In this document: piece after piece, positions 1 to 64,000 of the stretch
Position numbering within the stretch: position 1 is the first letter of the stretch
Layout of the letters: every line of letters begins with the position of its first letter
Virus record (IMG/VR): IMGVR_UViG_3300032334_002567
Location: 186,001-250,000 of that record
Direction: 5' to 3' (one strand)
DNA: 64,000 nt
The notes under the pieces: generated by a model
The model's database searches: none
Told to the model about the DNA's origin: nothing
The model's input: only the letters and a program-made list of their open reading frames with translations
Program-made: the position numbers and the translations under genes

Positions 1-1
1 A

Positions 2-580
2 ATTATTGATGACGTTTTGTCTTCTGAGGAATTAGAATTAATTTCTCTGTTTCTATCCAACTTAGGCCACTGGTCCCAGTCGAATGGGGGTGGCCTAAGT
101 TGGCAGGGAAGGATCATTCATGACTACAACGTATTCGAAGTAAACAATCAGTTGGGTCTTTTGTTGGCAAGTTTTAGAAATAGATTCCAGAAAGCTATTT
201 CTGAAGCATACCAACTCAAGGACTTGATTTATCCTGATACATTTGAAATTGTTCGTTGGGATGTTGGGTCTGAACAATCGCCTCATTGGGATGATATGGT
301 CGGGACTACCGCATCGGAGGAACACCTTCAATGGTGCAAGCACAGGGCTTATGGCTCTGTGCTTTATTTAAACGACGATTATACAGGTGGAGAAACTTAT
401 TATTCAAATTATGATTTCCAAATAACACCAAAAGCTGGTCGTTTGGCTGTGCATCCGGGTGATAAGAACCATGCACACGGAGTTCGTAAGGTATTAGGAA
501 AAACTAGATATACTATTGCATCTTTTTGGACTTTCGATAAAAATTTTGAAGATATATGGATTCCAAATATAAATTCTTGA
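2..580 (+). CDS. 2OG-Fe(II) oxygenase, prolyl-4-hydroxylase-like (probably 5'-truncated by the window edge)
   Basis: HxD (HWD), YLNDDYTGGET, HGV and RYT motifs; frame is open back to position 2. Confidence 0.85.
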   Translation: MIDDVLSSEELELISLFLSNLGHWSQSNGGGLSWQGRIIHDYNVFEVNNQLGLLLASFRNRFQKAISEAYQLKDLIYPDTFEIVRWDVGSEQSPHWDDMVGTTASEEHLQWCKHRAYGSVLYLNDDYTGGETYYSNYDFQITPKAGRLAVHPGDKNHAHGVRKVLGKTRYTIASFWTFDKNFEDIWIPNINS

Positions 581-638
581 CTATTTGCTGCCATTTATTT
601 ATTTTTCATTTTATTTAATATATATCTGCGGAGGGATC

Positions 639-911
639 ATGAAAACATTTAGAGAATGGCAATTAAAAACAAACGAATCTGCGGATTATTCCGATTTGTT
701 TGATGCCGTCACCAAAGAAGGTGCGAAGCAGCAAATAAGCCAGATACTAGATGAGCACCCAGAATTGGTGGATGGAATAAAGAATTTTAAGCAGAATGAA
801 CCAGAAAAGTTCAAAAGAAGTATTAGTAATTTTAACAATAATAGCGTTGATTTAAATCTTTTGATTAAATTATCGAAGGGTAAGTTTCTCGGCTATTACG
901 ATTGGATGTAA
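639..911 (+). CDS. Hypothetical protein with head-targeting-like leader MKTFREWQL
   Basis: Start re-set to ATG 639 after GGAGGG; TATATA at 619-624. Confidence 0.7.
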   Translation: MKTFREWQLKTNESADYSDLFDAVTKEGAKQQISQILDEHPELVDGIKNFKQNEPEKFKRSISNFNNNSVDLNLLIKLSKGKFLGYYDWM

Positions 912-914
912 AGT

Positions 915-1199
915 GTGATAGGTGTTTGCCCTAGTTGTGGTTACAAACTAAACAACAAACTAAATGATGGTTTGTCAAATTGCATCAATTGCAATTGTGT
1001 CTTTAGTTCCACCGTTTTTAATGAGCTTTTAGCTGCCGCATGGCAGATAAGAAAAAACAATCTAACCATTGAGCAGGCACAAGAACAGATTAAAATAGAT
1101 AAAGACTTTATTGTTTTTGCTTTTTGCTTTGCTTCTCTTTTTGAATATTCGCATGATGAGTTTCTTTCTTTATTAAAAAAACTTGGTATCAAAAATTGA
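915..1199 (+). CDS. Small zinc-ribbon protein
   Basis: CPSC and CINC pairs. Confidence 0.6.
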   Translation: MIGVCPSCGYKLNNKLNDGLSNCINCNCVFSSTVFNELLAAAWQIRKNNLTIEQAQEQIKIDKDFIVFAFCFASLFEYSHDEFLSLLKKLGIKN

Positions 1200-1250
1200 T
1201 CGACTAGTTTGTTTCTGCTAAAATCTTCCTCGCAACCCGAGGACGCAGAA

Positions 1251-2258
1251 ATGAATGGAATAAGAATTTTTGGTCTAGGATCAAGCCTCAAATATGCAGA
1301 TAAAATTTCTGGTATTCTCGGTGTAAAAAGAACTCCACATATTGAACAATTTCACGATGACGATGAACCTTACGTTTTATCTCAGGAAAACGTAAGAGGT
1401 TGTGACGTTTTTATTGTTTCTAGTCTGCACTCATGCAATGAGGAAAGACTAGCAGACAAATTTTTAAAATTAATCTTATTTGCACGTTCTTTAAGAGATG
1501 CATCTGCAAAAAGAATAACTTTGGTGGTTCCTTATTTTGCTTTTCAAAGACAAGATAGAAAAACAGAAAGCAGAGCACCCGTATACACAAAGTATATTCC
1601 TGAAATAGTAGAAGGATTGCTAAGGCCAGATGATAGAATTTTAACTATGGATGCACACAATTTAAGTGCATACCAGAGCGGCCTCAGGATGATGTTGGAT
1701 CATCTAGAGGCAAAACCACTAATAGCAGACTGGTTTAGTCGTTCTGTTAATAGACTTTGGCCCGATCTAAATTTAGATAATTTGTGTTTTGCCTCCCCAG
1801 ATGAAGGTGGAGTTAAGCGAATAGGCTATTATCGGAAAAAAGTTCAATCAATAATGGGAATTTCAATTTCCACTGCATCTGTCTACAAAACGCACGAAGG
1901 AAGAGACATACATGCCCACGGAGTCATGGGCAACGTTGAAGGAAAAGATATTTTTCTTGGTGACGACATGATTTCTTCCGGTACCACCCTTGTAAAGGCT
2001 TATGACGCACTTTCAAGCATGGGTGGAAATGTGAGGGCTGCTATTGCGACACATGGCCTTTTTGTGGGTAAATCAAATGAAAATATTAAGTATCTGATTG
2101 ATAAAGGTGTCAGGATAATAACCACAGATACCATCCAAATAAATCGATTAAATGAAAATTTAAAAGAAAAAGTAATCACAATTCCAACATATGGGTTATT
2201 CGCAGAAGCAATTAGGTGTGTTCACAATGAAGAATCCATTAGTAGATTAATTTCTTGA
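1251..2258 (+). CDS. prs: Ribose-phosphate pyrophosphokinase (PRPP synthetase family)
   Basis: ENVRGCDVFIV, VPYFAFQRQDRK, SPDEGG, DDMISSGTTL and ATHGLF motifs; start re-set to MNGIR. Confidence 0.9.
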   Translation: MNGIRIFGLGSSLKYADKISGILGVKRTPHIEQFHDDDEPYVLSQENVRGCDVFIVSSLHSCNEERLADKFLKLILFARSLRDASAKRITLVVPYFAFQRQDRKTESRAPVYTKYIPEIVEGLLRPDDRILTMDAHNLSAYQSGLRMMLDHLEAKPLIADWFSRSVNRLWPDLNLDNLCFASPDEGGVKRIGYYRKKVQSIMGISISTASVYKTHEGRDIHAHGVMGNVEGKDIFLGDDMISSGTTLVKAYDALSSMGGNVRAAIATHGLFVGKSNENIKYLIDKGVRIITTDTIQINRLNENLKEKVITIPTYGLFAEAIRCVHNEESISRLIS

Positions 2259-2280
2259 AAAATTTTTTGAAAAATCAGTA

Positions 2281-2308
2281 TTGCATAACGGATTTTTTTT
2301 GATAGAAT
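2281..2308 (+). promoter_or_regulatory. Sigma-70-like promoter TTGCAT-N16-TAGAAT
   Basis: Intergenic, preceded by an A/T tract, upstream of the 2360 gene. Confidence 0.55.
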
Positions 2309-2359
2309 TCTCACCATTGGTTCGGTAGATTCTGTACCTGTTTCACAAAGGATTAAATA

Positions 2360-2557
2360 ATGGCTAGAGTTAAGAAGGAAACCCAGCAGAAAGTTTCAGT
2401 TATCATGGAAAAGGCCAATAATCTTTGGCAAGAAGTCTCTCCTAAGTTAAGCGAAATTCAAAAAGAATTCCGTGAAATTGGTGATGGTGCCACCACTCGT
2501 AACAAGAAGCTTGAAAGAGTCATCAAATATTTTTCGAGTTTTGTTGACAAGAACTGA
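2360..2557 (+). CDS. Hypothetical protein
   Basis: AAGGA RBS, 65-aa ORF. Confidence 0.65.
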   Translation: MARVKKETQQKVSVIMEKANNLWQEVSPKLSEIQKEFREIGDGATTRNKKLERVIKYFSSFVDKN

Positions 2558-2568
2558 GCTATAAAAAA

Positions 2569-3039
2569 ATGCCTAAAGGCAAAAAAGTTTGTAGCGAATG
2601 CGGCCAAGAAACTGGTGCCCGTGCCACCCAGTGTCGGTGCGGGCACCAGTTTTCTAGGCCCAAGCAAACGCCAATTGCTGTAGAAAAAACTTCTGTTGAA
2701 GTCAAAGAAACTGTTCAACCAACAGAAACAACGGCTTTTAAGAAGGCCAGCATATCTTGTCCAATAATTTATACTCCTTCTGGAAAGTGCCCTCACAAGC
2801 CAGAAGGATATCAAAAAAATTGGCCCGAAGGTCCGGTCGAGGAAAACGTTGTTGTAGAATGGGCGTTAAGGGTTTTGAACTCTGGTGCAGGTAGACGTTC
2901 TTATACTGTACACGCTGTTCAATACTGGGCTCATGAATTTTGGGATATAAATGGAGAAAATTGTGGTAAAGAATATAAAAGAGTTTGTGATATAATATTA
3001 AGAACTCTTTGCCCCCAGCAAGAATCTTCTTTTGAGTAA
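2569..3039 (+). CDS. Hypothetical protein with N-terminal zinc ribbon
   Basis: CSEC...CRCGHQF. Confidence 0.7.
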   Translation: MPKGKKVCSECGQETGARATQCRCGHQFSRPKQTPIAVEKTSVEVKETVQPTETTAFKKASISCPIIYTPSGKCPHKPEGYQKNWPEGPVEENVVVEWALRVLNSGAGRRSYTVHAVQYWAHEFWDINGENCGKEYKRVCDIILRTLCPQQESSFE

Positions 3040-3041
3040 AA

Positions 3042-3902
3042 ATGGGAAGTCCACATCATCAAGATTTTTTTATAGAGCCCTTTACCAGACCAAAAGGTCC
3101 AAATGGACCTTATATCAACGATCCCGGCTACGAAGTTCCTCCTAAAAAAATTGTTGTTGTGCCTTTTAAGGTTGAAAGCTCTACTCCAGTTTCTGGGTTC
3201 GATGGTTACTACAAAGAAATTGTAGAGCCTTTAGCTGGTAAGCTTAGAAGAGATTGGTTTGTTGCTCACTCATACTATTGTTTACCAATCATGGTAGGCA
3301 ATCAGTATGGTTTTTTAGTGAAATCTCTTAGAGATTATGAGCTATTCTGGGACGGCACAGAAAGAGATGCTCAAATTAATTTTCTAAATAATGATAACGC
3401 TGATAGACAGAACGTGCTAGCAAGATTCGGCTCAGGCGTTGTAAGCATACAAAACTTTTTTGCTCTAAAAACTGCTCCTGGCATTAACCTAATGACAATT
3501 CAACCCCCTAATTTGTTTATTCCGGGTTGTGTAGCCATGACAGCAATTATTGAAACAGATCAAATAAGAAGAGACTTTGCCTTCAGCTTTAAAATCACGA
3601 TTCCAAACTACAAAATAACGGTTAGAAAAGGAGATCCTGTTGGAGCTTTTATTCCTATTCAAAGATATTTTGTAGATGACTTTGAATTATCTATGGTTAA
3701 TGAAGTTTTTGAAGATAAAAGTCTATACGAAAATGAAATCGCTGACTCCTTTGAATTATCTAGACAAAGAGCCAATGAAGATAGAACTAAGCCGCATGAG
3801 TGCGGGAGGAAATACTTTAACGGAGAACATGCCTTTGGACAGAAATTTGATGACCACCAAAGGAATGTGCCTTCTAGATGCCCTATGCGTCAAACGCCCT
3901 AA
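3042..3902 (+). CDS. DUF6065-like protein (beta-rich, often near 2OG oxygenases)
   Basis: YYCLPIMVGNQYG, PPN, IETD and KGDP motifs recalled for this family. Confidence 0.65.
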   Translation: MGSPHHQDFFIEPFTRPKGPNGPYINDPGYEVPPKKIVVVPFKVESSTPVSGFDGYYKEIVEPLAGKLRRDWFVAHSYYCLPIMVGNQYGFLVKSLRDYELFWDGTERDAQINFLNNDNADRQNVLARFGSGVVSIQNFFALKTAPGINLMTIQPPNLFIPGCVAMTAIIETDQIRRDFAFSFKITIPNYKITVRKGDPVGAFIPIQRYFVDDFELSMVNEVFEDKSLYENEIADSFELSRQRANEDRTKPHECGRKYFNGEHAFGQKFDDHQRNVPSRCPMRQTP

Positions 3903-3909
3903 TTTAAAA

Positions 3910-4086
3910 TTAGTGGGCGTCAGACTTGCTTAGTTCACTTCTTAATACCGTTATTTCCTTTTCAGCTTCGATTCCAATTCTAACTTTGTTTTTGTTGTCG
4001 ATTCTAACAACGGTAATCCTAATATCGTCCATATTTGGGCCTCTTAGGATGATTGTTTCGTCTTTCTTTCTGCTTAATACTAGCAT
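3910..4086 (-). CDS. csrA: Carbon storage regulator CsrA/RsmA (58 aa; missing from the ORF track)
   Basis: Manual translation MLVLSRKKDETIILRGPNMDDIRITVVRIDNKNKVRIGIEAEKEITVLRSELSKSDAH; GGAAGGGA RBS. Confidence 0.92.
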   Translation of the reverse strand: MLVLSRKKDETIILRGPNMDDIRITVVRIDNKNKVRIGIEAEKEITVLRSELSKSDAH

Positions 4087-4207
4087 TTTTTAGTTCCCTT
4101 CCTATTATTTTCTAAGTGTCCATCAAGCCTGCCGATATCAAAATAGTGTGGCTCTTTTGAATTTTTTAGACCCAAAGAAGAAAAAATAGGTTTTTTCATT
4201 TTGGTAC

Positions 4208-4235
4208 TTTACAATCGTATTTTTCAGTCTACACT
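4208..4235 (+). promoter_or_regulatory. Sigma-70-like promoter TTTACA-N16-TACACT
   Basis: Same hexamers and spacer as at 12800; followed by an imperfect 5'-UTR hairpin at about 4250-4286. Confidence 0.65.
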
Positions 4236-4323
4236 TATTTCTAGAAGTGATGGTTTTCGAACAAACGGCCCTGTTCGGAAAATCATATGAAAGAAAATGG
4301 GCCTTGTTTAGAAGGTAAGTCAG

Positions 4324-4725
4324 ATGACAGTTTCTAAGGAAATCAATAGTCTTACGAAGGGCTTCCAGAAGTTTTTGAAGACCCTTGTTGCTTCTTCGAC
4401 AACTAGTGTCAAGACCAAAAAGGGCACTAAAGCCAAGGCCAAGGTTGTCAAGGTCAAGGCAAAGAGAACGAAGAGAGTCGCTGGTGAAGTTGGCGGTCCA
4501 GGCCGTCCTTCTGGTGGCTTGAAGGAAAAGTTGGTTGATATTATTAAGGATGGTCCGATGACCGAGCAGGATATTGCTAAGAAGCTCCTGTCGGATAAGG
4601 AAAAGTATGGTTGGAATGAGAACGAGAGCACTCTCTATCAGACGCTTCGCAAGTGTGTCAAGGAAAAGCTTCTTGTTGAAGGCGATGATCGTGATAGGAA
4701 AACCAAGACCTATCAGGTCGCCTGA
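4324..4725 (+). CDS. Lys-rich basic protein with probable C-terminal winged-helix (DNA-binding)
   Basis: K-rich N-half; GPMTEQDIAKKL...LYQTLRKCVKEKLL...TYQV pattern; biased codon use. Confidence 0.6.
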   Translation: MTVSKEINSLTKGFQKFLKTLVASSTTSVKTKKGTKAKAKVVKVKAKRTKRVAGEVGGPGRPSGGLKEKLVDIIKDGPMTEQDIAKKLLSDKEKYGWNENESTLYQTLRKCVKEKLLVEGDDRDRKTKTYQVA

Positions 4726-4775
4726 TTTTTGTCCTTTAGAATCCCCATTACGGGGTAGAAAAGTGAGTTGTGTAA

Positions 4776-5174
4776 ATGTCTGCTACTAAGTCCGCTGCCG
4801 CCCCTACCAAGGCCGGTGTTGCTCGTGAGTTTATGAAGAAGATCGGTGCCCTCACCAAAAACCCACCAGAAGGTTGGTTGAAAAAGGTTGAAGATCACCT
4901 CAAGGAAAAGGGTTTTACTCTCGCCAAGTCCTCCGATGTGCAGATCTACACGATTCGAAGCAAGGCGATGGGGAAAACCAAGAAGGCGGCTAAGAAGAGT
5001 GCCGTTCCTAGCAAAGGCAAGGGGAAGATCAAGTCTAAGCCCAAGGCCCAGCACGGAACGATCCACACCTTTTCTGTAGATGATCTCGCTTCTGCAAAGA
5101 AGTACGCTGATGGTGCTGGCGGTGTTATGAGGAGCATCGAAACCCTCAAGGCTCTGCAACGCCTGATGTCTTGA
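4776..5174 (+). CDS. Lys/Ala-rich histone-like basic protein
   Basis: KTKKAAKKSAVPSKGKGKIKSKPK tract. Confidence 0.6.
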   Translation: MSATKSAAAPTKAGVAREFMKKIGALTKNPPEGWLKKVEDHLKEKGFTLAKSSDVQIYTIRSKAMGKTKKAAKKSAVPSKGKGKIKSKPKAQHGTIHTFSVDDLASAKKYADGAGGVMRSIETLKALQRLMS

Positions 5175-5204
5175 TCCTCAAACAAAACTCAATTGAGTTT
5201 TTAT

Positions 5205-5237
5205 AACCCCGCTGGCAATACCAGCGGGGTTTTTTTT
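5205..5237 (+). terminator. Rho-independent terminator
   Basis: AACCCCGCTGG/CCAGCGGGGTT stem plus T run between convergent genes; perfect 18-bp palindrome at 5184-5201 just upstream. Confidence 0.9.
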
Positions 5238-5242
5238 ATTTA

Positions 5243-6331
5243 CTACTCAAAATTCTCTAAAAAACTAATCCACTTTTTGCCCACCACATTGATGTTGAAA
5301 TTTTCTCTAATATAAGAAGGCCCAGAATTTTTATAGGACAGTTTAATATCAGGGTTTTTTTCTAGGTATTTTATCTTTTCCACAATGTTCTTCGTTGAAC
5401 CCATTAATGGTTCCTCGGCAACTTTATCCTTTAAAAACTTTGAAGGGTTAACGCCTTTTGGAAAATCAACCCAAACAACATTGTTCTCATAGTATTCTGG
5501 CAATGCACCTAACCTATAAGTTACAACCACTAGACCCATAGCAACAGCTTCAGCAACCGCACAAGAAAATGTATCCTGATAAACTAGTTTTCCATGAGTA
5601 AAGCTAGGAAATATAAAATATTCACTTGTAATCAATTCTCTAAAAAGACTTATTTTGTCCAAACCTTTTTCTATGTCAAGATAATCAAAAGACTTAAACT
5701 TTGATTTGTCCCACCCGAGCTCCTCCACAGCTTTTAGAGCAACATCACCGCCCCTAGACCATTGTGCATGAAATATTGTTTTATTAGGAATACGGACCAG
5801 ATTCTCTTTTTCTACTTCTTCAATTATATCTGTCATTACGGGGTTAGGGATCACAACAGAAAACAGTTTTTGCACAACACTTTTAATGCCCCGCTCAGTC
5901 TCTTTTGTGTGCCCTAGCTCCCAGTTAGAAACATGAACCATTCCAACATCTAAAGAATTTTCTTTAGCGAATTCAATTAATTCTCTAATTCCATACATCC
6001 AAGCTAAATGGAACCAGTAAATAACCGCTTTTTTAACTTTAAACGGCAAACCTTTGTAACCTTCAAACCACAGGGAGTTTATAAGAATATCAAATTCTTC
6101 GTTTTTGATTTCAGAAAAGTCTAGATTTGTATAGCGAACCCCTCGACAAATTCCTTTTCCACCACACTCTAAAGCGATAGTTACATCATGACCACAAGAG
6201 GCAAGATACTCGGCAATTAAAATACAGCTTGAATCTGTGCCAGAAGAACTTGCACCACCATGCCGAATTGTATCTCCATTTAAAATGTTACTTCTAGGTT
6301 TGTTTCCTACTAATAAGAATAATACCTTCAT
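5243..6331 (-). CDS. GT-B fold glycosyltransferase (GT4-like)
   Basis: YFIFPS...DTFSCAVAEAVAMGLVVVTYRLGALPE. Confidence 0.8.
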   Translation of the reverse strand: MKVLFLLVGNKPRSNILNGDTIRHGGASSSGTDSSCILIAEYLASCGHDVTIALECGGKGICRGVRYTNLDFSEIKNEEFDILINSLWFEGYKGLPFKVKKAVIYWFHLAWMYGIRELIEFAKENSLDVGMVHVSNWELGHTKETERGIKSVVQKLFSVVIPNPVMTDIIEEVEKENLVRIPNKTIFHAQWSRGGDVALKAVEELGWDKSKFKSFDYLDIEKGLDKISLFRELITSEYFIFPSFTHGKLVYQDTFSCAVAEAVAMGLVVVTYRLGALPEYYENNVVWVDFPKGVNPSKFLKDKVAEEPLMGSTKNIVEKIKYLEKNPDIKLSYKNSGPSYIRENFNINVVGKKWISFLENFE

Positions 6332-6344
6332 GCACCTCCATTTG

Positions 6345-6917
6345 CTATTTATTTGATTTTGTTGACTCCATTAGATCCTTAACATTCTCTACACAGAAAC
6401 CATGCTCTCCACGTTCAATAAATTCGTATATAACGCCTGTTAATTCGCTAGGCTTGGTAAACACTTGAGTTAGACCGGGACATGTCAATGGAGCTTCTGA
6501 GGCAAATTCTGCGTATCCTTTTTCTTTCCATTCTTTCATTGTCTTTTCAACGCTCTCTACCTGATATGCTAAATGATGTATTCCTCCGACTCCATCTCTT
6601 CTATCAACCCATTTTCCAACGATAGAATCAGGTGTCCCATCTGATACGAATATCTCTGGTGGGAGGTGGAATTCAGCAAATAAGCTTGAGTCTATTTCTA
6701 ATTCATTAAAAGAGTCCCCAACATATTGTCGAATCAGCCAATGAAGCTTTTTAACTTTTGGTTTTTCTGAAGGTTCTAGTGCAATGCACTTGGCAGTGGT
6801 TCCGTCCGCAAAATTAATGTCAAATTCTGTTTGTACCCTATACCCAAGAGCATTCATAAAAAATTGAGCTGTCTTTTTGCGATCTTTTACCCTGTAAGCG
6901 ATGTGGTCTAGACGCAT
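6345..6917 (-). CDS. VOC-family metalloenzyme resembling the HPPD C-terminal domain
   Basis: LDHIAY, GIHHLAY, QVFTKP, YEFIER (His/His/Glu metal triad). Confidence 0.75.
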   Translation of the reverse strand: MRLDHIAYRVKDRKKTAQFFMNALGYRVQTEFDINFADGTTAKCIALEPSEKPKVKKLHWLIRQYVGDSFNELEIDSSLFAEFHLPPEIFVSDGTPDSIVGKWVDRRDGVGGIHHLAYQVESVEKTMKEWKEKGYAEFASEAPLTCPGLTQVFTKPSELTGVIYEFIERGEHGFCVENVKDLMESTKSNK

Positions 6918-6929
6918 AGCAAACCTCCT

Positions 6930-7118
6930 TTAGTAGATTTTATTTGTTTTATTCACTATCTCTTTTAAACCCATTAACATGTAGTGAACAGCCAAAGCTG
7001 TTACGCATAGGTAAGAAATACCTTCTGTTATCCTATACGCATTTAAGAGAGTTATTCCAAAATAAGTACAAAATAATAGAGGCTGAATTGAAAATATAAA
7101 AAGTAGTATTTTTGACAT
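6930..7118 (-). CDS. Small membrane protein
   Basis: Two hydrophobic segments; TATATA 4 nt before the ATG. Confidence 0.55.
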   Translation of the reverse strand: MSKILLFIFSIQPLLFCTYFGITLLNAYRITEGISYLCVTALAVHYMLMGLKEIVNKTNKIY

Positions 7119-7154
7119 ACCCTATATATTCAGCCAATAAAGGATGTTAATGTA

Positions 7155-7826
7155 TTAAATTTTGATTGGCTTTTTTAACTGTGACTGCCAAAATTCTAGG
7201 TCCCGAGTATAGGTGTCCCCAATATCTGTCTTGTTTAAGTGAACCTGAATGGCCCCGAGGGGATATACGACATATTTTTGATTTAGAGACCGTGATAAAC
7301 AGCAGTCATAATGCATCGTAGGATTTATATTTAATAAAATATCAAATGCACGATAATTAAGAATAAATGCATGAGAGCAAACAGTAACAGAAGCTTTAAC
7401 TAAATTGGGTGTAATTAGGTCTAAACTCTCATCTGCTATTGTTGCCCCTAAAAATAATATTTCCCAATCTTTAATTTTTGAAATTTGTTCAATAGCAGCT
7501 TCTGTTGGATTTAATGGTGGTTGATTGTCTGCGTAAATTCTACAATCGTCTTCAAGCACTAAGATATTATTCATACCTTGTGCCTTAGCTTTTCTTACTA
7601 TCTCCATATGAGCAGCGGCATTACCAGCACTATACTGCTCAATTTTGTACCCCCCGTCAGCGAGTGGCAAATATCCTAGCTCTGCTGGCGTTTTTCCGTC
7701 TATACGTACAACTTTGGACTCTAAATTAAGTTCTTTTAAGTGTGCTAGTATAGCACTATTTTTATCTGTTCGATGTGGTAAATTTATATAAAATATACAA
7801 TCAACAAAATCTATGAGTTTAAACAT
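7155..7826 (-). CDS. Glycosyltransferase family 25-like
   Basis: YINLPHRTD, LVLEDD, LFLG, CSHAF; start re-set to 7826 because the longer ORF overlaps the tRNA. Confidence 0.8.
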   Translation of the reverse strand: MFKLIDFVDCIFYINLPHRTDKNSAILAHLKELNLESKVVRIDGKTPAELGYLPLADGGYKIEQYSAGNAAAHMEIVRKAKAQGMNNILVLEDDCRIYADNQPPLNPTEAAIEQISKIKDWEILFLGATIADESLDLITPNLVKASVTVCSHAFILNYRAFDILLNINPTMHYDCCLSRSLNQKYVVYPLGAIQVHLNKTDIGDTYTRDLEFWQSQLKKPIKI

Positions 7827-7849
7827 TTCAAACAAGAGCAACTGAAAAA

Positions 7850-7923
7850 TGGGCCATCTAGGACTTGAACCTAGGACTTCCAAATTATGAGTTTGGCACT
7901 CTAACCAGCTGAGTTAATGGCCC
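7850..7923 (-). tRNA. tRNA-Ile2 (anticodon CAU, lysidine type); no encoded CCA
   Basis: Full cloverleaf GGGCCAT...ATGGCCC-A; anticodon loop CTCATAA; C4-G69 and C5-G68 TilS determinants; directly downstream of tilS. Confidence 0.9.
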
Positions 7924-7947
7924 CTTGTTCAGTTGCTCTTGCACATC

Positions 7948-8592
7948 TCACTTCTGCCTATTTGCTTCTAAAGTTTTCTCAATTTTTCTTTTCGCAAATT
8001 TTTCTAACGAAAGTTTTTGCGAATTCATTTCTGGGATAATATTTTTTCGAATCCAATTTCTGCGACTCCCTTTGATCACAGAATTGCTTTCGTCTTCAAC
8101 AACATAACACATCCATTTGTTTCGATCAAGGTACTGTTCAAAATCTTTTTTTGTTGAAAGTAAAAATGGGTGAATAATTTGATAGTTTTGAAAATAGCTA
8201 GTTAATTCAAACGGCACATGATTAGGATGCCCTCTAAAACAATTGAGAAGGTAATTCTCTACCCAGTCATTAAGATGATGAGCGGTAATTACTTTTCCTC
8301 CACCAGCGGCTTCTTCATAGAAATTAAGCCGTGCGTTTCTGCATTCTGCTTCTGTTTTTAAATTAGACCCTACAGAACTGATGCCCGCACAATTTAATTT
8401 TTGGCATAGTTCCTTAAATCTAAATTCCATTTTATGGTTTTGTTCCCGCAAATTATGATTAAAGTGCAGTGGTGTAATGTTGTAGCCCTTGCTTTTGAGC
8501 CAAAATAGGGCTGCAACACTGTCTACACCCATAGAAACCGCCAGATAGTAGTGCTGGTCTTTTGGTGCGAGTTGTTTGATGATTCTGATCAT
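7948..8592 (-). CDS. tilS: tRNA(Ile)-lysidine synthase, minimal catalytic-domain-only form
   Basis: AVSMGVDS PP-loop, HFNHNLR, EAECRNAR, TAHHLND, EDESN and RNWIR motifs. Confidence 0.9.
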   Translation of the reverse strand: MIRIIKQLAPKDQHYYLAVSMGVDSVAALFWLKSKGYNITPLHFNHNLREQNHKMEFRFKELCQKLNCAGISSVGSNLKTEAECRNARLNFYEEAAGGGKVITAHHLNDWVENYLLNCFRGHPNHVPFELTSYFQNYQIIHPFLLSTKKDFEQYLDRNKWMCYVVEDESNSVIKGSRRNWIRKNIIPEMNSQKLSLEKFAKRKIEKTLEANRQK

Positions 8593-8668
8593 TCTTAATT
8601 TTGAATTGGGTGTTTCGACTATTTAAAATTTGCTTTTCAATTGATCGTATCTTGTTTTAGGTTTTGGG

Positions 8669-8696
8669 TTTACAACCACTTAGATCGTGCTAAAAT
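8669..8696 (+). promoter_or_regulatory. Sigma-70-like promoter TTTACA-N16-TAAAAT with extended -10 TG
   Basis: Upstream of clpX. Confidence 0.65.
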
Positions 8697-8771
8697 ACAG
8701 TCAGTGTATCAATGTTGTGTCTTTGCGTCAAGGAAAGACGAATCAATTTTAAAATAATAAGGAGTGTTAAG

Positions 8772-10031
8772 ATGGCTAAAAAATCTTTTTGCTGTGATTT
8801 TTGCGGTAAGTCGAGTCGTTTGGTGGGTACGCTTATTGAATCCCCTACTTTTGAAAAAGAAGTGAACGGCAGATCAAAGGGCAGCAATTTTTATATTTGT
8901 TCGAATTGCGTAGAGCTTGCCCATCTAATGTCTAAGAAATCTGTTAAGTCTGAAGAGGGTGAAGCTGCACCTAAGATGGACATTCCCGATCCACAAAAAA
9001 TTGTCGAATACATGAACCAGTATATCGTTGGGCAAGATAGAGCAAAAAAGACTTTGGCTGTTGCTGTGTGCAATCACTACAAACGTTTATTTGCACAAAA
9101 TGTTGGTGATAAAGAATTAGACGAAACTACCATTGAAAAGTCTAATGTGCTTTTGGTTGGTCCTACTGGTTCTGGCAAGACACTTTTTGCTAGGACTTTG
9201 GCTAAGTATTTAAACGTTCCGTTTGCTATCGGTGATGCTACAACGCTCACAGAGGCGGGTTATGTTGGTGAAGACGTTGAGAACTTAGTTTTGAAGTTAC
9301 TTCATAGTGCCGATTTTGACGTAGAAGCAGCACAACGTGGAATTATTTATCTAGACGAGATTGATAAGATTGGAAGAACTAACCACAATGTCTCTATCAC
9401 CAGAGACGTTTCTGGTGAAGGTGTTCAACAATCTTTGTTAAAGATGATTGAAGGAACAGTTTGCAATGTTCCTCCTGCTGGCGGTCGCAAGCACCCAGAG
9501 CAGCAATTTATTCAAGTTGACACCACCAATATTCTGTTTATTTGTGGTGGAACCTTTGTAGGCTTGGATGACATTATTAAGAAAAGGCTTTGCAAAAAGT
9601 CTATCGGCTTTAATAAGGCCGAAGAAAAAGAATTCAACTTTGAAAACGTAATTGAAAGTGATCTTGTAGAGTACGGTTTAATTCCTGAGCTTATTGGTCG
9701 TCTTCCTTGCATCACGCCTTTGAAGGGTTTGGACGTTGAATCTATGGTTCGGGTTCTTTCCGAGCCAAAGAATTCACTGGTAAGGCAATATAAGAAAATC
9801 TTTAAGTGTGACAACGTAAATCTTGAGTTTACGAAAGATGCTTTGGAGGCAATTGCAAAAAGTACGATTGAAAAAGGCACTGGTGCCCGTGGACTCAGAA
9901 GCATGATGGAAAATCTTCTTATGGACTTAATGTTTGAAATTTCAAGTCATGCTGGGGAAACCGTAGTAATCACCGATAGGGTTGTAATTGGTAAGGAACA
10001 GCCTACCTTTGCAAAAAATAAGGCAGCATAA
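8772..10031 (+). CDS. clpX: ATP-dependent Clp protease ATP-binding subunit ClpX
   Basis: C4 zinc domain, [31 protein letters not shown] loop, GARGLR; AAGGAG RBS before ATG 8772. Confidence 0.97.
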
Positions 10032-10044
10032 CTACTTTAAAGTT

Positions 10045-10653
10045 ATGTACCAAGTATGCACTTATTTTGACGATTCAACGTGGCTAGAGTTTGGCTCAAA
10101 TTGGCTTAATAAAGCTAAAAGAAACCAGTTTGAAGGCATTGTTCTTGCACATTTTGAAAATGCAAAGAACTTAGAGCGTCTTCAAGACTTTTGCGAGGGT
10201 TCTAGTTTAAGAGTATTGTCTTTGCAAGAAAAAGTAAGCTTTGTTGAAGCCTCTAGATTGGTGTCTGAGAATTTTGATGAAGTTTGTCTTCTAACAAAGC
10301 CCAACATCCTACCAGTCAAAGGTTTGCCTGAGACAAAGGGCGCTATTTGTTCGATTTCTCAAGAAGAAAAATCTTTTTTTGATGTGGTTTCGATAATTAC
10401 CAATATCAAGAATAGGGCCAAAGTTTTTGTGTGTTTAGAGGATTTAAAGTCACGATACGGTAGCATTTTATCTGCTGATTACATATTAGGAACCGCAGAA
10501 TTTTGGAGTGTGTTTTCAGGTCTTCAGAGCTATTTTCTTGAAAAGGGCTTTTTTGAGGATAATTCTGCTGCATCTGCTGGCTGTTCTGATTTATTTTTAA
10601 ATATTTCTTTTTCTCAATTAACTTCTGTTCCGATTGAAGTCATCAAGGATTAA
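10045..10653 (+). CDS. Hypothetical protein
   Basis: ORF between clpX and the GGCT gene. Confidence 0.6.
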   Translation: MYQVCTYFDDSTWLEFGSNWLNKAKRNQFEGIVLAHFENAKNLERLQDFCEGSSLRVLSLQEKVSFVEASRLVSENFDEVCLLTKPNILPVKGLPETKGAICSISQEEKSFFDVVSIITNIKNRAKVFVCLEDLKSRYGSILSADYILGTAEFWSVFSGLQSYFLEKGFFEDNSAASAGCSDLFLNISFSQLTSVPIEVIKD

Positions 10654-11063
10654 TGAGCAACTTAATTTTCGTATATGGAACCTTGAAAAGCGGTCATGTT
10701 AGAAACAGCTTTTTAAGGGGCCAAAAGTTTATAGGTGTCGCCTACACAGAGCCTAATTATAAGATTTATAGGCATGGTAGCTATCCTGCTTTGGTTGAAG
10801 ACCCCAATGGATCAGAAATATATGGGGAATTATACGAAGTAGATGATAATTGCTTAATTGAATTAGATAAAATAGAAGGTGTGGATGTTGGTTTATTTAC
10901 AAAAAAAACAATTAAATTGAATGGATATCATCTTTTTTCTTTGCCAGTTGAAAAAAATGTCAATCAAATGCTTTTTTCTAAATCAGCATTGTGTTACTTC
11001 TTCCTAAATAGAGATAGACTTGTTGGCTGCAAGGATTGTGGTCAAAACTGGACAATAAATTAG
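10653..11063 (+). CDS. Gamma-glutamylcyclotransferase (AIG2-like)
   Basis: IFVYGTLKSG, YPAL, GELYEV, LDKIEG. Confidence 0.9.
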   Translation: MSNLIFVYGTLKSGHVRNSFLRGQKFIGVAYTEPNYKIYRHGSYPALVEDPNGSEIYGELYEVDDNCLIELDKIEGVDVGLFTKKTIKLNGYHLFSLPVEKNVNQMLFSKSALCYFFLNRDRLVGCKDCGQNWTIN

Positions 11064-11076
11064 AGGTGCTCTATTA

Positions 11077-11445
11077 ATGGAAATATTTTTTAGTTTTGTA
11101 ATTCTTTCTATTCTTTTATTCATTTTATTTGTAACTATTCTTAAGTTTAAAAATAAACTTTCAGAGTTGGAGCATAAAGTTGAGTTAACGATGAAGGAAA
11201 CTTTAGAACTGGCAACAGCAGACCAACTCCTTAAAGAAATTCGTAAAAGAAAAGGAACTCCGTTTGTAATGTTGACGCCGATTAAAGAAAAAGATTACAA
11301 CGGATTAACAATAGAATCACATAGTGTCAACTCTGCTTCTTGTTTGGCAATACTGCATTTAGCTCGTTCTATCACGATGCAGGCTTTTAAAAAAAGAGGG
11401 GAAGATGTTCCCAATTTGCCATCTGTAGATGATTATTTTGATTAA
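11077..11445 (+). CDS. Membrane-anchored hypothetical protein
   Basis: N-terminal hydrophobic helix; GAGGTG RBS. Confidence 0.65.
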   Translation: MEIFFSFVILSILLFILFVTILKFKNKLSELEHKVELTMKETLELATADQLLKEIRKRKGTPFVMLTPIKEKDYNGLTIESHSVNSASCLAILHLARSITMQAFKKRGEDVPNLPSVDDYFD

Positions 11446-11510
11446 AGTTTAATTTAGTATTTACTGACTGTTTTATTTAATATAAACTTCTTTTAACCGG
11501 AGAGAAGTTT

Positions 11511-12389
11511 ATGACTGATAGAATTCTAAACGCATCTAATTATCTTTCTAGGGTTTTTGAGCACCCAGATTTTCAAAATCCTAAAAAATCAATTGAGATA
11601 ACTAAAGACATAGATTTTGAATTGCGACCAAATTCTATGCTTTGCTATGATTCTCCCCTTTTATCTTTTGAGCAAGAGCAACATCTTTTTAGAAAGATGA
11701 ATTATTTTAAATATAAAGCAAAGACCTTGCTAAAAAACAATCAAAAGGTTTCAACTAGAAGATTGATTAAAATAGAAGATTTGATTGCTAGGAGTAAGAA
11801 GGTTAGAAACCAAATAGCAGAATCTAATTTTCGTTTAGCAACTCAACTGCTGAGATGTGACATTTCTTTTTATCAGCAGAATAGCTTGGTTGATTCTTTG
11901 TTGTCAGATGCTTATTTTGATGTTTTAAAGGCAGTAGATTACTTTAATTGGACTTTGGGTAATAAATTCAGCACTTATGCAACTTGGGTTTTGAAAAAGA
12001 ACTTTTTTCGTGATTCTAAAGACAAAAAGAAACATGCTGACAAAACTATGCGATTAGATGACATAAGCCTTAACATTGAAGAATCTACTGGAAGTCTTAC
12101 AGAAGACGAGCTTCAATACTCAAGTCAAAAAAAGCTGGTGCAGAGTTTGCTTCAGCTATTGGGAAATGGAGACGGATCTACTGATAATCGAAGACAGGTT
12201 TTTGTGCTTGAAAATTACTTTGGATTGAATGGTTATGAAGAGCAAACTTTAGAGAAAATAAGTCTTAAATTAGGAGTTACCAAAGAGAGGGTAAGGCAGC
12301 TTAAGGAAAAAGGGCTAGAATGGATAAGATTTAAAGTAAAACAAATGAAAATAGATCAGGATATTGGATTAGAAAGTTTTCGTTACTAA
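11511..12389 (+). CDS. RNA polymerase sigma-70 family factor
   Basis: PLLSFEQE (1.2), ESNFRL, GNKFSTYATW (2.3-2.4), TLEKISLKLGVTKERVRQL (4.2). Confidence 0.92.
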   Translation: MTDRILNASNYLSRVFEHPDFQNPKKSIEITKDIDFELRPNSMLCYDSPLLSFEQEQHLFRKMNYFKYKAKTLLKNNQKVSTRRLIKIEDLIARSKKVRNQIAESNFRLATQLLRCDISFYQQNSLVDSLLSDAYFDVLKAVDYFNWTLGNKFSTYATWVLKKNFFRDSKDKKKHADKTMRLDDISLNIEESTGSLTEDELQYSSQKKLVQSLLQLLGNGDGSTDNRRQVFVLENYFGLNGYEEQTLEKISLKLGVTKERVRQLKEKGLEWIRFKVKQMKIDQDIGLESFRY

Positions 12390-12429
12390 TTGACCTTGAT
12401 TGAAAATAGATTTCAGGTAAGATTCGCCT

Positions 12430-12699
12430 TTGAACTTTCATCCAATAACGAGGTGGCAATTGGACAAATACGAAATTAGAAGTGGTGAATTCGCTATAAT
12501 AATTCAACAAAAATCTGATGAAGCTGCGGCTTTGGAAGCCATAGCTCTTCATTACGAGAGTATGCACCATACTTCTCTAGGTCAGCTAACGATGGTTAAG
12601 AACAAGACGAAGAACTCAGAGGCACTTTATTTCTCGACGGATTCACTAATTGAGGAACTGTTTTGTCCAGCCAGTAAAAAGGGCGTTGCTAAATTCTAA
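12430..12699 (+). CDS. Hypothetical protein (start uncertain)
   Basis: ORF with GAGGTG RBS near 12450; TTGATT-N16-TAAGAT at 12396-12423. Confidence 0.55.
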   Translation: MNFHPITRWQLDKYEIRSGEFAIIIQQKSDEAAALEAIALHYESMHHTSLGQLTMVKNKTKNSEALYFSTDSLIEELFCPASKKGVAKF

Positions 12700-12750
12700 A
12701 TTAGCCAGTTTCAAGTTTAAAATTAGCCAGTTCTAATTCTAAATTGGCTT
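12691..12750. repeat. Three imperfect direct repeats with 21-22 bp period (core TAAATTAGCCAGTT)
   Basis: AAATTAGCCAGTT twice plus AAATTGGCTT. Confidence 0.75.
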
Positions 12751-12760
12751 TGATAAAAAA

Positions 12761-12827
12761 ATTGTACCCTATAAAAGTGTTGCAGTGAGGCACGACAGAT
12801 TTACAAACGCATTTGTCGTGCTACACT
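12761..12827 (+). promoter_or_regulatory. Complex early promoter: shared 22-bp box, TTTACA-N16-TACACT and overlapping inverted repeat
   Basis: ATTGTACCCTATAAAAGTGTTG at 12761-12782; IR GCACGACAGAT/ATTTGTCGTGC at 12790-12821. Confidence 0.65.
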
Positions 12828-12922
12828 AATACAAGCGAGAGAAAGTTGCCCTCTTGGCCCCACAATGTGTGATCGGCCTCGATTTATAGGGCTTTTTACT
12901 CTCATAGTGGAGATTTTTAACC

Positions 12923-13837
12923 ATGGCCCGTGCTAAGAAGACTACCCCTGTTGCTGCTGTTGTCTCGACTCCTTCTTCCGCTAACGTCTTGAGTTCTTCG
13001 GATGTTCTTAAGAAGCTGGCTAATGTTGGCGTTGCTCCTGCCCCCAAGAGTACCAAGCCCGACCGCTGGGAGCTTCCTCTTGATGATAAGACAACCGTTG
13101 CCGCTACCCAGTGGGTTGCTGCCAAGACGGTTTGCGATGCCGTAGAGGCCCGTGTCGAGAATACCAAGGCACAGATTGTTGACTATGCTGTTGGCAAGTT
13201 GGCCGAGAAGTTTTTTGACAACAAGAATCGTCCGTCGAACCCTCAAATTGTTTTGAAGAAGGATGATGGTACTCCTGACCATCAGTTCATCTTCATGCTT
13301 ACCGATAGGTTTAAGGTTGAGTTTAAGGACATTCCTGAGGGTGTTCTTCCTGTTGACTTCTTTACTTCACTTTTTGAACAGGTTGGCCTGTCTCCTGAGA
13401 ACGCCAAGAAGATTACTGAGAACGAACTTGACTTCACCCCTGTGACTGGTGTGCGTTCGTTCACAGAGCTTCTGGATGGCCGATTTGGGGCTAACCGAGA
13501 ATGGATTGATTCTACGTCCGAAGAGAAGGCTGCTGGCAGCAAGATGGCCGCTCTTCTCCTTTGGGATGGCACCGGGGCTGCTCCCCAACCGCTTACTCCT
13601 GCTGAACAGGGTATTGTGGTTCGTCGTGACCCCGGTGTTGTTGTAAAGGCTGGCTTCTATGATCGTGTCGCACTTTACTGCACCACGGTTGATCAGATTA
13701 AGGGTGTGTTTTCTATCATTCGGCCTGTGTCTTATCCTTCCTATTGCAAGTTTGCAATGAATGATACTGATACGAGCAAGCTGAACCGCAAGATTGCCGC
13801 AGTCTCCGATATCCTTGGTGTTGGCGGCAAGGAGTGA
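12923..13837 (+). CDS. Hypothetical protein, probably highly expressed early gene
   Basis: GGAG RBS; strong codon bias (AAG, GCT, GGT/GGC; no ATA seen). Confidence 0.8.
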   Translation: MARAKKTTPVAAVVSTPSSANVLSSSDVLKKLANVGVAPAPKSTKPDRWELPLDDKTTVAATQWVAAKTVCDAVEARVENTKAQIVDYAVGKLAEKFFDNKNRPSNPQIVLKKDDGTPDHQFIFMLTDRFKVEFKDIPEGVLPVDFFTSLFEQVGLSPENAKKITENELDFTPVTGVRSFTELLDGRFGANREWIDSTSEEKAAGSKMAALLLWDGTGAAPQPLTPAEQGIVVRRDPGVVVKAGFYDRVALYCTTVDQIKGVFSIIRPVSYPSYCKFAMNDTDTSKLNRKIAAVSDILGVGGKE

Positions 13838-13850
13838 TTTAGCTAGGTTT

Positions 13851-13899
13851 GCAGTTGGGTGCATGGTTTTCCCCTCCTTTTTTCCATGCACCCAACTGC
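13851..13899 (+). promoter_or_regulatory. Perfect 16-bp RNA stem with a 17-nt pyrimidine-only loop
   Basis: GCAGTTGGGTGCATGG / CCATGCACCCAACTGC, intergenic. Confidence 0.8.
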
Positions 13900-13925
13900 C
13901 ACCTTTTAACCCGAAAGGATTAACT

Positions 13926-14822
13926 ATGTCTTTTTCATTTAAACCCGGATTTCGTGTCACCAAATCCGTTAGGCAAGAACTTAACAAGAGAAATCAGACG
14001 ATCTTTGAGATGCGTGAGTCTGGTGCTTCTTGGAAGCAAATTTCTGCCAAGATAGGCTTGTCAGAACCTAGATGTAAGTTTCTTTGTCGTAAGCACAAAA
14101 GTTGTATTAGAAAACATTCGTCTCCTGCTTCTGTTAAGTCACGGGTGCTGAAGTCATTTTTGAATGATAGTTGGCCCATGATTTTGCTTGCAAGTCATGG
14201 CCCACAGGGCTTCAATTTGAAGATTAACTACCCTGTATTATTTTTGATGCTCGAAAGGATGGACCCATACTTCCAGCGTTCAAATGGAAGAGCGTATGTT
14301 TCTCTTTTAATGAGCCAGATTAAAGATGATCTTTTGAAGCGTTTTAATGAACACGCTCCGAAAGATAGCTTGGCTGTTGGGTGGTCTAGGGCAAGTGCTT
14401 CGGTCGTGCCACCCCATTTTTGGAACGATGCAGAGGTTGAAAGGCTTCTTTTTAATTGCAGCCTTCTTCGGGTAAAAGATATGTCGAACGATCAAAAGTC
14501 ACAGATTGCGGAATCGCTAGAGGCAATTCCAAAGCTATCTTTTGAAAAAAGAACAACTTTGTTGCGTGAAGATAAAGATGTTTTTAAGACAAGGCTTTTT
14601 GATCTTAAAAGTATGATTGAAATTGCTAAAGAAGATGAGTCTCTGCGGCGTGAGGACTACTTGATGCTTTTGGAAGAAGCTTTGGCTTGTATAGATTCCG
14701 TTTTAGACAAGCCAACTTCGGTTCCTGTGGCTGTTGTGGCTCCAACTGTAGAGAATGTAAAGAAAGCGATTTCTGTTTCGAAAAAAGTGCAGAAAGATTT
14801 TTGGCCTGAACCAACTTTTTAA
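13926..14822 (+). CDS. Protein with N-terminal helix-turn-helix
   Basis: RNQTIFEMRESGASWKQISAKIGLS; AAAGGA RBS before ATG 13926. Confidence 0.65.
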   Translation: MSFSFKPGFRVTKSVRQELNKRNQTIFEMRESGASWKQISAKIGLSEPRCKFLCRKHKSCIRKHSSPASVKSRVLKSFLNDSWPMILLASHGPQGFNLKINYPVLFLMLERMDPYFQRSNGRAYVSLLMSQIKDDLLKRFNEHAPKDSLAVGWSRASASVVPPHFWNDAEVERLLFNCSLLRVKDMSNDQKSQIAESLEAIPKLSFEKRTTLLREDKDVFKTRLFDLKSMIEIAKEDESLRREDYLMLLEEALACIDSVLDKPTSVPVAVVAPTVENVKKAISVSKKVQKDFWPEPTF

Positions 14823-14835
14823 ATAGGAGATTATA

Positions 14836-15312
14836 ATGAGAACTATTGCTATTTTTGTTCTGTTTTTTGCTGCTTCGATGGTTAGTGCCGCAGGCGTCGA
14901 TCCTGCTGTTCAAAATGGTGTAACTGAAGCTATGCAGCGTAACTTTTCCGCTTGCAACGAAGAGGATATTAGGGCAACTATGGACTCTTGTTCCATGGAA
15001 ATGCCCGACAGGGATCGTTTTGAGCGTGAAACTAAGGATGTTTTTCAAGAAAAGGACATCTATTATTCGCTTGTCGAATGTGAGGTTCTTGAAGTAAAGC
15101 CTCCTTATGCTTTGGCTCGTATCGTACAAGATACTCATGTTGAGAATAGAGATTCAGGAACGAAGCAGCAATCTGCTTTTCGTAATAATTCTGCCTTGCT
15201 TCCTGATGAAAGAGTTGAGTATCTTAATACCTTCAAGTTTGAAAATGGTGTCTGGAAGCTACTTGTAATTGTTAGTGAGATGAGGCCTGTAAAGGCACAA
15301 CCGGCAAATTAA
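14836..15312 (+). CDS. Secreted NTF2/SnoaL-like protein
   Basis: Signal peptide ending VSA-A; FKFENGVWKL terminal strand. Confidence 0.6.
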   Translation: MRTIAIFVLFFAASMVSAAGVDPAVQNGVTEAMQRNFSACNEEDIRATMDSCSMEMPDRDRFERETKDVFQEKDIYYSLVECEVLEVKPPYALARIVQDTHVENRDSGTKQQSAFRNNSALLPDERVEYLNTFKFENGVWKLLVIVSEMRPVKAQPAN

Positions 15313-15322
15313 AGGTGGAAAT

Positions 15323-15844
15323 TTGTTGCACGAAAAGCTTGCTAATTTAGATTTTAGGGAAAAATGTTCGTTGGTCTGGCAGCATTATGTCTCTAGAAAA
15401 TTAGATAATGAATTTGAACCTGTTTGGACTCATTGTTCGTATGAATTAGTTAAGAATTATATTGACTCAAATGATCTCTCTCAGGAACAACTTTTTTTGT
15501 TAGGGGAGGTCATCAAAAGTCATACTCAAAAAGACGGTGCTGAAGTTCCTTTGAAAAGAGGTTTTCCAAATGAAAACTTAAGGATAATGCATGATTACTG
15601 GAAGGCCGGTAGTTTTACATGGGTTTTTATGGGTAGGTCTTTCTGTGAAAGTATAGAAAAACAAGGTGATTGGGTTGTTTTGAGTCGAACGTTGCCGAAT
15701 GAGCTTTACAAGCTGTTGGATTCAAATCTTGCCCCACCTACTTTGTTTTCCGCATATAGGCTAGACAGGCAAGACACAATAGGCCCAGCAATTTATAGAG
15801 AAAACGTGTTAAAAGAAATTAAAGAAAGAGAGAATGTAGTATGA
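15323..15844 (+). CDS. Hypothetical protein
   Basis: AAGGTGG RBS, in operon. Confidence 0.65.
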   Translation: MLHEKLANLDFREKCSLVWQHYVSRKLDNEFEPVWTHCSYELVKNYIDSNDLSQEQLFLLGEVIKSHTQKDGAEVPLKRGFPNENLRIMHDYWKAGSFTWVFMGRSFCESIEKQGDWVVLSRTLPNELYKLLDSNLAPPTLFSAYRLDRQDTIGPAIYRENVLKEIKERENVV

Positions 15845-16479
15845 ATAAGATTTGCTTTTTTGTTTTCGCTGTTTGTTTTTCGGTCGCTGCAATCGGTGCC
15901 GAAAGACCAGTTATGGTTAGTGGCGACAACGCAGGCCAACTGTCTGATAGCGATGTTGGTAATTTCCTTGAAAGTATTGTGGAAGCGTTTAATAAGCAAG
16001 ACTGTGTGCTTTATTCATCGTATTTCACAAAAGAAAATAGAGACTCAGCCAGAAGAAAGGCTGGAATGTCTTTTGCCAAGGATGACATTAATATTTCTCT
16101 TGTCGAGCATCACATTCTAGATCAAGTAGACGAATCTGCGGAAGTTGCTCTTGCATATAAAGTTTCAAGTGAAAACTGGTCTGGTAAGGTTGTATCAAAA
16201 GTTTATCTTGAAAAAGAAAATGGTGCATGGAAGTTGACCAAGGAGGTTACTGTCCAAAGGCGGATTGAGCAGACTGGTTACTTCGGTCAACCCGTCAGTA
16301 ATGTTCCGCCCAGAGTCGCCAACAACAATAACAATACTCCCAATTGCCAGAACGGTCGTTGTGGCGTACAGGTTCAAGTTCAATCATCTGGTGGTTGTGC
16401 AAACGGTCAGTGTGGAACAAGACTTCCTTTCAATACCAATGACTTCTGTAGAGATCTTGGCTTCAAACCAGTGAGATAA
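15841..16479 (+). CDS. Secreted NTF2-like protein with Cys-rich CxNGxC tail
   Basis: Signal peptide; LEKENGAWKL; CQNGRC and CANGQC. Confidence 0.6.
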   Translation: MNKICFFVFAVCFSVAAIGAERPVMVSGDNAGQLSDSDVGNFLESIVEAFNKQDCVLYSSYFTKENRDSARRKAGMSFAKDDINISLVEHHILDQVDESAEVALAYKVSSENWSGKVVSKVYLEKENGAWKLTKEVTVQRRIEQTGYFGQPVSNVPPRVANNNNNTPNCQNGRCGVQVQVQSSGGCANGQCGTRLPFNTNDFCRDLGFKPVR

Positions 16480-16481
16480 AA

Positions 16482-16757
16482 ATGGATTTGGACTCTTGGA
16501 AATTTACTCCGACCATTAAAAAAGGAGTTGCAGGGAAAATAAATGGTTCTGATGCACATTATGGGTGGTATGACAGGAAAATAAATGAAGTTCGTTGTGT
16601 CATATGCTTTCAAGATTTTTGGTCATATGTTACAATAGACGGTAACATGGAATTGCACAGCAAAGAGCTTACTATAGATTCTAATAACAGATGTTTGAAT
16701 AAACCTTTGAACGAAGAAGAAGTTAAAGCACTTATTTACCAAGGAACAAAGAAATGA
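16482..16757 (+). CDS. Hypothetical protein
   Basis: Operon-coupled ORF. Confidence 0.6.
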   Translation: MDLDSWKFTPTIKKGVAGKINGSDAHYGWYDRKINEVRCVICFQDFWSYVTIDGNMELHSKELTIDSNNRCLNKPLNEEEVKALIYQGTKK

Positions 16758-17098
16758 AGCTAAAAGATTTTTTAAAATCGACCGGTTATCGCATTAGTTC
16801 AGGCGATGAATTTCTTTGGAGTTGTTATGGAGAAAATGCACTTCTTATTGAATCTTGCCGGGGTAATTTTGTTGCTACTGTGGTGTTTGATACTAAAACC
16901 CAAAATGTTTATGAAATGACTTTTGCCGATGAAAAAAAGTCAGAGCCGTATCGTTATTCTAATCCTAGATTTGTTAGCAAACACAAAAAAGAGTCTAAGA
17001 ACAAAGGATTCAGGTTTGAACAGGCTTGGGATGATGTCGATTATATCGAAGTAAGTAGTAAGGAAATTTTGAAAAAGGCAAGAAAGGCTTTTAGCTGA
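16754..17098 (+). CDS. Conserved phage hypothetical protein
   Basis: WSCYGENA, VFDTKTQ.VYE, AWDDVDY pattern recalled from T4-like/large phages. Confidence 0.6.
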   Translation: MKLKDFLKSTGYRISSGDEFLWSCYGENALLIESCRGNFVATVVFDTKTQNVYEMTFADEKKSEPYRYSNPRFVSKHKKESKNKGFRFEQAWDDVDYIEVSSKEILKKARKAFS

Positions 17099-17108
17099 AA
17101 GGAATCAA

Positions 17109-17321
17109 GTGGCAACTATTGATGTAAACAAGGGAACGATGAAGAAGATCATTGAGCTTTACAATAGTGGTTTATCTATTGATAAAGTTGCAATCCAAGT
17201 TGACTTGAAAAGAAGCCATGTAAATACTTTGCTTAAAAACAGTGGAATTCCATTGAGAAGCAAGGGTGCTCGAAAAGGTTACTTTTGGGGCAAACAATTA
17301 AATTCAAAAGAATCTTTATGA
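17109..17321 (+). CDS. Small HTH protein
   Basis: IIELYNSGLSIDKVA...LKNSGIPLR. Confidence 0.65.
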   Translation: MATIDVNKGTMKKIIELYNSGLSIDKVAIQVDLKRSHVNTLLKNSGIPLRSKGARKGYFWGKQLNSKESL

Positions 17322-17719
17322 GCAAGCCTTGGATTCACGCAAAGAATAGTGCAAGGAAATTTGGCGGAAAGCCAGAAGATTATCTTGAAATACACAACTT
17401 GATGGACAGCAGTAAGAGTTGTATTGGTGATAATCGTCATCGTTGTTTGACTCACAACAGTTGGTTCATAGGTGCTGATGGCCCTCTTGAAAAAATATTT
17501 GGACCTGTTATCGTAAACAGTGATAAGAGAGAGGTATCGACCAGAGACATAGGAGAGCAGCACATTCTTGAAGACTTTGGGATGCAATACATCCCAACAG
17601 CACAGGATTTTCTTCAAGAAATGGAAATGAAAGATTGGATGAGCAACGGAAAAGGAAGTCCACCAAGTTTTCAAAAGATTGAAAAGAAAAAGACCAAGAA
17701 GCTTATTGACCTAGATTAA
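17318..17719 (+). CDS. DUF6915-like phage protein
   Basis: PWIHAKNSARKFGG, HR...H, GEQHILED. Confidence 0.7.
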   Translation: MSKPWIHAKNSARKFGGKPEDYLEIHNLMDSSKSCIGDNRHRCLTHNSWFIGADGPLEKIFGPVIVNSDKREVSTRDIGEQHILEDFGMQYIPTAQDFLQEMEMKDWMSNGKGSPPSFQKIEKKKTKKLIDLD

Positions 17720-17730
17720 GGAGAGCAGAA

Positions 17731-18294
17731 ATGCCAACGGTAAAAGAATTAAACGCTAGAATTTCTAGGGCTAAGAAAGACATTGAAAAGCTTAAAATTA
17801 AGCTCGTCAAAGACACGCAGATGCTTTTCAAACAGTCAGTCAAAGATATCTTTAAGAAACATAAAGAGTTAATAAGCTTTTCTTGGACGCAGTTTACTCC
17901 CCATTGGAATGACGGCGACTCATGCCAGTTTTCTGCAAACACAGACTACATTTACCTGAATGGTTCCGAGGAGTCGGAGAGTCTATGGGACAACCAGAAT
18001 CTCTATAATGATCTTCTTGATTATGAGTCTGTACGAAATAAACTAAAGGCTGAAAACGTCAAACTCGCAAAGAAAAAAGATCAAAAGTGGCGAATAGAAT
18101 CAAATGAGAGAAAACTTGAAGAACTTGAAAACGCTGATATTAAACAGGTTAAGTGGAAAACTGAAGTCTTAAAAGACATTAATGGCCTTCTAGACATGGC
18201 TGATACTGATGCTTTGCTGGAAATGTTTAATGATCACGTTAAGGTTACTGTCACAAAAGACGGGATTGAAACGGAAGATTATGAGCATGACTAA
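17731..18294 (+). CDS. Conserved phage hypothetical protein
   Basis: SWTQFTPHWNDGDSC...DYEHD; AAGGAG RBS. Confidence 0.7.
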   Translation: MPTVKELNARISRAKKDIEKLKIKLVKDTQMLFKQSVKDIFKKHKELISFSWTQFTPHWNDGDSCQFSANTDYIYLNGSEESESLWDNQNLYNDLLDYESVRNKLKAENVKLAKKKDQKWRIESNERKLEELENADIKQVKWKTEVLKDINGLLDMADTDALLEMFNDHVKVTVTKDGIETEDYEHD

Positions 18295-18381
18295 TTATCA
18301 TCAACACAACCTATTATAATAGGTATAATTACTTCAACCACAATTAGTGACAGCATTATGAAGCCGATGTAGTTAAAACCG

Positions 18382-18783
18382 TTAATTATACTGTCCATTG
18401 TTAAATTCCTCTTCAAATTCACTAAAAACTCTGTAATCATAGGTGAGTTCTTCACCACAGAAAATGTCTCTATTTGCAATATCTATTCCTTCTTGCTCTC
18501 CTTCTAAAGCTATATTTTTTACATTGTTCTCGTCAGAATGGTTAAAGAATCTAGTATCGTCTGAGCATAAAATATAGTTCCCGGTAGTTTTACTTATGTA
18601 GGCATATTTTAAGAATTGCTGCCTACTAGTGTTTGATAGCTTCTGTATAAATTCTCTGGGGAATTCTTGGTCAAATTCTTTAACAAATTTCCAAATTATA
18701 GTTCCTTTTTGGATGTTTTCATCTGCAAAACATCCTATCCCATTAATTGAACTCTCTTTTAGTTTTGTCTTAATGTATAACAT
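18382..18783 (-). CDS. SET-domain lysine methyltransferase
   Basis: SSINGIGCFA, RFFNHS, RDIFCGEELTYDY. Confidence 0.9.
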   Translation of the reverse strand: MLYIKTKLKESSINGIGCFADENIQKGTIIWKFVKEFDQEFPREFIQKLSNTSRQQFLKYAYISKTTGNYILCSDDTRFFNHSDENNVKNIALEGEQEGIDIANRDIFCGEELTYDYRVFSEFEEEFNNGQYN

Positions 18784-18785
18784 TT

Positions 18786-19484
18786 TTATAATAACTTTAT
18801 TCTTTTTTCTCTTACCTTGATATGTTTGTAGTCTTTTTTATCTTCTAACGAGATATCAAAGCTTTTTATATTTAAGTTTTTTAATCCATTTTTCCACATA
18901 TCACTACGCCCGGCTTTCTCATTTTCTCTTATTGCTCCATTTTTTATGTGAGCCTTGTACTCAATTGGGTCGTGTATTCTTTTTGTGTGTGGGACACAGT
19001 AAAACCTACCGGGAAACTTTTGGGCCGTTAGTCCCACTCTTTTTACCCGTTCGGCTAGTATATTGTCTTCTGATCCCCAACCCACGCAATTTAAGGGATA
19101 TCCATTTACATCTTCAAAGTGTTCTTTTCTAAAAATTATAACCCCACCCATAAACGAATCTTTGTGTTCCGCATACCCAGATTGACTGCTATATGTACTT
19201 ACATGAACAGGACTATCAGGATAAGAATAATCAGCAATTTCTGGAATAAAGTCTACATCATGAAAGCAATAATAATCTGAGTTTGGAAGCAATAAAAACC
19301 CTAAATTATTGATTAATCCTTTGTTAAATAATTTATTGTCATCTTGTTCGACTACAACTAGTTCAAAGTTATTTGTTTGTTTTGGTATGTATTCTTTGAG
19401 TTTAGGAATGAGTATATTTAAAGCTTTTATTCTATTCCTATAAGGTATTATGACTGATAATTTTTTACTTGCCTGCATAGACAT
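18786..19484 (-). CDS. GT7-like galactosyltransferase
   Basis: IIPYRNR, FNKG, FHDVD, NGYP, GWGSED. Confidence 0.85.
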   Translation of the reverse strand: MSMQASKKLSVIIPYRNRIKALNILIPKLKEYIPKQTNNFELVVVEQDDNKLFNKGLINNLGFLLLPNSDYYCFHDVDFIPEIADYSYPDSPVHVSTYSSQSGYAEHKDSFMGGVIIFRKEHFEDVNGYPLNCVGWGSEDNILAERVKRVGLTAQKFPGRFYCVPHTKRIHDPIEYKAHIKNGAIRENEKAGRSDMWKNGLKNLNIKSFDISLEDKKDYKHIKVREKRIKLL

Positions 19485-19525
19485 AGATATGTAGAATGAA
19501 AAAAATTATAAATTATGTGTGTAAA

Positions 19526-20470
19526 ATGAAAACAATATTAGTTACAGGCGGAGCTGGTTTTATAGCTTCCCACATCACCGATTTCTTGTTGTTAAAAGGA
19601 TACAAAGTTAGAGTTTTAGATAATTTCTATACTGGATTTAAAGAAAACTTAGAACACAACTTTAACAACAGTAATTTTGAATTGTTTGATGGAGACATAA
19701 GAAACATAAATATCGTTAGAGTTGCTTGCCAAGGGGTTGATGCCATTTGCCACCAAGCTGCTTTGGGATCGGTGTTTAGAAGTATAGATGATCCTCTTAC
19801 TTCATATGATATAAACGTCAATGGGTTAATTAATATATTAGTATCTGCCAAAGAAGAAGGCATTAAAAGAATCGTTTATGCTTCTTCCTCTTCTGTTTAC
19901 GGTGATGAACTAACTCTTCCTAGGATGGAATCTAAGATTGGGAACCCTTTGTCCCCATATGCTCATACAAAACTTACGAATGAGATTTCTGCAAAATTAT
20001 TTTGTGATTTATATGGATTAGAATGTATAGGCTTGAGATATTTTAATGTTTTTGGACCGAGACAAAACGCAGGTGGTACATACAACCCTATCATACCCCA
20101 AATAATCACTAGTTTAAGAGACAATAAAGAAATAACAATATACGGAGATGGCTCTTTTACCAGAGACTTTACCTATGTTTCAAACATAGTTGCAGCTAAT
20201 TACCTAGCCATGACCAGTGAAAAAAGAGAAAATTTTGGTCAAGTTTTTAATATAGGATCTGATGGAGAGACATCAATAATAGAATTGTTTGATATTATCA
20301 AGAATATTATGGGGAAAAACTGCAGAATTAACTTCTCTGAAAGTCGTTTGGGAGATATTCCTCATGCTCGTGCTGACATTTCTAAAGCCAAGGATTTATT
20401 AGGTTATGAGCCTGATACTAATTTAATAGACGGATTAAAAAAGACCATAGATTATTATTGCAAAAAATAG
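19526..20470 (+). CDS. NAD-dependent nucleotide-sugar epimerase (WbpP/GalE-like)
   Basis: GGAGFIAS, HQAALGSV, YAHTK, LRYFNVFGPRQ. Confidence 0.92.
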   Translation: MKTILVTGGAGFIASHITDFLLLKGYKVRVLDNFYTGFKENLEHNFNNSNFELFDGDIRNINIVRVACQGVDAICHQAALGSVFRSIDDPLTSYDINVNGLINILVSAKEEGIKRIVYASSSSVYGDELTLPRMESKIGNPLSPYAHTKLTNEISAKLFCDLYGLECIGLRYFNVFGPRQNAGGTYNPIIPQIITSLRDNKEITIYGDGSFTRDFTYVSNIVAANYLAMTSEKRENFGQVFNIGSDGETSIIELFDIIKNIMGKNCRINFSESRLGDIPHARADISKAKDLLGYEPDTNLIDGLKKTIDYYCKK

Positions 20471-20494
20471 ACATAAAATAATATATAATTCATC

Positions 20495-22777
20495 ATGCTT
20501 GGCTTTATTGAATACTTAGAGAATTACAATGAACAACAGCTTTTAGATATTATTCTAGAAGCTGTTGATATTGATTTAAGCAGCGTTGACGGCGAGTGGG
20601 ATAGCGGTCGAAGTAACTTCTATTTTAACGTTCCTGGAGACAATTGCCCAGAGAGTAGAAGAATATATCCTGGAGGAAGATGCTATAAAGTACACATTTA
20701 CGGAGGCGACAGTGTTAGTATCGCTTTTGATAGAGGAGGTAGCTACCAAGATGCTGACGCTGGTGCTGCTTTTAATGCTATAAGAATCATCCTTGCAGCA
20801 ATTGGCGTGTATTTAGAAGAAAAAAAGCCTTCAAAAATAAGTTGGAGTGCTGTTTCAAAAAGCAAAGCTAATAAAGTTACTGGACAAATGCAGAATCCAG
20901 ATGCCAGAGCAAGTATCTACGAAAGATGGGCTAAGAGGCACCTATTTCCAGATAAATATGTTCCTTTGAATCGTGATCATTGGATTTCTAGGGAAAAATA
21001 TGATAACGAATATGTTTCAAATGGATATCCAGCTATTCCTCAAACTATAAACTTGCAGAGTTCTGATCGTGAAAAAACTATTGTTATCAAAGATTTAAAA
21101 GAGAAAGCTGCGGCTGCACGTGAAGAAATCCAAAGAAGAGAAATAGAAGCTAGGGAGAGGGAAGAACAGGAACGTGAACGTGTAAGGACCGAAAGAGCAC
21201 AGGCGGCACAGCAAGACCCAAGGCACAATCCTGAAGGGCTTAAAGTTGATGATTTAATTTATGTGCTTCAAAATAGACAGTATGTTGAAGAAGGTACTAT
21301 AGGAAAAATTACGGGTTTTGATTTCCGTCCTATAGATCCATACGCAGAAGATCGGGGTTATAAGCTTTATGTCAATTTTAAACAACAGGTGTCAGATGGT
21401 TCATTTCGGTCAGACATTTTTAGGTTGCCCGTAGAAAATGTACAAAAAGACACAGAAGAAAGACGCTCTGAAAGAGAAAGACAACGTGTAGCCAAGCTAC
21501 AGGAACTACTTGCTGATCGTAGGAGTAATCCTAACGATATTAAAGTAGGAGATGAAGTTGCCTATCGTTCAAGACGAGGTGACATGAATGTTTTCACCGG
21601 CACAGTAGAAGACCTTAACTTCAAAAAAGAGTATGGCGACTATAAACTTCTGGTTAAAATAAACTGGGATGATTCTTCAAAAATTTCCATGAGTCATGCA
21701 AACATTGAGTTTGATAACTATGTCAATTTAGAAAATGTATCTAAAGCATCTGTTTATAAAGACAAACTAGCTAGTCTAATATCAGATAGAACTGCCAATC
21801 CAAATGGAATTAAGGTAGGAGATCAGGTAATAACTTTTTTGGCGAGTGATCCAACACATCGACACAATGGTATGGTTGGAAAAGTAAGAGAAATGATGTA
21901 TCAAGAAGGTTATAATTGGAGCGGTACAGCAAATGACTACAAGCTACTTGCATTTGTTGATTGGGATGAAAGATCCGCAACTTCTTTAGGCCCTAATCAG
22001 AACAGGGCTGTAGATGCAAAAAGCCTCATCCTAAACAATTCAGATGTTAACAACCGTATTCAGGCTGCTACAAGAGGGCATCAAGTTCAACAGCAAGTTG
22101 ATAGAAACAGAGAAAGACACGAAAGAAGACTACGAGATGATGAAGAGTTAAGACGAAGTCAGGAGTCTGGAATAAGCTCTCAGACGCCAGAAGAACTAGA
22201 AAGATTAGTCAATCATCCATCTAATCCACAAAAAATTAGACCTGGCGATTTCGTCAAAGTTGTTAATCACTGGAGAAGAGGCCTAAGAAATAAAAAAGGT
22301 GTAGTCGTAGGCCTATACAGTTACACTTATGATCGAGATATAATATATGTAAAAATAAAGATACATAGGTCTGATAGATCTGCTACAACCCTTCAAATTT
22401 CAAACGTAGAGAGAGACACATCAGCTACAGCAGCCAGAATACAGAATAGACAAGCTAGAAGAGATTCTGTGAGTGCTCTTTCTAGAGGCTTTAATATTGG
22501 AGATAGAGTAAAGGTAACAAGAGGAAGATACAATCAAAGAACAGGTAGGATATTAAACTTCCGACTAACCGCTAGTGATGCTTTGTCTGCGATAATCGTG
22601 TCAGACCAAGGTACAACCGGCGTAGACGGGACACACCAGCCTTTTCCGAATTTTAGTGTTAATGTTAATTTTATTGAAAGTTTACAGGGAACACCAACAC
22701 AGCCGTCTAATCATGGCCTACCAGAAAACAATTTAACTTTTTCTGATTACTTAAGAATAGTTGAAAGTTTTAGTTAA
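20495..22777 (+). CDS. Large protein with head-targeting-like leader and about five KOW/SH3-like repeats
   Basis: MLGFIEYLE; repeats NPxxxK[VP]GD.V and FNIGDRVKVTRGRY. Confidence 0.7.
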   Translation: MLGFIEYLENYNEQQLLDIILEAVDIDLSSVDGEWDSGRSNFYFNVPGDNCPESRRIYPGGRCYKVHIYGGDSVSIAFDRGGSYQDADAGAAFNAIRIILAAIGVYLEEKKPSKISWSAVSKSKANKVTGQMQNPDARASIYERWAKRHLFPDKYVPLNRDHWISREKYDNEYVSNGYPAIPQTINLQSSDREKTIVIKDLKEKAAAAREEIQRREIEAREREEQERERVRTERAQAAQQDPRHNPEGLKVDDLIYVLQNRQYVEEGTIGKITGFDFRPIDPYAEDRGYKLYVNFKQQVSDGSFRSDIFRLPVENVQKDTEERRSERERQRVAKLQELLADRRSNPNDIKVGDEVAYRSRRGDMNVFTGTVEDLNFKKEYGDYKLLVKINWDDSSKISMSHANIEFDNYVNLENVSKASVYKDKLASLISDRTANPNGIKVGDQVITFLASDPTHRHNGMVGKVREMMYQEGYNWSGTANDYKLLAFVDWDERSATSLGPNQNRAVDAKSLILNNSDVNNRIQAATRGHQVQQQVDRNRERHERRLRDDEELRRSQESGISSQTPEELERLVNHPSNPQKIRPGDFVKVVNHWRRGLRNKKGVVVGLYSYTYDRDIIYVKIKIHRSDRSATTLQISNVERDTSATAARIQNRQARRDSVSALSRGFNIGDRVKVTRGRYNQRTGRILNFRLTASDALSAIIVSDQGTTGVDGTHQPFPNFSVNVNFIESLQGTPTQPSNHGLPENNLTFSDYLRIVESFS

Positions 22778-22970
22778 TTTTACAAATTGTTATAATTGCA
22801 CCTATGAATTTTTCTACTTCTTCTTTTTTGACTTTCTTTTTAACTCGATTAAACTTAAAGTTATTTTTGTCTTGTTCAACTTCTGTATAAGTTATTTGGT
22901 AACCTCCATCTTGGGGGTCAGCATGAATTTCGACATCGGGATACTGATCAAATATGCTTATGATATTCAT
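22770..22970 (-). CDS. Hypothetical protein
   Basis: ATGA overlap with the upstream gene. Confidence 0.55.
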   Translation of the reverse strand: MNIISIFDQYPDVEIHADPQDGGYQITYTEVEQDKNNFKFNRVKKKVKKEEVEKFIGAIITICKIN

Positions 22971-23227
22971 AGTTTTATTTCTTTTAGCATTCTATCACAC
23001 TCTGCTTGTATTCGAAGCATTTGAAAAACTATTAATCCACAAAATATTGCTCCATTTTTATCTTTGGTGGTTTTGGAAAAATTTTTAATCCAAAAAGATA
23101 AAACAGGGTTTTCTTCATCTAGTTTCTTCATTTGTTCTTTAATATAAGCCTTATCTTGCCGCCCAGTTAACGCTCTTTCTATAGATGCTCCGATTTCTGG
23201 ACGTACTTTTGGTAAAAGATTCTTCAT
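22967..23227 (-). CDS. Hypothetical protein
   Basis: AGGAG RBS before MKNLLPK. Confidence 0.65.
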   Translation of the reverse strand: MKNLLPKVRPEIGASIERALTGRQDKAYIKEQMKKLDEENPVLSFWIKNFSKTTKDKNGAIFCGLIVFQMLRIQAECDRMLKEIKL

Positions 23228-23314
23228 AATTTTCTCCTGTGCAATAATATTATATGACAGGCTTTTCTCGTTCAATAGCAATAATTTAATTTTGTGGATC
23301 ATAAATATTAAAAG

Positions 23315-24196
23315 ATGAAATATAAAATATCTTTAGAATTCAACTGCAATCTAGACACAGACATATCAGAAAAAGAAGTTCAAAGTTTTTTTGAATCTAA
23401 TTTTGCTTCAATAAATGGTGCTTTTGATAAGAAGCTGAACATAAAAATAGGCAAAATAGACAAGATCGAAAGAATAAAATTAGGAGAATTTTCTGTAAAT
23501 GATGTGCTCTCTAATTTGTCTAAAACTAAAAAGGATTATGAATGCAATGGTCAAATTTACTGTGTGAAAATGAATTCTCACAGGTACTTTATGTTTAAAG
23601 AAAATAGGTTTTGTGTTTGCTGTGGAATAGAAGGAACTAAAATGTTCTTGGAGTGTCACAAGGCAGATATGACGCCACACTTTAACTTGTATGGCGAAAC
23701 TAAAGATGGATTAGTTTTAATGACAAAAGACCATATTCAGGCTAGGGCTTTAACAGGAGAAGATAGGCACTCGAACTACCAAACAATGTGCTCTGTTTGT
23801 AATAATTTAAAAGCACATACATCTTTGACGCTTGATTCTTTAAAAAGCTTGCGAGTGCTTTATGACGATAACAAAAATAATTTAGGCAAAAAGGCTCTAC
23901 ACATTTTGTTGGAAGAGGCAAAGACAAATCTAAAGAAATCAACAAGAGATACAAGCCAAAAGAATAAAACCAAAGAATCAGTCTTTACAAATTGTGATAT
24001 AAATTGCTACATCGATAAAGGGGATATTTTTGGCAAGTTTGTTTATGATTTAGCTGTGGGTAAGAAGCAAATAGGTTGTATAAAAAAAGGAACGCAGCTT
24101 GAACCTTTAGTTGAGTGCAAAAATAAAATCATATGCAAGCTCACAGACACAGAAGCCATATCTCTGGATAAACATCTGGTTGGTTCAAAAAATTGA
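23315..24196 (+). CDS. HNH endonuclease-domain protein
   Basis: CVCCG...TKDHI...NYQTMCSVCNNLK. Confidence 0.8.
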   Translation: MKYKISLEFNCNLDTDISEKEVQSFFESNFASINGAFDKKLNIKIGKIDKIERIKLGEFSVNDVLSNLSKTKKDYECNGQIYCVKMNSHRYFMFKENRFCVCCGIEGTKMFLECHKADMTPHFNLYGETKDGLVLMTKDHIQARALTGEDRHSNYQTMCSVCNNLKAHTSLTLDSLKSLRVLYDDNKNNLGKKALHILLEEAKTNLKKSTRDTSQKNKTKESVFTNCDINCYIDKGDIFGKFVYDLAVGKKQIGCIKKGTQLEPLVECKNKIICKLTDTEAISLDKHLVGSKN

Positions 24197-24234
24197 ATTT
24201 GAATAATACATATATTGAACAAATAAGGAGGAAC

Positions 24235-24765
24235 ATGGCATTAGAACAATGGGAGATTGATCTTAGAAATCAATTAAATGGAGTTCAAGGGACTGTTAGT
24301 TTGGAAACTCCCCAGGAAGTAGTTGTTGAGGAAGCGGTTGTTAAACAGACAAGTGATTTAGCTCTTTACTTTGCTTTGGGTTGTTTTTTACTAGTTGCTT
24401 CTCTTCTTCTTTTGGACTTTAAGACTAATTTTATTTCTAATCTTGTAAGAAAAGATAACATGGTGGAAATTAAAGTTGATGACGAAATTCTCGCAGGAGC
24501 TGCATCTAACTCAAATGCTGCTCCAAATCTAATTCTTGAGGAAATAGACTCTTTAAAGAAAAGGGTTAAATCACATGGAGATAAAATTTTTCTTTTAGGT
24601 GTAGTTTCAAATGAAAATTCAACTATTTCCAAATATAATGGCAATAAGAAAGAAATGATATCTATTAACAAAGATTGGACGCTTAGTAGAAAGCCTACTC
24701 ATTTGTCTTTCACACAAGAAGATATGACGTACTTAGACAGTCTTCAGGGCAAGTTTAAAAACTAG
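24235..24765 (+). CDS. Single-pass membrane protein
   Basis: AAGGAGG RBS; hydrophobic segment LALYFALGCFLLVASLLLL. Confidence 0.65.
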   Translation: MALEQWEIDLRNQLNGVQGTVSLETPQEVVVEEAVVKQTSDLALYFALGCFLLVASLLLLDFKTNFISNLVRKDNMVEIKVDDEILAGAASNSNAAPNLILEEIDSLKKRVKSHGDKIFLLGVVSNENSTISKYNGNKKEMISINKDWTLSRKPTHLSFTQEDMTYLDSLQGKFKN

Positions 24766-25451
24766 TATATATTATTTGGTGTGTAGCTGTAACCGTTTGA
24801 GCATATTATTTTCTCTATAACTTTTGTGATGCAGTATGCTGTTTCTGAGGCTATGGATTCTTCACTTCTTAATTCGTGAACAATTTCTATTTGCATAGAT
24901 TGAACCTTGGGTTCAAAATACCATTTTCTAAATAGTTGGTTCATATTGTTCTTACCCCAACCAGAAAACTTTCCTCCGCTAGACCCCTCGTAGACTTTTA
25001 CTCCTAGTCCTTCCATTAAGTGTATGAACATATTTTTTCTCCAAAGGTCACAACTGAGACTTTGTGGGTAGCCTTCTCCATAGCCAACTACCATATCCAT
25101 TTTAGGATCATTTGCTATTAGTCTATGTCGATTTGACATGCCATGTATATGAAACATACAAACTATTGAATTCTTTTGTATTAGTTTATCTTTATAGCGA
25201 ATTATTGGATCTAAGAATTCTTCTTTTACAACGTCTTCATGGCAATGATTTACATTATTACAATCTGCTTTGTCTTTCATGAAATCTACCGATACACCAC
25301 GTTCCCAACCCAAGTTGATTACAGCACAGGCTTTTAGGTTTTTTGCAACAATTTCCGCAATAAACGCTGTTTTTTCGTCATCACCGTCAAATCCATGTGG
25401 GGCCACTATTATGACCGGTGTGTTCCCAGATATAGTTCTTACTCTTTCCAT
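24762..25451 (-). CDS. Zn-dependent amidohydrolase, N-formylglutamate amidohydrolase/poly-gamma-glutamate hydrolase-like
   Basis: APHG...D, HIHG, QIEI. Confidence 0.6.
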   Translation of the reverse strand: MERVRTISGNTPVIIVAPHGFDGDDEKTAFIAEIVAKNLKACAVINLGWERGVSVDFMKDKADCNNVNHCHEDVVKEEFLDPIIRYKDKLIQKNSIVCMFHIHGMSNRHRLIANDPKMDMVVGYGEGYPQSLSCDLWRKNMFIHLMEGLGVKVYEGSSGGKFSGWGKNNMNQLFRKWYFEPKVQSMQIEIVHELRSEESIASETAYCITKVIEKIICSNGYSYTPNNIY

Positions 25452-25489
25452 AATAAAATTTTGCTTTCTTCTCCCATATATAAGAGTCT

Positions 25490-25639
25490 ATGGGGCAAAA
25501 TCACAAATTAATTAGAATTAATCTCTCTGAGGCGTCACCCCAACAAGTTTCTGACTGGCTTTCTGCGATAAAAAAGCTACTGGCACAAAAAAAAGTATGG
25601 GTAAGAGCTAAAAAACCAAAATTAGCAAAATCCGTTTAA
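25490..25639 (+). CDS. Small basic protein (49 aa; missing from the ORF track)
   Basis: Manual translation MGQNHKLIRINLSEASPQQVSDWLSAIKKLL...; TATATA at 25477. Confidence 0.4.
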   Translation: MGQNHKLIRINLSEASPQQVSDWLSAIKKLLAQKKVWVRAKKPKLAKSV

Positions 25640-25739
25640 CCTATTGAGCATTTTTAAATTAGGTTTCATATTGCCAATTTCAATTTAGACCTAGACTAAT
25701 TTTAAGTTTGTCCAAATGCAAAATTTAGACGGCAAATTG

Positions 25740-25786
25740 ATTGTACCCTATAAGGGTGTTGACACTAGGATTGAAGGTGGTATGCT
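25740..25786 (+). promoter_or_regulatory. Shared 22-bp box overlapping TTGACA-N16-TATGCT promoter
   Basis: ATTGTACCCTATAAGGGTGTTG, 20/22 identical to the box at 12761. Confidence 0.7.
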
Positions 25787-25842
25787 AGTGAAATCTAGTC
25801 CACTTCTAAAGCAAGGATGCACTTTAACCCGTTGGAGAACAA

Positions 25843-26859
25843 ATGCTAAAGAGCCAGATCAACCATCGTGACCTTTCCATCGAAGAAAAGCTGTCTTTGA
25901 AGCAAAAGCTTCTTGGTGTTACGGCTCTTTTGACGAAGTGGTCAGCATACTACCCAGACCATCCAATGACAGAATTGAAGAATGAAATTTTTCGTGGCGT
26001 GAAGAATCCTTTCGGCAAAATTCCAGAAGCCGAGCTTGAACAGTTTTGGCAAGATCAAAAAGTCATCATGGATTTTCAGACAAAGATACTCCCAGAATTT
26101 GGAGTGACTGCCGAGATTGCTTTGTTAGAGTCATTCATGAAGGCTTGCTACAAAGAAGCAAGACGATGGGCCAGGCGTGTTTCCTCTTCATTGAATCTAA
26201 TTTTTGAAGATGCTTTTGAAGACTTGTTGCAAGACGCCTACAAATCTGTTCTTAGTTCGATGTATTATTTCACAGAATCTGACAAAGAAGTTTCTACCTA
26301 TGTGATTGGGTCTTTAAGAAAAAGTTTAGAGAGAGCCACCAGATACGATTACTGTAAACTTTCTCCAGTAAACCCAGACGATTTAAAGTTGCTTTACACA
26401 TACAACAAAGAAAGCATGGCAGAGGGCAGGACTTTTGAAGAAATTGTTTCAATAATGGGACTGAGTGAAGAACAGGTCGCAATTTTGTCCGATGTAATTC
26501 GTCCCGTAAAAAGGGAAGCAATCGTAACAAGCCATGACAAGGAAGTTAGAACGCTTGAACTTGTGCCATGCAAGAGAAACGATTCAGAAAGTGAATGTCT
26601 TGAGACCTTTTCTTTAATTAAGAGTTTTCTAGACCCTTCGTATGATAGTGTTTTGAATTTGACTGAAGAAGAAAAGAAGGTAATCAGGGCTGGTATGGAT
26701 AACAATTTTGCTAGAGGCTGGCAGTCTAGCTTTGCTGCTACTTCCTTGAGTCCCAACACAGGCAGACCTTATACCCGTCAAAGAGTTGGACAGTTGTTTG
26801 ATTCTGCGTCCTCAAAAATCAAGCCCTTGCTGCTTCAGAAGGCTAGAGGTGTTGCATGA
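25843..26859 (+). CDS. Divergent sigma-70-like factor
   Basis: EDLLQDA...VSTYVIGSLR (region 2), TFEEIVSIMGLSEEQV (region 3), LTEEEKKVI...TRQRVGQL (region 4). Confidence 0.7.
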   Translation: MLKSQINHRDLSIEEKLSLKQKLLGVTALLTKWSAYYPDHPMTELKNEIFRGVKNPFGKIPEAELEQFWQDQKVIMDFQTKILPEFGVTAEIALLESFMKACYKEARRWARRVSSSLNLIFEDAFEDLLQDAYKSVLSSMYYFTESDKEVSTYVIGSLRKSLERATRYDYCKLSPVNPDDLKLLYTYNKESMAEGRTFEEIVSIMGLSEEQVAILSDVIRPVKREAIVTSHDKEVRTLELVPCKRNDSESECLETFSLIKSFLDPSYDSVLNLTEEEKKVIRAGMDNNFARGWQSSFAATSLSPNTGRPYTRQRVGQLFDSASSKIKPLLLQKARGVA

Positions 26860-27719
26860 ACAATATTGATGTAGCAAAACAATTCCGTGATTTAAATTAT
26901 AACGGTAAAAATCAGTTGGTTAAAGATTTTATCAATAGTAGAGAGCAACTAGGAAAAAACGAATTTAGACTTAGCAAGAGCGTTTTCAACCCAGTTGTTG
27001 TTGCAAAAAGTAAAGAAGATGAGATTTTAAGCATCGTTTCTGCTCCCAATTGTGATAAAAGAGAGGCACTATATGCAGCAGAAGTTTTAAATTTGCTTTT
27101 CAATCCAGATGGCTTGATCCTTTTTTTTGATGGCAATATTAAAAATGGACCTTTGTTGCAAAAAGAGTGCATCATTTCTTGTGAGTGCAACAAGGACTGT
27201 GCAACGAGAGTCGAAATTCTGCCTTATAACTTTAGTCAAGGAAACATTGAATGGGGTGAAATCCCAGACAATACAGTTCAAGGTGCCGGTGGTGCCATTG
27301 TAGATCACCTTAAAAAGACAATGAAGGTAAAGAGAGATCCCAAACCCCTTCACTTTTGCAAGGCGGCTTTTTCTAACTTAGCTTCTATGGGGTTTTTTGT
27401 CGAAGAATTTATTTCCAGAAAAGAATATAAAGACAAAAAAGCATACTTTAATTCTAAGGCTTTTATTGAAGAGGCGGAACAACTTGGTGTGCCAAGTTCA
27501 GCTATGTCTTGTTTACAGATTGCTTTTGATAACTTGGGAACAACAATGTTCAGAGATTTGCTTGAAAAAGCAATGCAGTCTTGTCCACAAATTACACAGG
27601 CTTTTAAAGTTGATCCGGGTCAAGAAAGATTGTTTGCTTGCTTTGTGGAAAAGAAGATATTTGATTGCGACTATACTGATTACGTTTCTTACGCCAACGA
27701 TTGCTATAAGTGGAATTAG
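26856..27719 (+). CDS. Hypothetical protein
   Basis: ATGA-coupled to the sigma-like gene. Confidence 0.7.
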   Translation: MNNIDVAKQFRDLNYNGKNQLVKDFINSREQLGKNEFRLSKSVFNPVVVAKSKEDEILSIVSAPNCDKREALYAAEVLNLLFNPDGLILFFDGNIKNGPLLQKECIISCECNKDCATRVEILPYNFSQGNIEWGEIPDNTVQGAGGAIVDHLKKTMKVKRDPKPLHFCKAAFSNLASMGFFVEEFISRKEYKDKKAYFNSKAFIEEAEQLGVPSSAMSCLQIAFDNLGTTMFRDLLEKAMQSCPQITQAFKVDPGQERLFACFVEKKIFDCDYTDYVSYANDCYKWN

Positions 27720-27731
27720 AGGAGAATAACA

Positions 27732-29870
27732 ATGTCTGTTTTCGTTAATCGGTATCCTTCTACTTGTTCAAATAAGGCTTGTGGTCAAGCTTTTGGAATT
27801 GGGCAGGGATACGTTCAAAAGACTAATGGCTCTTACATTCCTTGGTGCAAAAACTGTGTGCCAGAAAAAATTGGGCCTTCTAAATCTACTGCATCTACCG
27901 CTAGAAGAGAACTCACAGAAGATTTCAAAATCTTTATGCCCTATGAGCCAGAAAATATTCTTTTAGTTAAGTCGCTTCCTAAAGCCAAATGGAATCCAAC
28001 CGATAAGTTTTGGAGCGTTAGTAGTGACTTAGCAGACAGAAGGCGTATTCTGGAGGTTGCTAACTTAATTGGTTTAGATGTTCCTTCGGGCTTGAAATTG
28101 CCAGAGGAAGAAAAGCCTAAGCTGGAATTCGATACCAGTGAACTGTACCCCTTTCAAATTGAAGGCTCGACGTTTTGTCTTCAAAAGGGCAAATGTCTCT
28201 TAGGAGATGAAATGGGCCTTGGAAAGAGTGTGCAAGCACTTATGGCTCTTTCCAATAATAGCCCCGCTATGATCATCTGTAGGGCTGGTCTAAAGTATAA
28301 TTGGCTTGATGAAATCAAGCGATGGAGGCCGGATTTAAAGCCCGTTGTTATTTCTGGTAAGGATAATTTTTGCTGGCCCGAAAATGGCGAGATTATCATT
28401 ATTAATCACGACATTCTTCCCAAAGAATTTCAGTGTCCTACAAAGATCAGGGGAGAGATTAAGGGTGCTTATATGGATCGTGTTAAAACCTTTAGGAAAG
28501 AACTAAAGGTAATGAATTCAAAGGCTTGTGAAGTCGAGCTTATTGTAGATGAAGCACACGATTTTAAGACTTATTCTTCCCAAAGAAGCAAAAAGGTCAA
28601 AGAAATTTGCCGTATGGTTAAAAAGGTTATCGGTTTAACTGGTTCACCTTTGACTAATCGTCCGTCCGACCTTTATGGTGTGTTTGACACTTTAGGATTG
28701 GCGGGGGAAACCTTTGGCACTTTTGATAGATTCAAGACTTTATTTAACGCCAGAGACGAAGTCGTTAACCGTCACGGCCAAACTGCCACTGTTTGGGGCT
28801 TGCCAAATCCTATTGTTCCCGAGCTTCTCAAGCGTGTAATGCTTAGAAGGCTTAGAAAAGATGTTTTGCCTGATCTTCCTTCTAAGACTTATACCAATCT
28901 TTTTGTTGATTTAGGCTCTAAGCTTAAAAAGCAAATGGATGGTTTGTGGGAAGATTGGAAAGACTTGATGGAGCAAAAAGGCGAACTTCCTCCTTTTACA
29001 TGTTTTAGTGCAATAAGGAAAGAAATAGCTACTAGTAGAGTTGATGCTATGCTTGAATATGTTGAGGATGCCGAAGACCAGCAAATTCCTTTGGTGGTCT
29101 TTAGTGCTCATCTTGCTCCTCTAGATGCATTGTTGACTAGACCGGGTTGGGCTGTAATTAGTGGAGATACTCCGCCCGAAGTTAGACAAGAAATTGTCAG
29201 AAGCTTTCAGAATAATAAACTCAAGGGTGTTGGAGTAAGCATCCGAGCCGGTGGCGTTGGTATTACCTTGACTAATGCTTGGAAGGTTCTTTTTGTTGAT
29301 TTAGATTGGACCCCTGCGGCTAATTGGCAGGCAGAGGATAGAGTAGCTCGTATTGGGCAAAAGTCTAACAAGGTGGAAATTGTTAGGATGGTAAGCAATC
29401 ACGTTCTTGATCTTCACGTTCATGAACTTCTTGCCCAAAAAATAAAGGTAATTCAGGATTCAATTGACGGTAATATTCAAGGCAAGAAAGTCATAAGCAA
29501 TGTTGAAACAGACGAACAGTTTGAAAACAGAATCAAGGCCGTTGTTGAAAAACAGCAACAGTTTGAAAAAAATCTTGCTAAAACAAAAGTGCAAGAAATC
29601 TATAAAAGAGAAAAAGAAAAGTCTTGTCCTGTTGTTCTTAATGAAAAAATTATAGAATCCACTAGAAAAGCATTTAATCATATGCTTTCTGTTTGTGACG
29701 GGGCAGTTTCTGAGGACGATATTGGTTTTAACAAGCCTGATTCTGCCATTGCACATTGGGTTCTTTCTGCCGGTTTGGAGACTGATGAAGAGTTACAAAC
29801 CGCTCATTTCATTCTGAGTCGTTACAAAAGGCAGCTTAAAACCAAGTTTCCGGCCTTATTCCGAAGTTAA
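27732..29870 (+). CDS. SNF2/SMARCAL1(HARP)-like helicase
   Basis: LYPFQ, DEMGLGKS, DEAH, LTGSP, GVGITLT, QAEDRVARIGQ. Confidence 0.93.
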   Translation: MSVFVNRYPSTCSNKACGQAFGIGQGYVQKTNGSYIPWCKNCVPEKIGPSKSTASTARRELTEDFKIFMPYEPENILLVKSLPKAKWNPTDKFWSVSSDLADRRRILEVANLIGLDVPSGLKLPEEEKPKLEFDTSELYPFQIEGSTFCLQKGKCLLGDEMGLGKSVQALMALSNNSPAMIICRAGLKYNWLDEIKRWRPDLKPVVISGKDNFCWPENGEIIIINHDILPKEFQCPTKIRGEIKGAYMDRVKTFRKELKVMNSKACEVELIVDEAHDFKTYSSQRSKKVKEICRMVKKVIGLTGSPLTNRPSDLYGVFDTLGLAGETFGTFDRFKTLFNARDEVVNRHGQTATVWGLPNPIVPELLKRVMLRRLRKDVLPDLPSKTYTNLFVDLGSKLKKQMDGLWEDWKDLMEQKGELPPFTCFSAIRKEIATSRVDAMLEYVEDAEDQQIPLVVFSAHLAPLDALLTRPGWAVISGDTPPEVRQEIVRSFQNNKLKGVGVSIRAGGVGITLTNAWKVLFVDLDWTPAANWQAEDRVARIGQKSNKVEIVRMVSNHVLDLHVHELLAQKIKVIQDSIDGNIQGKKVISNVETDEQFENRIKAVVEKQQQFEKNLAKTKVQEIYKREKEKSCPVVLNEKIIESTRKAFNHMLSVCDGAVSEDDIGFNKPDSAIAHWVLSAGLETDEELQTAHFILSRYKRQLKTKFPALFRS

Positions 29871-29895
29871 ACCCGCTGATTTAAGCCATTTCCTG

Positions 29896-29923
29896 TTTAC
29901 AAGCTACTCTTTCAAGCTATAAT
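29896..29923 (+). promoter_or_regulatory. Sigma-70-like promoter TTTACA-N16-TATAAT
   Basis: Intergenic, near-consensus hexamers. Confidence 0.7.
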
Positions 29924-29957
29924 GTTAAGTGTCAGCTTTGTAGCTTTTGGAGGAATT

Positions 29958-30272
29958 ATGGCTGCTATTTCAAATTTAGAAAATGGGTTTGTTTCGATGA
30001 TTTCTGCAACAAAATATCTCACGCAGGAACAACTGAAGAAGGCAAAAAATGTATTGCTTTTAGATAAGAAGTTTAATGAAACTCCATATAGCTTTGCCTA
30101 TTTATGGCGCATGTTCAATCAAGACCCGCCTGAGCCTCCTTATGACTATTACTTTGAATCTCAAGATGAGGCTGTTGATTTTGCTGAACGGGCAATGGAA
30201 AAGTACAACATTACTTGTGAAATTGATCCGGTTGAATCAAGGAAGTGGAAGCTAGTTAGCAAGCAATATTAA
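29958..30272 (+). CDS. Hypothetical protein
   Basis: GGAGG RBS before MAAISN. Confidence 0.65.
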   Translation: MAAISNLENGFVSMISATKYLTQEQLKKAKNVLLLDKKFNETPYSFAYLWRMFNQDPPEPPYDYYFESQDEAVDFAERAMEKYNITCEIDPVESRKWKLVSKQY

Positions 30273-30281
30273 GGTGCAACA

Positions 30282-30812
30282 ATGACAATTACTCGGAATA
30301 AGCATTTCTCAGAAAGAAGAGTTGAATTTGCTTTGCTGACTCGGCAAGGTTGGAGTATGTCGAAAATAGCTAAAAAGTACAATATTTCACGGCAAGCAGT
30401 ATCTTTGTCTTTGAAAAAAGCGGCTATTGAAGGTGAAGTGGTCTACAAGTGTAAAGCATGTAAAAACGATGCAACAAACTATATTATTGTTAGAAGAAAG
30501 AAACCTTCTGCTTGTTGTGAATGCGGCAAAGAGTTTTTTGTAGCCAACAAAAAGACTAAGACTTGTAGTCCTGAATGTCTTAAAAAGCTTAGAGAAAAAA
30601 CTCTTTATGGCGGTGAGTGGAGTAGAGCAGAATTCATTGAATTGGACTGCAAAGGCTGCGGGCAGAGTTTTAAAAGGTCGAAATACATTTTTAGTGTAAC
30701 CTCTAAATGTAAAAAGAATAAAGATCATAATTACTGTAGCAGAAAATGCTACCACCATTCTAAGAGATGGCCAAATAAATTGCCAGAATTAATTCTATAT
30801 GGAAAATATTGA
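30282..30812 (+). CDS. HTH plus multiple Cys zinc-ribbon protein
   Basis: SMSKIAKKYNISRQAV; CCECGKEF, CSPEC, CKGC, CSRKC. Confidence 0.7.
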   Translation: MTITRNKHFSERRVEFALLTRQGWSMSKIAKKYNISRQAVSLSLKKAAIEGEVVYKCKACKNDATNYIIVRRKKPSACCECGKEFFVANKKTKTCSPECLKKLREKTLYGGEWSRAEFIELDCKGCGQSFKRSKYIFSVTSKCKKNKDHNYCSRKCYHHSKRWPNKLPELILYGKY

Positions 30813-31230
30813 TTATTACCAAAAGATGGGTATAAACTCTGTTAAACCTTTTAAAAAGAATGACAGATGGGTTTTTAAAGCGGACAATGGAATGGTTTAT
30901 GACATGGCTCCCGCACAAGCAACAGAAGCAATTCTAGACCCACTAGTAATAGGTGCAGATCGACTAATTGCTGTGGGTTGCAAACTAAAAGGAATCAGGA
31001 ACCCAGAGAATGGGTTTTTGCTGTTGTTTTCTAAAGACTATTTCCCAAATGCTGATGTAAAGTTTACTCTCTCCGAACCAAAGTTTACAGGTTGGGTCTA
31101 TACGGTAGAAGAGCTTAATTTAAAAGGAATTCCCGTTGGCCAAGCAGCATGGGTATGTCCGTACATTACTCAATTTTATTCACAACCACCACAACATGTA
31201 TACCTCAGAATTGAAGAGCTAGAATCATGA
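30799..31230 (+). CDS. Conserved hypothetical protein
   Basis: GAD, GWVY and WVCP motifs. Confidence 0.6.
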   Translation: MENIDYYQKMGINSVKPFKKNDRWVFKADNGMVYDMAPAQATEAILDPLVIGADRLIAVGCKLKGIRNPENGFLLLFSKDYFPNADVKFTLSEPKFTGWVYTVEELNLKGIPVGQAAWVCPYITQFYSQPPQHVYLRIEELES

Positions 31231-32082
31231 AGTTTCAAATTACGGTAGAAATCTTTAATGAAAAAAAGAACAGAAATGTGACAACTAAAGATTTAAAGCC
31301 TTTTGGCACAATTTCTTTCGTTAAAGGACTAACTAAAGCATTAAAGAAATCAATTAAGGCAAGTTGTTGGCCTTTTGATGCCAAAATTCATGTAAGCGTA
31401 TTAGATAAGCCAAAGCAAAAACAATCATGAAACAAGACAAATACATCACAGATTTTTTAATGTGCTTTTTTATGTTGATATTAGGCATATTGAGATTTTT
31501 GGATGACGATGTTATTGGCCTTACTGTATTTGTTTCATTGGCTTCTTTATTCTTTTTTTCTTCTTATTCATCTTGGTACACAGAAGAGTACGGTTCTCAG
31601 TCCAAAAAGGTGCAAGAGAACAGGACAAAAATTTTTAAATCGCTTTCAACTCCTAGAATAGAAACAAAAATAGAGAGCAACTCCAATATCACTACTTTAA
31701 TTGTCCCCTCTTTAGAGTTCTATAAGGAACAACAGAACAAGCAAAATAAGCTAAAATGATGATTTTTCTTATAGAAGATGAAGGTTTTACTGGAAAGTAC
31801 ATTCTTTTAAAAGAAGAAGGTGATCTTTGTGTTGTTCAAGAACTGAAATTAAGCGGCCAATGTGGAGAGCCTTTCCAGATAAGCAGGTCTCTTTTGGTAG
31901 AGCATAAAGCTTCTTTGCCGTGGCTAGCAGCTTTATCCGTATGGAAACTCACTAATAGTTCAACAAACCAAGAAGAAAAGTACAAAGACAAAGTTGTTAG
32001 TTTATTGGCACAAAAGTATAAAATGTCTTTTGAAGAAATGAATGAACTAATTGATGAGCTAAGAGAAGTAGACATTATCTGA
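31227..32082 (+). CDS. Three small coupled hypothetical genes (31227-31430, 31427-31759 membrane, 31756-32082)
   Basis: Overlapping start/stop codons. Confidence 0.6.
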
Positions 32083-33086
32083 TGATAGATTCTCTGAACA
32101 ATTATTGCGAGATGGGCCTACTTCACAAACAAGCCCATCCAACACTGCCTCTTTTTATTTGGAACTATACGCCAAAAGTTCAATATGAGAGGCTTTGGGA
32201 TTCGATAACTTTAAGTTGTCGAGGTCTAGTTACAGATCATCAAGGCAACGTTGTTGCAAAAAGCTTTGATAAGTTTTTTAACTTAGAAGAGCTTTCTTCT
32301 TTTGAAATTCCTGTGGAGCCTTTTGAGGTCTATGAAAAATTAGATGGTTCTTTGATTATTGTTTTTTGGTATCTAGGGCAGATCGTTGTTGCTTCAAGAG
32401 GCTCTTTTGATAGCGATCATGCCTTAGAAGCAAAAAGCATACTTGATGCATATGATCTTGATAAACTCGATAAATCCAAGATTTATTGTGGAGAACTAAT
32501 TGTACCTTGGAACAGAATTGTAGTCGGCTATGGAAACAAAAGATCTGTTGTTTTTCTAGCAAAGTTTGATACTGCTGGCAATGAATATCCAATAGACGAT
32601 TACAAGCAATATGGTTTTGAAGTAGTTAAAAAATTAGATCTATCAAACTTAGATCTATCTAAATTAAAACAACAAATAAGAGATGATGAAGAAGGCTATG
32701 TTATCAAGTTTAAGTCAGGTAAAAGATTAAAAATAAAAGGACAAGAATATATCAGATTACATAAGATAGTAACAGGAATTTCTAGTGTAGTTATATGGGA
32801 AAACATGATGAGTAATATCCCTATTGATGCTATTCTGGAAGAACTTCCAGATGAATTTTATAACTGGGCAAAAGACGTTCAAAGAAATCTTCAAGACAGA
32901 TACAACTTGATTCTTGAAGAGTCAACTAAAGTTTATCGTGAGTTCGAAACTAGAAAAGAGACTGCTCTTTATTTTCTTGAACAAAAATACCCTCAAGTTC
33001 TTTTTTCTATTCTAAATAAAAAAGACCCTAGCAAGTTAATATGGAAGTTAATTAGACCTGAGTACAAGACACCCTTTGGTGAATAA
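32082..33086 (+). CDS. T4 Rnl1-like RNA ligase
   Basis: CRGLV, KFFNL, YEKLDGS (motif I), SRGSF, EGYVI, LKIK. Confidence 0.88.
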   Translation: MIDSLNNYCEMGLLHKQAHPTLPLFIWNYTPKVQYERLWDSITLSCRGLVTDHQGNVVAKSFDKFFNLEELSSFEIPVEPFEVYEKLDGSLIIVFWYLGQIVVASRGSFDSDHALEAKSILDAYDLDKLDKSKIYCGELIVPWNRIVVGYGNKRSVVFLAKFDTAGNEYPIDDYKQYGFEVVKKLDLSNLDLSKLKQQIRDDEEGYVIKFKSGKRLKIKGQEYIRLHKIVTGISSVVIWENMMSNIPIDAILEELPDEFYNWAKDVQRNLQDRYNLILEESTKVYREFETRKETALYFLEQKYPQVLFSILNKKDPSKLIWKLIRPEYKTPFGE

Positions 33087-33087
33087 A

Positions 33088-33261
33088 TTAGCTCTTTTTT
33101 CCGTCTTTTTTCTTCCACTCTTCTAGCTTATTTTTCGTAAAAAAAGCTGCGATTCCACTAATTATTCCGCCAATTATGCTCTGTGCTACCAATAAAATAA
33201 TTGTACACAAAGAAAAAGAGGTGATAATAGCAGTACCTATAAAAGACTTCTTTTTCTTCAT
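33088..33261 (-). CDS. Small membrane protein
   Basis: MKKKKSFIGTAII...; divergent from 33275 across a 13-bp gap. Confidence 0.5.
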   Translation of the reverse strand: MKKKKSFIGTAIITSFSLCTIILLVAQSIIGGIISGIAAFFTKNKLEEWKKKDGKKS

Positions 33262-33265
33262 GCTG

Positions 33266-33271
33266 TATATA
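33266..33271. promoter_or_regulatory. Palindromic TATATA putative late promoter between divergent ATGs
   Basis: Central motif of the 13-bp gap; same element precedes many other genes. Confidence 0.5.
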
Positions 33272-33274
33272 GCC

Positions 33275-33916
33275 ATGCTAAAAATAAAATATAATATAAA
33301 AGAAATAGCTTCTAACGTGTTCGCAATAATTATAAAAGATGAGTACACTAGAGGTATGCTCTTTTGTAAAATTCAAGAATATTACGAATGCAGCAATGAA
33401 AAGTTTAAGAATAAAAAGTTTTCTATATGGGAATATCAATATTGGTATTCCCACAAGCATAAAGGTTGCTTTTCATACCCAGCAGATTACGAAGGGTTTA
33501 ACATTCCTTTAGAAGTCGCCTTAAGATGTAGGAACACATGGAGCATAGAAACTCCCTATGATGAAGAGATGGATAAAATACTCTCAAAAATCAACGGAGG
33601 GCCTAAGGCTTATATTATAGGCGTTAAGAGTTTAAAGGGAATGATATTTAAGCACGAAATGTGTCACGCCCTTTATTATACAAATAAAAGTTACAAAGAG
33701 GACATGGATCAAATAACAAATTCTTTAAGCAAAAATAAGTATAAAAAATTTGTTAAGAATCTTAAGAAATTGGGGTACCATAATAGCGTAATGAAAGACG
33801 AGATACAGGCTTACATGTCCACAGATACAGACTACAGGGTTCTAAAAGGAATTTCTCAAAAAAAGATAATACATAAAGAGTATAAATCTATTTTCAAAGA
33901 ATACTATAAAAAATGA
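33275..33916 (+). CDS. HExxH zinc-metallopeptidase-like phage protein
   Basis: FKHEMCHALYY...DEIQAY. Confidence 0.6.
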   Translation: MLKIKYNIKEIASNVFAIIIKDEYTRGMLFCKIQEYYECSNEKFKNKKFSIWEYQYWYSHKHKGCFSYPADYEGFNIPLEVALRCRNTWSIETPYDEEMDKILSKINGGPKAYIIGVKSLKGMIFKHEMCHALYYTNKSYKEDMDQITNSLSKNKYKKFVKNLKKLGYHNSVMKDEIQAYMSTDTDYRVLKGISQKKIIHKEYKSIFKEYYKK

Positions 33917-34557
33917 ATATAAATATAAATCCATTTTATTGTTATGTAAAAAAAGAACACTTGTTTGGATATGATGAAAAAAGTGAAGGCTTTGAGAGTG
34001 TTCTTGTATTTGCTGCAAGAAGCGTACCAGCTAGAGCCCTTCTTTTTCACATAATGACAGAGGGTGGTGCACAAAGAGCTAATGTTCCAATATCAGCCTT
34101 AGTTCATAAAAAGGATGCAGTAAGTATACCACTAGATTATCTACAGCTATGGGATTGTTTTGGAAAAGAAATTAATGTTGTTGTTTTTGACTACTTAGTT
34201 AACAAAAGGTGTCAGGTTGTATTAAAGGACAAAACAGTTAATTGGGGAACCTATATGATGACATTTGACTGGGCGAACAACACGTACTCAGACACACCAC
34301 AAGACTATAAGAATGCACATCTAATAAAGCTTGATAATGGTTGTTTCGCTCTTCAGCCAAATAATAGAATATTTTGGAGGGATTCTAATTTTATTACTAA
34401 ACCCATAAATATTGGCGACGTACCTAAATATAAAGTGGATAATAAGATCTTCGTTTGCGAGGTATCAGATCGCTGGACTTCCCAAGATACGGATTGTTTT
34501 TATTACGATGTTATGGAAGAAAATGAACTTCAAAAAGTGGATGACAGAACAACCTGA
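33913..34557 (+). CDS. Conserved phage hypothetical protein
   Basis: LQLWDCF, YMMTFDW, LDNGCFALQPNNRI. Confidence 0.7.
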   Translation: MNININPFYCYVKKEHLFGYDEKSEGFESVLVFAARSVPARALLFHIMTEGGAQRANVPISALVHKKDAVSIPLDYLQLWDCFGKEINVVVFDYLVNKRCQVVLKDKTVNWGTYMMTFDWANNTYSDTPQDYKNAHLIKLDNGCFALQPNNRIFWRDSNFITKPINIGDVPKYKVDNKIFVCEVSDRWTSQDTDCFYYDVMEENELQKVDDRTT

Positions 34558-34879
34558 AGCAGACTATATTGGGAAAGTAGCAATATTTTATATTCCCGAG
34601 AATAAGTTAACAAAATCTGTTAGAAAAGAACTTCATGATTTTTTTGTTAAAAACTATAACGCATATACACACGAAGTAAGTAAGATACAAGGTTATTGGG
34701 TCAAGCAAAACAAACTAATTAAAGACAAACACGAAAGATATGAAGTTGCTTTTGACGGAGAGCAAAATCTTAAGAAATTTGTCGGTTTTTTGTCTAAATT
34801 GTGCGATACCATAGAGGAAGATTCTATTTATTTAATTGTTGGTGATGAGTCTTATCTGGTAAGACCTAAGAAAAATTAA
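34523..34879 (+). CDS. Hypothetical protein with leader MNFKKWMTE
   Basis: Start re-set to 34523. Confidence 0.6.
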   Translation: MNFKKWMTEQPEADYIGKVAIFYIPENKLTKSVRKELHDFFVKNYNAYTHEVSKIQGYWVKQNKLIKDKHERYEVAFDGEQNLKKFVGFLSKLCDTIEEDSIYLIVGDESYLVRPKKN

Positions 34880-34896
34880 ATTTAAACTATATTAGA

Positions 34897-35184
34897 ATGG
34901 AGGATAAAATGGCAATATTCCAGAAAATTAAAGATTGGTTTGAGAAGGTCTGTTACCCATGTTGTGAAGGCAATGAGTGCAAATGTAATACCGCACAAAA
35001 TTCTTTACCAGCACCAGAAGTTGTAGCAGATAATGTGGTTGATACCGTAGAAGAAACGCCAACACAAGCTGTGGAAGCACCAATTAAATTAGAACCTGTT
35101 AAAAATCCAAAGAAGGCTGCCGGTGCCCATAAAAAGAAACATGCCAAAAAGCCTCCAAAGCCCTCAAAGAGAAAAAAGAAGTAA
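34897..35184 (+). CDS. Hypothetical protein with basic C-terminal tail
   Basis: GGAGG RBS. Confidence 0.6.
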   Translation: MEDKMAIFQKIKDWFEKVCYPCCEGNECKCNTAQNSLPAPEVVADNVVDTVEETPTQAVEAPIKLEPVKNPKKAAGAHKKKHAKKPPKPSKRKKK

Positions 35185-35185
35185 T

Positions 35186-35443
35186 TTACTTATTTTCTTG
35201 TCTTTTGATTCTTTCGTGGTGTTGGTAAGTCATTTGACCATGATCTACTTCATCCTCATCGGCTTTTGGACCCAGCTTTTGTAAAGCATCTGCCGCAATT
35301 GGTGTAAAGTACCCAGCGGAGTAATGGCTCCTCATATACCCATCAGGATAGGCCCAGTGAGATATGCCTGCTCGTGCGGCTTTTTCAGATATTACTGGTA
35401 GCTCTTTTTTATTATCTGTGCAAAATTCTATAAATGTTTTCAA
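35186..35443 (-). CDS. Small protein with leader MKTFIEF
   Basis: AAGGA RBS; TAAATA upstream. Confidence 0.65.
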   Translation of the reverse strand: MKTFIEFCTDNKKELPVISEKAARAGISHWAYPDGYMRSHYSAGYFTPIAADALQKLGPKADEDEVDHGQMTYQHHERIKRQENK

Positions 35444-35493
35444 TTTTCTTCCTTTAAATGCTTTTTTTGTACTAGTTTAAAGCATACTTATTT

Positions 35494-35812
35494 ATGGAGC
35501 TAACAATGAATTTTAAAGATGTTATATTTTCGGACAATACCGCAGTGCCTCAAAGTCTGACAGTAACGAATGTTTCAGCATTTAATGTCTCTGATGAACT
35601 TAATATGTGCTCAATTTTGGATGTGATAAATAAAAAATTTGTTGATGGAACATACTTAGAAATAGTCTCTATGAATTCTTAGGAGGTCTATGCAGTGTTT
35701 TTTTCAAGTTTGCTTGTGTGTAATTGCTGCTTCTTTTTCTCTAGTTGTATTCTCCGCCTCTGTTGGCTTCGCAACCGCAGTTTATCGTTTTATTTTTAAA
35801 ATAGAAGAATAG
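35494..35812 (+). CDS. Two small ORFs (35494-35682; 35690-35812, hydrophobic 40 aa)
   Basis: AGGAGG RBS before the second; manual translation. Confidence 0.45.
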
Positions 35813-35813
35813 A

Positions 35814-36431
35814 ATGAACTTTTTTGAAATATTTGATAAAGCTTATTGTATCAATTTGGACAAAAGAAAAGATAGACTACTCAATTTCGAACTACAGGTT
35901 AAAAAGTATAATTTGGGGCCATATGCGAGGTTTAGAGCCTTTGATGGCTTTAAGATGCCCACAAACCTTGATAAAGGAAATGCAGGCCTAATTAAGTCCG
36001 TAATCGCTGTATTAAAAGAATGTTTAGATGAAGGTACCAGCAAGGTACTTATTTTAGAAGATGATTGTGAGTTTAAAGAAGATATTATAAATATATACGA
36101 ATATTTTAAATATGTACCCTCTGATTGGGACATGGTCTATTTTGGTGGAAATCACAATATCCATATTGGAAAGGAACCACCAAAAAGAATAAACGAAAAA
36201 ATAGCTAAACTACATTACACTTTCACTACTCATTGTATTGCAATAAAAAGGCATATGTTTGAGCCTATAATTCAAAAAATAGGTAATTATGAATCGCCAA
36301 TTGATGTTGCTTACCAACAGTTTCAACAAACACACAACGTATATGGATTTTATCCTTCTCTTGTAAAACAAGCCTCTGGATTTAGTGACATAAGGGGCCA
36401 GCATGTTGACTATGACTGGTTGATTACGTAA
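35814..36431 (+). CDS. Glycosyltransferase family 25-like
   Basis: CINLDKRKDR, LILEDD, DWDMVYFG. Confidence 0.85.
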   Translation: MNFFEIFDKAYCINLDKRKDRLLNFELQVKKYNLGPYARFRAFDGFKMPTNLDKGNAGLIKSVIAVLKECLDEGTSKVLILEDDCEFKEDIINIYEYFKYVPSDWDMVYFGGNHNIHIGKEPPKRINEKIAKLHYTFTTHCIAIKRHMFEPIIQKIGNYESPIDVAYQQFQQTHNVYGFYPSLVKQASGFSDIRGQHVDYDWLIT

Positions 36432-36911
36432 TTAGTCTGAAAAGACGGCACACCAATAAAGCCTGCCCTCTTTGTCTTCTTCTACACCGAATCCAACCCT
36501 CTTATAGCTTGTCCCTAGTATATTCCATCTATGCATTGGAGACCACATCCAAGCTTCAACAACCAACTTTTCTGTTTCTTGTCCCCAAGCAATGTTCTCT
36601 CCAACTAAACTCGAATCTTCATTAACCTTAATAAGGTCTGACATGCTTGAATGATACAAAGAATTCTTTTTAACCATTTTTTGTGCGTGTTTTTGTGCAT
36701 ATTCGCACAGTTTTTTGTCAAGTGTTAATGGTTTTAGTTTTCTAGAGGTTCTTTCTCGGTTATGAGCAACCAGAAGTTTTTCTTTTGTGCTAATAATTGG
36801 AGCACTGATTTCATCTGGTATCTGGGGCGTAGATTTTTGGGGCACTTCTTTTTTTTGGGAGCTGCATCCAATTAGAACAAAAAATGCGATTAAAATAATG
36901 ATTGTTTTCAT
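36432..36911 (-). CDS. CAP/SCP-domain lipoprotein
   Basis: Lipobox LIGC; HNRER, GENIA, WMWSPMHRWNIL. Confidence 0.88.
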   Translation of the reverse strand: MKTIIILIAFFVLIGCSSQKKEVPQKSTPQIPDEISAPIISTKEKLLVAHNRERTSRKLKPLTLDKKLCEYAQKHAQKMVKKNSLYHSSMSDLIKVNEDSSLVGENIAWGQETEKLVVEAWMWSPMHRWNILGTSYKRVGFGVEEDKEGRLYWCAVFSD

Positions 36912-36945
36912 ATTGTATTTATTAATGTGCTAAATATATATATTT

Positions 36946-37107
36946 ATGAAAACTTTTAATCAGTGGCTTCAAGAAATGGTGGGGTCAAATTCGATAACGA
37001 CTTGCAAGGACAGAAAAAATCCAAATTTTCAAATTTGGGGAGCTATGTCTGACTTGGGCTGCAAGCCGGAAAAGAAAATTCCAACAATGAAATTCAATAA
37101 AAAATGA
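36946..37107 (+). CDS. Small protein with leader MKTFNQWLQE (53 aa; missing from the ORF track)
   Basis: Manual translation; TATATATAT just upstream; ATGA overlap with the PLA2 gene. Confidence 0.65.
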   Translation: MKTFNQWLQEMVGSNSITTCKDRKNPNFQIWGAMSDLGCKPEKKIPTMKFNKK

Positions 37108-37595
37108 AACTAAAATTTACAGAGTGGCTAAAATTAGAAGAAATCGATACTCGTAATCTTAAAGATTACATGAAGACTAAGTTTGATCTAAACATAGACG
37201 AATTACCTCTTAACCCTATGGACTACGCTAGTAGAGCTGAAACGGAACCAGAGGGTCAAGGATTAGACACTCAAGCACCTTGGTACAGATACGGAAACTA
37301 TTGCGGACCAGGACCGGCATTAGCTAGTTCATGTAATAAACTTGCAACAGGAGATAAGCTTCCTCCTGCGAAGAACAGTGTTGACAGTCAATGTAAGAAT
37401 CATGATGTTGATTACTGTAAATGTGGAGTAGATTGGAAGGCTGGATTGCCGGGTGGTGGCACACCTTGTTCAAAAGAAGCCGATAAAGATTTTGTTTCAG
37501 GCCTTCAAAGATTAAGAAAAAAGATAAATCCAGAAGAAAGAAGGATAGCGGATATTATTAGGACTTATTTTACTTGGAAGAAAATATTCGGTTAG
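37104..37595 (+). CDS. Phospholipase A2-like protein with head-targeting-like leader
   Basis: YGNYCGPG Ca2+ loop; DSQCKNHDVDY catalytic His-Asp; downstream ADKDF. Confidence 0.8.
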   Translation: MKLKFTEWLKLEEIDTRNLKDYMKTKFDLNIDELPLNPMDYASRAETEPEGQGLDTQAPWYRYGNYCGPGPALASSCNKLATGDKLPPAKNSVDSQCKNHDVDYCKCGVDWKAGLPGGGTPCSKEADKDFVSGLQRLRKKINPEERRIADIIRTYFTWKKIFG

Positions 37596-39088
37596 TGATT
37601 TCTATTTTCTACTTGAGCTAGTTGTTGTCCAACAATTGGTGTTCTTGTTTGCTTTCTTAACATCTCAGGAACAAATGGTACATCGTACTTCTTAAGTACC
37701 TCTTTAAGGTTATTCGCATAAGGTGCTAAACTTGGACTTTGTAGGTCGTTATTTTTGATTGCCTTTATCACATTATCGATGTTCTGCTTGGTTGGCGGGA
37801 AGTTCAATTCTAAGTCGCCGGAATCTGTTTTCTTAATTAAGTGTTCATTGCTAAAACCTTCTGCGTTTCTAAAAAAGGAACCATCTTTATTTAAAAGCAA
37901 TACTTTATTATTATAGTAATAAGTTGCGGGGTCATGTTTAACCATAATTCCTTCATAAAGTTGAGACTGATTTCCATACCATTTTACCACAACTATTGTA
38001 TTGATTAGCTTGCTTAAAAAAGATTGAATTTTTCTTTTAAATTCCTTTTCTTTACGTATTTTCTTTAGTCCTATTACAGTGTCTCTTTGTGTTTGTAATA
38101 TGGACATCAAAGCTTCTTTTTTATAAGAACTCGGCAGTGTTTTTATTATTTCTCGGATGTAACTTCGGGTTAGATACAAATTAGGAGAAACCCTTAAAAA
38201 ATCAGCGGGTCTCAAATAATCTGTGTAGAATCTCTGATACATTAAGCTCATTGCAGGATCGGCTGCAGAGAAATTAAAGCCATTTACTTTTGACCCAGAT
38301 TTTTCTTCTTCTTGATTCATTTTCGCCACAGAAGCCAATAAATGATTGTATATTTCTAAAGCGGTTTTTGTGTCGTTATTTTTTGTAAGGCTGTAGCCGT
38401 TTGGTCCTTCAAAATATATTTCATAAACATTTTTTAATTGCTTGCCTTGAAAGTTTATGCTTGATGGTTCGATACCTACTTTGTATTCGTTGCCTTTTAT
38501 TTCAAACTTTGCTTCATAGCCTCCATGGCTGTCTGGTGGGTTTTCTTCTTCATGAGAAATTCTACGTTCTTCCTGTTCTGATTCGTGGTCACTCATTTTT
38601 TCTTGTACACAGGCGTCTATTGCTTCATCTCGGGCTTTTCTTATAGCTTCTTCCATTTCTTCTCTTCTTTCATCCATTTTATCTCGCCAATCTTGTAGAG
38701 CACTATCATATTCAGACTGAGCACTTTCTAGTTCTTCTTCCCAATTAGCAACTGCCTCTTCATGTTCCTCATCTGATGACGAGTCTTCTCTTTCTGGTTT
38801 GGGGTTTTCTTTTTCCCATTCCTCTCCATTTATGTGTTCAAAGTCTGGGTCTTCATCTGGCTCATCATATATGGGTTCGTCATAAACATCTTCATAACTA
38901 ATGTCATCACCCGCATCCATACAATCTTCATAAGCACTATCATGATCAAATTCTTCTCCTTCGAATTCTTCTGATTCACCAGGTCTTTTTTTTAGTTTGA
39001 TTTTGTCGAGTGGTAATTGAGAGGCACTACGCAAACCTTCCCAGAATATTTCGCCGTTATTACTTAGCCATTCACTGAAGTTGAACAT
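37592..39088 (-). CDS. Paralog-family protein with leader MFNFSEWL and a long acidic insert
   Basis: D/E-rich N-terminal third; shared FEGPNG...IYNHLLASV...GFNF...YL.P domain. Confidence 0.75.
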   Translation of the reverse strand: MFNFSEWLSNNGEIFWEGLRSASQLPLDKIKLKKRPGESEEFEGEEFDHDSAYEDCMDAGDDISYEDVYDEPIYDEPDEDPDFEHINGEEWEKENPKPEREDSSSDEEHEEAVANWEEELESAQSEYDSALQDWRDKMDERREEMEEAIRKARDEAIDACVQEKMSDHESEQEERRISHEEENPPDSHGGYEAKFEIKGNEYKVGIEPSSINFQGKQLKNVYEIYFEGPNGYSLTKNNDTKTALEIYNHLLASVAKMNQEEEKSGSKVNGFNFSAADPAMSLMYQRFYTDYLRPADFLRVSPNLYLTRSYIREIIKTLPSSYKKEALMSILQTQRDTVIGLKKIRKEKEFKRKIQSFLSKLINTIVVVKWYGNQSQLYEGIMVKHDPATYYYNNKVLLLNKDGSFFRNAEGFSNEHLIKKTDSGDLELNFPPTKQNIDNVIKAIKNNDLQSPSLAPYANNLKEVLKKYDVPFVPEMLRKQTRTPIVGQQLAQVENRNH

Positions 39089-39091
39089 AAT

Positions 39092-39403
39092 TTATTCCTC
39101 TACAAAAAAAGCTTTCTCCCACCAGTCATCGTTTATCTGTTGGAAGCCCGCAGCCAAATATTCAGCAGTTTTGTCTTTGCTAACAAATTTCGCATGACCT
39201 GCACCGTCATAAGCAAGGTACATTGAAGTATTTGGAATTCTTGCAATAAAATTGGATCCCTGATTCATTACCTTCCCAGATTGATTTATCGTGGGTGGAG
39301 ATTTCTCAAACTGCATATCAACTGCAGCTACAATTTGATCTTTAATTTTCACCGGATGCGGCAAAGTGAAGCTTGCCATTTCTATAAATTGTTTAAATTC
39401 CAT
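39092..39403 (-). CDS. Small protein with leader MEFKQFIE
   Basis: TATATA 4 nt before the ATG. Confidence 0.65.
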   Translation of the reverse strand: MEFKQFIEMASFTLPHPVKIKDQIVAAVDMQFEKSPPTINQSGKVMNQGSNFIARIPNTSMYLAYDGAGHAKFVSKDKTAEYLAAGFQQINDDWWEKAFFVEE

Positions 39404-39442
39404 AATTTATATATTAACAATAGAAAAAAAATGGGGGTATGA

Positions 39443-40176
39443 TTGTTTACTTTAGCATTATTGGCAATTTTTATCTTTATTTTAGCTATACTTATAGGCC
39501 CAATTGTTTTCTTGGTTCATAAGGTAGACTTTGTCCCAAACTACATAAAATTTACTATTTCTTTTGTTTCAATTTGTTGCTGTGCTTATATGATAGCGGT
39601 AGTGCCAGTTCCTATATTGCAACTATTCTTTTTAATTTCTATAGGCTTTATCTTAGCTGCAAGGGGCAAACCTCACATAAAATAGTGCAGATGTATTGCG
39701 TAAACCAAGCAAAGAAAAAAGTGCCCCATCATGCAAAGAACCAAGAATTTGCATGTATTTGCCATTGGGCTAGTGTACTCTAGTTGCTTTACTATTTGAT
39801 GTACACGAATCTTGTCAAGCTTATTTTGACATATTAAATAGTTGAGCTGAACATCTGTGCAATCACCACTAACGTATCTTTTTGCAAGGTTGTATTCTAT
39901 ATCTGTATTTTCCATTTTAGGCCTCAAAATATTGTAGTATTGAATGCCTAAATATATCAAAATGGAGGAAGAATGGAAATATTAACTAATTTTTGGCTTT
40001 GGCTAGCTGTATTCATTGTTTCCGGTGGCTACATTCTTTATATCAAAAAGAAAGAAAGAGAAAACGTACAGGCACAGTTTGTTATTACCGGTACGTTGCT
40101 TATTGTGTTTTATGCGGTATGCTTTTGTTCAGGAATATGCACTATTTTAAATTTTATTCGCAACTGGTTTTTTTAA
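39443..40176. CDS. Three small membrane-protein ORFs (39443-39685 +, 39673-39960 -, 39973-40176 +)
   Basis: Hydrophobic segments. Confidence 0.5.
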
Positions 40177-40184
40177 GGTAAAAT

Positions 40185-41420
40185 ATGAATTTTAAACAAT
40201 GGCTCCTTACAGAAGAGCGTCAATCAATGGGTGCATCTATCCCCATGCCAGATGAAGTACAAATTCTATCCAATCTGTTTAGTAGTTTTGGAGCTAAATT
40301 GTATGCTGTTGGTGGAGCTATAAGAGACTACTTATACCATATATTCCACGATAGACATATTCCTTACAACCCCAAAGACGTAGATTTAACCACAGATCAA
40401 CCACCAGATCAAGTTACAAGAATACTTAGCTCTCCAGCAGCAGTTCAGCATGGGATTAGGGTCTTACCTAAGGGAGAAAGCTTTGGAGTTATCAGTGCTA
40501 TTATAAATGGCAAAGAATTTGAGATCGCAACCTTCCGAACAGAAGTCTATGATGCTGCCACGGGTGATGGCAGAAGACCAGATAGTGTTCAATACAGTAC
40601 AGCCGCTGAAGACGCCAAGCGTAGAGACCTTCACATAAACGCATTGTTCTATGATCTTCATAGCAAAGAAATACATGATTACAATGTAGATGAGAATGGA
40701 GAGGGAGAAGGATTTAAGGACATTAGGAACAAAAAAGTTAGAGTTGTAGGAGATCCTTTTGAGAGATTTAGAGAAGATAAGCTTAGAGTTTTAAGGCTTG
40801 TCAGATTCTTTTGTAGGTTTAATGAGGACGTGATAACCAGTCACTTAGATTCAAGAACATTATCTGCCGTAGATAACTTCAAGGATTTGAAGGGAGTTAG
40901 TGGCGAAAGAATAGCAAATGAATTTATTTCTGGACTTAAGACTTGTAAGAGTACAAAAAACTACATTTTAAGCTTCAAGTCTTTGGGGTTGATACCAACA
41001 ATATTTCCCGGCTTAAATGTTAATACTTCTGAAATGGATGCTATGGACTCTTCAAGAAACTCAATAGCAGTCACTGCTTTTTTACTCAGAGACAATGATA
41101 TAAAAGTTATTAAATCTAAGCTAAATTCACTCAAGTACTCTAACGAATTTATAAACACACTTTCTTTGGTGCTCATGGCAGCTTACAAATTAGATAAGTC
41201 TAATTTTATTCGTTTGTTAAGAATGAGAGATAATCTAAATGATAGCTTAAAAAGTTCGCTTGTTGAATTCGGTAAAATAAGTGGTCTGGAAAGAGAAATG
41301 AGTCATTTTGTACATTACACTCAAGTCACAAAATCAGAAGACTATATGCATCTACAGAATGAAAAAAGAGGAGAGAAGATGAGTGAAGATGAATACGAAA
41401 ATTATAAGGAAAATTCATGA
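40185..41420 (+). CDS. cca: Class II tRNA nucleotidyltransferase (CCA-adding enzyme) with leader MNFKQWLLTEE
   Basis: VGGAIRD, DVD, EIATFR.E, RRDLHINAL, FREDKLRVLR; poly(A) polymerase GRRF signature absent. Confidence 0.88.
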   Translation: MNFKQWLLTEERQSMGASIPMPDEVQILSNLFSSFGAKLYAVGGAIRDYLYHIFHDRHIPYNPKDVDLTTDQPPDQVTRILSSPAAVQHGIRVLPKGESFGVISAIINGKEFEIATFRTEVYDAATGDGRRPDSVQYSTAAEDAKRRDLHINALFYDLHSKEIHDYNVDENGEGEGFKDIRNKKVRVVGDPFERFREDKLRVLRLVRFFCRFNEDVITSHLDSRTLSAVDNFKDLKGVSGERIANEFISGLKTCKSTKNYILSFKSLGLIPTIFPGLNVNTSEMDAMDSSRNSIAVTAFLLRDNDIKVIKSKLNSLKYSNEFINTLSLVLMAAYKLDKSNFIRLLRMRDNLNDSLKSSLVEFGKISGLEREMSHFVHYTQVTKSEDYMHLQNEKRGEKMSEDEYENYKENS

Positions 41421-41908
41421 ACTCTTTCATTTCTTGGCTAGAAAATAGAGATAGAAAAGAACTCATACTAATGAGAGGTGTTTCATCATCGGGTAAAAGC
41501 ACTGTAGCTAAAAGTTTGGTTGGCGGTGGAAAGATATTCTCTACAGATGACTTTTTCATGCAGGGAAATAGGTATGTTTTTGACCCAAAAAATATTGGTA
41601 CAAACCACAAACTAAACCAGAGCAGAACAGAAGAAGCTATGAAACAGGGTATTAGTCCAATTATAATAGATAATACTAATACTGAGTCTTGGGAGATGAA
41701 ACCTTACGTTTTATTGGCCGATAATTATGGATACTCAATAAAAATAGTAGAACTACCACCTTTAGACATAGAAGAGTTGATGAGACGACAAGAGAGTAGA
41801 AGATCTTTTAATAAGGCTTTGCCTAGAAAGTCCTTGGAGCGGGCGATAGAGCGCTATCAACACAATGTAAGTGTAGACGATATTCGAAATAGTTCGCCTC
41901 CTTTTTAA
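41417..41908 (+). CDS. AAA_33/N4BP2-like P-loop polynucleotide kinase with leader MNSFISWLE
   Basis: RGVSSSGKST, STDDFF, IIDNTN, WEMKPYV; ATGA-coupled to cca. Confidence 0.82.
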   Translation: MNSFISWLENRDRKELILMRGVSSSGKSTVAKSLVGGGKIFSTDDFFMQGNRYVFDPKNIGTNHKLNQSRTEEAMKQGISPIIIDNTNTESWEMKPYVLLADNYGYSIKIVELPPLDIEELMRRQESRRSFNKALPRKSLERAIERYQHNVSVDDIRNSSPPF

Positions 41909-41910
41909 TT

Positions 41911-42498
41911 ATGTGTTTATTTGATGCCTTAATCCTTTTATATTGTTCTCCAATTATACTGCTTTATTTTTTGATGTGCTCAACCATACCTTTCATCAGG
42001 GTAGGAGAAATAAAGAAGGGTAAGGGTGTAGATTTGTTTATTTGCCGGGATATAATCCACTCAGACTTTATTTTTAAATCTAGTCTTTGGAGTGAAGTTT
42101 TTGAGCCAAAAGGCGAATACATTAAAATCGGTTGGGGAGACAGAAAAATATTCTTAGAAACAAAGGTTTGGGCTAATCTAAGAGCCTTTGATGTAATGAC
42201 AGCATTTGTCGGTATCAATAAAACAGTTTTAAGAGTAGAGTTTTTGGACACAGTGCCAGAAGGCTGTGTCAAAATGGAAATAGATGACTGCCAACTAGAA
42301 GTGATTAAAATCCACGTTAACCAATCTTTTAGTGGTAAACCTATAAAGAAGCAAAGTTGGCACTGTGAACGTGGAGACTTTTACGAGTCTAAGTTGAGAT
42401 ACAATTGTATAACAAATTGCAATAACTGGGTTAATCGTGCTCTCTTCGTATGCAGAGCAACCAATAGAGTTTGGTGTCCACTAAGTTTATACTTTTAG
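41911..42498 (+). CDS. DUF2459-like protein
   Basis: IHSD, IGWGDR, TNCNNW. Confidence 0.7.
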   Translation: MCLFDALILLYCSPIILLYFLMCSTIPFIRVGEIKKGKGVDLFICRDIIHSDFIFKSSLWSEVFEPKGEYIKIGWGDRKIFLETKVWANLRAFDVMTAFVGINKTVLRVEFLDTVPEGCVKMEIDDCQLEVIKIHVNQSFSGKPIKKQSWHCERGDFYESKLRYNCITNCNNWVNRALFVCRATNRVWCPLSLYF

Positions 42499-42692
42499 TG
42501 CTTTTTCTTTTTGTGATTTTTCTTTTTATGTTTTTTCTTGAGGCTGTTGCGACTAGCCTTTACATAAACTTGATCCGACCCAGTTTGATTCGCTAGTGGA
42601 GGATGAGTTCCTATACCGCCATATTGGGGTGGGTAAATTCCAACTATTCCTTCTCCAAGTCTGCTTTTTAGAAATTCAAAAAATGTTTTCAT
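42495..42692 (-). CDS. Small basic protein with leader MKTFFEFL
   Basis: LGE after the leader; K/H-rich tail. Confidence 0.65.
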   Translation of the reverse strand: MKTFFEFLKSRLGEGIVGIYPPQYGGIGTHPPLANQTGSDQVYVKASRNSLKKKHKKKNHKKKKH

Positions 42693-43000
42693 TGGTTAAA
42701 TACGTTCTTTCCTGTTGAAGCTTGCATTTTGCTTGTTTCTTCTACTAGCTGTTCAAATAAAGCTAACATTCTGGGATTTCTTGCAACATACCTTAGTAAA
42801 GGAACATATGTGTTTGACTTCTCTCCAATTTTATTTGAAATTCTATTTAGAACTCTTGCAAATGCATTTTTGTCCTCGTGCCCGGTATTTAGCTCGTTAT
42901 CATCAGGGTTAGCAGCGGCCTGTGTTTGTCTATTAGTCATTTGAGGGTTTGCTACAATCGGTTGTGCATTCATATTTTGAACTAATTCATAGAAATTCAT
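42689..43000 (-). CDS. Hypothetical protein starting MNFYELV
   Basis: AAGGA RBS; TATATA at 43027. Confidence 0.6.
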   Translation of the reverse strand: MNFYELVQNMNAQPIVANPQMTNRQTQAAANPDDNELNTGHEDKNAFARVLNRISNKIGEKSNTYVPLLRYVARNPRMLALFEQLVEETSKMQASTGKNVFNQ

Positions 43001-43132
43001 TTTATTCCTTTTCTGTGTGGACAAACTATATATGCTTAAGGGAAAAAATCAAAATGACAGACTTAATGATATTAAATTATTTGGCCTTTTTTGCGTTTGT
43101 TTTAGTTCTATTAACTTGGATACATTTCAACA

Positions 43133-43567
43133 ATGATTAAATTTAGTGTATGGTTAGAAAACAAGATTAAAGCTATTCGAACAGCTAGTGATGCTGAGTT
43201 GGACCAAGTTGTCAAGGGAGCACCTTACACTTCTCCTATGTTAAGAAGAATTAACTATTTAACAAATAATGGGAAACCGTTCGATCCTTCTAGTCCGGTA
43301 AATGATTACTTTCAACATTATGTTGGCGTTAACAAAACAAGATCTAGAAAAGCAAATAAAGATAGAGCCTGGGCTTTAGGGCTGGAAGTGCCAGAAGAAG
43401 ATAGAGAAATAATTCGGGTCGGGGGCATTGAAAAACCCAGCAGTGCGGTTCCTTATCTTAAACCAGATCACATAAAAACAATTACTAGGCTGGGTGCAGG
43501 AAAGCAAAAGCCCAGAGATGCACAAAGATTTGTAGGTACTTACAAAAGATTATTTGGCGAAAGATGA
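43133..43567 (+). CDS. Hypothetical protein with leader MIKFSVWLE
   Basis: Coupled to the next gene. Confidence 0.65.
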   Translation: MIKFSVWLENKIKAIRTASDAELDQVVKGAPYTSPMLRRINYLTNNGKPFDPSSPVNDYFQHYVGVNKTRSRKANKDRAWALGLEVPEEDREIIRVGGIEKPSSAVPYLKPDHIKTITRLGAGKQKPRDAQRFVGTYKRLFGER

Positions 43568-44280
43568 AAACATTCAAACAATACCTAGAAGATCGTCAAA
43601 TAATGATTTTTTCTACTAGACCGGTAGAGTTATATCATGGTTCAAACACTGGAGCCGATAATAGTGCTTTAAATAGCTTGTTAAAAGATGGCATTAAACC
43701 AACAGTAGCTCAAGGACATGGCCAAGGATCAGGTTTTTATGTATGGTCAGATAAAAACAGTGCCATCAACCACACTAAAGCCATAACCTCAGGCTCTATT
43801 ACAACTAATGCTAAGACAGACGGTCTTCCAATGATAGTAACAGTCGAAGCCATAGCAGACCCAGAAAAATGGGATTTAGATTATGAATCTAATAAACGAT
43901 CAATCGTTAATTGGCTACATGATAATTTTGAAAAACTTCAACCGCTATTGAAACCAGAAGACAAAGTTCAACTAAGGTCTAAACAGAATAGAGAAATCGT
44001 AAACAATAGAGATGAAAAAATAATGTCAAAGGGTGTAAGTGTTTCTTTAGAGACTTACAAAACACTATATGCTCAGAGTGAACCTAATATTCGGGACGGA
44101 GAGGTTATAGCACCAATTATAAATAAGCTACAACAAAAAGACCCTCAAACTGTACATAAATTCGAAGAACTATTTTTTGCCAACATGAAGCCAGGGGTTG
44201 CAATAAAGTATGTTGGCAGTGAAATATTAAGACCCAAAAGAATAGAGATATTTAAAGATGGTCAATGGGTTCAAGCTTAA
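43564..44280 (+). CDS. ADP-ribosyltransferase-like (H-Y clade) protein with leader MKTFKQYLE
   Basis: LYHGS...SLLKDGI...GSGFYV...A pattern of PARP/diphtheria-toxin-type ARTs. Confidence 0.6.
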   Translation: MKTFKQYLEDRQIMIFSTRPVELYHGSNTGADNSALNSLLKDGIKPTVAQGHGQGSGFYVWSDKNSAINHTKAITSGSITTNAKTDGLPMIVTVEAIADPEKWDLDYESNKRSIVNWLHDNFEKLQPLLKPEDKVQLRSKQNREIVNNRDEKIMSKGVSVSLETYKTLYAQSEPNIRDGEVIAPIINKLQQKDPQTVHKFEELFFANMKPGVAIKYVGSEILRPKRIEIFKDGQWVQA

Positions 44281-44636
44281 TTAGGGAATCTATTTCTGAT
44301 GTGGTCAACGTCTTTCATTATATCAGTGTTACACCTAGTCCAGTTTTTAAGGTGCCCGAAAAATAGATGACAATTAAAGCTTTCGCTTTCACAAAGAGAA
44401 ATTAGATTTTCTGGGTCAAGTTCTCTGTCAGGATCTAGATGAACTGGGACTATATGATGTGGCACAACATTCTTGTCGCTTCCGCATATCGCACATCTTG
44501 GATTATTTTCTAGATGTGCAAGTCTAACTTTTCTCCATTTTGAAGATCTTGGATATGCTAGAACCTGCACCTCATCTACAGAAAGGCTCTGTATCTGATC
44601 CCGAAAACAAAATAATTTTTTTAAGAACTCTATCAA
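44277..44636 (-). CDS. HNH endonuclease
   Basis: CAICG...PHHIVP...NLISLC...CH. Confidence 0.85.
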   Translation of the reverse strand: MIEFLKKLFCFRDQIQSLSVDEVQVLAYPRSSKWRKVRLAHLENNPRCAICGSDKNVVPHHIVPVHLDPDRELDPENLISLCESESFNCHLFFGHLKNWTRCNTDIMKDVDHIRNRFPN

Positions 44637-44648
44637 ATGAAACTTTCC

Positions 44649-45032
44649 TTATTCTGGTTTTGAAGAGTAGTGATTTCCACTTCTTGTCATTCTTGACCAT
44701 GAAGAGAAATCAGAAGATCTTAGCTTGCTACCTTTTTCAGCTAATCCAATAGCTTTACTAACTGCTTCTTTTATTTTGGATTCTTCTTTTAATCCATATT
44801 CTAAAGTTCTTTTAATTTCAAGAAAGACTTTTAGCAACTCACTATTTAATTCTACAAAGTTTGCTATTCTTTCGTCTTTTTCATCTATCATGTCTGCGAT
44901 TTGACGCAAATGATGTGTATGAGAAACCTCTGATTTGAGTGTGCCCGCTGGAGGAGTGCGTGGAAGGCCAATATCCCCGGTCGGCGGTACATTTTCGGAT
45001 GATGATTCTAAAAATTGCTCAAAACTTTTCAT
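44649..45032 (-). CDS. Hypothetical protein with leader MKSFEQFLE
   Basis: AGGAG RBS; TATATA at 45058. Confidence 0.7.
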   Translation of the reverse strand: MKSFEQFLESSSENVPPTGDIGLPRTPPAGTLKSEVSHTHHLRQIADMIDEKDERIANFVELNSELLKVFLEIKRTLEYGLKEESKIKEAVSKAIGLAEKGSKLRSSDFSSWSRMTRSGNHYSSKPE

Positions 45033-45126
45033 ATTTGTCTCCTGTAGAATTCACTTTTATATATCAAAACTTGACAAAAAAAGCAAATTAGGCTATCATT
45101 CACTGATCTTGCCAAGGAAATATCAC

Positions 45127-45585
45127 ATGAAAGAAAATTTGTGTAAATCTCTGAAGATTCTCCCCACAGACTACGAAGATTACGGGGGTGAGGTAAAGAG
45201 ATGGAAAGATCCAAATTTAAATTACCCAGATTGCTCTTCTGGATGTAAGTTTTTTGCTGAACTAAAAGGTTCTTTAGGCCTTGATTGGGGCGTTTGCTCA
45301 AATCCAAACGGCCCCAGAAAAGGAATGTTGACTTGGGAGCATCAAGCTGGTTTTGGATGTTTTGAACGTGAGCCGTCTTGTGAAGTAAAAGATGTAGTTC
45401 AAGAAGTCATAGATCATTTAAATAAGACCACAAAACTCCCAGAAGGTTGTGATTTAAGTGATCTTGGAAATGAAATCGGACTTGTAATCGGCAAATATGT
45501 CACAAGCAAAAACATTGGTTTCGAACTAGAAAGTTTCTTGTCGGGCGTTAAACACGGTGTTAGCTTAGTTGATGGGACACATTAA
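45127..45585 (+). CDS. DUF3027-like Cys-rich protein
   Basis: DCSSGCKFF...DWGVCSNP...LTWEH; TTGACA-N17-TATCAT at 45071. Confidence 0.6.
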   Translation: MKENLCKSLKILPTDYEDYGGEVKRWKDPNLNYPDCSSGCKFFAELKGSLGLDWGVCSNPNGPRKGMLTWEHQAGFGCFEREPSCEVKDVVQEVIDHLNKTTKLPEGCDLSDLGNEIGLVIGKYVTSKNIGFELESFLSGVKHGVSLVDGTH

Positions 45586-46197
45586 ATGGGCAAAGTTACA
45601 TTAATTGGCGACTTGCACGGCAAATATAAAAGATATCACGAAATAATTCGTGAGAAGGATCGCTTTCCATACACCGTACAGTTGGGCGATTTTGGTTTTG
45701 ATTATGAAACTCTTAAAAACGTTGATTCAAAAAATCATGTTTTCGTTGGAGGTAACCACGACAACTACGAAAAGGTTAAAACCGTCCCCAATTATCTTGG
45801 TGATTTCGGACACATGGTCAACTTTAACGGTTTAGACTTTTTCTATTATCGTGGAGCTTACAGTATCGACAGACAGTATCGCACTATAGGAATTGATTGG
45901 TGGGCAGAAGAACAAGTGAGCGTTGAAGGCTTTATGGAAGCTAGAGAACTTTATCGTGGGATAAAGCCTAGAATTATGCTTACTCATGATTGCCCCGAAA
46001 AAATAGCATATCTGATGTTGGAGCCCGGATGTAGAATATACCAAAATATGACGGGCTGGGCGTTACAAGAATTGCTCAATATTCACGAGCCAGAATACTG
46101 GATTTTTGGTCACTACCATCAATCTAAAACTATTAAGCATGGTAACACCACATTTATTTGCCTTGATGAACTAGAAACTTATGATATAATTGCATAA
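45586..46197 (+). CDS. Calcineurin-like metallophosphoesterase
   Basis: GDLHG, LGDFG, GNHD, THDCP, FGHYH. Confidence 0.92.
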   Translation: MGKVTLIGDLHGKYKRYHEIIREKDRFPYTVQLGDFGFDYETLKNVDSKNHVFVGGNHDNYEKVKTVPNYLGDFGHMVNFNGLDFFYYRGAYSIDRQYRTIGIDWWAEEQVSVEGFMEARELYRGIKPRIMLTHDCPEKIAYLMLEPGCRIYQNMTGWALQELLNIHEPEYWIFGHYHQSKTIKHGNTTFICLDELETYDIIA

Positions 46198-46305
46198 GTC
46201 TGAGTCGAAAGACTAACGAATCGCGGGTATTTCGTTAAATAGACAGCCGTAGACTTTGGTGGTTTTGTGTAAGACTGAAAACCACTTTTTAATGAAAGTT
46301 GAAAA

Positions 46306-48601
46306 ATGCTTGATTTGACCGGTCATGCTATGGATCACGGATGGTTTCCGCATAAACCCGAAACATGGAAATATAAATTTGCAACACTCCGCAAGCCAGT
46401 TGTTATGTTGCATTTGCAGAATTCTAAAGAAGTTGAAATTCCTGTTCCTGCTGGACAAACAGTGAAGCTCGTTATGGTGTCAAGATTTGGCGATGTTGGA
46501 GTCACCGAGGATCTAAATGCGGAGAACGGTTATGGAGTTCGACTGCCTTTAGACGATCTGTGTGATTGGAGAGCACAACCATAAATGAAACCTAAACTAA
46601 TTGAACTTTTGGAAGAAATCATTGAATCTGCTGATTCTTATTACATAGAATCAAATCCAAGCGTTCCAGTAATACTGGAAAAAATAGTTTTTAATGCTGC
46701 TAGTATGATTAAGATATTATCAAAGGATAATAAAAAAATATCTATCACAGAGGGTGACACTCTGGCAAATATCCGAACTACAGATTCTTATCGTGAAATG
46801 CCAAGTGGTCCGCCGCCTTCTTTATCTAAAAATGCAGAGATTAAGAGTTTGAAACTTACAGATAAAGAAATTGTGGCGATTGAGTGGTGTGTGGAGCAGT
46901 GGACAGGTATAAAAAGAGCAGAGACTCTCCGTAATCTATTAGAAAGAATAAAGAAAAATGAACGATAACAATGAAGTAGTTACTGTGACACTATCGCTTA
47001 CCAAACATCAGTGGAAAGACATTATCCAACATATTATGAACGACGCTAGTATGTTAGAAATGGGATTATGCGCCCAAGCTGGTCGTGATGCAGTAATGAG
47101 AATAACATCTAACGCACTAGAAATGGCAAACAAAATTAAAGATGCCACTGGTGTTGACGTAGACTTGGCAGAATGGAAATTTATGTATGGAGAAAGAATA
47201 AAGGATAAATAATGAATAACCTACCAGAAATAGACAAAATATCAGTAATGAATCTGAAACCAGACGATATACTAGTTTTTAGTACCTATGATAAAATAGC
47301 TAGTAGTGTTTATTCAAGAATAGATCAAAAAATAACCGATTGGAAAGCCCAAAACAATATAACAAACAAACATTTGATACTAACTTCTCTAAAACTAGAA
47401 GTATTATCAAAGGAACAGACTCAAAAACTGGAAAATAACTAATGACTAAAGAAAATGAACCTGTAGCATGGCACGTTTCCGATAAAAACGGTCAGGTGTG
47501 GGCTTGTGTTGAATCTGAGGATGAAGCACTTCAGATAGCTAGAGATTTCTCAAATACTGATGATAATCATATGGTATATTCGTCTTTTCCTGTTTATCGT
47601 CAGATAACCCTTACTGATGAGGAAATTGAGGCGATTGAGGCGGCTATTGACCGATTTAGAGATTGGGTCAATGGATTTGATGATGATGAACGTGCCACTA
47701 TCCTTCGTAATCTATTAGAAAGAATAAAGGATAATGAAAACTCTAATAACAATTGAAGTTGAAAATGAAATCGGCAATCCTTCTGTTGAAGAAGTAAAAT
47801 CCTTTGTTAAACAAATCTTAGAAAAAGGACTTGTTGGGAATTTTGACATATACAAGTATTGCCCAATGAGTGGAATATCGCTAAGAGTTTTAAGCACAGA
47901 AATTGAACGATTGAAACTTACAGATAAAGAAATTGAGGCGATGGCGTATTTTGCACATTTTTTCCCAGTATGTGCAGCAGAGATTGATGCAGCATCAGAC
48001 ATTCTTCGTAACCTATTAGAAAGAACAAAGGATAAATAATGATTACCTATAAAAATAAAAAGATCAAAATTTTACCCAAATCCGAATTACCAACAGTATT
48101 GGAAAAACATAACCAATCTGATATACAAGTTCCATTTCATCAGTATAATAATGATTTGATGGAGCATTTATGTTCTTTTGTGGACGATATGGAAAAGTAT
48201 GATCCTAAGAATGAATATGATACAGTTTACAGCTTTTATCATAATAATGAATGGGGAGTTATTGCGTTCAATCCAAATGTTCAACAAAATAAAACCTACT
48301 TAGTAAAGAGTACAAATGACCGAAACTAAACAAAAAAGCTGGACTGATCTTTTGGGCAAACCTCAAACATACGATCAGAGATTTTACAGGAGAATAAATA
48401 ATGACCCCAGAAGATATACATGATTTGCGATCAGTTGTTAATGAACAATTTGACTATATTAATAGACTCATGCCACTGGTTTATGCTGCAAACAAAGACC
48501 CTAAAGATTTTCAAACAATATATGAATCCATAGTAGATTGTAATAAAGTTATGATGGAGATAATTAATGGACCAAGTGGAACTATTGAGAAAATGATATG
48601 A
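46306..48601 (+). CDS. Array of small hypothetical genes (46306, 46585, 46958, 47212, 47442, 47734, 48039, 48401)
   Basis: Tightly coupled ORFs; three share an LTDxEI...LRNLLER C-terminus. Confidence 0.65.
46848..48041 (+). repeat. Dispersed direct repeats at gene 3' ends
   Basis: CGTAATCTATTAGAAAGAATAAAG at 46930 and 47706, variants at 48007 and 47191; TTGAAACTTACAGATAAAGAAATTG at about 46849 and 47911. Confidence 0.8.
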
Positions 48602-48770
48602 AAATACAAAATATTCCAAATTGGGAAAAAGATGATATAATTGCTTTGATAAACCATGATGGTGGAGTTATATCTTTTACACCCCCAAAGAATATGCCAG
48701 AAGGATGTAGTTGGGAAAAGATTCAAGAAAATGTAGTATAATTACTCAAATTAGTGCCCGAAATTCTACT

Positions 48771-50649
48771 ATGACTAAGCTAGATCAATTTATTTCAGAC
48801 TGTCCTAATTGCATTTCTCCTTGGAAATGTAATGGTCCTCATTTAGAAAAAGCATACGAGAACATTTATCGTAGCAAAGATGGGTATTACATGTTGTCTA
48901 AGACCACAAATATGTGGGTTTTTGTGGCTCACGAAGGCGAATACACAGCACAGAATTTGCTTGACATTGCAAACACACTCAGTATACTGAGTGAAGGATG
49001 TCACAAAGTTTAAATTTCAAAATTGAAAGTCAAAACATGAACGCTGAACTTGAACAAAAGCTTTTTGAAGAACACCCAGATTTGTTCCAAAACCGTCACA
49101 AATCTAGTCAAGAAAGCTGTATGGTCTGGGGCATAGAATTTGGTGATGGATGGTATGACCTCATAAAGAATGTGTGTGTTGAAATAACACGACATGAAAA
49201 AAATGTGACTAATGAAAAAGACGCTTATAGGTATAAAAAAGACTACGAACAGGTTAGATTTGATCAAACAAAACAAAAATTTGGTGGTTTAAGAATTTAT
49301 TACTCTGGTGGTGACGACCATATCAGAGGTGTAATTGATATGGCAGAAGCAATGAGCTACTGTATCTGTGAGGATTGTGGTAATAAAGGCACACCTAATA
49401 AAGGTGGTTGGATTACCACTCTTTGTGAAAATTGTAGGAGCAGAACAACGAAATAGATAATTGAGAACACATGAAAATTCAAATTAATAACGCAGAAATA
49501 ATAGATCTAACCACACCAGAACTATATGATTGTTGGCTTATAGATAAAGAAAGCTTTCATCATTGGTTAACTAGAAAGTCTAACCTAAAAATACCTCTAG
49601 AAGCGGATACTGGGACTTGGTTTTTCTCAGACAAAATATCTGGGGATAGAGTGTTTACTGTTGATTTAAAAGATTATATCGAATGGTGGAATCCTCTTGT
49701 TGCTTATATAAAAGCTCAACGTGTAGATAGCTACAAAATAATTGAAGAATCAATAGTTAATATAGAGTTTGAGACATATTTGAATAATTACCCAGAAGGA
49801 TATTGGGACTAAAACAACAGATTGGTGGAATTATGAACAAAAACATTATGAAAAAATGGATTAAAGCTCTTCGATCTGGCAAGTATAAGCAAGGCAGAGG
49901 AACTTTAAAACATTATGACACTAACGCACAAGCACGGCATTGTTGCTTAGGCGTTCTTTGTGAGCTGTATAACGATCAAATGAGAAAAGATGAAAAGAAA
50001 ACTTTGTCTGAAAAAACTCTTCATCATGATTCCTTTACTCATGGAGTAGTTGAATTTAGTAGAAACAGGGATTATTTGCCAAAAAAGGTTGTTGATTGGG
50101 CTGATATGAATGATAATCTTGGTTATTTTTATGATGAAAAAAATAAAGATAATTGCTTGTCTGATATGAACGATGACGGCAAAAAATTTAAAACAATAGC
50201 GAACATTATTGAGAAAAATTGGGAAAATATATGAAAAACATGATTGAATCTGAAGACTCTGATATCCGCCTACATAACCCAACATTAAAAGAATTGTCGA
50301 GAGCATGTGAGGATTTATGCCATAAATTGAGAGTACCATATGATCCGTATAAAATACGAGTCACTACAGACTATGGCGCCAAGGTGGTAATTTATTATGA
50401 TGGTGGTGGTGAGTTATTATGATAACAAAAACTAAAGACGTTCAACAACAATTGCTCTATCTTATCAGCAAAATAGAAAAGATAGAGGATTTGTGTAAAG
50501 AAGAAACTCTGGAACCATTCGGACCTTATCTTGACAGTATAGACTTTATGAAAGTGCTTGAGGGTAGTAAAAAGCTCTCATACTCAGATGGATTAGAGGC
50601 GGGGATATCTCACATGGCAAGTAAAATATTAAGGATACTCTACTCATGA
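48771..50649 (+). CDS. Six small hypothetical/conserved phage genes (48771, 49037, 49471, 49833, 50219, 50419)
   Basis: 49037 has GDGW...KQKFGGLR...CEDCG; 49833 has KWIKALRSGKYKQG; TTGACA-N16-TATACT at 48961. Confidence 0.65.
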
Positions 50650-50741
50650 ATTTACAGATTTTATATTTCATATTAATGGTAATGGAGAAGAATGGTATCA
50701 AATAAAGCTAAACAAATTCAACTATTGGAGTGTGTAGAAGT

Positions 50742-52199
50742 ATGAGAAAAGAAGAATTAGCCGTTGACCACATCATGTTGTTTGGTGGACTAGTTATATT
50801 TACAGCAGTATTATGTGCTCTTGTTCTTAATCCTATTCATAAAAAGAATGTAGAAAAGTTAAAATCAAACAAGCTAATAAACAGACAGAAAATTACCATC
50901 GACAATATTGTTGGTACCGTAGAAAGCATTCATCCTTGGGGACGTACAGAAATTGTTCCCATGAAGAGTATCGAATTAGAATATTTTGAATATGATGATC
51001 AATGGGTTATGTATGGTGATGTTGTTCAACCAGTTGGTCGCAAAGATTATTTTATGCCGGTCATGAAGGGCAGACTAAATCTTGATGTTAAAGAAATGAC
51101 TCAAACATGGATTGAATATGGTAGCTATGCTACTGGTCTTGATAAGGAAGCAGAAACTTATGAAGATTTTAGATTAGCTCATATCAAAGTCAAGCAGGGT
51201 AAAATTATTGATATACAATACTCTCATTATAGATTACTATCAAATAATACTTGGAGCATAATAGCGTCGTGGAAAGCAAAAATATAGAAGTTAAAGTGAT
51301 TGAATGGTTTGCGGAGGTGCGCAAGCCGCTGACCGTATTATGTTTTTTAATTTTGTGCGTCCCTATACCTGTTTTGGGTGAGAATTATATTTCACTTAAA
51401 AAAGATTTAGTAGTTACTGTTGACCAAGACTATATCGATTTACCTGTAATTTCGATTGATAGCGAAAAAATAGAAAGCAGAATTGGATACGGCATTTATT
51501 TTGAGTCTTGGTCATCTAAATCTTATGTTTGCCGTATTCATCTAAACAGAAATATAGATAAAATTAAAAAAGACACCGTAATTGTTTTAAATGGTAAATA
51601 TGAGATTGAAAAGACTTCTTCTGGTATGTTTGCACACAAGTTCTTCGTAAAAGAGCCGAAAGAAATAAGCTATATAGCCTGCGGTGTTTATGTAGACTAC
51701 TATAGAAGTCTTTTGGGCGAAAAAGTGCGACTGATATCCAGAACTTTTCCAGATGATTTTAAATAAACAGTATTTGACTTTATGCTTGCTTAATTGTATA
51801 CTAAGCACTTTAATTCACGTCAAAAAGGAGTTTCAAATGAAAAGATTGTTTTTTCTTTCTTTTATTGTTGGATGTGGAGTTTCCTCTAAGCCCGCCAAAG
51901 AAATTATAGTCGAGACTCAGCCGACAGTTGTAGTAGAGCAATCTGTTGTAGAGAATGAAACTCCAGATTTGCAAAGGATTGCTTATGATATTGGATACAA
52001 AAGAGGATACAAAAATTTTACGAGTCAGATGAACCTTGAGCCAACTGTTGAGTCTAAAGAATTTGCTTACACGGTTAAAAAGGAAGACGAAGCAATTTTA
52101 GAAACAGAAGCATATCAAGATATTATGATGAAAGGCTATGTAGATGGCTATCATAAAGCGGGTGAATCGATGGTACAAGGTTGCCCAAGAAAGAATTAA
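50742..52199 (+). CDS. Three membrane/secreted hypothetical proteins (50742-51287, 51251-51766, 51837-52199 lipoprotein-like)
   Basis: N-terminal hydrophobic segments; IVGC lipobox in the last. Confidence 0.55.
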
Positions 52200-52201
52200 C
52201 A

Positions 52202-52960
52202 ATGTTAAGAAGCCGAATTAATTATTGGGGTTGTTCTAAATTTGCCGATTGGATTCGGGGCGAAAAGAAACCATTCGCTCTTGAATGGGGCAAGTGGGAA
52301 GAGTGGAAAGAAGAGCAAAGCAGAAAGAGACCAATTCGTTTTTGGATATCAGATACTCTGTTGAATAAAATCCAAAATTTTATCTTTTATCCTTCTGATG
52401 TTTGGAATGAAATTAGACACTACTATTACAACAGGTTTGTTTCTAAAACTCATTATCTCAAAACAGGATTGAAACCCGGAAGATACCATGAACTAGATGA
52501 AAGAATAATTCATGGATTGTTCAACGAGTTAGTTGATTTCGTGGAATGCGAACAAGCATGGATGAACCACATCTGTAGTGAAAACAAAAACTTTAAGTTC
52601 AAAAAAGGCAGATGCCCAGAAGCAGGAATAGATTATCTTAATTGGGCCATTTCACTTAAAAATGACGAAGATAGTGGTTTTGAAAAGGGAGATAAAGATT
52701 ATGGCACACCAAGTCGCCAATCCATAGCAGCACAGAAAATTCTTGATATTTATAATTGGTGGAAGTTTGAACGCCCTAACAGAAAAGACCCTATGGAAGT
52801 CAGTGGTTGGAGTGATTATTATGACAACAAAGGCAACTACACAAAAAAACAACAATCAGCAATTCTAAAAAAGCTTGATAAGGTTGAAGTATCATACAAT
52901 CAAGAAGACGAAGACATGATGATAGAGCTAATAAAGATTCGCAGCAGTTTGTGGACTTAA
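52202..52960 (+). CDS. Conserved phage hypothetical protein
   Basis: LFNELVDFVE...YNWW...RP...LIKIRSSLWT. Confidence 0.7.
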   Translation: MLRSRINYWGCSKFADWIRGEKKPFALEWGKWEEWKEEQSRKRPIRFWISDTLLNKIQNFIFYPSDVWNEIRHYYYNRFVSKTHYLKTGLKPGRYHELDERIIHGLFNELVDFVECEQAWMNHICSENKNFKFKKGRCPEAGIDYLNWAISLKNDEDSGFEKGDKDYGTPSRQSIAAQKILDIYNWWKFERPNRKDPMEVSGWSDYYDNKGNYTKKQQSAILKKLDKVEVSYNQEDEDMMIELIKIRSSLWT

Positions 52961-54123
52961 ACTAAACTTTCTTCAATAAGCTCTGGACACTCTAATCCCG
53001 TCCATATATCTTTATTTCCTTCGACTCTGCTTCTCATTAGTTTAATTCTTTCTCTGCGAATCTTCTCCATCAAATCTCCAGAAGAAGCAACATTTTTACT
53101 AATTATTTCTTGCTCTCTTTTTCTCAATCCATTGATCTTTTTAACTTCAATGCTTGAAATCTTTATTTTTAACCTAACTAAATTCGATATAACTCTTCGG
53201 TTGTTTACAGGAAACTTTGCATTAGCCTTGTTCCAAAGTATCATTAGATCGTTCGGTGTCTTGCCAGCCCAGTTGCTCAAAAGAAAACTCTTGAATCTTT
53301 CCTGAACATCCATTGGCAATCCGACTATTTTTAATTTTTTTGCGAGACCAAGTCTGCAAAGTTTCTTTTGAATTGCATTTAAAGTATAGGGCAATATCTT
53401 TAAGTTAAAAACTACACGAGCAGATTTGCCTTGATTGTGTAAATCATGCAATAAGTTAATATGCTCAATAGGCCATTCTGGGCGACTTGGTTTTGTCTCA
53501 ACCAATCCCAATCGAATCATCTTGCTCTTAATTGCACTTTTGGATCTATTTGAGCGAACTTTACCACACTTTAAATTTTCTATTTCTTCATTTGACCAAA
53601 CTTTCGTTCTCTTTAATCCCATCCTATAAAGTTTTAGTTTAACGCTTTCTTTACTACGGCCGGGAACTTGAGGAATAATACCATCCGCATCAGAATAGTT
53701 TTTTAAGATTTCTAACTCTGACTTTTTCCATTTTCTGCCCTTCAGCAGGCCAAGTGAAGCCATTTTTAATCTAACTGCATAGTCAGTTCTACCCGCTATT
53801 TGTGGTATTTTTCCTTGGCTGTTTCGGATGATGGCTACTTCTTCATCCGTCCAATATTGGCTTTTGATTAGCTTTAAACGATACATTCTTCTTTTAATAG
53901 AAGCTTGGCTTTTTCCCTTTATTTCTGGGATTATTCCTTTAGACGCTGCCTCTTTAAGAATTTCAATTTCTTTATTGTTCCAAACTCTTGAGTTAAGCAA
54001 CCCAAGACGTAGCATTTTATTTCTTACATATCTTCTTTCTCGTCCTTTAATATTCGGGACAATATCTTTAGAGCTGGCTCTTTCGAGGATTTTTATTTCC
54101 TCTACAGTCCATTTCGCCACCAT
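52957..54123 (-). CDS. Tandem Myb/SANT-like repeat protein
   Basis: About six W[TNSK]xxExxIL...GR[ST]...K...LGL units; GGAGG RBS; TTGCAA-N16-TATACT at 54193-54166. Confidence 0.72.
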   Translation of the reverse strand: MVAKWTVEEIKILERASSKDIVPNIKGRERRYVRNKMLRLGLLNSRVWNNKEIEILKEAASKGIIPEIKGKSQASIKRRMYRLKLIKSQYWTDEEVAIIRNSQGKIPQIAGRTDYAVRLKMASLGLLKGRKWKKSELEILKNYSDADGIIPQVPGRSKESVKLKLYRMGLKRTKVWSNEEIENLKCGKVRSNRSKSAIKSKMIRLGLVETKPSRPEWPIEHINLLHDLHNQGKSARVVFNLKILPYTLNAIQKKLCRLGLAKKLKIVGLPMDVQERFKSFLLSNWAGKTPNDLMILWNKANAKFPVNNRRVISNLVRLKIKISSIEVKKINGLRKREQEIISKNVASSGDLMEKIRRERIKLMRSRVEGNKDIWTGLECPELIEESLV

Positions 54124-54274
54124 AAAACACCTCCATGCTCTTAGCGTCTACAAGTTGGAATGATTAGTATAGCAAACTAATTCTTTTTTGCAACTAATAA
54201 TATAACAAATTTTAGATTAGAATGTCTTGACTAAAGATCAATTTTTCATTATATTTGTCACCAAAGGAAAAAAT

Positions 54275-54631
54275 ATGCCAAGCAACAGATACGACTCAAT
54301 AAAATACTACATTGAACCAAACGCAAAAGAAATACTTCACCCAGAAGAAGTTGATAAACTTGTTAAGTTTATGGTGGATGAAATTTTTGATCGCAACTGG
54401 AACGGTCAAGGAACACTTGTAAGCAGATGTTTTACAGATGATGATCAAGTAATTTATGTCTTAGCAATGGAAGCAAAAGGCAAAGGTTTTGATTATGTCA
54501 TTCTTCTTACTAGAAAAGACCTACAATATAGCCACAACGGCCACAGCCCAGAATTATCTAAGCTTCTAGACGACTATGATGAAAAACATTCTAAAAATCA
54601 GGTCGCAACAAAAAAATTAAGCGACTTGTGA
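54275..54631 (+). CDS. Hypothetical protein
   Basis: AAGGA RBS before MPSNRYD. Confidence 0.6.
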   Translation: MPSNRYDSIKYYIEPNAKEILHPEEVDKLVKFMVDEIFDRNWNGQGTLVSRCFTDDDQVIYVLAMEAKGKGFDYVILLTRKDLQYSHNGHSPELSKLLDDYDEKHSKNQVATKKLSDL

Positions 54632-54632
54632 A

Positions 54633-55289
54633 TCATCTGGAAGGAAAAACAAACTCTTCTTTTAATACTATGACGCCGGGAGGCAGATCCCAGAAATCCC
54701 ATAGGTTTGAATGTATGTCTTTAGTTTGAAACATTAGTTCGTGCGTCTTCATATTATCTGAAGTTCGTTGAACTATCTTTTGGATTTTTTCTCTAGCTAT
54801 CCCAGAATTTAATTGATCCGTTATATACAGCCTCATTGCTGCTTGTTCTATGCGTTTATTTCTCCAACACAGATATCCACAAAAATATGGTTCTTCACAC
54901 CACTCACAGTAATTGTTTTTTTTAAGCTTTAAAATATATTTTTCGCCAACATCTAGTTCAGTTTTAATTGAGCACATATCATTCTTAGACGAATATAATA
55001 TTTCAAATCCTTTTGGGAATCTATCTTCTTTATTTAAGAACCAAATAGAAGGGATGTTGCCTTCTTCATCTGTTACGCAAAAATATTCTGATAATATTTC
55101 TCCACATCTTAATGCTATTTCTGTGTCATTGTGATTTAAGTTTGCCCTTAAAGCTGGTACCGCTTTAAACCCAAGCTTTTTAAGTTCCCCAGAAGCAATT
55201 TCTCTTTCTTTATACTCTTCTTTACCAAGATCATTAATTAATTGATCTAGATTAATTTGGCAAAACAACAAAATTAAGAGCATTAACAT
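54633..55289 (-). CDS. Secreted protein with HEAT-like helical domain
   Basis: LINDLGKEEYKEREIASGELKKLG.KAVPALR. Confidence 0.6.
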   Translation of the reverse strand: MLMLLILLFCQINLDQLINDLGKEEYKEREIASGELKKLGFKAVPALRANLNHNDTEIALRCGEILSEYFCVTDEEGNIPSIWFLNKEDRFPKGFEILYSSKNDMCSIKTELDVGEKYILKLKKNNYCEWCEEPYFCGYLCWRNKRIEQAAMRLYITDQLNSGIAREKIQKIVQRTSDNMKTHELMFQTKDIHSNLWDFWDLPPGVIVLKEEFVFPSR

Positions 55290-55337
55290 TGTAATTTATA
55301 TACTATCATAATATATCTAAATTAACAGGGGAAATAA

Positions 55338-56762
55338 ATGCCATATAGACGTTATTCAATATTAAAAGGACCAGCAGAAGACAATAAAACATTAATACAA
55401 AATATTGCTAGCCCCAAGACTTCTGGGCCTTATTTGCCTATGGAACTAGCTACTATTTATAATTTTCCATCTGGCTTCAATGGCTCGGGTCAAAAAGTAG
55501 CATTTATTGAATTAGGCGGTGGATTTGTACAGTCTGATTTAGATGCCTTTTTTGCTTCTTTTGGAATAACCGCACCTACTGTTCAATTTGTTTCTGTAAA
55601 CGGTGCACAGAACCTTCCAACAAATGCAAATTCTGATGACGTAGAAGTAATGTTAGATTTAGCTGTTACTATTGGAGTCGCTCCCGGTATAACTCCAATT
55701 GTTTATATGGCTCCTAATTCGATTCAAGGGTTTGTAGGAGCTATAAATAGAGCTGTAACAGACGCAGTAAACATTATAAGTATATCGTGGGGAGCACCAG
55801 AGCCCTATTGGAATAATACTGAATTAGCTATGATGAATGCAGCTTTTCAAGCTGCTGTTAATGCTGGGATATCTGTCTTTACTGCCTCCGGAGACGCAGG
55901 AGCTAGCGATGGTTTAAGTGGCTTGAATGTTGATTTTCCAGGCAGTTCTCCTTTTGTGACTAGTTGTGGTGGTACAACTTTAAATGCTAGTCAAAATACT
56001 TACTTATCAGAAACTGTTTGGAATAATTCTACTTATTCTTCAACAGGTGGTGGATTGAGTGCGAAATTTGGACTCCCCACATATCAGATTAATGCGGGAG
56101 TAAAGAATAATACAGGAGCAAATTCGGTAAGAAGAGGCGTTCCAGACGTTGCAGGAAATGCAGACCCAGATACTGGCATAATAGTTCCTGTTGATGGTGC
56201 CAATTACATTGTAGGCGGCACAAGTGCTGTGGCTCCTTTATGGGCAGGGCTCACGGCCGTTCTTAATCAAGGTTTGGGTAGGAATTTAGGTTTCTTGAAT
56301 CCAATAATATATCCTTTATTTTTAGATCATCGAGGCGACCCTGCTACACCGCTTCACGATATTACCTTAGGCAACAACAATGGCTATACAGCTAAATCTG
56401 GCTGGGACGCTTGCACCGGTTGTGGAAGTCCCAATGCACAAGTTCTTTATAATCTACTTTCTTCTTCACCTACTCCAACCCCCACCCCCACAGCAACACC
56501 AACTCCCACTCCAACAAGAACAAGAACTCCTACCCCCACTCCAACAAGAACAAGAACTCCTACCCCAACTCCAACAAGAACAAGAACTCCTACCCCAACT
56601 CCAACAAGAACCCCAATTCCAACAAGAACACCAACCCCTACACCAACTAGAACAAGAACACCGACGCCAACTCCAAGGTCTACAAGAACTCCAACACCCA
56701 CCCCAAGGGTCATGAGAACACCAGCTCCAAGAATACTCAAGAAAAAAAGAGATTCAAAATGA
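55338..56762 (+). CDS. Peptidase S53 (sedolisin/kumamolisin-like) with Pro/Thr/Arg tail
   Basis: [44 protein letters not shown]. Confidence 0.93.
56468..56730 (+). repeat. Coding tandem repeats (30-bp [10 protein letters not shown] units)
   Basis: ACTCCAACAAGAACAAGAACTCCTACCCC[CA] repeated from 56508. Confidence 0.9.
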
Positions 56763-57412
56763 AAAAATATATCGCTATTTTATCGCTGTTACTAATTATT
56801 ATTATTGGATATTTCTGCATAGAAAATCACGAATCATATAGCAAAGAAGAAATTACTTTCACTATAGACAAACCCTATTTATCAACAGTAAAGGGTCTAG
56901 CAACAAAGAACTCTTTAGAGAAAATGGTAGAAGAAAATGATGGTATGCTTGTTTACAAGAACTGGGAGAATTTTGATATTGAAGTGCCCCAAAGAATATT
57001 GAGAATAAAAGAATATAAAGTACATGGCAAACTCAGATTTACGGTAGAAAAAACAGATCATGATCTTGGACAAATTAAATTACCATTTATACAAGAAATA
57101 CATTTAGACAACCACATCTTTGACATAAGCACTAAACTAGTTTCACCACAAAAACACGTACCATCCTACAACAAGACCATACAAATAAGTCCGCTCTTTG
57201 AAGACAACAATAAGATCGCTCAAAAAACTCATGTAAAAATAAGCAGTGAACTTAAGATAAAGAAATTAATACCAATATTTTTCAAAAAATTTATGGACGA
57301 TAAGGTAGAGCAAACCAACCAAAAAGATATAGACCAACTCAAGAACAATATATTAAATATATCTAATCAAAAAAGTATATTAACTTTTAAGCTACAACCT
57401 CAAGGGATTTAG
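56759..57412 (+). CDS. Membrane-anchored hypothetical protein
   Basis: N-terminal hydrophobic helix; ATGA-coupled to the peptidase. Confidence 0.65.
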
Positions 57413-58481
57413 AAGGCTCGTTTTGTAGCCATGTAGAAAAAGGCCCAGAAGGCTTATAGGTTTTAAGTACCTCTTCAAAGTTACGACTATAAGCCGCTGC
57501 ATTTGTGGGATGAGAGATACCCCTCATAGTAGCCATTCCTGATGGAAGAGGTATCGAAACTCCTGTTGCTTTTATATTTTCTATTGCATGTAATACTTCA
57601 TCTATTTGGCTCTTGGTAGGAGCCGCAGTGAGCTTAAATTTAGGAAACTCACCTTTAATTGAGGTATTTCTTATTATATCATTATGGTGTACATCTATCA
57701 TGTTCAGTTTTTTATCTTTTAAAACAAACATCTTAACAAAATTGGTAAAAGACAGTGGCGGTCCAACTGCAACTATAAAACCTACAACTTGTTTCATACT
57801 ATTTGACGCATGATCTACGCCATTAAAAGCAACAATTCTATTTACCATTTTATTTAAAAATGCCGTTGCTGCTCTATCGACCATTTTTTCTTTTCTTGCA
57901 TCATTTATTCCTTTATCTGCTTCTTTATTGTTGTCTGCTATTTGCCCCAAAACATTTTTCTTATCTGGACCACTCAACCCAGACATAAGTTGTCTAATGT
58001 ACGGTTTCTTTAAGTACAGCTGTGAATTCACCCTGAGATAACCAGCAGGTTTTAGATAATCTTTGTAAAATTTTCTATACATTAGAGCCATCTTAGACTC
58101 GGCCGGGGTGAAGACAAATCCTTGTACATTTTTTTCGACATCTACCATTTTTACTACCGATGCCAGCACATGGTCATAAACGCTTTTTGCAACGCCGGGA
58201 TTATTTTTATTTGCTGTAAGGAATCCAGTTGGACCATGAAAACTTATGTCATAAACTTTTTCTAAGATTTTTCCAATGAATTTTTTATTTTGTAAAGATT
58301 TTATGTCTACGGTGTAATCGTCTTCGCCTATCTTAAACTTGCTAACATAGTTTGCTTGACCTCTGTTGTCAAAAAAACTCGTCAAATTAACTTTATCCAA
58401 TGGTAGAATGCTTGTATCTCTTGCAACTTCCAGATAGTCACAAAGAATCTCTTCAAACTCGAACCAATTTCTAAATTCCAT
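57387..58481 (-). CDS. Paralog-family protein with leader MEFRNWFEFEE
   Basis: FHGPTGF...VYDHVLASV...GFVF...ESKMALMY.KFYKDYLKP. Confidence 0.75.
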   Translation of the reverse strand: MEFRNWFEFEEILCDYLEVARDTSILPLDKVNLTSFFDNRGQANYVSKFKIGEDDYTVDIKSLQNKKFIGKILEKVYDISFHGPTGFLTANKNNPGVAKSVYDHVLASVVKMVDVEKNVQGFVFTPAESKMALMYRKFYKDYLKPAGYLRVNSQLYLKKPYIRQLMSGLSGPDKKNVLGQIADNNKEADKGINDARKEKMVDRAATAFLNKMVNRIVAFNGVDHASNSMKQVVGFIVAVGPPLSFTNFVKMFVLKDKKLNMIDVHHNDIIRNTSIKGEFPKFKLTAAPTKSQIDEVLHAIENIKATGVSIPLPSGMATMRGISHPTNAAAYSRNFEEVLKTYKPSGPFSTWLQNEPSKSLEVVA

Positions 58482-58551
58482 GCTTTTCCTAATATTTTCT
58501 ATTATTTTGTAATATTTTATATACACTTTCTCTTATACATTTAGGTGTAAT

Positions 58552-59868
58552 ATGGAACATATATTTCAAAAAGAACAATTTGGCGAAGATTGGTTCACCT
58601 CTCCTGATCTTTATTCCCGTATGGTTAAAAAAGCAATAAATGGGAGCATATTTGTTGAGGTGGGTTCTTGGAAAGGCAAATCTTCTTCCTATATGGCCAC
58701 AGAAATAATTAACTCAAATAAGGACATACAGTTCTTTTGTGTTGATACTTGGGAAGGCAGTATAGAACATGAAGGAATGGAATTAGATAATCTTTATGAA
58801 ACTTTTTTAAATAACATGAAACCTTTAGAGTCTTATTATTTTCCTTTAAAAGTCACATCAATAGAAGCAAGTAAAAAGTTTAAGGACAATTCCTTAGATT
58901 TTGTATTTTTAGATGCTTCTCACGAATATGAAGATGTTAAAGCGGATATCTTGGCGTGGCTACCCAAAGTAAAACCGGGCGGAGTTCTCGCTGGTCATGA
59001 TTATTACCAAGAAACTGATTACTTTCCGGGTGTAAGTAAAGCAGTAGATGAAGTTTTAAACAACTTTGAAATTGTTGATAATTGTTTTGTGTTTTACAAA
59101 GACAAGCTAAGAAACTTCCCATCAGTTAATTTTATAAGCATAGAAGAAAGCCAACACAGAAGAGATTTATTAAAAAAGAAGTTCAATTCTTATGGTATCA
59201 AAAATACAACAGGATATGTTTTTGAAAGATATAAAGAAGGTGATTGCAACCTATTTGGAGAAATGATTATTGATCTAAAAACAGAAAGTAAAGGACCGGT
59301 AACATCTCACTTAAAAGCAATCAAAGATTGGTATAATAATACGAACGAACCTTATGCATTTTTCTGTGAAGATGATTTAAGCCTAGAAACAGTTAAATAT
59401 TGGAACTTTACTTGGGAAGAATTCTTTGCTCGACTCCCCAAAGATTGGGGTTGTGTTCAACTTGCTTGGATACGTGATGAGTTTTTCAAGTTCGGATACA
59501 AACTAAGAAACAGATGCTGGTGTGATTGGTCTGGGTGTGCCTACCTATTAAGCAGAGAACACGCTAAGAAGCTAATAGAATCATACCACTATGACGATAA
59601 CTTTTACCTAGACTTCAAAGGATCAGACACAGATGCAAGAGAAGATTGGGCTAAAGTACCAGTTATAGAAACAGTAATCTTTTCCCCAGTTACAAAGGTG
59701 TACTCTTTTCCAATGTTCGTTGAAGACGTAATTCTTTGTAACTCTACTTACCAAGAAGGCCAAGGAGATATGCACTTTGGCTCACATCACAACACAATAG
59801 AATTTTGGAAGAATATAGGTAAATATGCTTCTTTAAATGAACTTGTTGATCATTCTATTTTGCACTAG
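58552..59868 (+). CDS. SAM methyltransferase (Methyltransf_24-like) fused to a GT25-like domain
   Basis: VEVGSWKGKS, FVFLDASH, GGVLAGHDY; then SHLKAI, FCEDD. Confidence 0.82.
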   Translation: MEHIFQKEQFGEDWFTSPDLYSRMVKKAINGSIFVEVGSWKGKSSSYMATEIINSNKDIQFFCVDTWEGSIEHEGMELDNLYETFLNNMKPLESYYFPLKVTSIEASKKFKDNSLDFVFLDASHEYEDVKADILAWLPKVKPGGVLAGHDYYQETDYFPGVSKAVDEVLNNFEIVDNCFVFYKDKLRNFPSVNFISIEESQHRRDLLKKKFNSYGIKNTTGYVFERYKEGDCNLFGEMIIDLKTESKGPVTSHLKAIKDWYNNTNEPYAFFCEDDLSLETVKYWNFTWEEFFARLPKDWGCVQLAWIRDEFFKFGYKLRNRCWCDWSGCAYLLSREHAKKLIESYHYDDNFYLDFKGSDTDAREDWAKVPVIETVIFSPVTKVYSFPMFVEDVILCNSTYQEGQGDMHFGSHHNTIEFWKNIGKYASLNELVDHSILH

Positions 59869-60037
59869 CAGCTATCGTTTCTTTCAACTTTTGATTCTCA
59901 GTCTTTAAGAACTTAATCTGATTTTCCATGTCGGTAATCGCACGAATAATCCTATAAACCTGATTGCTCTTTTCTTGCTCATAGGTATTGGTAGCAAGAC
60001 GCTTTAATTCATTCATATCATCTAAAGAAATAGGCAT
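59855..60037 (-). CDS. Small coiled-coil protein
   Basis: AGGAGG RBS. Confidence 0.6.
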   Translation of the reverse strand: MPISLDDMNELKRLATNTYEQEKSNQVYRIIRAITDMENQIKFLKTENQKLKETIAASAK

Positions 60038-60056
60038 AAATCCTCCTGTATTACCA

Positions 60057-61115
60057 TTAAGATAGTACAGCTGGAACAGAACTGGGAAAAGATAATTTGT
60101 ATCTATCGAGAATTTTTTGTAAAAAAATAGCTGTTTGGTTAGGACTTCCTTCCCAAGAATCTATGGACTTCTTGATAGAAGCCAAAATAGGTTCTATTTC
60201 GCTCTTTGTTGCAGGAGGCAATAGTTCGAAACGGCCATTGTCTGCAGACTGGAAAAAATCCTTATAAGGAATGGAATAATCCCATCCAGTACCATTCTGT
60301 ACTATTATTACTTTAGCTAATCCATCTGAAGTATGAAGTTCTTTTAAAATTCCAATTGATCGTGGTCGGTTTGCCCAACCATCAGTTCCATGAGAAGCAA
60401 AAGGAACTATGTGACCTATCATGCGTTTCAAAGTAGGTTCTGCTTGTCTGTTCAAAGCTTTTAAATTTCTTATTTTTTTAAGCCCTTCTTTTTCTGATCT
60501 TAAATTATCTCTTATTTGTTTCGCTACTTTAGGCTTTTCTTCTGCTTTTAAAAGTTCACGGAGATAATTTTTTCTAACAATGAACCCTCCCGAACCTTTT
60601 ATGAATCCATTTGGTCTCAAGTACTCTTTATAGAACTTGTCATAAATTAAAGCCATTTTGCTTTCTTGAGGACGAAAAACAAAACCATTTACCTCTCTAC
60701 CTTCTTCTTTTTCTCTTTTCATCATCTTCCATATAGAAGCTAATAAGTGGTCATAAACTTGCCTAGCCGTTGCAGCATTATTTCCTCCAGTAGTCTGGAA
60801 ACCTTTAGGCCCATGAAACGCAACACTAAAAAGATTGTTAATATCAATCCAACGTTCCACAGAAACACCGTCAGTTTTTGTTACCGGCAATTGATCATTT
60901 GTTCTTTCCATTTCTACTTTATAAGGAACTCTGTCAACCTTAAAGGTCGAATAATAATTATCTGGTGGATCAATATTAGAGATATCGTCCTCATATTCAT
61001 CATCGTAATTATCGCTATCAGGAGCAAAGCCTATTCCAAGCTTAACGCTTCCTGTAGGCAATAGGTTTGGGTCTCTAGCCTCTATTGTTATCAACCACTC
61101 TTTAAAACTTATCAT
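60057..61115 (-). CDS. Paralog-family protein with leader MISFKEWL
   Basis: FHGPKGF...VYDHLLASI...GFVF...ESKMALIY.KFYKEYLRP; TATATA 4 nt before the ATG. Confidence 0.75.
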   Translation of the reverse strand: MISFKEWLITIEARDPNLLPTGSVKLGIGFAPDSDNYDDEYEDDISNIDPPDNYYSTFKVDRVPYKVEMERTNDQLPVTKTDGVSVERWIDINNLFSVAFHGPKGFQTTGGNNAATARQVYDHLLASIWKMMKREKEEGREVNGFVFRPQESKMALIYDKFYKEYLRPNGFIKGSGGFIVRKNYLRELLKAEEKPKVAKQIRDNLRSEKEGLKKIRNLKALNRQAEPTLKRMIGHIVPFASHGTDGWANRPRSIGILKELHTSDGLAKVIIVQNGTGWDYSIPYKDFFQSADNGRFELLPPATKSEIEPILASIKKSIDSWEGSPNQTAIFLQKILDRYKLSFPSSVPAVLS

Positions 61116-61245
61116 GTTTTATATATGAGCCTACTATATTAATTAGGTTCAGGTTTACCTGTCTTTGACAGATAAACATGGTAACTTCGAAAGAAGAAAT
61201 AATAGTTTTTAGCGTGGTTTTCTATTCAAAAAAATCACGCTTTAT

Positions 61246-61318
61246 GCGAGTGTAGCTCAGTTGGTAGAGCATTTGATTTCCAATCAAAATGTCGCCGGAT
61301 CGTACCCGGTCACTCGCT
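61246..61318 (+). tRNA. tRNA-Gly (UCC); no encoded CCA
   Basis: Cloverleaf GCGAGTG...CACTCGC-T; anticodon loop TTTCCAA; U73 discriminator; atypical T-loop ATCGTAC. Confidence 0.9.
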
Positions 61319-61589
61319 CTTTTCTTTAAATTTTGTCCAATAACCTTTACCGTTTACAAAATTTTATAAGAGAATTTTAATCTTTATTCGCTCTCATCTT
61401 TAAAAGGCTTAAATCCAACCCTTTTCATATTTTCGTATTCTTCTATATTCTTCCAGACTTCTCTTACTGGCTGGGACATTATTATTGCAATCAATAAGAA
61501 CAATAGTGCCAAAACACAAAATTGCATAGTTTATCTCCTGTGAAAAGTGACGTAAATTATCAAATACAATTGGAAAAATCAATCCTGAA

Positions 61590-62009
61590 CTATTTTTCTA
61601 ATTGAACGTCTTTAAGCGTTTTGTTTTTACGCAATCTTTCAATAAAGGAATTTATGTTTTTGAGAGCAAAAAGCTTAACTTCATAGGTGCTATTTTCATT
61701 CTGTTTCACAGAAATTATTTGGCCACCACCATCAGAAACAATATCTGCAATAGTTTTTGTATTAGCGTTATTGGCTTCTATTACAATTGTGACATTTTTA
61801 TTTGGCATAGAATTATAAGTCAAAAATCCAGCCCCTATCAATAAACAGGCGGCAGCTACATAAGAAAATCTTTTATACCAATATGGTTCTTCTAGTATAA
61901 TTTGTCCCATGTCCACAACAGGCCCATCACCAAAACTGTTATTTTCTTTAATAGATTCAAGATATTGAGGTAAATCTCTTAAGGGCATTGGATCTTTTTG
62001 TGGGTTCAT
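61590..62009 (-). CDS. Single-pass membrane protein
   Basis: One TM segment; exact T4 late-promoter sequence TATAAATA upstream on the minus strand. Confidence 0.65.
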   Translation of the reverse strand: MNPQKDPMPLRDLPQYLESIKENNSFGDGPVVDMGQIILEEPYWYKRFSYVAAACLLIGAGFLTYNSMPNKNVTIVIEANNANTKTIADIVSDGGGQIISVKQNENSTYEVKLFALKNINSFIERLRKNKTLKDVQLEK

Positions 62010-62113
62010 TTTATCCTTTAATTTGGTTATTTATATCTATCAGAGTAAATATCTTTTTAGATTGAAAAGCATAAATAAGAATGAATTATTTATAGATTTG
62101 GAGTTTTTAAACT

Positions 62114-62650
62114 ATGCAAAATAAACAAAATATTAATGAAATGTGGCCGTTTTCAACATCAGATCTTTATCATCCTGATGCTATGAAAAAGATTAATCTT
62201 AAAGACCTAGAACGTAGAATATACAAATCAATAAATAGCTATAAAGACATGCTTTTAGATGCGTCTAGGAAGCAAGGAGAAACGGACGATAATATCCATC
62301 ATGATGTGATTAGGAAGGATCAAGAACATAGAAGCATAGTAAAGTTTATTGCACAACTCTTTGCTCAGGTTTACGATTACGAGAAAGGTTCTACGAAACT
62401 AAAGCCAAGTTTTTTTAGCGACACAGTTTTTGAAAAAGTAGCTCGTTACGCAAAGAACAAGCTCGGATATCATGCAGATGAGATCGCAGACCACCTCAGA
62501 CAATTAAATCCAGCTTCTTTAGAGGATCTATACAACATTTGGCGTCCAGGTTCTTGGACTGGAATGAGGGAAAATATGAGCTTTTATAAAATGATGCAAA
62601 TCATGGAATCGAAATCTGCCCCTCAAGGTAAAAGCATTAGAAAAAAATAA
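62114..62650 (+). CDS. Hypothetical protein
   Basis: GGAG RBS; leader-like MSFYKMMQIME near the C-terminus. Confidence 0.65.
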   Translation: MQNKQNINEMWPFSTSDLYHPDAMKKINLKDLERRIYKSINSYKDMLLDASRKQGETDDNIHHDVIRKDQEHRSIVKFIAQLFAQVYDYEKGSTKLKPSFFSDTVFEKVARYAKNKLGYHADEIADHLRQLNPASLEDLYNIWRPGSWTGMRENMSFYKMMQIMESKSAPQGKSIRKK

Positions 62651-62742
62651 AGTTACTAATATATAAAAATATGTGTTTTTTGCTATTTTGGCAACAATCC
62701 ACGCTCTAAAGATCAAGCATCTATTAATGGTTAGTAATTTAT

Positions 62743-64000
62743 ATGGGAACATTTGCAAACAATAAAGACAATAAAACTACTATCAGAATGTCTGGTGGTA
62801 AGTTTTTTATAAAGTACAATAACTCTTTAACACTGGGCGGATATGGATCAACGATAAGCAACTTTAATCTGACCCCTGTTATTAACTACCAAAAATTAAA
62901 TTATTCATTAAGCGTTTCTGGTTCTTCTCTCACGTTAACCGATACACAAATAAACCAAATACAAGCACTTAATCCTGACGGATTGCTAATAGAAAGCAAC
63001 CAAAACAGTATAGATCTACAAACCGGACAATCAATCAGTTTTAGTCTATATTACCCAACATCTGCCACAAAATTAAGACAAGGTGGAAGTATAGTTTTAT
63101 CTATTCTATCATCATTGTACTACTCGATGGTGAAGAAAGATGTACAGGATATACCCTCAAAAATAAGCGCCAGTTTAGGAATAGATATTTCCCAATATGT
63201 AGGTAGTCAAAATGACACAACACCGTCAGGAACAGTTGCTGAGACTATTAGTAGACTTCAGGTTTTATCAACAGCTTCCCAATCTAATATTTCAAATTCT
63301 ACATTTACTCATGTTCTAGATAGTATCAGTGAAATAATAGGTTCAGGTGTTTCTGCCGCTACACCCACGCAGTTTTTTAGCAATAACGCATCAGATATTG
63401 TTACGAAGATTCAGAAAAAAGCATTGGGTCTAGCAGATAATCAAAGCGTTCCAAATCCAACGGCATTATCGAACTTGGCTCAGAACATAAATTCTATAGC
63501 TCAAAATCAAGTTGACCAAACCAACGCAGGCAATATTGTTTCTTCTATAGTCTATTCTTCTCAAGTATTACAAAGCATAGCAACTCCACTTACAAATTCT
63601 ATAACTTCACAACAGATAAATTCTGCGGCATCAAGTGTTATATCGAGTTTGACACCAACAGCCACACCAACACTAACTAATACACCGATACCAGCAACAA
63701 ATACACCTACGCCAACTAATACACCCATACCAGCAACAAGCACACCTACACCGACTAACACACCCATACCAGCAACAAGCACACCTACGCCAACTGCCGC
63801 AGTGTCGATTTCATATGCTAACAAGTTTGGTTACGGTAACGGCAGCGTTGATGCAGCGTACTCGGTTAGCGGCACTGGAACGATAACCGCTAGCCTGACA
63901 GGAGGTGGTGACAACTCTGACACTCGGCTCTGGCTTCTGATCGGAAGCTCTGGATCTCTCAGTTACACGGTGACAGCCAACAGCGAGGACGGTTACGACG
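62743..64000 (+). CDS. Ser/Thr-rich putative virion surface/fibre protein, 3'-truncated (missing from the ORF track)
   Basis: Frame open from ATG 62743 to the window end by manual translation; Pro/Thr linker then a beta-rich domain. Confidence 0.75.
   Translation, partial: MGTFANNKDNKTTIRMSGGKFFIKYNNSLTLGGYGSTISNFNLTPVINYQKLNYSLSVSGSSLTLTDTQINQIQALNPDGLLIESNQNSIDLQTGQSISFSLYYPTSATKLRQGGSIVLSILSSLYYSMVKKDVQDIPSKISASLGIDISQYVGSQNDTTPSGTVAETISRLQVLSTASQSNISNSTFTHVLDSISEIIGSGVSAATPTQFFSNNASDIVTKIQKKALGLADNQSVPNPTALSNLAQNINSIAQNQVDQTNAGNIVSSIVYSSQVLQSIATPLTNSITSQQINSAASSVISSLTPTATPTLTNTPIPATNTPTPTNTPIPATSTPTPTNTPIPATSTPTPTAAVSISYANKFGYGNGSVDAAYSVSGTGTITASLTGGGDNSDTRLWLLIGSSGSLSYTVTANSEDGYD
63679..63795 (+). 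repeat. Three 39-bp coding repeats (NTPIPAT[NS]TPTPT)
   Basis: Units at 63679, 63718 and 63757. Confidence 0.9.

What the first reader, a model, noticed from the sequence alone, without database searches (positions are those of the whole stretch)
36946..37595. Phospholipase A2 with a head-targeting leader
Seen: YGNYCGPG and DxxCxxHDxxY motifs plus extra Cys, no signal peptide, leader MKLKFTEWLKLEE, coupled to a tagged 53-aa ORF missed by the track. Known: these motifs define secreted-type and parvovirus VP1 PLA2 domains; parvoviruses use a capsid-borne PLA2 for membrane penetration. Inference: a phage-borne lipase acting at entry or on the elaborate membranes of a planctomycete host.
Basis: partly seen in the sequence, partly recalled or inferred. 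Interest (0 to 1): 0.78.

Follow-up and report, generated by a model that had tools for sequence, protein, structure and literature searches.

The report
Phage phospholipase A2 with T4-like capsid tag
A 381-kb uncultured freshwater phage encodes a small phospholipase A2 whose first residues closely match the signal phage T4 uses to load proteins into its head. The enzyme is therefore probably carried in the virion and shot into the host with the DNA, as one of at least 17 proteins tagged the same way.

Summary

The leader (F-x-x-W-L then Glu) is no accident. At least 17 ORFs in the window carry it, against 0-4 in shuffles. Other huge-phage contigs carry it too. It is nearly the T4 capsid-targeting sequence (MKTYQEFIAE; T4 IPI starts MKTFKEF), with aromatics at the positions shown in T4 to drive packaging. 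PLA2 homologues that lack it at the N-terminus carry it at the C-terminus.

The tagged genes include an ART-like protein, a CCA-adding enzyme and a kinase. They share a TATATA promoter-like motif.

Best reading: a head-packaged, ejected lipase. Packaging, cleavage, activity and a role at entry are inferred. The planctomycete host is untested. Main rival: the tag serves another sorting or turnover system, since the phage encodes ClpX.

The parts
36934..36944 (.). Palindromic TATATATA promoter-like motif in the 34-bp gap between the divergent CAP-lipoprotein gene and the 53-aa ORF; it ends 2-4 nt before the ATG at 36946
   Evidence: The same TATATAWW motif lies within 45 nt upstream of 5 of 13 tagged and 3 of 124 untagged long ORFs (Fisher p 1.7e-4)
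36946..37107 (+). 53-aa ORF with leader MKTFNQWLQE (F4, W7, L8, E10, the same spacing as T4 MKTYQEFIAE); the remaining 43 aa are basic (pI 9.8, +5.5)
   Evidence: C-terminal codons and ATGA overlap conserved in L022
37104..37142 (+). Leader of the PLA2 ORF (aa 1-13, MKLKFTEWLKLEE): F5, W8, L9, then L11-E12-E13 as a possible Glu-specific cleavage site
   Evidence: no non-synonymous change against the 89 % relative
37143..37277 (+). Variable linker (aa 14-58), modelled with low confidence; absent or much shorter in most homologues
37278..37592 (+). PLA2-like catalytic core (aa 59-163), basic (pI 9.2), six conserved Cys
37290..37313 (+). Ca2+-binding-loop motif Y63-G-N-Y-C-G-P-G70
   Evidence: C67, G68, P69 nearly invariant
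37383..37415 (+). Catalytic motif D94-x-x-C97-x-x-H100-D101-x-x-Y104
   Evidence: H100, D101, Y104 invariant in 38 sequences
37482..37484 (+). D127, nearly invariant distal Asp on the third helix; candidate equivalent of the second catalytic Asp of secreted PLA2s
   Evidence: the equivalence is inferred
36432..36911 (-). Divergent neighbour: lipoprotein (lipobox LIGC) with a CAP/SCP domain; the same divergent pairing with PLA2 recurs in L003
37592..39088 (-). Convergent neighbour: 498-aa protein with the leader (MFNFSEWL) and a very acidic N-terminal third; its stop overlaps the PLA2 stop
34523..45032 (.). Cluster of leader-tagged genes. Starts: 34523+, 35443- (TTG), 36946+, 37104+, 39088-, 39403-, 40185+ (CCA-adding enzyme), 41417+ (AAA_33/Pnk-like kinase), 42692-, 43133+, 43564+ (ART-like), 45032-
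639..911 (+). Further tagged ORF (MKTFREWQ), 13 nt after an ATATATAT motif
20495..22777 (+). Further tagged ORF, 760 aa (MLGFIEYLEN), 6 nt after TATATAAT
57387..58481 (-). Further tagged ORF, 364 aa from the ATG at 58481 (MEFRNWFEFEE), TATATAAA 34 nt upstream
   Evidence: called as 364 aa
60057..61115 (-). Further tagged ORF, 352 aa (MISFKEWL), TATATAAA 2 nt upstream

Best explanation
ORF 37104-37595 encodes a Ca2+-dependent phospholipase A2 of the PF08398 / secreted-PLA2 superfamily. It is made without a secretion signal. Instead it carries a roughly 13-residue N-terminal leader of the same kind as the capsid-targeting sequence of phage T4 internal proteins. Proposed sequence of events: (1) The 53-aa ORF and the PLA2 gene are transcribed together from the TATATA-type promoter-like motif at 36934-36944, which they share with other tagged genes (inferred). 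(2) The leader binds the scaffolding core of the prohead, so the protein is built into the head (inferred from T4, where ten such residues suffice). (3) A Glu-specific prohead protease removes the leader, probably after E12 or E13 (inferred). (4) The basic, six-cysteine core stays with the DNA and can form disulfides once the virion is outside the cell (inferred). (5) At infection it is ejected through the tail together with the other tagged cargo: an ART-like protein, a CCA-adding enzyme, a kinase and small basic proteins. It then hydrolyses host phospholipid where Ca2+ and oxidising conditions are available, that is in the envelope or periplasm. This would help the genome cross the envelope or condition the membrane (inferred). 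What is shown: the gene, its conservation, the catalytic residues, the PLA2 fold, the shared leader and its near identity to the T4 signal.
Against: There is no virion proteomics and the phage is uncultured. I saw no head gene, scaffold or prohead protease in the roughly 89 kb of the 381-kb contig that I could read, so a T4-type core is not shown. In the PLA2 ORF the aromatics are at positions 5 and 8, not 4 and 7. Only 18 of 44 leaders have the strict T4 L/I-x-E site. Foldseek E-values against solved structures are weak, 0.26 or worse. Packaging tRNA-repair enzymes would be unusual. The phage has its own ClpX, whose known recognition tags can sit at either terminus (own knowledge). Six cysteines have to survive synthesis in a reducing cytoplasm.
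Confidence: 0.55

Rival explanations
1. The leader is a sorting or turnover tag for something other than the capsid, for example a degron or adaptor tag read by the phage's own ClpX or by another hub protein. In that case the PLA2 works inside the infected cell for a limited time.
For: A true ClpX equivalog lies at 8712-10031 (559 bits). The tag works at either terminus in the PLA2 family, as ClpX tags do (own knowledge). The tagged set includes cytoplasmic enzymes, a CCA-adding enzyme and a kinase.
Against: The tag is nearly identical to the T4 capsid-targeting sequence, and T4 has no ClpX. T4 Alt also has propeptides at both termini (PMC9026906). A PLA2 with six conserved Cys and a Ca2+ loop is poorly suited to a reducing, low-Ca2+ cytoplasm. 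No ClpP was seen next to ClpX.
Confidence: 0.2
2. The PLA2 is a lysis accessory. It accumulates in the cytoplasm late, reaches the envelope through holin lesions and attacks the outer or inner membrane from within. The leader is irrelevant to this role.
For: It has no signal peptide, like canonical endolysins. It is a basic, membrane-active type of enzyme. Its neighbour is a lipoprotein.
Against: No holin, endolysin or spanin was recognised nearby. The leader is under strict conservation, with 0 changes, and is retained or moved to the C-terminus across the family. This would be unexplained.
Confidence: 0.1
3. It is a secreted, host-benefiting toxin gene (a 'moron') like the prophage-borne streptococcal SlaA.
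For: SlaA is the only homologue in 50,697 GenBank phage records and is clearly homologous.
Against: There is no signal peptide. The context is a 381-kb phage with replication, sigma-factor and tail genes rather than a small prophage end. The leader is shared with many non-toxin proteins.
Confidence: 0.03
4. The domain is a PLA2-like fold that no longer hydrolyses lipid and serves a structural or binding role.
For: Activity is untested. Some PLA2 homologues in other lineages are inactive (own knowledge).
Against: The His-Asp dyad, Tyr, Ca-loop glycines and distal Asp are invariant or nearly so over 38 diverged sequences.
Confidence: 0.07

Closest known systems
Phage T4 internal proteins IPI, IPII, IPIII (and Alt), loaded through the capsid-targeting sequence MKTYQEFIAE
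   Same: Both have a short N-terminal leader with two aromatics three residues apart, then I/L, then Glu. The leader is shared by unrelated, mostly small and basic or enzymatic cargo, encoded in a variable cluster. One cargo is ART-like, as Alt is. Alt also has a C-terminal propeptide.
   Different: There are at least 17 tagged genes in 64 kb, against three IPs in T4. Trp is preferred at the second aromatic position. The Glu spacing is variable. Some cargo carries the tag at the C-terminus. The cargo includes a lipase and tRNA-repair-type enzymes. The genome is 381 kb and not demonstrably T4-like. Packaging is not shown.
Parvovirus VP1 unique region PLA2 (Pfam PF08398, capsid-borne lipase used during entry)
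   Same: Same Pfam family and fold. Same D-x-x-x-x-x-H-D-x-x-Y and Y-x-G-x-G motifs. The idea of a lipase carried inside the capsid and exposed at entry is shared.
   Different: It is not fused to a capsid protein. It has six conserved cysteines, whereas parvoviral domains lack disulfides (own knowledge). The virus is a tailed dsDNA phage and the target is a bacterial envelope.
SlaA, the prophage-encoded secreted PLA2 of Streptococcus pyogenes and S. equi
   Same: Homologous over the whole core (31 % identity by tblastn; hhalign 97 %). Shared CGPG loop, C-x-x-H-D and the C-terminal Y-F helix.
   Different: SlaA is a 191-aa exported virulence factor of a temperate phage. The protein here has no export signal and has a capsid-type leader.
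Plant secretory PLA2 (rice, PDB 2wg8; group XI)
   Different: Sequence identity is about 21 %. The plant enzyme has a signal peptide and more disulfides.

Membership tests
PLA2-like domain, Pfam PF08398 / secreted-PLA2 superfamily | Scores above the curated Pfam threshold | tested here: met
   25.0 bits (full protein) and 26.5 bits (core) against a cut-off of 23.9; 14 of 14 close homologues hit, best E 2.3e-8
PLA2-like domain, Pfam PF08398 / secreted-PLA2 superfamily | Ca2+-binding loop Y-x-G-x-G (Y-G-x-Y-C-G-x-G in secreted PLA2s) | tested here: met
   Y63-G-N-Y-C-G-P-G70; C67, G68, P69 at least 90 % conserved
PLA2-like domain, Pfam PF08398 / secreted-PLA2 superfamily | Catalytic His-Asp followed by Tyr (H-D-x-x-Y), plus a distal Asp | tested here: met
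   H100, D101, Y104 invariant and D127 nearly invariant in 38 sequences; equating D127 with the second catalytic Asp is inferred
PLA2-like domain, Pfam PF08398 / secreted-PLA2 superfamily | Three-helix PLA2 fold | tested here: met
PLA2-like domain, Pfam PF08398 / secreted-PLA2 superfamily | Ca2+-dependent hydrolysis of the sn-2 acyl ester | not testable with these tools
   Needs an enzyme assay
T4-type capsid-targeted internal proteins | About 10-residue N-terminal leader with aromatics at positions 4 and 7, I/L at 8 and Glu at 10 | tested here: met
   The 53-aa ORF fits exactly (MKTFNQWLQE). The PLA2 ORF is shifted by one residue (F5, W8, L9, E12/E13). The same pattern recovers T4 ipII and ipIII (PMC9026906)
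T4-type capsid-targeted internal proteins | The same leader on several unrelated cargo proteins in a variable locus | tested here: met
   At least 17 ORFs in the window, 12 of them within 34.5-45 kb; also in L004, L005, L009, L012, L013 and L023
T4-type capsid-targeted internal proteins | A Glu-specific prohead protease (gp21 type) and scaffolding core in the same genome | not tested
   Only contig positions about 179-268 kb of 381 kb could be read; no head genes were there
T4-type capsid-targeted internal proteins | Protein present, processed, in virions and ejected with the DNA | not testable with these tools
   Uncultured phage; needs proteomics
Parvovirus-type capsid-borne PLA2 (VP1 unique region) | PLA2 domain is the N-terminal extension of a capsid protein | tested here: not met
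   Free-standing 163-aa ORF ending at 37595, with a convergent gene after it
SlaA-type secreted prophage PLA2 toxin | N-terminal Sec signal peptide and export | tested here: not met
   No hydrophobic segment in the first 60 residues

The most novel reading that the evidence does not exclude
A lineage of huge freshwater phages has expanded the T4-style capsid-targeting tag into a general loading system that works at either protein terminus. The system fills the head with dozens of ready-made effectors: a phospholipase A2, an ADP-ribosyltransferase-like enzyme, a CCA-adding enzyme, a polynucleotide-kinase-like ATPase, hydrolases and NUDIX. The PLA2 would then be the first lipase carried inside a tailed-phage head, a bacterial-virus counterpart of the parvovirus VP1 lipase. 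The divergently paired CAP-domain lipoprotein may protect the infected cell from it.
Probability: 0.4. Interest if true: 0.85.

Novelty: new variant of a known kind. Interest (0 to 1): 0.7.

Why it matters
If the tag does load the head, a simple sequence rule would let one read the set of injected proteins directly from huge-phage genomes. For uncultured phages that set is otherwise invisible. It would also show that tailed phages, like parvoviruses, can bring a lipase to the membrane they must cross. And it would show that phages can deliver tRNA-repair and protein-modifying enzymes ready-made, before any phage gene is expressed. The tag's close match to the T4 sequence makes this directly testable in T4 with reporter fusions.

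Tried and rejected
- Sequence searches of the protein and of the family profile against PDB chains gave only chance hits.
- Megablast of 15 kb around the gene against 50,697 phage records found nothing.
- tblastn of two other tagged proteins (760 aa and 238 aa) against phages found nothing.
- NCBIfam had no model for the PLA2 or six other tagged proteins.
- A first attempt to seed locus searches with the wide alignment failed for lack of a conserved block. The trimmed core alignment worked.
- Literature searches for the leader pentapeptides, and for PLA2 together with jumbo or huge phages, found nothing relevant.
- The host test, using the nucleotide-sugar epimerase against one genome per species, gave only 22-27 % identical hits from unrelated phyla. 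The host remains unknown.
- Walking along the 381-kb contig found tail-fibre-like genes and one more tagged ORF, but no head genes or protease.
- I rejected the idea that the leader is a nucleotide-level or translation signal. Leucine codons vary, genes inside operons carry it, and some homologues carry it at the C-terminus.
- The TATATAWW motif is not more frequent than chance in the window as a whole (21 sites against 17.8 expected). Only its position relative to tagged genes is non-random.
Later calls worked.

Full report
**What is there.** The coordinates hold two overlapping genes on the + strand. One is a 53-aa ORF at 36946-37107. The other is a 163-aa ORF at 37104-37595. They are joined by an ATGA stop/start overlap. 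The larger ORF carries Y63-G-N-Y-C-G-P-G70 and D94-x-x-C97-x-x-H100-D101-x-x-Y104, with six cysteines in all. Its first 60 residues have no hydrophobic segment (highest 15-residue hydropathy mean -0.21), so there is no Sec signal. The window is positions 186,001-250,000 of a 381,443-bp IMG/VR viral contig. GC content is about 36 %. The window carries a SNF2 helicase, two sigma-like factors, a T4 Rnl1-like RNA ligase, ClpX, glycosyltransferases and two tRNAs. Tail-fibre-like genes lie just beyond the right edge. The DNA occurs in lake and freshwater metagenomes. It is a huge, uncultured tailed phage with no close relative among GenBank phages.

**Is it a PLA2?** Yes, as far as sequence and predicted fold can tell.
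- Pfam PF08398 (the parvovirus-type PLA2-like domain) matches just above its curated cut-off: 25.0 bits against 23.9, and 26.5 bits for the core. All 14 close homologues match as well.
- An exhaustive search of 1.84 billion representative proteins found only 36 relatives at E up to 0.001. This is a rare family.
- In the 38-sequence alignment H100, D101 and Y104 are invariant. C67, G68, P69, D94, C97 and D127 are at least 90 % conserved. In the 14 closest members all six cysteines are invariant.
- The only homologue among 50,697 GenBank phage records is SlaA, the prophage-encoded streptococcal PLA2 (31 % identity, E 8e-4). A profile comparison confirms homology over the whole core (probability 97.1 %, E 4.8e-11).
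- AlphaFold2 gives a confident core: pLDDT above 90 for aa 60-163 in the full model, and 92.1 overall with pTM 0.84 for the core alone.
- Foldseek E-values against solved structures are weak (0.26 at best). PLA2s from rice, actinomycetes, a truffle, humans and snakes are nevertheless the most frequent named family among the top matches, alongside unrelated helical proteins.
- Against AlphaFold-DB clusters the top 30 hits all have probability 1.00 and TM 0.53-0.66. Of the 13 that carry a name, 10 are PLA2 or PLA2-like, and the others are a parvovirus coat protein, a Maverick capsid-like protein and a transposase HTH domain; the rest are unnamed.
- In the viral library parvovirus VP1 proteins lead.
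- The ESM Atlas points the same way.
- Compared with an 89 % identical relative, the gene shows 29 synonymous and 16 non-synonymous codon differences. None are in the leader, 11 are in the linker (aa 16-58) and 5 conservative ones are in the core.
- Enzyme activity is not shown.

**The leader.** The N-terminus MKLKFTEWLKLEE is one instance of a motif, M-(1-3 residues)-F-x-x-[W/F/Y]-[L/I], usually followed by Glu.
- A simple pattern finds it on 14 ATG-started ORFs of the window. Twenty shuffles gave 0-4 and the reversed sequence gave 1.
- Three more turned up: a TTG start at 35443, and ATG starts at 639 and 58481.
- Twelve of the tagged starts lie between 34.5 and 45 kb.
- The tagged proteins are unrelated to each other. 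They include the PLA2, small basic proteins and a 498-aa acidic protein. A tRNA nucleotidyltransferase (PolyA_pol head domain, E 1.6e-23), an AAA_33 / polynucleotide-kinase-like ATPase, and a 238-aa protein whose Atlas neighbours are ADP-ribosyltransferases are also tagged.
- The motif recurs on other genes in five further huge-phage contigs and just outside the window.
- A logo from 55 leaders reads M-[N/K/S/E]-F-K-E-W-L-E-x-x-E. 41 of 44 curated leaders have a Glu within the eight residues after the hydrophobic pair.
- Leucine codons differ among leaders and genes inside operons carry the motif, so the constraint is on the protein.
- Within the PLA2 family, 19-20 of 38 members carry the motif at the N-terminus. 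Five members that lack it there carry F-K-x-W-L near the C-terminus. In one it sits between the PLA2 domain and a second domain with a faint NUDIX match. Contig look-ups confirm that two of those genes (P0020, P0034) end after the motif and that the PLA2-NUDIX gene (P0018) is a single ORF. It therefore behaves as a portable terminal peptide.

**What the leader resembles.** The T4 internal proteins are cut once, next to a roughly 10-residue N-terminal capsid-targeting sequence, MKTYQEFIAE. Any protein fused to it is packaged (PMC8442874). Mutational work located targeting mainly at residues 4 and 7, and processing at residues 8 and 10. An Asp at position 10 blocks cleavage but not targeting. 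T4 Alt is also trimmed at its C-terminus (PMC9026906). As a positive control I ran my pattern over two pieces of the T4 genome. It recovered ipII and ipIII, and also gp61.1 (MKTFKEFIKE). ipI begins MKTFKEF. The window has MKTFNQWLQE (the 53-aa ORF), MKTFKQYLED, MKTFFEFLKS and MKSFEQFLES. The aromatics, the I/L and the Glu fall at the T4 positions. In the PLA2 ORF the motif is shifted by one residue, and L11-E12-E13 offers a T4-type L-x-E site.

**Co-regulation.** A TATATA[A/T][A/T] motif sits 2-35 nt upstream of the start of several tagged operon heads (20495, 36946, 39403, 45032, 58481, 61115). A variant, ATATATAT, sits before the start at 639. Over the whole window the motif is no more frequent than chance (21 against 17.8 expected). 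Among 137 long ORFs, however, it precedes 5 of 13 tagged and 3 of 124 untagged ones (odds ratio 25, p 1.7e-4). It recalls the T4 late promoter TATAAATA (own knowledge). I cannot tell whether it marks late transcription here.

**Most likely mechanism.** The PLA2 and its 53-aa partner are made together. The leader loads them into the prohead. A Glu-specific protease trims them. They are kept with the DNA and ejected at infection. Two properties fit action in the envelope rather than in the cytoplasm: six invariant cysteines and a Ca2+ loop. C67 and C97 correspond in position to the loop-to-helix disulfide of secreted PLA2s (own knowledge). The core is also basic (pI 9.2). Every step after gene and fold is inferred. 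I put the packaged, ejected lipase at 0.55. Within that, a specific role in helping the genome cross the envelope is well below even odds.

**Rivals.** The phage encodes a true ClpX. ClpX tags can sit at either terminus (own knowledge). The tag could therefore address a turnover or sorting system (0.2). The near identity to the T4 signal argues against this, as does the unsuitability of this kind of PLA2 for the cytoplasm. A lysis-accessory role (0.1) does not explain the conserved leader. A SlaA-like secreted toxin (0.03) is contradicted by the missing signal peptide and by the genomic context. An inactive PLA2-like fold (0.07) is unlikely given the invariant catalytic residues.

**Comparison with what is known.** The protein is a member of the PF08398 / secreted-PLA2 superfamily; the features I could test are met. 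It is not a parvovirus-type VP1 domain: it is free-standing and rich in cysteines. It is not a SlaA-type exported toxin. It works like a T4 internal protein on present evidence. Membership of that system needs the protease, the scaffold and virion data, none of which I could obtain. I found no paper describing this leader, or a PLA2 in jumbo or huge phages. Automatic 'PLA2 domain' labels on tailed-phage protein clusters do exist.

**The host.** Nothing I could test bears on a planctomycete host.

**Verdict.** This is a new variant of known kinds: a T4-style tagged internal protein whose cargo is a PLA2, inside a much enlarged set of tagged effectors. Interest is 0.7.

Noticed in passing
window 36432-36911 (-) and L003 9328-9807 (-): A lipoprotein with a CAP/SCP domain is divergently paired with the PLA2 operon, with only 34 bp between the starts. 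The same divergent pair occurs in a second, distant huge-phage contig (CAP 42 % identical, PLA2 46 %). It is absent from five other PLA2 loci. It may be an immunity or lipid-binding partner.
   Followed up: partly
window 40185-41420 (+), 41417-41908 (+), 32082-33086 (+): A CCA-adding tRNA nucleotidyltransferase and a polynucleotide-kinase-like ATPase both carry the leader. An untagged T4 Rnl1-like RNA ligase lies 7 kb upstream. This could be a tRNA-repair kit that is partly delivered ready-made. A PolyA_pol-family gene is also next to the PLA2 gene in L009.
   Followed up: partly
window 43564-44280 (+); L004 14683-15540 and 15544-16416: A tagged 238-aa protein has no Pfam, PHROG or GenBank-phage match. 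Its ESM Atlas neighbours are ADP-ribosyltransferases (ART-PolyVal, AcrIF11-type, PARP, DUF3990). Two tagged paralogues sit near the PLA2 gene in L004. It is a possible counterpart of T4 Alt.
   Followed up: partly
window 618-625, 20481-20489, 36934-36944, 39406-39415, 45056-45063, 58516-58523, 61118-61125: A TATATA[A/T][A/T] motif lies 2-35 nt before the ATG of tagged operon heads. Several would give almost leaderless mRNAs. It resembles the T4 late promoter TATAAATA.
   Followed up: partly
proteins P0018, P0020, P0023, P0027, P0034, P0036; loci L009, L012, L013: PLA2 homologues without an N-terminal tag carry the same F-K-x-W-L motif at the C-terminus. In P0018 it lies between the PLA2 domain and a domain with a faint NUDIX match.
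   Followed up: yes
window 8712-10031 (+): The phage encodes a ClpX equivalog (559 bits). No ClpP was recognised in the next two genes. The downstream gene at 10653-11063 is a gamma-glutamyl cyclotransferase-like protein.
   Followed up: partly
L017 18966-19130 (-) (phage T4 gene 61.1): T4 gp61.1, a 54-aa hypothetical protein, starts MKTFKEFIKE. This is a capsid-targeting-like sequence, although the record annotates it only as a hypothetical protein.
   Followed up: no
window 37592-37595: The PLA2 stop codon and the stop of the convergent 498-aa tagged acidic protein overlap, leaving no room for a terminator between them.
   Followed up: no
window 55338-56762 (+): A 474-aa protein with a weak subtilase (Peptidase_S8) match, 24.0 bits against a cut-off of 21.8.
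   Followed up: no
L023 10630-15006 and 17469-17957 (contig about 248.7-256 kb, partly right of the window): Two large tail-protein-like genes (985 and 469 aa) and one more tagged ORF (MINFQNWLEN). CsrA-like genes lie left of and inside the window's start (L025 3748-3939, 10869-11045).
   Followed up: partly
window 7850-7923 (-), 61246-61319 (+): tRNA-Met (CAT) and tRNA-Gly (TCC) genes.
   Followed up: no

What the first reader, a model, noticed from the sequence alone, without database searches (positions are those of the whole stretch)
37592..61115. Three-member paralog family (plus a distant fourth) sharing an unrecognised domain behind the leader
Seen: ORFs at 37592, 57387 and 60057 share F.GP.G..T..N...A...Y.H.LAS..K...E...V.GF.F.....M.L.Y..FY..YL.P, followed by a helix and a beta-rich C-terminal region. 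The N-terminus of 20495 looks distantly similar (IAFDR...SKISWSA...RASIYERW). Inference: an expanded family of internal head proteins with a GNAT-like topology.
Basis: partly seen in the sequence, partly recalled or inferred. Interest (0 to 1): 0.6.

Follow-up and report, generated by a model that had tools for sequence, protein, structure and literature searches.

The report
Multi-copy GNAT-like phage protein family
A huge T4-related phage carries five clear copies and one distant copy of an unannotated protein whose core folds like an acetyltransferase and starts with a short leader resembling the phage T4 signal for loading proteins into the head; what it does is still unproven.

Summary
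The three ORFs lie on the minus strand and are clear paralogs (31-36% identity, E 1e-34 to 2e-38). The 381-kb virus record holds two more full copies outside the window. The 760-aa ORF at 20495 carries a distant copy of the same N-terminal domain (profile-profile probability 95%).

The family has 256 cluster representatives in metagenomes. It has no direct Pfam or PHROG hit and no relative in cultured phages by tblastn.

A confident AlphaFold model (pLDDT 86.5) shows four parts:
- an N-terminal helix plus strand;
- a 40-residue helix;
- an SH3/Tudor-like barrel.

The leader (M-x-F-K-E-W-L...E) resembles the T4 capsid-targeting sequence. It ends in a 99%-conserved Glu preceded by a hydrophobic residue, as in a gp21 protease site. 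About 36 unrelated ORFs in this genome share it. The terminase is T4-type.

Against head packaging:
- family genes sit among non-structural genes;
- the leader also heads enzymes such as a CCA-adding enzyme;
- it recurs inside a tandem-domain relative;
- distant relatives in phage Atu_ph07 were not found in its virion proteome.

Verdict: a real, diversifying phage accessory family. The GNAT-like call is supported. The internal-head-protein call is plausible but unproven.

The parts
60057..61115 (-). Paralog P0003 (352 aa), the modelled reference member
   Evidence: ORF, translation, AlphaFold2 model with 117-sequence alignment, pLDDT 86.5, pTM 0.79
61080..61115 (-). Leader of P0003 (residues 1-12): N-terminal helix M-x-x-F-K-E-W-L-...-E ending in the conserved Glu
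   Evidence: F4 and E12 are each conserved in 99% of 117 family members. Position 10 (P3 to the Glu) is L/F/I/Y in nearly all. Helix 4-12 in the model. Resembles the T4 IPI/IPII/IPIII N-termini.
60561..61058 (-). GNAT-like / DUF6934-like core of P0003 (residues 20-185): strand, variable acidic loop, three long strands, helix, strand, helix, two strands
60423..60545 (-). Long single helix of P0003 (residues 191-231) with conserved K219 and R223
   Evidence: DSSP of the model; conservation
60213..60410 (-). Small SH3/Tudor/Sm-like beta-barrel of P0003 (residues 236-301), followed by two helices to residue 341
57387..58481 (-). Paralog P0002 (364 aa from the ATG at codon 16 of the 379-aa GTG-started ORF 57387-58526)
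   Evidence: HMM E 2e-67
37592..39088 (-). Paralog P0001 (498 aa); carries a roughly 170-residue strongly acidic insertion between the leader strand and the core (net charge -36)
   Evidence: charge; HMM E 3e-73
20495..21019 (+). Distant copy of the leader + core domain at the N-terminus (about 175 aa) of the 760-aa ORF 20495-22777
   Evidence: hhalign family profile vs single sequence: probability 84%, E 7e-6. Vs a profile of 7 homologs: probability 95.3%, E 2.1e-8, 137 columns. Not found by HMMER.

Best explanation
SHOWN. These genes belong to a fast-diversifying, multi-copy accessory protein family of huge T4-related phages. Each protein is modular:
- a 12-residue N-terminal helix;
- a short strand;
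- a variable, often very acidic loop;
- a GNAT-like alpha/beta core distantly related to the viral DUF6934 family;
- a 40-residue helix;
- in many members, a small SH3/Tudor-like barrel.

INFERRED. The leader works like the T4 capsid-targeting sequence. It takes the protein into the assembling prohead. A gp21-type prohead protease then cuts after the invariant Glu (hydrophobic-x-Glu). The mature protein travels in the head and enters the cell with the DNA.

Once inside, the GNAT-like cleft binds an acyl-CoA-like cofactor or a host macromolecule, and the barrel adds target binding. The cleft is lined by invariant Tyr121 and Tyr158, the Gly-Pro-x-Gly...Thr loop, and Lys129/Lys130. The protein thereby blunts a host defence or takes over a host function early in infection. 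Copy-number expansion and 20-35% identity between copies would reflect an arms race with host targets.
For: Family and copies. Another phage contig has four copies, three in tandem.

Spread: 256 representatives at E<=1e-3, nearly all starting with the same leader.

Fold.

DUF6934 bridge: the family HMM hits Flavobacterium phage immuto gp41 (E 1.5e-5) and Rhizobium phage RHph_I1_18 gp179 (E 8e-5). immuto gp41 and Atu_ph07 AUZ95242 hit PF22028 at 25.2 and 28.1 bits against a cut-off of 27.

Leader as a T4-like signal:
- T4 IPII and IPIII begin MKTYQEFIAE and IPI begins MKTFKEF.
- In the family, F4 and E12 are 99% conserved and P3 is L/F/I/Y.
- The same leader heads about 36 of 552 ORFs of this genome, against 17-20 internal occurrences in 185,000 residues. 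This is how T-even internal proteins share only their targeting sequence (PMC3012670).

Lineage: the terminase is gp17-type. The closest relative, LR756511, encodes a gp21-type protease (E 7e-28) and a gp23 capsid protein (E 5e-87). It has the same density of leader ORFs, 10.7 per 100 kb.

Leader genes are enriched for a TAAATA box just upstream, 22% vs 5%. This recalls the T4 late promoter (from my own knowledge).
Against: No virion data exist for this phage. Its record lacks any detectable gp21 or gp23 gene, so the protease is only inferred from a relative.

Family genes lie among nucleotide-metabolism, tRNA, methyltransferase and glycosyltransferase genes, not in structural modules, in all four contigs examined.

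The leader also heads a CCA-adding enzyme and an AAA_33 kinase, which are odd capsid cargo. In T4 it also heads the early protein gp61.1.

In Atu_ph07 AUZ95242 the domain is duplicated in tandem, and the leader-like helix recurs internally. AlphaFold packs the helix and strand onto the core. Both suggest the leader is part of the fold.

Atu_ph07 virion mass spectrometry lists no protein numbered 409-442. The two DUF6934-like proteins fall in that range by accession order (the numbering is my inference).

The proteins are large (290-500 aa) and neutral to acidic, unlike the small basic T4 internal proteins.

Confidence: 0.4

Rival explanations
1. These are cytoplasmic early or middle host-takeover or anti-defence proteins that are never packaged. 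The N-terminal helix is simply the first structural element of the DUF6934-type domain, or a generic interaction helix. Its likeness to the T4 targeting sequence is convergence on a short amphipathic motif.
For: Non-structural gene neighbourhoods in every contig examined. The helix recurs internally in the tandem-domain protein AUZ95242. The minimal 141-147-aa relatives in ordinary-sized phages keep the helix. AlphaFold packs helix and strand on the core at pLDDT 72-93. The Atu_ph07 relatives are absent from a permissive virion proteome. T4 gp61.1, an early protein, has the same N-terminus.
Against: It does not explain why about 36 otherwise unrelated ORFs of this genome, and about 20 in 215 kb of its relative, start with the same motif, when internal occurrences are rare. 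It also does not explain why the Glu with a hydrophobic P3 is 99% conserved.
Confidence: 0.35
2. They are active GNAT-type acyltransferases, whether or not packaged. They would modify a host protein or tRNA, as AtaT/TacT toxins and AcrVA5 do, or phage DNA, as Mom does.
For: GNATs dominate the structural matches, including AtaT, TacT, KacT, GmvT, alpha-TAT1, AcrVA5 and Mom. An invariant Tyr sits in the helix that carries the catalytic Tyr of many GNATs, within a M-x-L-x-Y-x-[KR]-F segment that recalls GNAT motif B (motif B from my own knowledge). A conserved glycine-rich loop with Thr lies where GNATs bind pyrophosphate. Family genes lie beside DNA methyltransferase or glycosyltransferase genes three times.
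Confidence: 0.2
3. They are structural virion components, such as scaffold, decoration or inner-body proteins, rather than effectors.
For: T4-like leader and a putative protease site. Long helix typical of scaffolding proteins. Multiple paralogs, as in the inner-body proteins of giant phages (from my own knowledge).
Against: Scattered, non-structural loci on the minority strand. High divergence and variable C-termini. Absent from the closest relative that has the head genes. Minimal 145-aa relatives are found in ordinary T4-like phages among early-type genes.
Confidence: 0.05

Closest known systems
DUF6934 (Pfam PF22028), uncharacterised, mostly viral
   Same: Same core fold: Atlas cluster TM 0.75-0.76 over about 130 residues. 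Nearest by language-model features, 0.92. Linked through intermediates: immuto gp41 matches both the family HMM and PF22028, and Atu_ph07 AUZ95242 passes the PF22028 cut-off and matches the family profile at E 2e-4. Both families begin with a leader-like helix.
   Different: PF22028 does not hit the window's proteins, even at E<=10. DUF6934 proteins are about 140-170 aa single domains. This family adds an acidic loop, a 40-residue helix and a beta-barrel. DUF6934 has no known function, so the link names the fold but not the role.
GNAT acetyltransferases (e.g. RimI-type, AtaT/TacT/KacT toxins, alpha-TAT1, AcrVA5, Mom)
   Different: No sequence-level relationship. Canonical motif A is absent. 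The N-terminal arm is rearranged. Cofactor binding is untested.
Phage T4 internal proteins IPI, IPII, IPIII (capsid-targeting sequence) and Alt
   Same: N-terminal M-K-T-[FY]-x-E-F-[IT] type leader followed by a Glu cleavage site. Only the leader is shared among otherwise unrelated proteins (PMC3012670). Multi-copy and fast-evolving. The host phage has a T4-type terminase. Alt loses 6 N-terminal residues after I-T-E. Its N-terminus (..TELFD..) resembles the repeat starts of Atu_ph07 AUZ95242.
   Different: No homology of the mature parts: the family profile against the Alt N-terminal profile gives probability <1%. These proteins are larger and not basic. Neither packaging nor cleavage is shown. 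A gp21 gene was not found in this record.
Head-packaged effectors / polyvalent proteins of myoviruses (Iyer, Aravind and co-workers)
   Same: The concept of enzymes and binding modules delivered with the DNA, fused or paralogous, and diversifying (PMC9503650). Structural relatives of the core are fused to a deaminase domain, and (by eye) to a Cys/His peptidase-like domain, in other phages.
   Different: Those are recognised by fusion to MuF or portal proteins or by location next to head genes. Neither is seen here.

Membership tests
GNAT superfamily | Core fold: mixed sheet with strand4-helix3-strand5-helix4-strand6 and a V-shaped opening | tested here: met
GNAT superfamily | Sequence match to a GNAT family model or solved GNAT | tested here: not met
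   Pfam scan of 117 members found no acetyltransferase family. The profile against PDB sequences found nothing.
GNAT superfamily | Motif A pyrophosphate loop (Q/R-x-x-G-x-G/A) and acetyl-CoA binding | tested here: inconclusive
   A different conserved loop (G102-P103-x-G105...T109, then G/A-x-x-A) occupies that place. Binding itself is not testable with these tools.
GNAT superfamily | Catalytic residue (often Tyr in helix 4) | tested here: inconclusive
   Tyr158 in helix 152-169 is invariant in 117 sequences, and so is Tyr121 in helix 3. Their orientation was not inspected, because no coordinates were available to scripts.
DUF6934 (PF22028) | Score above the Pfam gathering cut-off (27 bits) | tested here: not met
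   No hit for the window's proteins at E<=1 to 10 or in the six-frame genome. Intermediates: immuto gp41 at 25.2 bits, Atu_ph07 AUZ95242 at 28.1 bits.
DUF6934 (PF22028) | Same fold and transitive homology | tested here: met
   TM 0.75-0.76. Language-model features 0.92 with 195 shared. Family HMM to immuto gp41 at E 1.5e-5. hhalign to AUZ95242 at E 2e-4, probability 47%. BFVD Foldseek E 6e-5 to 1e-3 to small phage proteins.
T4-type internal head proteins (capsid-targeting-sequence cargo) | N-terminal targeting sequence of the M-K-T-[YF]-x-E-F-I type | tested here: met
   T4 IPI, IPII and IPIII N-termini were read from AF158101. The family consensus is M-x-F-[KR]-[ED]-[WFY]-[LFI]. This is resemblance of a short motif, not proven function. 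T4 gp61.1 also has it.
T4-type internal head proteins (capsid-targeting-sequence cargo) | gp21 cleavage site (L/I-x-E) at the end of the leader | tested here: met
   E12 is 99% conserved. P3 is L (44), F (23), I (15) or Y (9) of 99 occupied positions. Cleavage itself is not testable.
T4-type internal head proteins (capsid-targeting-sequence cargo) | gp21-type prohead protease and gp22/gp23 head assembly in the same genome | tested here: not met
   PF03420 and PF07068 are absent from the 381-kb record, estimated 79% complete. There is only a 130-aa partial gp23-like stretch. Both are present in the closest relative, LR756511.
T4-type internal head proteins (capsid-targeting-sequence cargo) | Presence in the virion and ejection with the DNA | not testable with these tools
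   No cultured isolate and no RNA or proteome data. Indirect negative evidence: the Atu_ph07 relatives are not in its virion proteome.
T4 Alt N-terminal region | Profile-level similarity to the first 200 residues of Alt | tested here: not met
   hhalign of the family profile against T4 Alt and against a 9-phage Alt N-terminal alignment gives probability <1%. The only support is a weak Foldseek hit to phiAS5 Alt, E 1.5e-2.

The most novel reading that the evidence does not exclude
Huge T4-related phages may use a T4-type capsid-targeting leader on dozens of different proteins: about 36 ORFs here and about 20 in 215 kb of LR756511. Cargo would include this GNAT-like family, a CCA-adding enzyme and a kinase. 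The phage would then inject a large enzymatic 'ejectome' with its DNA. This expanded family would be its most diversified cargo, acting as an injected acyltransferase-like counter-defence effector.
Probability: 0.25. Interest if true: 0.8.

Novelty: new variant of a known kind. Interest (0 to 1): 0.5.

Why it matters
If the leader is a working capsid-targeting signal, a 12-residue motif would predict the injected proteome of uncultured huge phages from sequence alone. It would also show that the T4 internal-protein system scales to dozens of cargoes, enzymes included.

The family would then be a large, unstudied class of injected effectors with an acetyltransferase-like fold. It would also give DUF6934, a widespread phage domain with no known role, its first functional lead.

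If the leader is only a structural helix, the result is more modest: a well-defined new domain architecture and a multi-copy, fast-evolving family, typical of phage-host arms-race genes.

Tried and rejected
- **Direct Pfam and PHROG scans** of the three proteins and of 117 members found nothing usable.
- **tblastn against 50,697 phage records** with two members, and megablast of the region, found no match.
- **The word-index protein search** found only two close relatives. I therefore used the exhaustive profile search once.
- **The profile against PDB sequences** found nothing.
- **Homology to the T4 Alt N-terminal domain.** This was suggested by weak BFVD hits to Alt-like ADP-ribosyltransferases and by the shared ..TELFD.. 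start. I tested it with a 9-phage Alt alignment and rejected it at sequence level.
- **A seventh copy at genome 340477-341964** (HMM E 0.007) is not supported by hhalign.
- **The family is absent** from the closest terminase relative LR756511, from T4 and from Microcystis phage Mel-JY01.
- **The search for related loci** with the 117-sequence alignment failed for lack of a conserved block. The 7-sequence alignment found only one other phage contig plus a shorter contig that carries an identical copy of P0003 and matches part of this genome.
- **The single DUF6934 paper** is uninformative.
- **No RNA runs hold the region**.
- **Complex prediction was not used**, because I make no binding claim.
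- **Other limits.** No alternative genetic code was needed. No contig looked human. Model coordinates could not be read in scripts, so I could not inspect side-chain geometry of the putative cleft.
Full report
**Setting.** The window is bases 186001-250000 of a 381,443-bp linear IMG/VR virus record, estimated 79% complete. GC content is about 35%. The large terminase is gp17-type. Its best phage match is the 595-kb uncultured phage LR756511 at 49% identity. Next come Microcystis, Flavobacterium, Rhizobium and cyanobacterial T4-like phages. A baseplate wedge gene and a 4,404-aa ORF lie near the 3' end of the record. The window itself is mostly plus-strand enzyme genes: PRPP synthase, helicase, AAA ATPase, CCA-adding enzyme, AAA_33 kinase, methyltransferase/glycosyltransferase and subtilase.

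**The observation.**
- The three ORFs are on the minus strand and align end to end at 31-33% identity.
- A six-frame search of the genome with the 57387 protein gave E 2.3e-38 and 1.0e-34 for the other two. It also revealed two more copies, at genome 32.7 kb and 335 kb.
- Iterated HMM searches over all ORFs converge on five full members.
- The 57387 ORF should start at its internal ATG. All five then begin M-x-F-[KRS]-[EN]-[WF]-[LF].

**The 'distant fourth'.** HMMER does not see the 760-aa ORF at 20495. The family profile aligns to its first 169 residues in the same motif order, at probability 84%. With a profile of seven homologs this rises to 95.3%, E 2e-8.

**How wide the family is.**
- The word-index search found two close relatives.
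- The exhaustive profile search found 256 representatives at E<=1e-3, of which 172 are at E<=1e-10.
- The conserved part is the leader, the core and the long helix. C-termini vary.
- Almost every hit starts with the same leader, followed by D-[IV]-x-x-x-D-T-S-x-[IV]-x-L.
- A 90-kb fragment of another huge phage carries a 601-aa member.
- A 50-kb contig carries four members, three in tandem.
- Expansion is therefore a recurrent property of the family.

**Structure.**
- With 117 sequences, AlphaFold2 gives pLDDT 86.5 and pTM 0.79.
- Secondary structure is: helix 4-12, strand 25-28, a low-confidence acidic loop, long strands 53-60, 63-79 and 86-102, helix 114-137, strand 144-147, helix 152-169, two short strands, helix 191-231, a five-strand barrel at 236-298, and two helices.
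- Foldseek against the PDB gives only weak hits, but GNATs lead them: alpha-TAT1, TacT, AtaT, KacT and GmvT.

**Link to DUF6934.**
- The ESM Atlas puts the core next to viral DUF6934 clusters, at TM 0.75-0.76 and feature score 0.92.
- BFVD gives E 6e-5 to 1e-3 to small phage proteins and to N-terminal parts of large ones.
- The family HMM finds 141-147-aa proteins in Flavobacterium phage immuto and Rhizobium phage RHph_I1_18.
- immuto gp41 and Atu_ph07 AUZ95242 match PF22028 at 25.2 and 28.1 bits, against a cut-off of 27.
- The 'unrecognised domain' is thus a divergent branch of DUF6934, itself of unknown function.

**Conservation.**
- Tyr121 and Tyr158 are invariant.
- F4, E12, F58, F100, G102, F147 and F161 are >=91% conserved.
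- P103 and T109 are about 90%, K129/K130 about 80%, and K219/R223 about 84%.
- This pattern fits a ligand cleft of GNAT type, but mostly marks the hydrophobic core.

**The leader.**
- In T4, IPII and IPIII begin MKTYQEFIAE and IPI begins MKTFKEF.
- Alt loses six residues after I-T-E.
- In T-even phages, only this capsid-targeting sequence is shared among diverse internal proteins (PMC3012670).
- Here the same kind of leader, ending in a Glu with a hydrophobic P3, heads the family and about 36 of 552 ORFs. Internal occurrences are rare.
- In the window these include the CCA-adding enzyme at 40185 and the kinase at 41417.
- A 215-kb sample of LR756511 has 23 such ORFs. That phage encodes a gp21-type protease and a gp23 capsid protein.
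- T4 has about four such ORFs, one of them the early protein gp61.1.
- Leader genes are enriched for TAAATA within 20 nt upstream (22% vs 5%) and depleted for GGAG (8% vs 22%).

**Evidence against packaging.**
- This record has no detectable gp21 or gp23 gene.
- Family genes always sit among non-structural genes.
- Atu_ph07 AUZ95242 is a tandem duplication in which the leader-like helix recurs internally.
- The Atu_ph07 virion proteome lists nothing numbered 409-442, which is where its two relatives fall by accession order.
- The proposed link to the Alt N-terminal domain failed profile-profile tests.

**Verdict.**
- The family is real, larger than reported, widespread in uncultured huge phages and unannotated.
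- The GNAT-like call holds at fold level.
- I favour, at 0.4, a leader-directed, head-delivered effector role. A purely cytoplasmic accessory role is close behind at 0.35.
- Enzymatic activity is possible but unshown.

Noticed in passing
window 20495, 34523, 36946, 39092(-), 40185, 41417, 42495(-), 43133, 43564, 44649(-) and about 25 more across the genome: About 36 of 552 ORFs begin with the same M-x(1-2)-F-x-x-[WFY]-[LIFMV]...E leader, close to the T4 capsid-targeting sequence. They include a CCA-adding enzyme and an AAA_33 kinase. A cluster of nine lies at window 39-45 kb. The relative LR756511 has the same density, whereas T4 has about four.
   Followed up: partly
upstream of leader-bearing ORFs, e.g. 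window 61116-61140 and 39404-39430: A TAAATA-like box lies 3-10 nt before the ATG in 22% of leader genes against 5% of others, and GGAG is depleted. This may mean late-type promoters giving very short or leaderless mRNAs.
   Followed up: partly
window 58552-59868 (+): A Methyltransf_24 + glucosyltransferase fusion gene sits between paralogs P0002 (divergent, 25-bp gap) and P0003 (convergent). A D12-class DNA methyltransferase lies convergent to a family member in another phage (L061). By eye, the 296-aa ORF convergent to the genome-32.7-kb copy (L004) looks like one too. This may be a recurring link to DNA modification.
   Followed up: no
window 36432-36911 (-) and 37104-37595 (+): Directly downstream of P0001 lie a CAP/SCP-domain protein (E 5e-18) and a convergent ORF with a parvovirus-type phospholipase A2-like domain (E 2e-5, just over the cut-off). 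Both are unusual in phages.
   Followed up: no
window 37592-39088, residues about 35-200 of P0001: A roughly 170-residue, extremely acidic, low-complexity insertion (protein net charge -36) sits in the loop that is short in the other copies. Similar acidic loops occur in many metagenomic members. It could be a DNA mimic or a histone-like binder.
   Followed up: no
window 61246-61319 (+) and 7850-7923 (-): tRNA-Gly(TCC) lies 130 bp upstream of P0003 on the opposite strand. A tRNA-Met(CAT) lies elsewhere in the window.
   Followed up: no
L005:146-1090 (-), genome 333886-334830: Downstream of the 335-kb paralog, in the same operon, is a 314-aa protein with a signal peptide and, by eye, a caspase-like His...Cys pair (not scanned).
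   Followed up: no
genome 348024-361238 (+), outside the window: A single 4,404-aa ORF lies just upstream of the baseplate/tail genes.
   Followed up: no
L044 (Atu_ph07 350504-351388 and 349666-350502): AUZ95242 is an internal tandem duplication of the DUF6934-like domain. Each repeat starts ..[ST]ELFDT.., like the T4 Alt N-terminus (MELITELFDED). AUZ95241 joins a Cys/His peptidase-like N-terminal part (by eye) to a C-terminal copy of the domain.
   Followed up: partly
L082 (T4 18966-19130, gene 61.1): The T4 early hypothetical protein gp61.1 (54 aa) begins MKTFKEFIKE, nearly the internal-protein targeting sequence. The motif is therefore not exclusive to known head proteins.
   Followed up: no
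genome 28923-30686 (+), outside the window: A 587-aa ORF with a Pro/Thr/Asp-rich N-terminus has a 130-aa stretch 30% identical to the gp23-type capsid protein of LR756511. It is the only capsid-like signal in the record.
   Followed up: no

What the first reader, a model, noticed from the sequence alone, without database searches (positions are those of the whole stretch)
40185..41908. CCA-adding enzyme plus N4BP2-like kinase, both carrying the head leader: possible injected tRNA-repair kit
Seen: two translationally coupled RNA end-processing genes, each with its own leader. The window also holds an Rnl1-like ligase (32082), a metallophosphoesterase (45586) and two tRNAs lacking CCA. Known: T4 Pnk/Rnl1 repair PrrC-cut tRNA, and some host defences attack tRNA 3' ends or anticodons. 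Inference: pre-made end-healing enzymes could be delivered at infection, before translation is possible. The ligase and phosphoesterase lack the leader and would be supplied from early genes. The CCA enzyme may instead simply mature the phage tRNAs.
Basis: partly seen in the sequence, partly recalled or inferred. Interest (0 to 1): 0.82.

Follow-up and report, generated by a model that had tools for sequence, protein, structure and literature searches.

The report
Capsid-targeting tags on two tRNA-repair enzymes
A huge freshwater phage encodes a tRNA CCA-adding enzyme and an RNA/DNA 5'-kinase that each begin with the short peptide phage T4 uses to load proteins into its head, so these repair enzymes are probably shipped inside the virus particle and delivered with the DNA, though nobody has measured this.

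Summary
ORF 40185-41420 is a class II tRNA nucleotidyltransferase. All catalytic motifs are present, and its best sequence and fold matches are true CCA-adding enzymes. ORF 41417-41908 is a stand-alone polynucleotide-kinase-type P-loop kinase. The two overlap by ATGA, and each starts with a 9-11 residue leader.

The leader is not chance: 16 of 107 window ORFs start with it, against 1 of 311 internal Met positions. It matches the T4 capsid targeting sequence MKTYQEFIAE. It is kept in about 85% of homologues of both enzymes, and natural leaderless variants start just after it.

Relatives that carry leader-tagged members of these families have T4-type head genes (gp23 capsid, gp20 portal, S77/gp21 protease). 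A conserved prohead-position gene in those modules carries the same leader followed by L-K-E-G.

Packaging and ejection are therefore the best reading, but they are inferred. The window's own head genes were not found. No virion or expression data exist. The cca-kinase linkage is evolutionarily shallow. The CCA enzyme may simply mature the phage's CCA-less tRNAs.

The Rnl1-like ligase and the metallophosphoesterase are real and carry no leader. This is a new variant of a known kind.

The parts
39949..39958 (+). AAATATATCA box 14 nt upstream of the first gene of the operon. It is a candidate phage-specific promoter element.
   Evidence: ATATATA-type boxes precede leader genes or the first genes of their operons. 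They occur before 6 of 16 leader genes and 6 of 91 other genes (Fisher p=0.002). A promoter function is inferred only.
39973..40176 (+). 67-aa small hydrophobic protein, the first gene of the operon. It has no leader.
   Evidence: The ORF is listed. It is called as a gene in the 89%-identity relative L010. A similar 67-aa membrane ORF lies next to cca in the 67%-identity relative L004.
40185..40217 (+). Leader of the CCA enzyme, residues 1-11 (MNFKQWLLTEE). It is a T4-CTS-like peptide and contains L-T-E.
   Evidence: The AlphaFold2 (AF2) model has pLDDT 60 over the first 10 residues against 93 overall. The leader is kept in register in 102 of 120 homologues.
40185..41420 (+). Class II tRNA nucleotidyltransferase, probably CCA-adding, 411 aa.
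   Evidence: PF01743 matches at E=1.6e-23. The best NCBIfam match is PRK13299 CCA-NTase. The best PDB sequence hits are human TRNT1 and bacterial CCA enzymes. Motifs GGxxRD, DxD, RRD, EDxxR and ER are invariant in 49 homologues. The full-length fold matches CCA enzymes ahead of E. coli PAP.
41417..41443 (+). Leader of the kinase, residues 1-9 (MNSFISWLE), immediately before strand beta-1 and the P-loop.
   Evidence: AF2 pLDDT is 56 over the first 10 residues against 92 overall. Six natural homologues start directly at LILMRG.
41417..41908 (+). Stand-alone polynucleotide-kinase-type P-loop kinase (AAA_33, N4BP2-like), 163 aa. It is translationally coupled to cca through an ATGA overlap at 41417-41420.
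   Evidence: PF13671 matches at E=1.3e-16. There are weak Pnkp and Pnkp1 hits. The invariant residues are the P-loop, S-T-D-D-F and R124. The top Foldseek hits are C. thermocellum Pnkp kinase, T4 Pnk, mammalian PNKP and PSTK, at TM about 0.7.
41911..42498 (+). DUF2459/TIGR02117-family protein, the third enzyme-size gene of the operon. It has no leader and its role is unknown.
   Evidence: It stays next to the kinase in the 89%-identity relatives.
34523..45032 (.). Cluster of 12 leader-bearing genes on both strands. It resembles the polymorphic internal-protein loci of T-even phages. The starts are at 34523+, 35443-, 36946+, 37104+, 39088-, 39403-, 40185+, 41417+, 42692-, 43133+, 43564+ and 45032-.
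   Evidence: Most have no Pfam or PHROG match. ORF 37104-37595 hits a PLA2-like domain.
32082..33086 (+). Rnl1-like RNA ligase without a leader.
   Evidence: PF09511 matches at E=3.9e-16 and TIGR02308 at 1.9e-14. The N-terminus is MIDSLNNY.
45586..46197 (+). Calcineurin-type metallophosphoesterase without a leader. It is a candidate 3'-end healing phosphatase.
   Evidence: PF00149 matches at E=5.6e-10. Kinase homologues in cultured phages sit next to a phosphoesterase or Rnl1.
7850..7923 (-). tRNA-Met (CAT) without an encoded CCA.
61246..61319 (+). tRNA-Gly (TCC) without an encoded CCA.

Best explanation
The region is an operon: a small membrane protein, cca, a kinase and a DUF2459 protein. 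The first enzyme is a class II CCA-adding tRNA nucleotidyltransferase. The second is a stand-alone polynucleotide 5'-kinase of the T4 Pnk / bacterial Pnkp type.

Each enzyme carries an N-terminal peptide of about 10 residues with the consensus M-K-T-F-K-E-W-L-E-N. This is the same signal as the T4 capsid targeting sequence (CTS, MKTYQEFIAE).

In T4 this peptide docks otherwise unrelated internal proteins onto the scaffolding core of the prohead, and the gp21 protease clips it off after a Glu. The cargo then stays in the head and is ejected with the DNA.

The most likely mechanism here follows that model. Both enzymes are made during head assembly, loaded into proheads through the leader, and trimmed by an S77-type prohead protease. 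They then enter the next host cell ready-made. There they can rebuild tRNA 3' ends and phosphorylate 5'-OH RNA ends before any phage protein can be translated. The untagged Rnl1-like ligase and metallophosphoesterase would complete healing and sealing once they are expressed.

Shown: the gene structure, the enzyme families and their catalytic motifs, the statistical reality of the leader and its conservation, its match to the T4 CTS, and T4-type head genes in related leader-bearing phages.

Inferred: loading into heads, cleavage, ejection, timing, and any role against tRNA-targeting defences.
For: Enzymes:
- CCA: PF01743, CCA-type best hits by sequence and by fold over all four domains, and motifs A-E invariant.
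- Kinase: AAA_33, invariant P-loop, catalytic Asp and lid Arg, and polynucleotide kinases as the top structural matches.

Reality of the leader:
- 16 of 107 ORF starts against 1 of 311 internal Met positions, p=2e-9.
- 102 of 120 CCA homologues (43-94% identity, on contigs up to 600 kb) keep it in register.
- Most kinase homologues keep it.
- Leaderless natural variants begin just after it, at MEEKF... for CCA and LILMRG for the kinase, so it is a separable module.
- It is a low-confidence N-terminal helix in both AF2 models.

Match to the T4 CTS:
- The CTS was read from T4 ipII and ipIII and is cited in PMC8442874.
- It scores 21.0 bits on a position-specific scoring matrix (PSSM) built from leaders of other phages. 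Only 4 of 1323 Met positions in the window reach that score.
- It scores +12.1 bits on the six positions my search pattern did not fix. The null is -7.0 +/- 7.5, and 0 of 41 reach it.
- T4 internal proteins share nothing but this leader, which directs packaging (PMC12373910; PMC5694885).

Head context:
- The kinase homologue P0136 (55% identity, leader MNFKQFLEN) lies inside a head module with Gp23, Peptidase_S77, Portal_T4 and terminase.
- CCA homologues with the leader lie 8 kb from this capsid gene in L040 and L083.
- The complete 595-kb genome LR756511 has this capsid gene at 78% identity. It has the whole module of terminase, portal, S77 protease, scaffold and capsid protein (MCP). It also has a leader-bearing CCA enzyme and a leader-bearing HAD_SAK phosphatase.
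- A conserved acidic gene of about 115 aa between portal and protease always carries the leader followed by L-K-E-G. It forms a cluster of 93 members.
- Other leader-tagged proteins near these capsid genes include 2H/Acb1-like, HD, NIF/HAD phosphatase, GNAT, ArdC-N, and C39/C70 peptidases. This looks like an effector repertoire.
Against: - The window's own contig (381 kb) was never shown to carry the T4-type head genes. Three protein scans, one DNA scan, one protein search and a walk to contig position 268,110 all missed them.
- There are no virion proteomes, no cultured relative and no RNA data.
- About 15% of window ORFs carry the leader, which is many for head cargo.
- The kinase has W-L-E rather than the T4 [L/I]-x-E site, so cleavage there is uncertain.
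- cca and the kinase are adjacent only in relatives of at least 89% identity.
- The ligase and phosphatase needed for a full repair pathway have no leader.
- Both window tRNAs lack CCA, so plain tRNA maturation explains the CCA enzyme without any packaging.
Confidence: 0.5

Rival explanations
1. These are ordinary intracellular enzymes. The CCA enzyme simply completes the phage's own CCA-less tRNAs. The kinase works in the cytoplasm with the metallophosphoesterase and the Rnl1-like ligase, as T4 Pnk and Rnl1 do. The leader then serves some purpose other than capsid loading, for example co-regulated expression, folding or complex assembly. Alternatively it is an inherited relic with no present function on these two proteins.
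For: Both window tRNAs lack an encoded CCA. In cultured phages the kinase homologues sit beside a phosphoesterase and Rnl1 and have no leader, because the alignments start at residues 7-14. CCA and RNA-repair enzymes are already described as cytoplasmic counter-defence in jumbo phages (PMC7824862). Leaderless natural variants of both families exist. About 15% of ORFs carry the leader.
Against: The leader is kept at the amino-acid level over 43-94% identity and across genomes of 33-59% GC. It matches the T4 CTS beyond the positions used to find it. It marks a conserved gene inside T4-type head modules.
Confidence: 0.3
2. The leader is an N-terminal degron or recognition tag for the phage-encoded ClpX (with ClpP). 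It would give timed destruction or unfolding of a set of proteins rather than capsid loading.
For: The window encodes a ClpX (8712-10031; AAA_2, ClpB_D2-small and zf-C4_ClpX). LR756511 encodes a ClpP right beside its leader-tagged CCA and HAD_SAK genes. That ClpX recognises N-terminal motifs is established knowledge, not tested here. Iyer et al. suggest that phage ClpX could translocate proteins during assembly.
Against: T4 uses the same peptide without any ClpX. The leader sits on a conserved prohead-position gene and is followed by an L-K-E-G protease-type site. No tool result links ClpX presence to leader presence.
Confidence: 0.08
3. The enzymes are mis-assigned. The nucleotidyltransferase would be a poly(A) polymerase or a partial (CC- or A-adding) enzyme. 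The kinase would phosphorylate a small molecule or a signalling nucleotide rather than RNA ends.
For: The NCBIfam scores for CCA-NTase (131 bits) and PcnB (117 bits) are close, and both are far below their cut-offs. Some kinase homologues also hit Zeta_toxin and KTI12/PSTK models. Other leader-tagged proteins include Acb1-like 2H enzymes that act on nucleotide signals.
Against: Sequence and fold searches both rank true CCA enzymes above E. coli PAP and A-adding enzymes. The flexible-loop region aligns with human TRNT1. The kinase's top 18 structural hits are all polynucleotide kinases. In distant huge phages cca is flanked by 2H-SAK, HAD_SAK and HD RNA-repair domains.
Confidence: 0.1
4. The shared N-termini are a chance resemblance, or a codon-level or translation-initiation artefact of an AT-rich genome.
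For: The genome is 36% GC, and MK-rich starts are common in AT-rich genomes.
Against: Enrichment at ORF starts has p=2e-9. The motif includes Trp (TGG). It is conserved in relatives with 50-59% GC.
Confidence: 0.01

Closest known systems
[quoted passage not shown]
   Same: Both have a roughly 10-residue N-terminal peptide of the pattern M-K-T-aromatic-x-E-aromatic-aliphatic-x-E on otherwise unrelated proteins. Both sets of genes are clustered in variable loci. In related phages the leader occurs alongside gp20/gp21/gp22/gp23-type head genes. An acidic residue follows the hydrophobic core.
   Different: The T4 cargo consists of small basic inhibitors of GmrSD restriction enzymes. Here the cargo would be catalytic RNA-end enzymes of 46 and 19 kDa. 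The leader is on about 15% of ORFs rather than three. Packaging and cleavage have not been measured.
T4 Pnk plus Rnl1 tRNA healing and sealing against the PrrC anticodon nuclease
   Same: Both combine a P-loop polynucleotide kinase with a T4-Pnk-like fold, an Rnl1-family ligase and a 3'-end phosphoesterase in one phage.
   Different: T4 Pnk is a kinase-phosphatase fusion made early in the cell and is not packaged. Here the kinase stands alone and is leader-tagged, the phosphatase is a separate calcineurin-type enzyme 4 kb away, and the ligase is 8 kb away.
Bacterial Pnkp (C. thermocellum Pnkp/Hen1; Capnocytophaga Pnkp1-Rnl-Hen1)
   Same: These are the best sequence and fold matches of the kinase. 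Both pair a kinase with a metallophosphoesterase.
   Different: The bacterial proteins are multidomain and act with the Hen1 methyltransferase. No Hen1 was seen here.
CCA-adding enzymes of jumbo phages and of bacteria (Bacillus type; E. coli Cca with an HD domain)
   Same: All share class II motifs A-E and the head-neck-body-tail fold. Iyer et al. 2021 already list CCA enzymes among jumbo-phage RNA-repair genes. A relative (L040) fuses an HD domain to the CCA enzyme, as E. coli Cca does.
   Different: This enzyme has an N-terminal CTS-type extension of about 18 residues that cellular and cultured-phage enzymes lack, since their alignments start at residues 19-36.
Ejected enzymes of other phages: N4 and phiKZ virion RNA polymerases, P1 Dar proteins, SPN3US ejection proteins, and polyvalent proteins
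   Same: The logic is the same: pre-made enzymes travel with the DNA to act before phage gene expression. In giant phages the prohead protease also cleaves after Glu.
   Different: These use different targeting mechanisms and different activities. None is a tRNA-end repair enzyme.

Membership tests
T4-type CTS-bearing head cargo | A peptide of about 10 residues at the extreme N-terminus of otherwise unrelated proteins | tested here: met
   16 window ORFs of unrelated sequence start with it. It precedes the first structural element of both enzymes.
T4-type CTS-bearing head cargo | Sequence agreement with MKTYQEFIAE | tested here: met
   The T4 CTS, taken from NC_000866, scores 21.0 bits on the leader PSSM. 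It scores +12.1 bits on the six unconstrained positions, and 0 of 41 null sites reach that. The two enzymes of the finding have weaker versions; MNSFISWLEN scores 16.7 bits.
T4-type CTS-bearing head cargo | A prohead-protease site [L/I]-x-E directly after the hydrophobic core | tested here: inconclusive
   The CCA enzyme has L-T-E at residues 8-10. The kinase has only W-L-E. A Glu follows within 2-7 residues in all 16 window leaders. The specificity of this protease is unknown.
T4-type CTS-bearing head cargo | The same genome encodes a gp21/S77 protease, a scaffold, a gp20 portal and a gp23 capsid protein | tested here: inconclusive
   This is met in relatives: L012 and LR756511. It was not found for the window's own contig.
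T4-type CTS-bearing head cargo | The protein is present in virions and is ejected with the DNA | not testable with these tools
   There is no cultured relative. The nearest INPHARED genome is the metagenomic LR756511.
Class II CCA-adding tRNA nucleotidyltransferase | Motifs A (GGxxRD, DxD), B (RRD), D (EDxxR) and E (ER) | tested here: met
   G43 G44 R47, D65 D67, R146 R147 D148, E197 D198 R201 and E241 R242 are invariant in 49 homologues.
Class II CCA-adding tRNA nucleotidyltransferase | A head-neck-body-tail fold, closer to CCA enzymes than to poly(A) polymerase | tested here: met
   The first 11 Foldseek hits are CCA-adding enzymes, with the top ten at TM 0.58-0.66 over about 360-420 alignment columns. 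E. coli PAP ranks 12th. The sequence search gives the same order.
Class II CCA-adding tRNA nucleotidyltransferase | Adds exactly C-C-A to tRNA 3' ends | not testable with these tools
   This needs an enzyme assay. The NCBIfam scores are far below the equivalog cut-offs.
Polynucleotide 5'-kinase (T4 Pnk / Pnkp kinase domain) | A P-loop, a catalytic Asp after strand 2, a lid Arg, and the PNK fold | tested here: met
   GxSxSGKST, S-T-D-D-F and R124 are invariant. The top structural hits are Cth Pnkp, T4 Pnk and PNKP.
Polynucleotide 5'-kinase (T4 Pnk / Pnkp kinase domain) | A fused 3'-phosphatase domain | tested here: not met
   The protein is 163 aa and has the kinase domain only. A separate metallophosphoesterase lies at 45586-46197.
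N4BP2 (NEDD4-binding protein 2) | An N-terminal AAA_33 kinase together with C-terminal CUE/Smr domains | tested here: not met
   Only the kinase domain is present. The name is a JGI label on a 90%-identical homologue. 'N4BP2-like' is fair for the kinase domain only.
T4-like healing-and-sealing tRNA repair pathway | A kinase, a 3'-end phosphoesterase and an RNA ligase acting together, usually as neighbours | tested here: inconclusive
   All three activities are encoded within 14 kb, but not in one operon. In cultured phages the kinase homologues do neighbour a phosphoesterase or Rnl1.

The most novel reading that the evidence does not exclude
A large, uncultured group of freshwater and soil phages has T4-type heads and genomes up to about 670 kb. 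This group may use the T4 capsid targeting peptide as a general address label. The label would load dozens of different enzymes into the capsid. These would include tRNA 3'-end rebuilders (CCA, HD), RNA-end kinases and phosphatases, Acb1-like 2H phosphodiesterases, ArdC-like domains, acetyltransferases and cysteine proteases. Every infection would then begin with a ready-made counter-defence and translation-repair toolkit. The two genes of this finding would be the first examples of packaged tRNA-repair enzymes.
Probability: 0.4. Interest if true: 0.85.

Novelty: new variant of a known kind. Interest (0 to 1): 0.7.

Why it matters
Defences that cut or trim tRNA shut down translation, so a phage that must first translate its repair enzymes is caught in a trap. 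Enzymes that arrive with the DNA would escape it.

If the leader works as in T4, its sequence becomes a simple rule for reading candidate ejected proteins out of uncultured huge-phage genomes. The rule already picks out recognisable counter-defence domains.

It would also extend the T4 CTS from a curiosity of T-even phages to a widespread cargo system. It would supply natural leaders for loading foreign enzymes into T4-type capsids.

If the leader does something else, it is still a strongly conserved tag of unknown meaning on about 15% of the genes of these phages.

Tried and rejected
- Megablast of the region against 50,697 phage records found nothing.
- The window's own head genes were never found. 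I tried three capsid-protein scans of IMG/VR with different queries. A protein search returned 3100 capsid clusters, none on a contig of 381,443 bp among the best 120. Two 10-kb steps to the right of the window reached contig position 268,110.
- Affiliation through other window genes failed. SNF2, a sigma-like ORF and the 760-aa leader protein gave no link to LR756511.
- PHROGs and Pfam were blank for most leader-bearing proteins.
- No RNA sequencing run was listed, so expression timing and transcript starts could not be checked, and read laying was not used.
- The regions upstream of the capsid gene showed no shared ATATATA box, so that box cannot be tied to late genes.
- T4 gp67 and gp68 do not start with the CTS. 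The conserved leader-bearing head-module gene is therefore an analogue by position and acidity only.
- I rejected a chance motif, a codon artefact, and shared ancestry of the two enzymes.
Full report
WHAT IS THERE

The window is positions 186,001-250,000 of a 381,443-bp viral contig from a freshwater metagenome (IMGVR_UViG_3300032334_002567). It has 36% GC and no near relative among deposited phages.

At the given coordinates there are two ORFs on the + strand. ORF 40185-41420 (411 aa) matches the PolyA_pol head domain at E=1.6e-23. ORF 41417-41908 (163 aa) matches AAA_33 at E=1.3e-16. The kinase ATG overlaps the cca stop codon (ATGA), and an AAGGA lies upstream.

A 67-aa hydrophobic ORF (39973-40176) lies 8 nt upstream of cca. 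A DUF2459 gene (41911-42498) follows the kinase. The side observations also hold:
- An Rnl1-like ligase lies at 32082-33086 and a calcineurin-type phosphoesterase at 45586-46197. Both lack the leader.
- Two tRNAs are present and neither has an encoded CCA.

THE ENZYMES

The first protein ranks true CCA-adding enzymes above poly(A) polymerase and A-adding enzymes in every comparison:
- NCBIfam gives PRK13299 at 131 bits and PcnB at 117 bits, both far below their cut-offs.
- PDB sequence search gives human TRNT1 at 89 bits, Bacillus CCA at 57 bits and E. coli PAP at 54 bits.
- A confident AF2 model (pLDDT 93) matches CCA enzymes over all four domains ahead of PAP.

Motifs A, B, D and E are invariant in 49 homologues.

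The second protein gives a confident model (pLDDT 92). Its first 18 structural matches are polynucleotide kinases: C. thermocellum Pnkp, T4 Pnk and mammalian PNKP. PSTK follows, and Pnkp1 appears lower in the list. The P-loop, the S-T-D-D-F Asp and a lid Arg are invariant.

In cultured Vibrio, Aeromonas and Klebsiella phages, homologues of this kinase sit beside a phosphoesterase or Rnl1. 'CCA-adding enzyme plus PNK-type (N4BP2-like) kinase' is therefore a fair description. The activities themselves remain untested.

THE LEADER IS REAL

The motif M-x(1-3)-F-x-x-[WFY]-[LI] starts 16 of 107 non-overlapping ORFs in the window. It occurs at only 1 of 311 internal Met positions (p=2e-9). Twelve of the starts lie on both strands between 34.5 and 45 kb.

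Among 120 CCA homologues (43-94% identity, many on contigs of 100-600 kb), 102 keep the leader at a fixed distance from the first conserved helix. About 15 start just after it, for example MEEKF.... An 89%-identity relative has an 11-residue insertion exactly at the leader-enzyme junction.

Most kinase homologues keep the leader as well. Six start directly at strand beta-1, and five have about 100 extra residues between the leader and the kinase domain.

In both models the first ten residues form a low-confidence helix, with pLDDT 56 and 60. The leader is therefore a separable module under selection at the protein level. It is kept in genomes from 33 to 59% GC.

WHAT THE LEADER IS

T4 internal proteins share only an N-terminal leader, MKTYQEFIAE. 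This leader docks them on the scaffolding core and is removed by gp21 after Glu (PMC8442874; PMC12373910; PMC5694885). I read it directly from T4 ipII and ipIII.

I took leaders from 76 unrelated protein clusters in other phages. The clusters give the consensus M-K-T-F-K-E-W-L-E-N-x-E. The PSSM was built from the 40 of them in the canonical M-x-x-F register. On that PSSM:
- The T4 peptide scores 21.0 bits, a value reached by only 4 of 1323 Met positions in the window.
- On the six positions my search pattern did not fix, it scores +12.1 bits. The null is -7.0 +/- 7.5, and 0 of 41 reach it.

Window leaders such as MKTFKQYLED, MKTFFEFLKS and MKSFEQFLES are near-copies of the T4 peptide. Those of the two enzymes are somewhat weaker.

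THE HEAD CONTEXT

A kinase homologue (55% identity, leader MNFKQFLEN) lies inside a head module with Gp23, Peptidase_S77 (the gp21 family), an intein-bearing Portal_T4 and a terminase. The gene order is T4's 20...21-22-23.

This capsid protein is at least 78% identical across about 400 IMG/VR contigs, more than 3000 protein clusters, and contigs up to 670 kb.

Between portal and protease there is always an acidic gene of about 115 aa. It carries the leader followed by L-K-E-G, and it forms the largest leader cluster, with 93 members.

CCA homologues with the leader lie 8 kb from the capsid gene in L040 and L083. There a leader-HD domain and a leader-CCA enzyme form one 727-aa ORF.

The curated 595-kb genome LR756511 has this capsid protein at 78% identity. 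It also has the full module of terminase, portal, S77 protease, scaffold and MCP. About 57 kb away it has a small cluster of leader genes that includes its CCA enzyme and a HAD_SAK phosphatase.

Leader-tagged proteins near these capsid genes hit the following families: 2_5_RNA_ligase2/Acb1, PolyA_pol, AAA_33, NIF phosphatase, GNAT, UvrD, ArdC-N, and C39/C70 peptidases. In two other huge phages (LR745206 and LR756502), cca carries a leader-like start and is flanked by 2H-SAK and CoaE-like genes.

MOST LIKELY MECHANISM

The two enzymes are head cargo. They are loaded through a T4-type CTS, trimmed by an S77-type protease, and ejected with the DNA. On arrival they rebuild tRNA 3' ends and phosphorylate 5'-OH ends before phage translation starts. 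The untagged ligase and phosphoesterase are made later.

I put this at about 0.5. The enzyme families and the CTS identity are well supported. Loading, cleavage, ejection and any anti-defence role are inferred.

WEAKNESSES

- The window's own head genes were not found, despite seven attempts.
- There is no proteome, no cultured relative and no RNA run.
- The kinase lacks a canonical [L/I]-x-E site.
- About 15% of ORFs carry the tag.
- cca and the kinase are neighbours only in relatives of at least 89% identity, not at 67%.
- A 5'-kinase and a CCA adder mend different lesions, so 'kit' overstates their unity.
- The CCA enzyme may simply mature CCA-less phage tRNAs.
- A ClpX-tag reading is not excluded. 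The window encodes ClpX, and LR756511 encodes ClpP next to its tagged enzymes.

COMPARISON AND NOVELTY

Three things are already known: the T4 CTS and its internal proteins, T4 Pnk/Rnl1 repair, and RNA-repair genes in jumbo phages. My literature searches found no report of CTS-type leaders on RNA-repair enzymes, and none of this leader in huge phages.

I therefore file the finding as a new variant of a known kind. It is of high but not extreme interest, and the decisive tests are easy to state.

Noticed in passing
window 618-626, 20481-20488, 36934-36944, 39409-39416(-), 43028-43034(-), 45059-45066(-), 58517-58524(-), 61121-61128(-), 39949-39958: An ATATATA(A) box lies 3-37 nt upstream of leader genes that head transcription units, and upstream of the tm67-cca-kinase operon. 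It precedes 6 of 16 leader genes and 6 of 91 others (p=0.002). In several cases it sits so close to the ATG that the mRNA would be nearly leaderless. It may be a phage-specific promoter, and the window has two sigma-like ORFs.
   Followed up: partly
L040 18493-20676(-) and L083 18414-20594(-): A single 727-aa ORF joins a leader-tagged HD phosphohydrolase to a CCA enzyme that keeps its own internal leader (MNFRQFIESQE). This could be a polyprotein cut at the second leader, two products from an internal start, or a recent fusion.
   Followed up: no
window 8712-10031 (+); L003 7723-8331: The phage encodes a ClpX with a zinc finger. The related complete genome LR756511 encodes a ClpP immediately beside its leader-tagged CCA, a HAD_SAK phosphatase and a histidine phosphatase.
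   Followed up: partly
window 11511-12389 (+) and 25843-26859 (+): Two ORFs match the phage RNA polymerase sigma-factor family phrog_351 (E=5.7e-15 and 3.5e-4).
   Followed up: no
window 37104-37595 (+): A leader-bearing 163-aa protein hits the parvovirus-type phospholipase A2 domain PF08398, just above its cut-off (25.0 bits against 23.9). In parvoviruses that domain is a capsid-borne entry enzyme.
   Followed up: no
window 37592-39088 (-): A leader-bearing 498-aa protein has a long, very acidic N-terminal half (runs of E and D). It has no family match.
   Followed up: no
L012 9000-11534(-) and portals of about 70 related loci: The T4-type portal of this phage group starts with a conserved leader-like MAWWDFFK(I/V)F. 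The L012 portal also carries an intein (PF14890).
   Followed up: no
loci L012-L189; P0158-P0277: A gp23-type major capsid protein stays at least 78% identical across contigs of 33-59% GC and sizes up to 670 kb, in more than 3000 clusters at 90% identity. The only deposited phage genome with it is the metagenomic LR756511. This is a very large group of phages with T4-type heads and no cultured member.
   Followed up: partly
P0142-P0146 (kinase homologues): Five homologues of 261-264 aa have about 100 extra residues inserted between the leader and the kinase domain.
   Followed up: no
window 61590-62009 (-): This 139-aa ORF has homologues (44-48% identity) 2-6 kb downstream of the capsid gene in several T4-type head loci (L039, L032, L103). 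It is the only window gene, besides cca and the kinase, that was found in those loci.
   Followed up: partly
window 23315-24196 (+) and 44277-44636 (-): HNH endonuclease-like ORFs. One of them lies inside the leader-gene cluster, which is consistent with a recombination-prone, variable locus.
   Followed up: no
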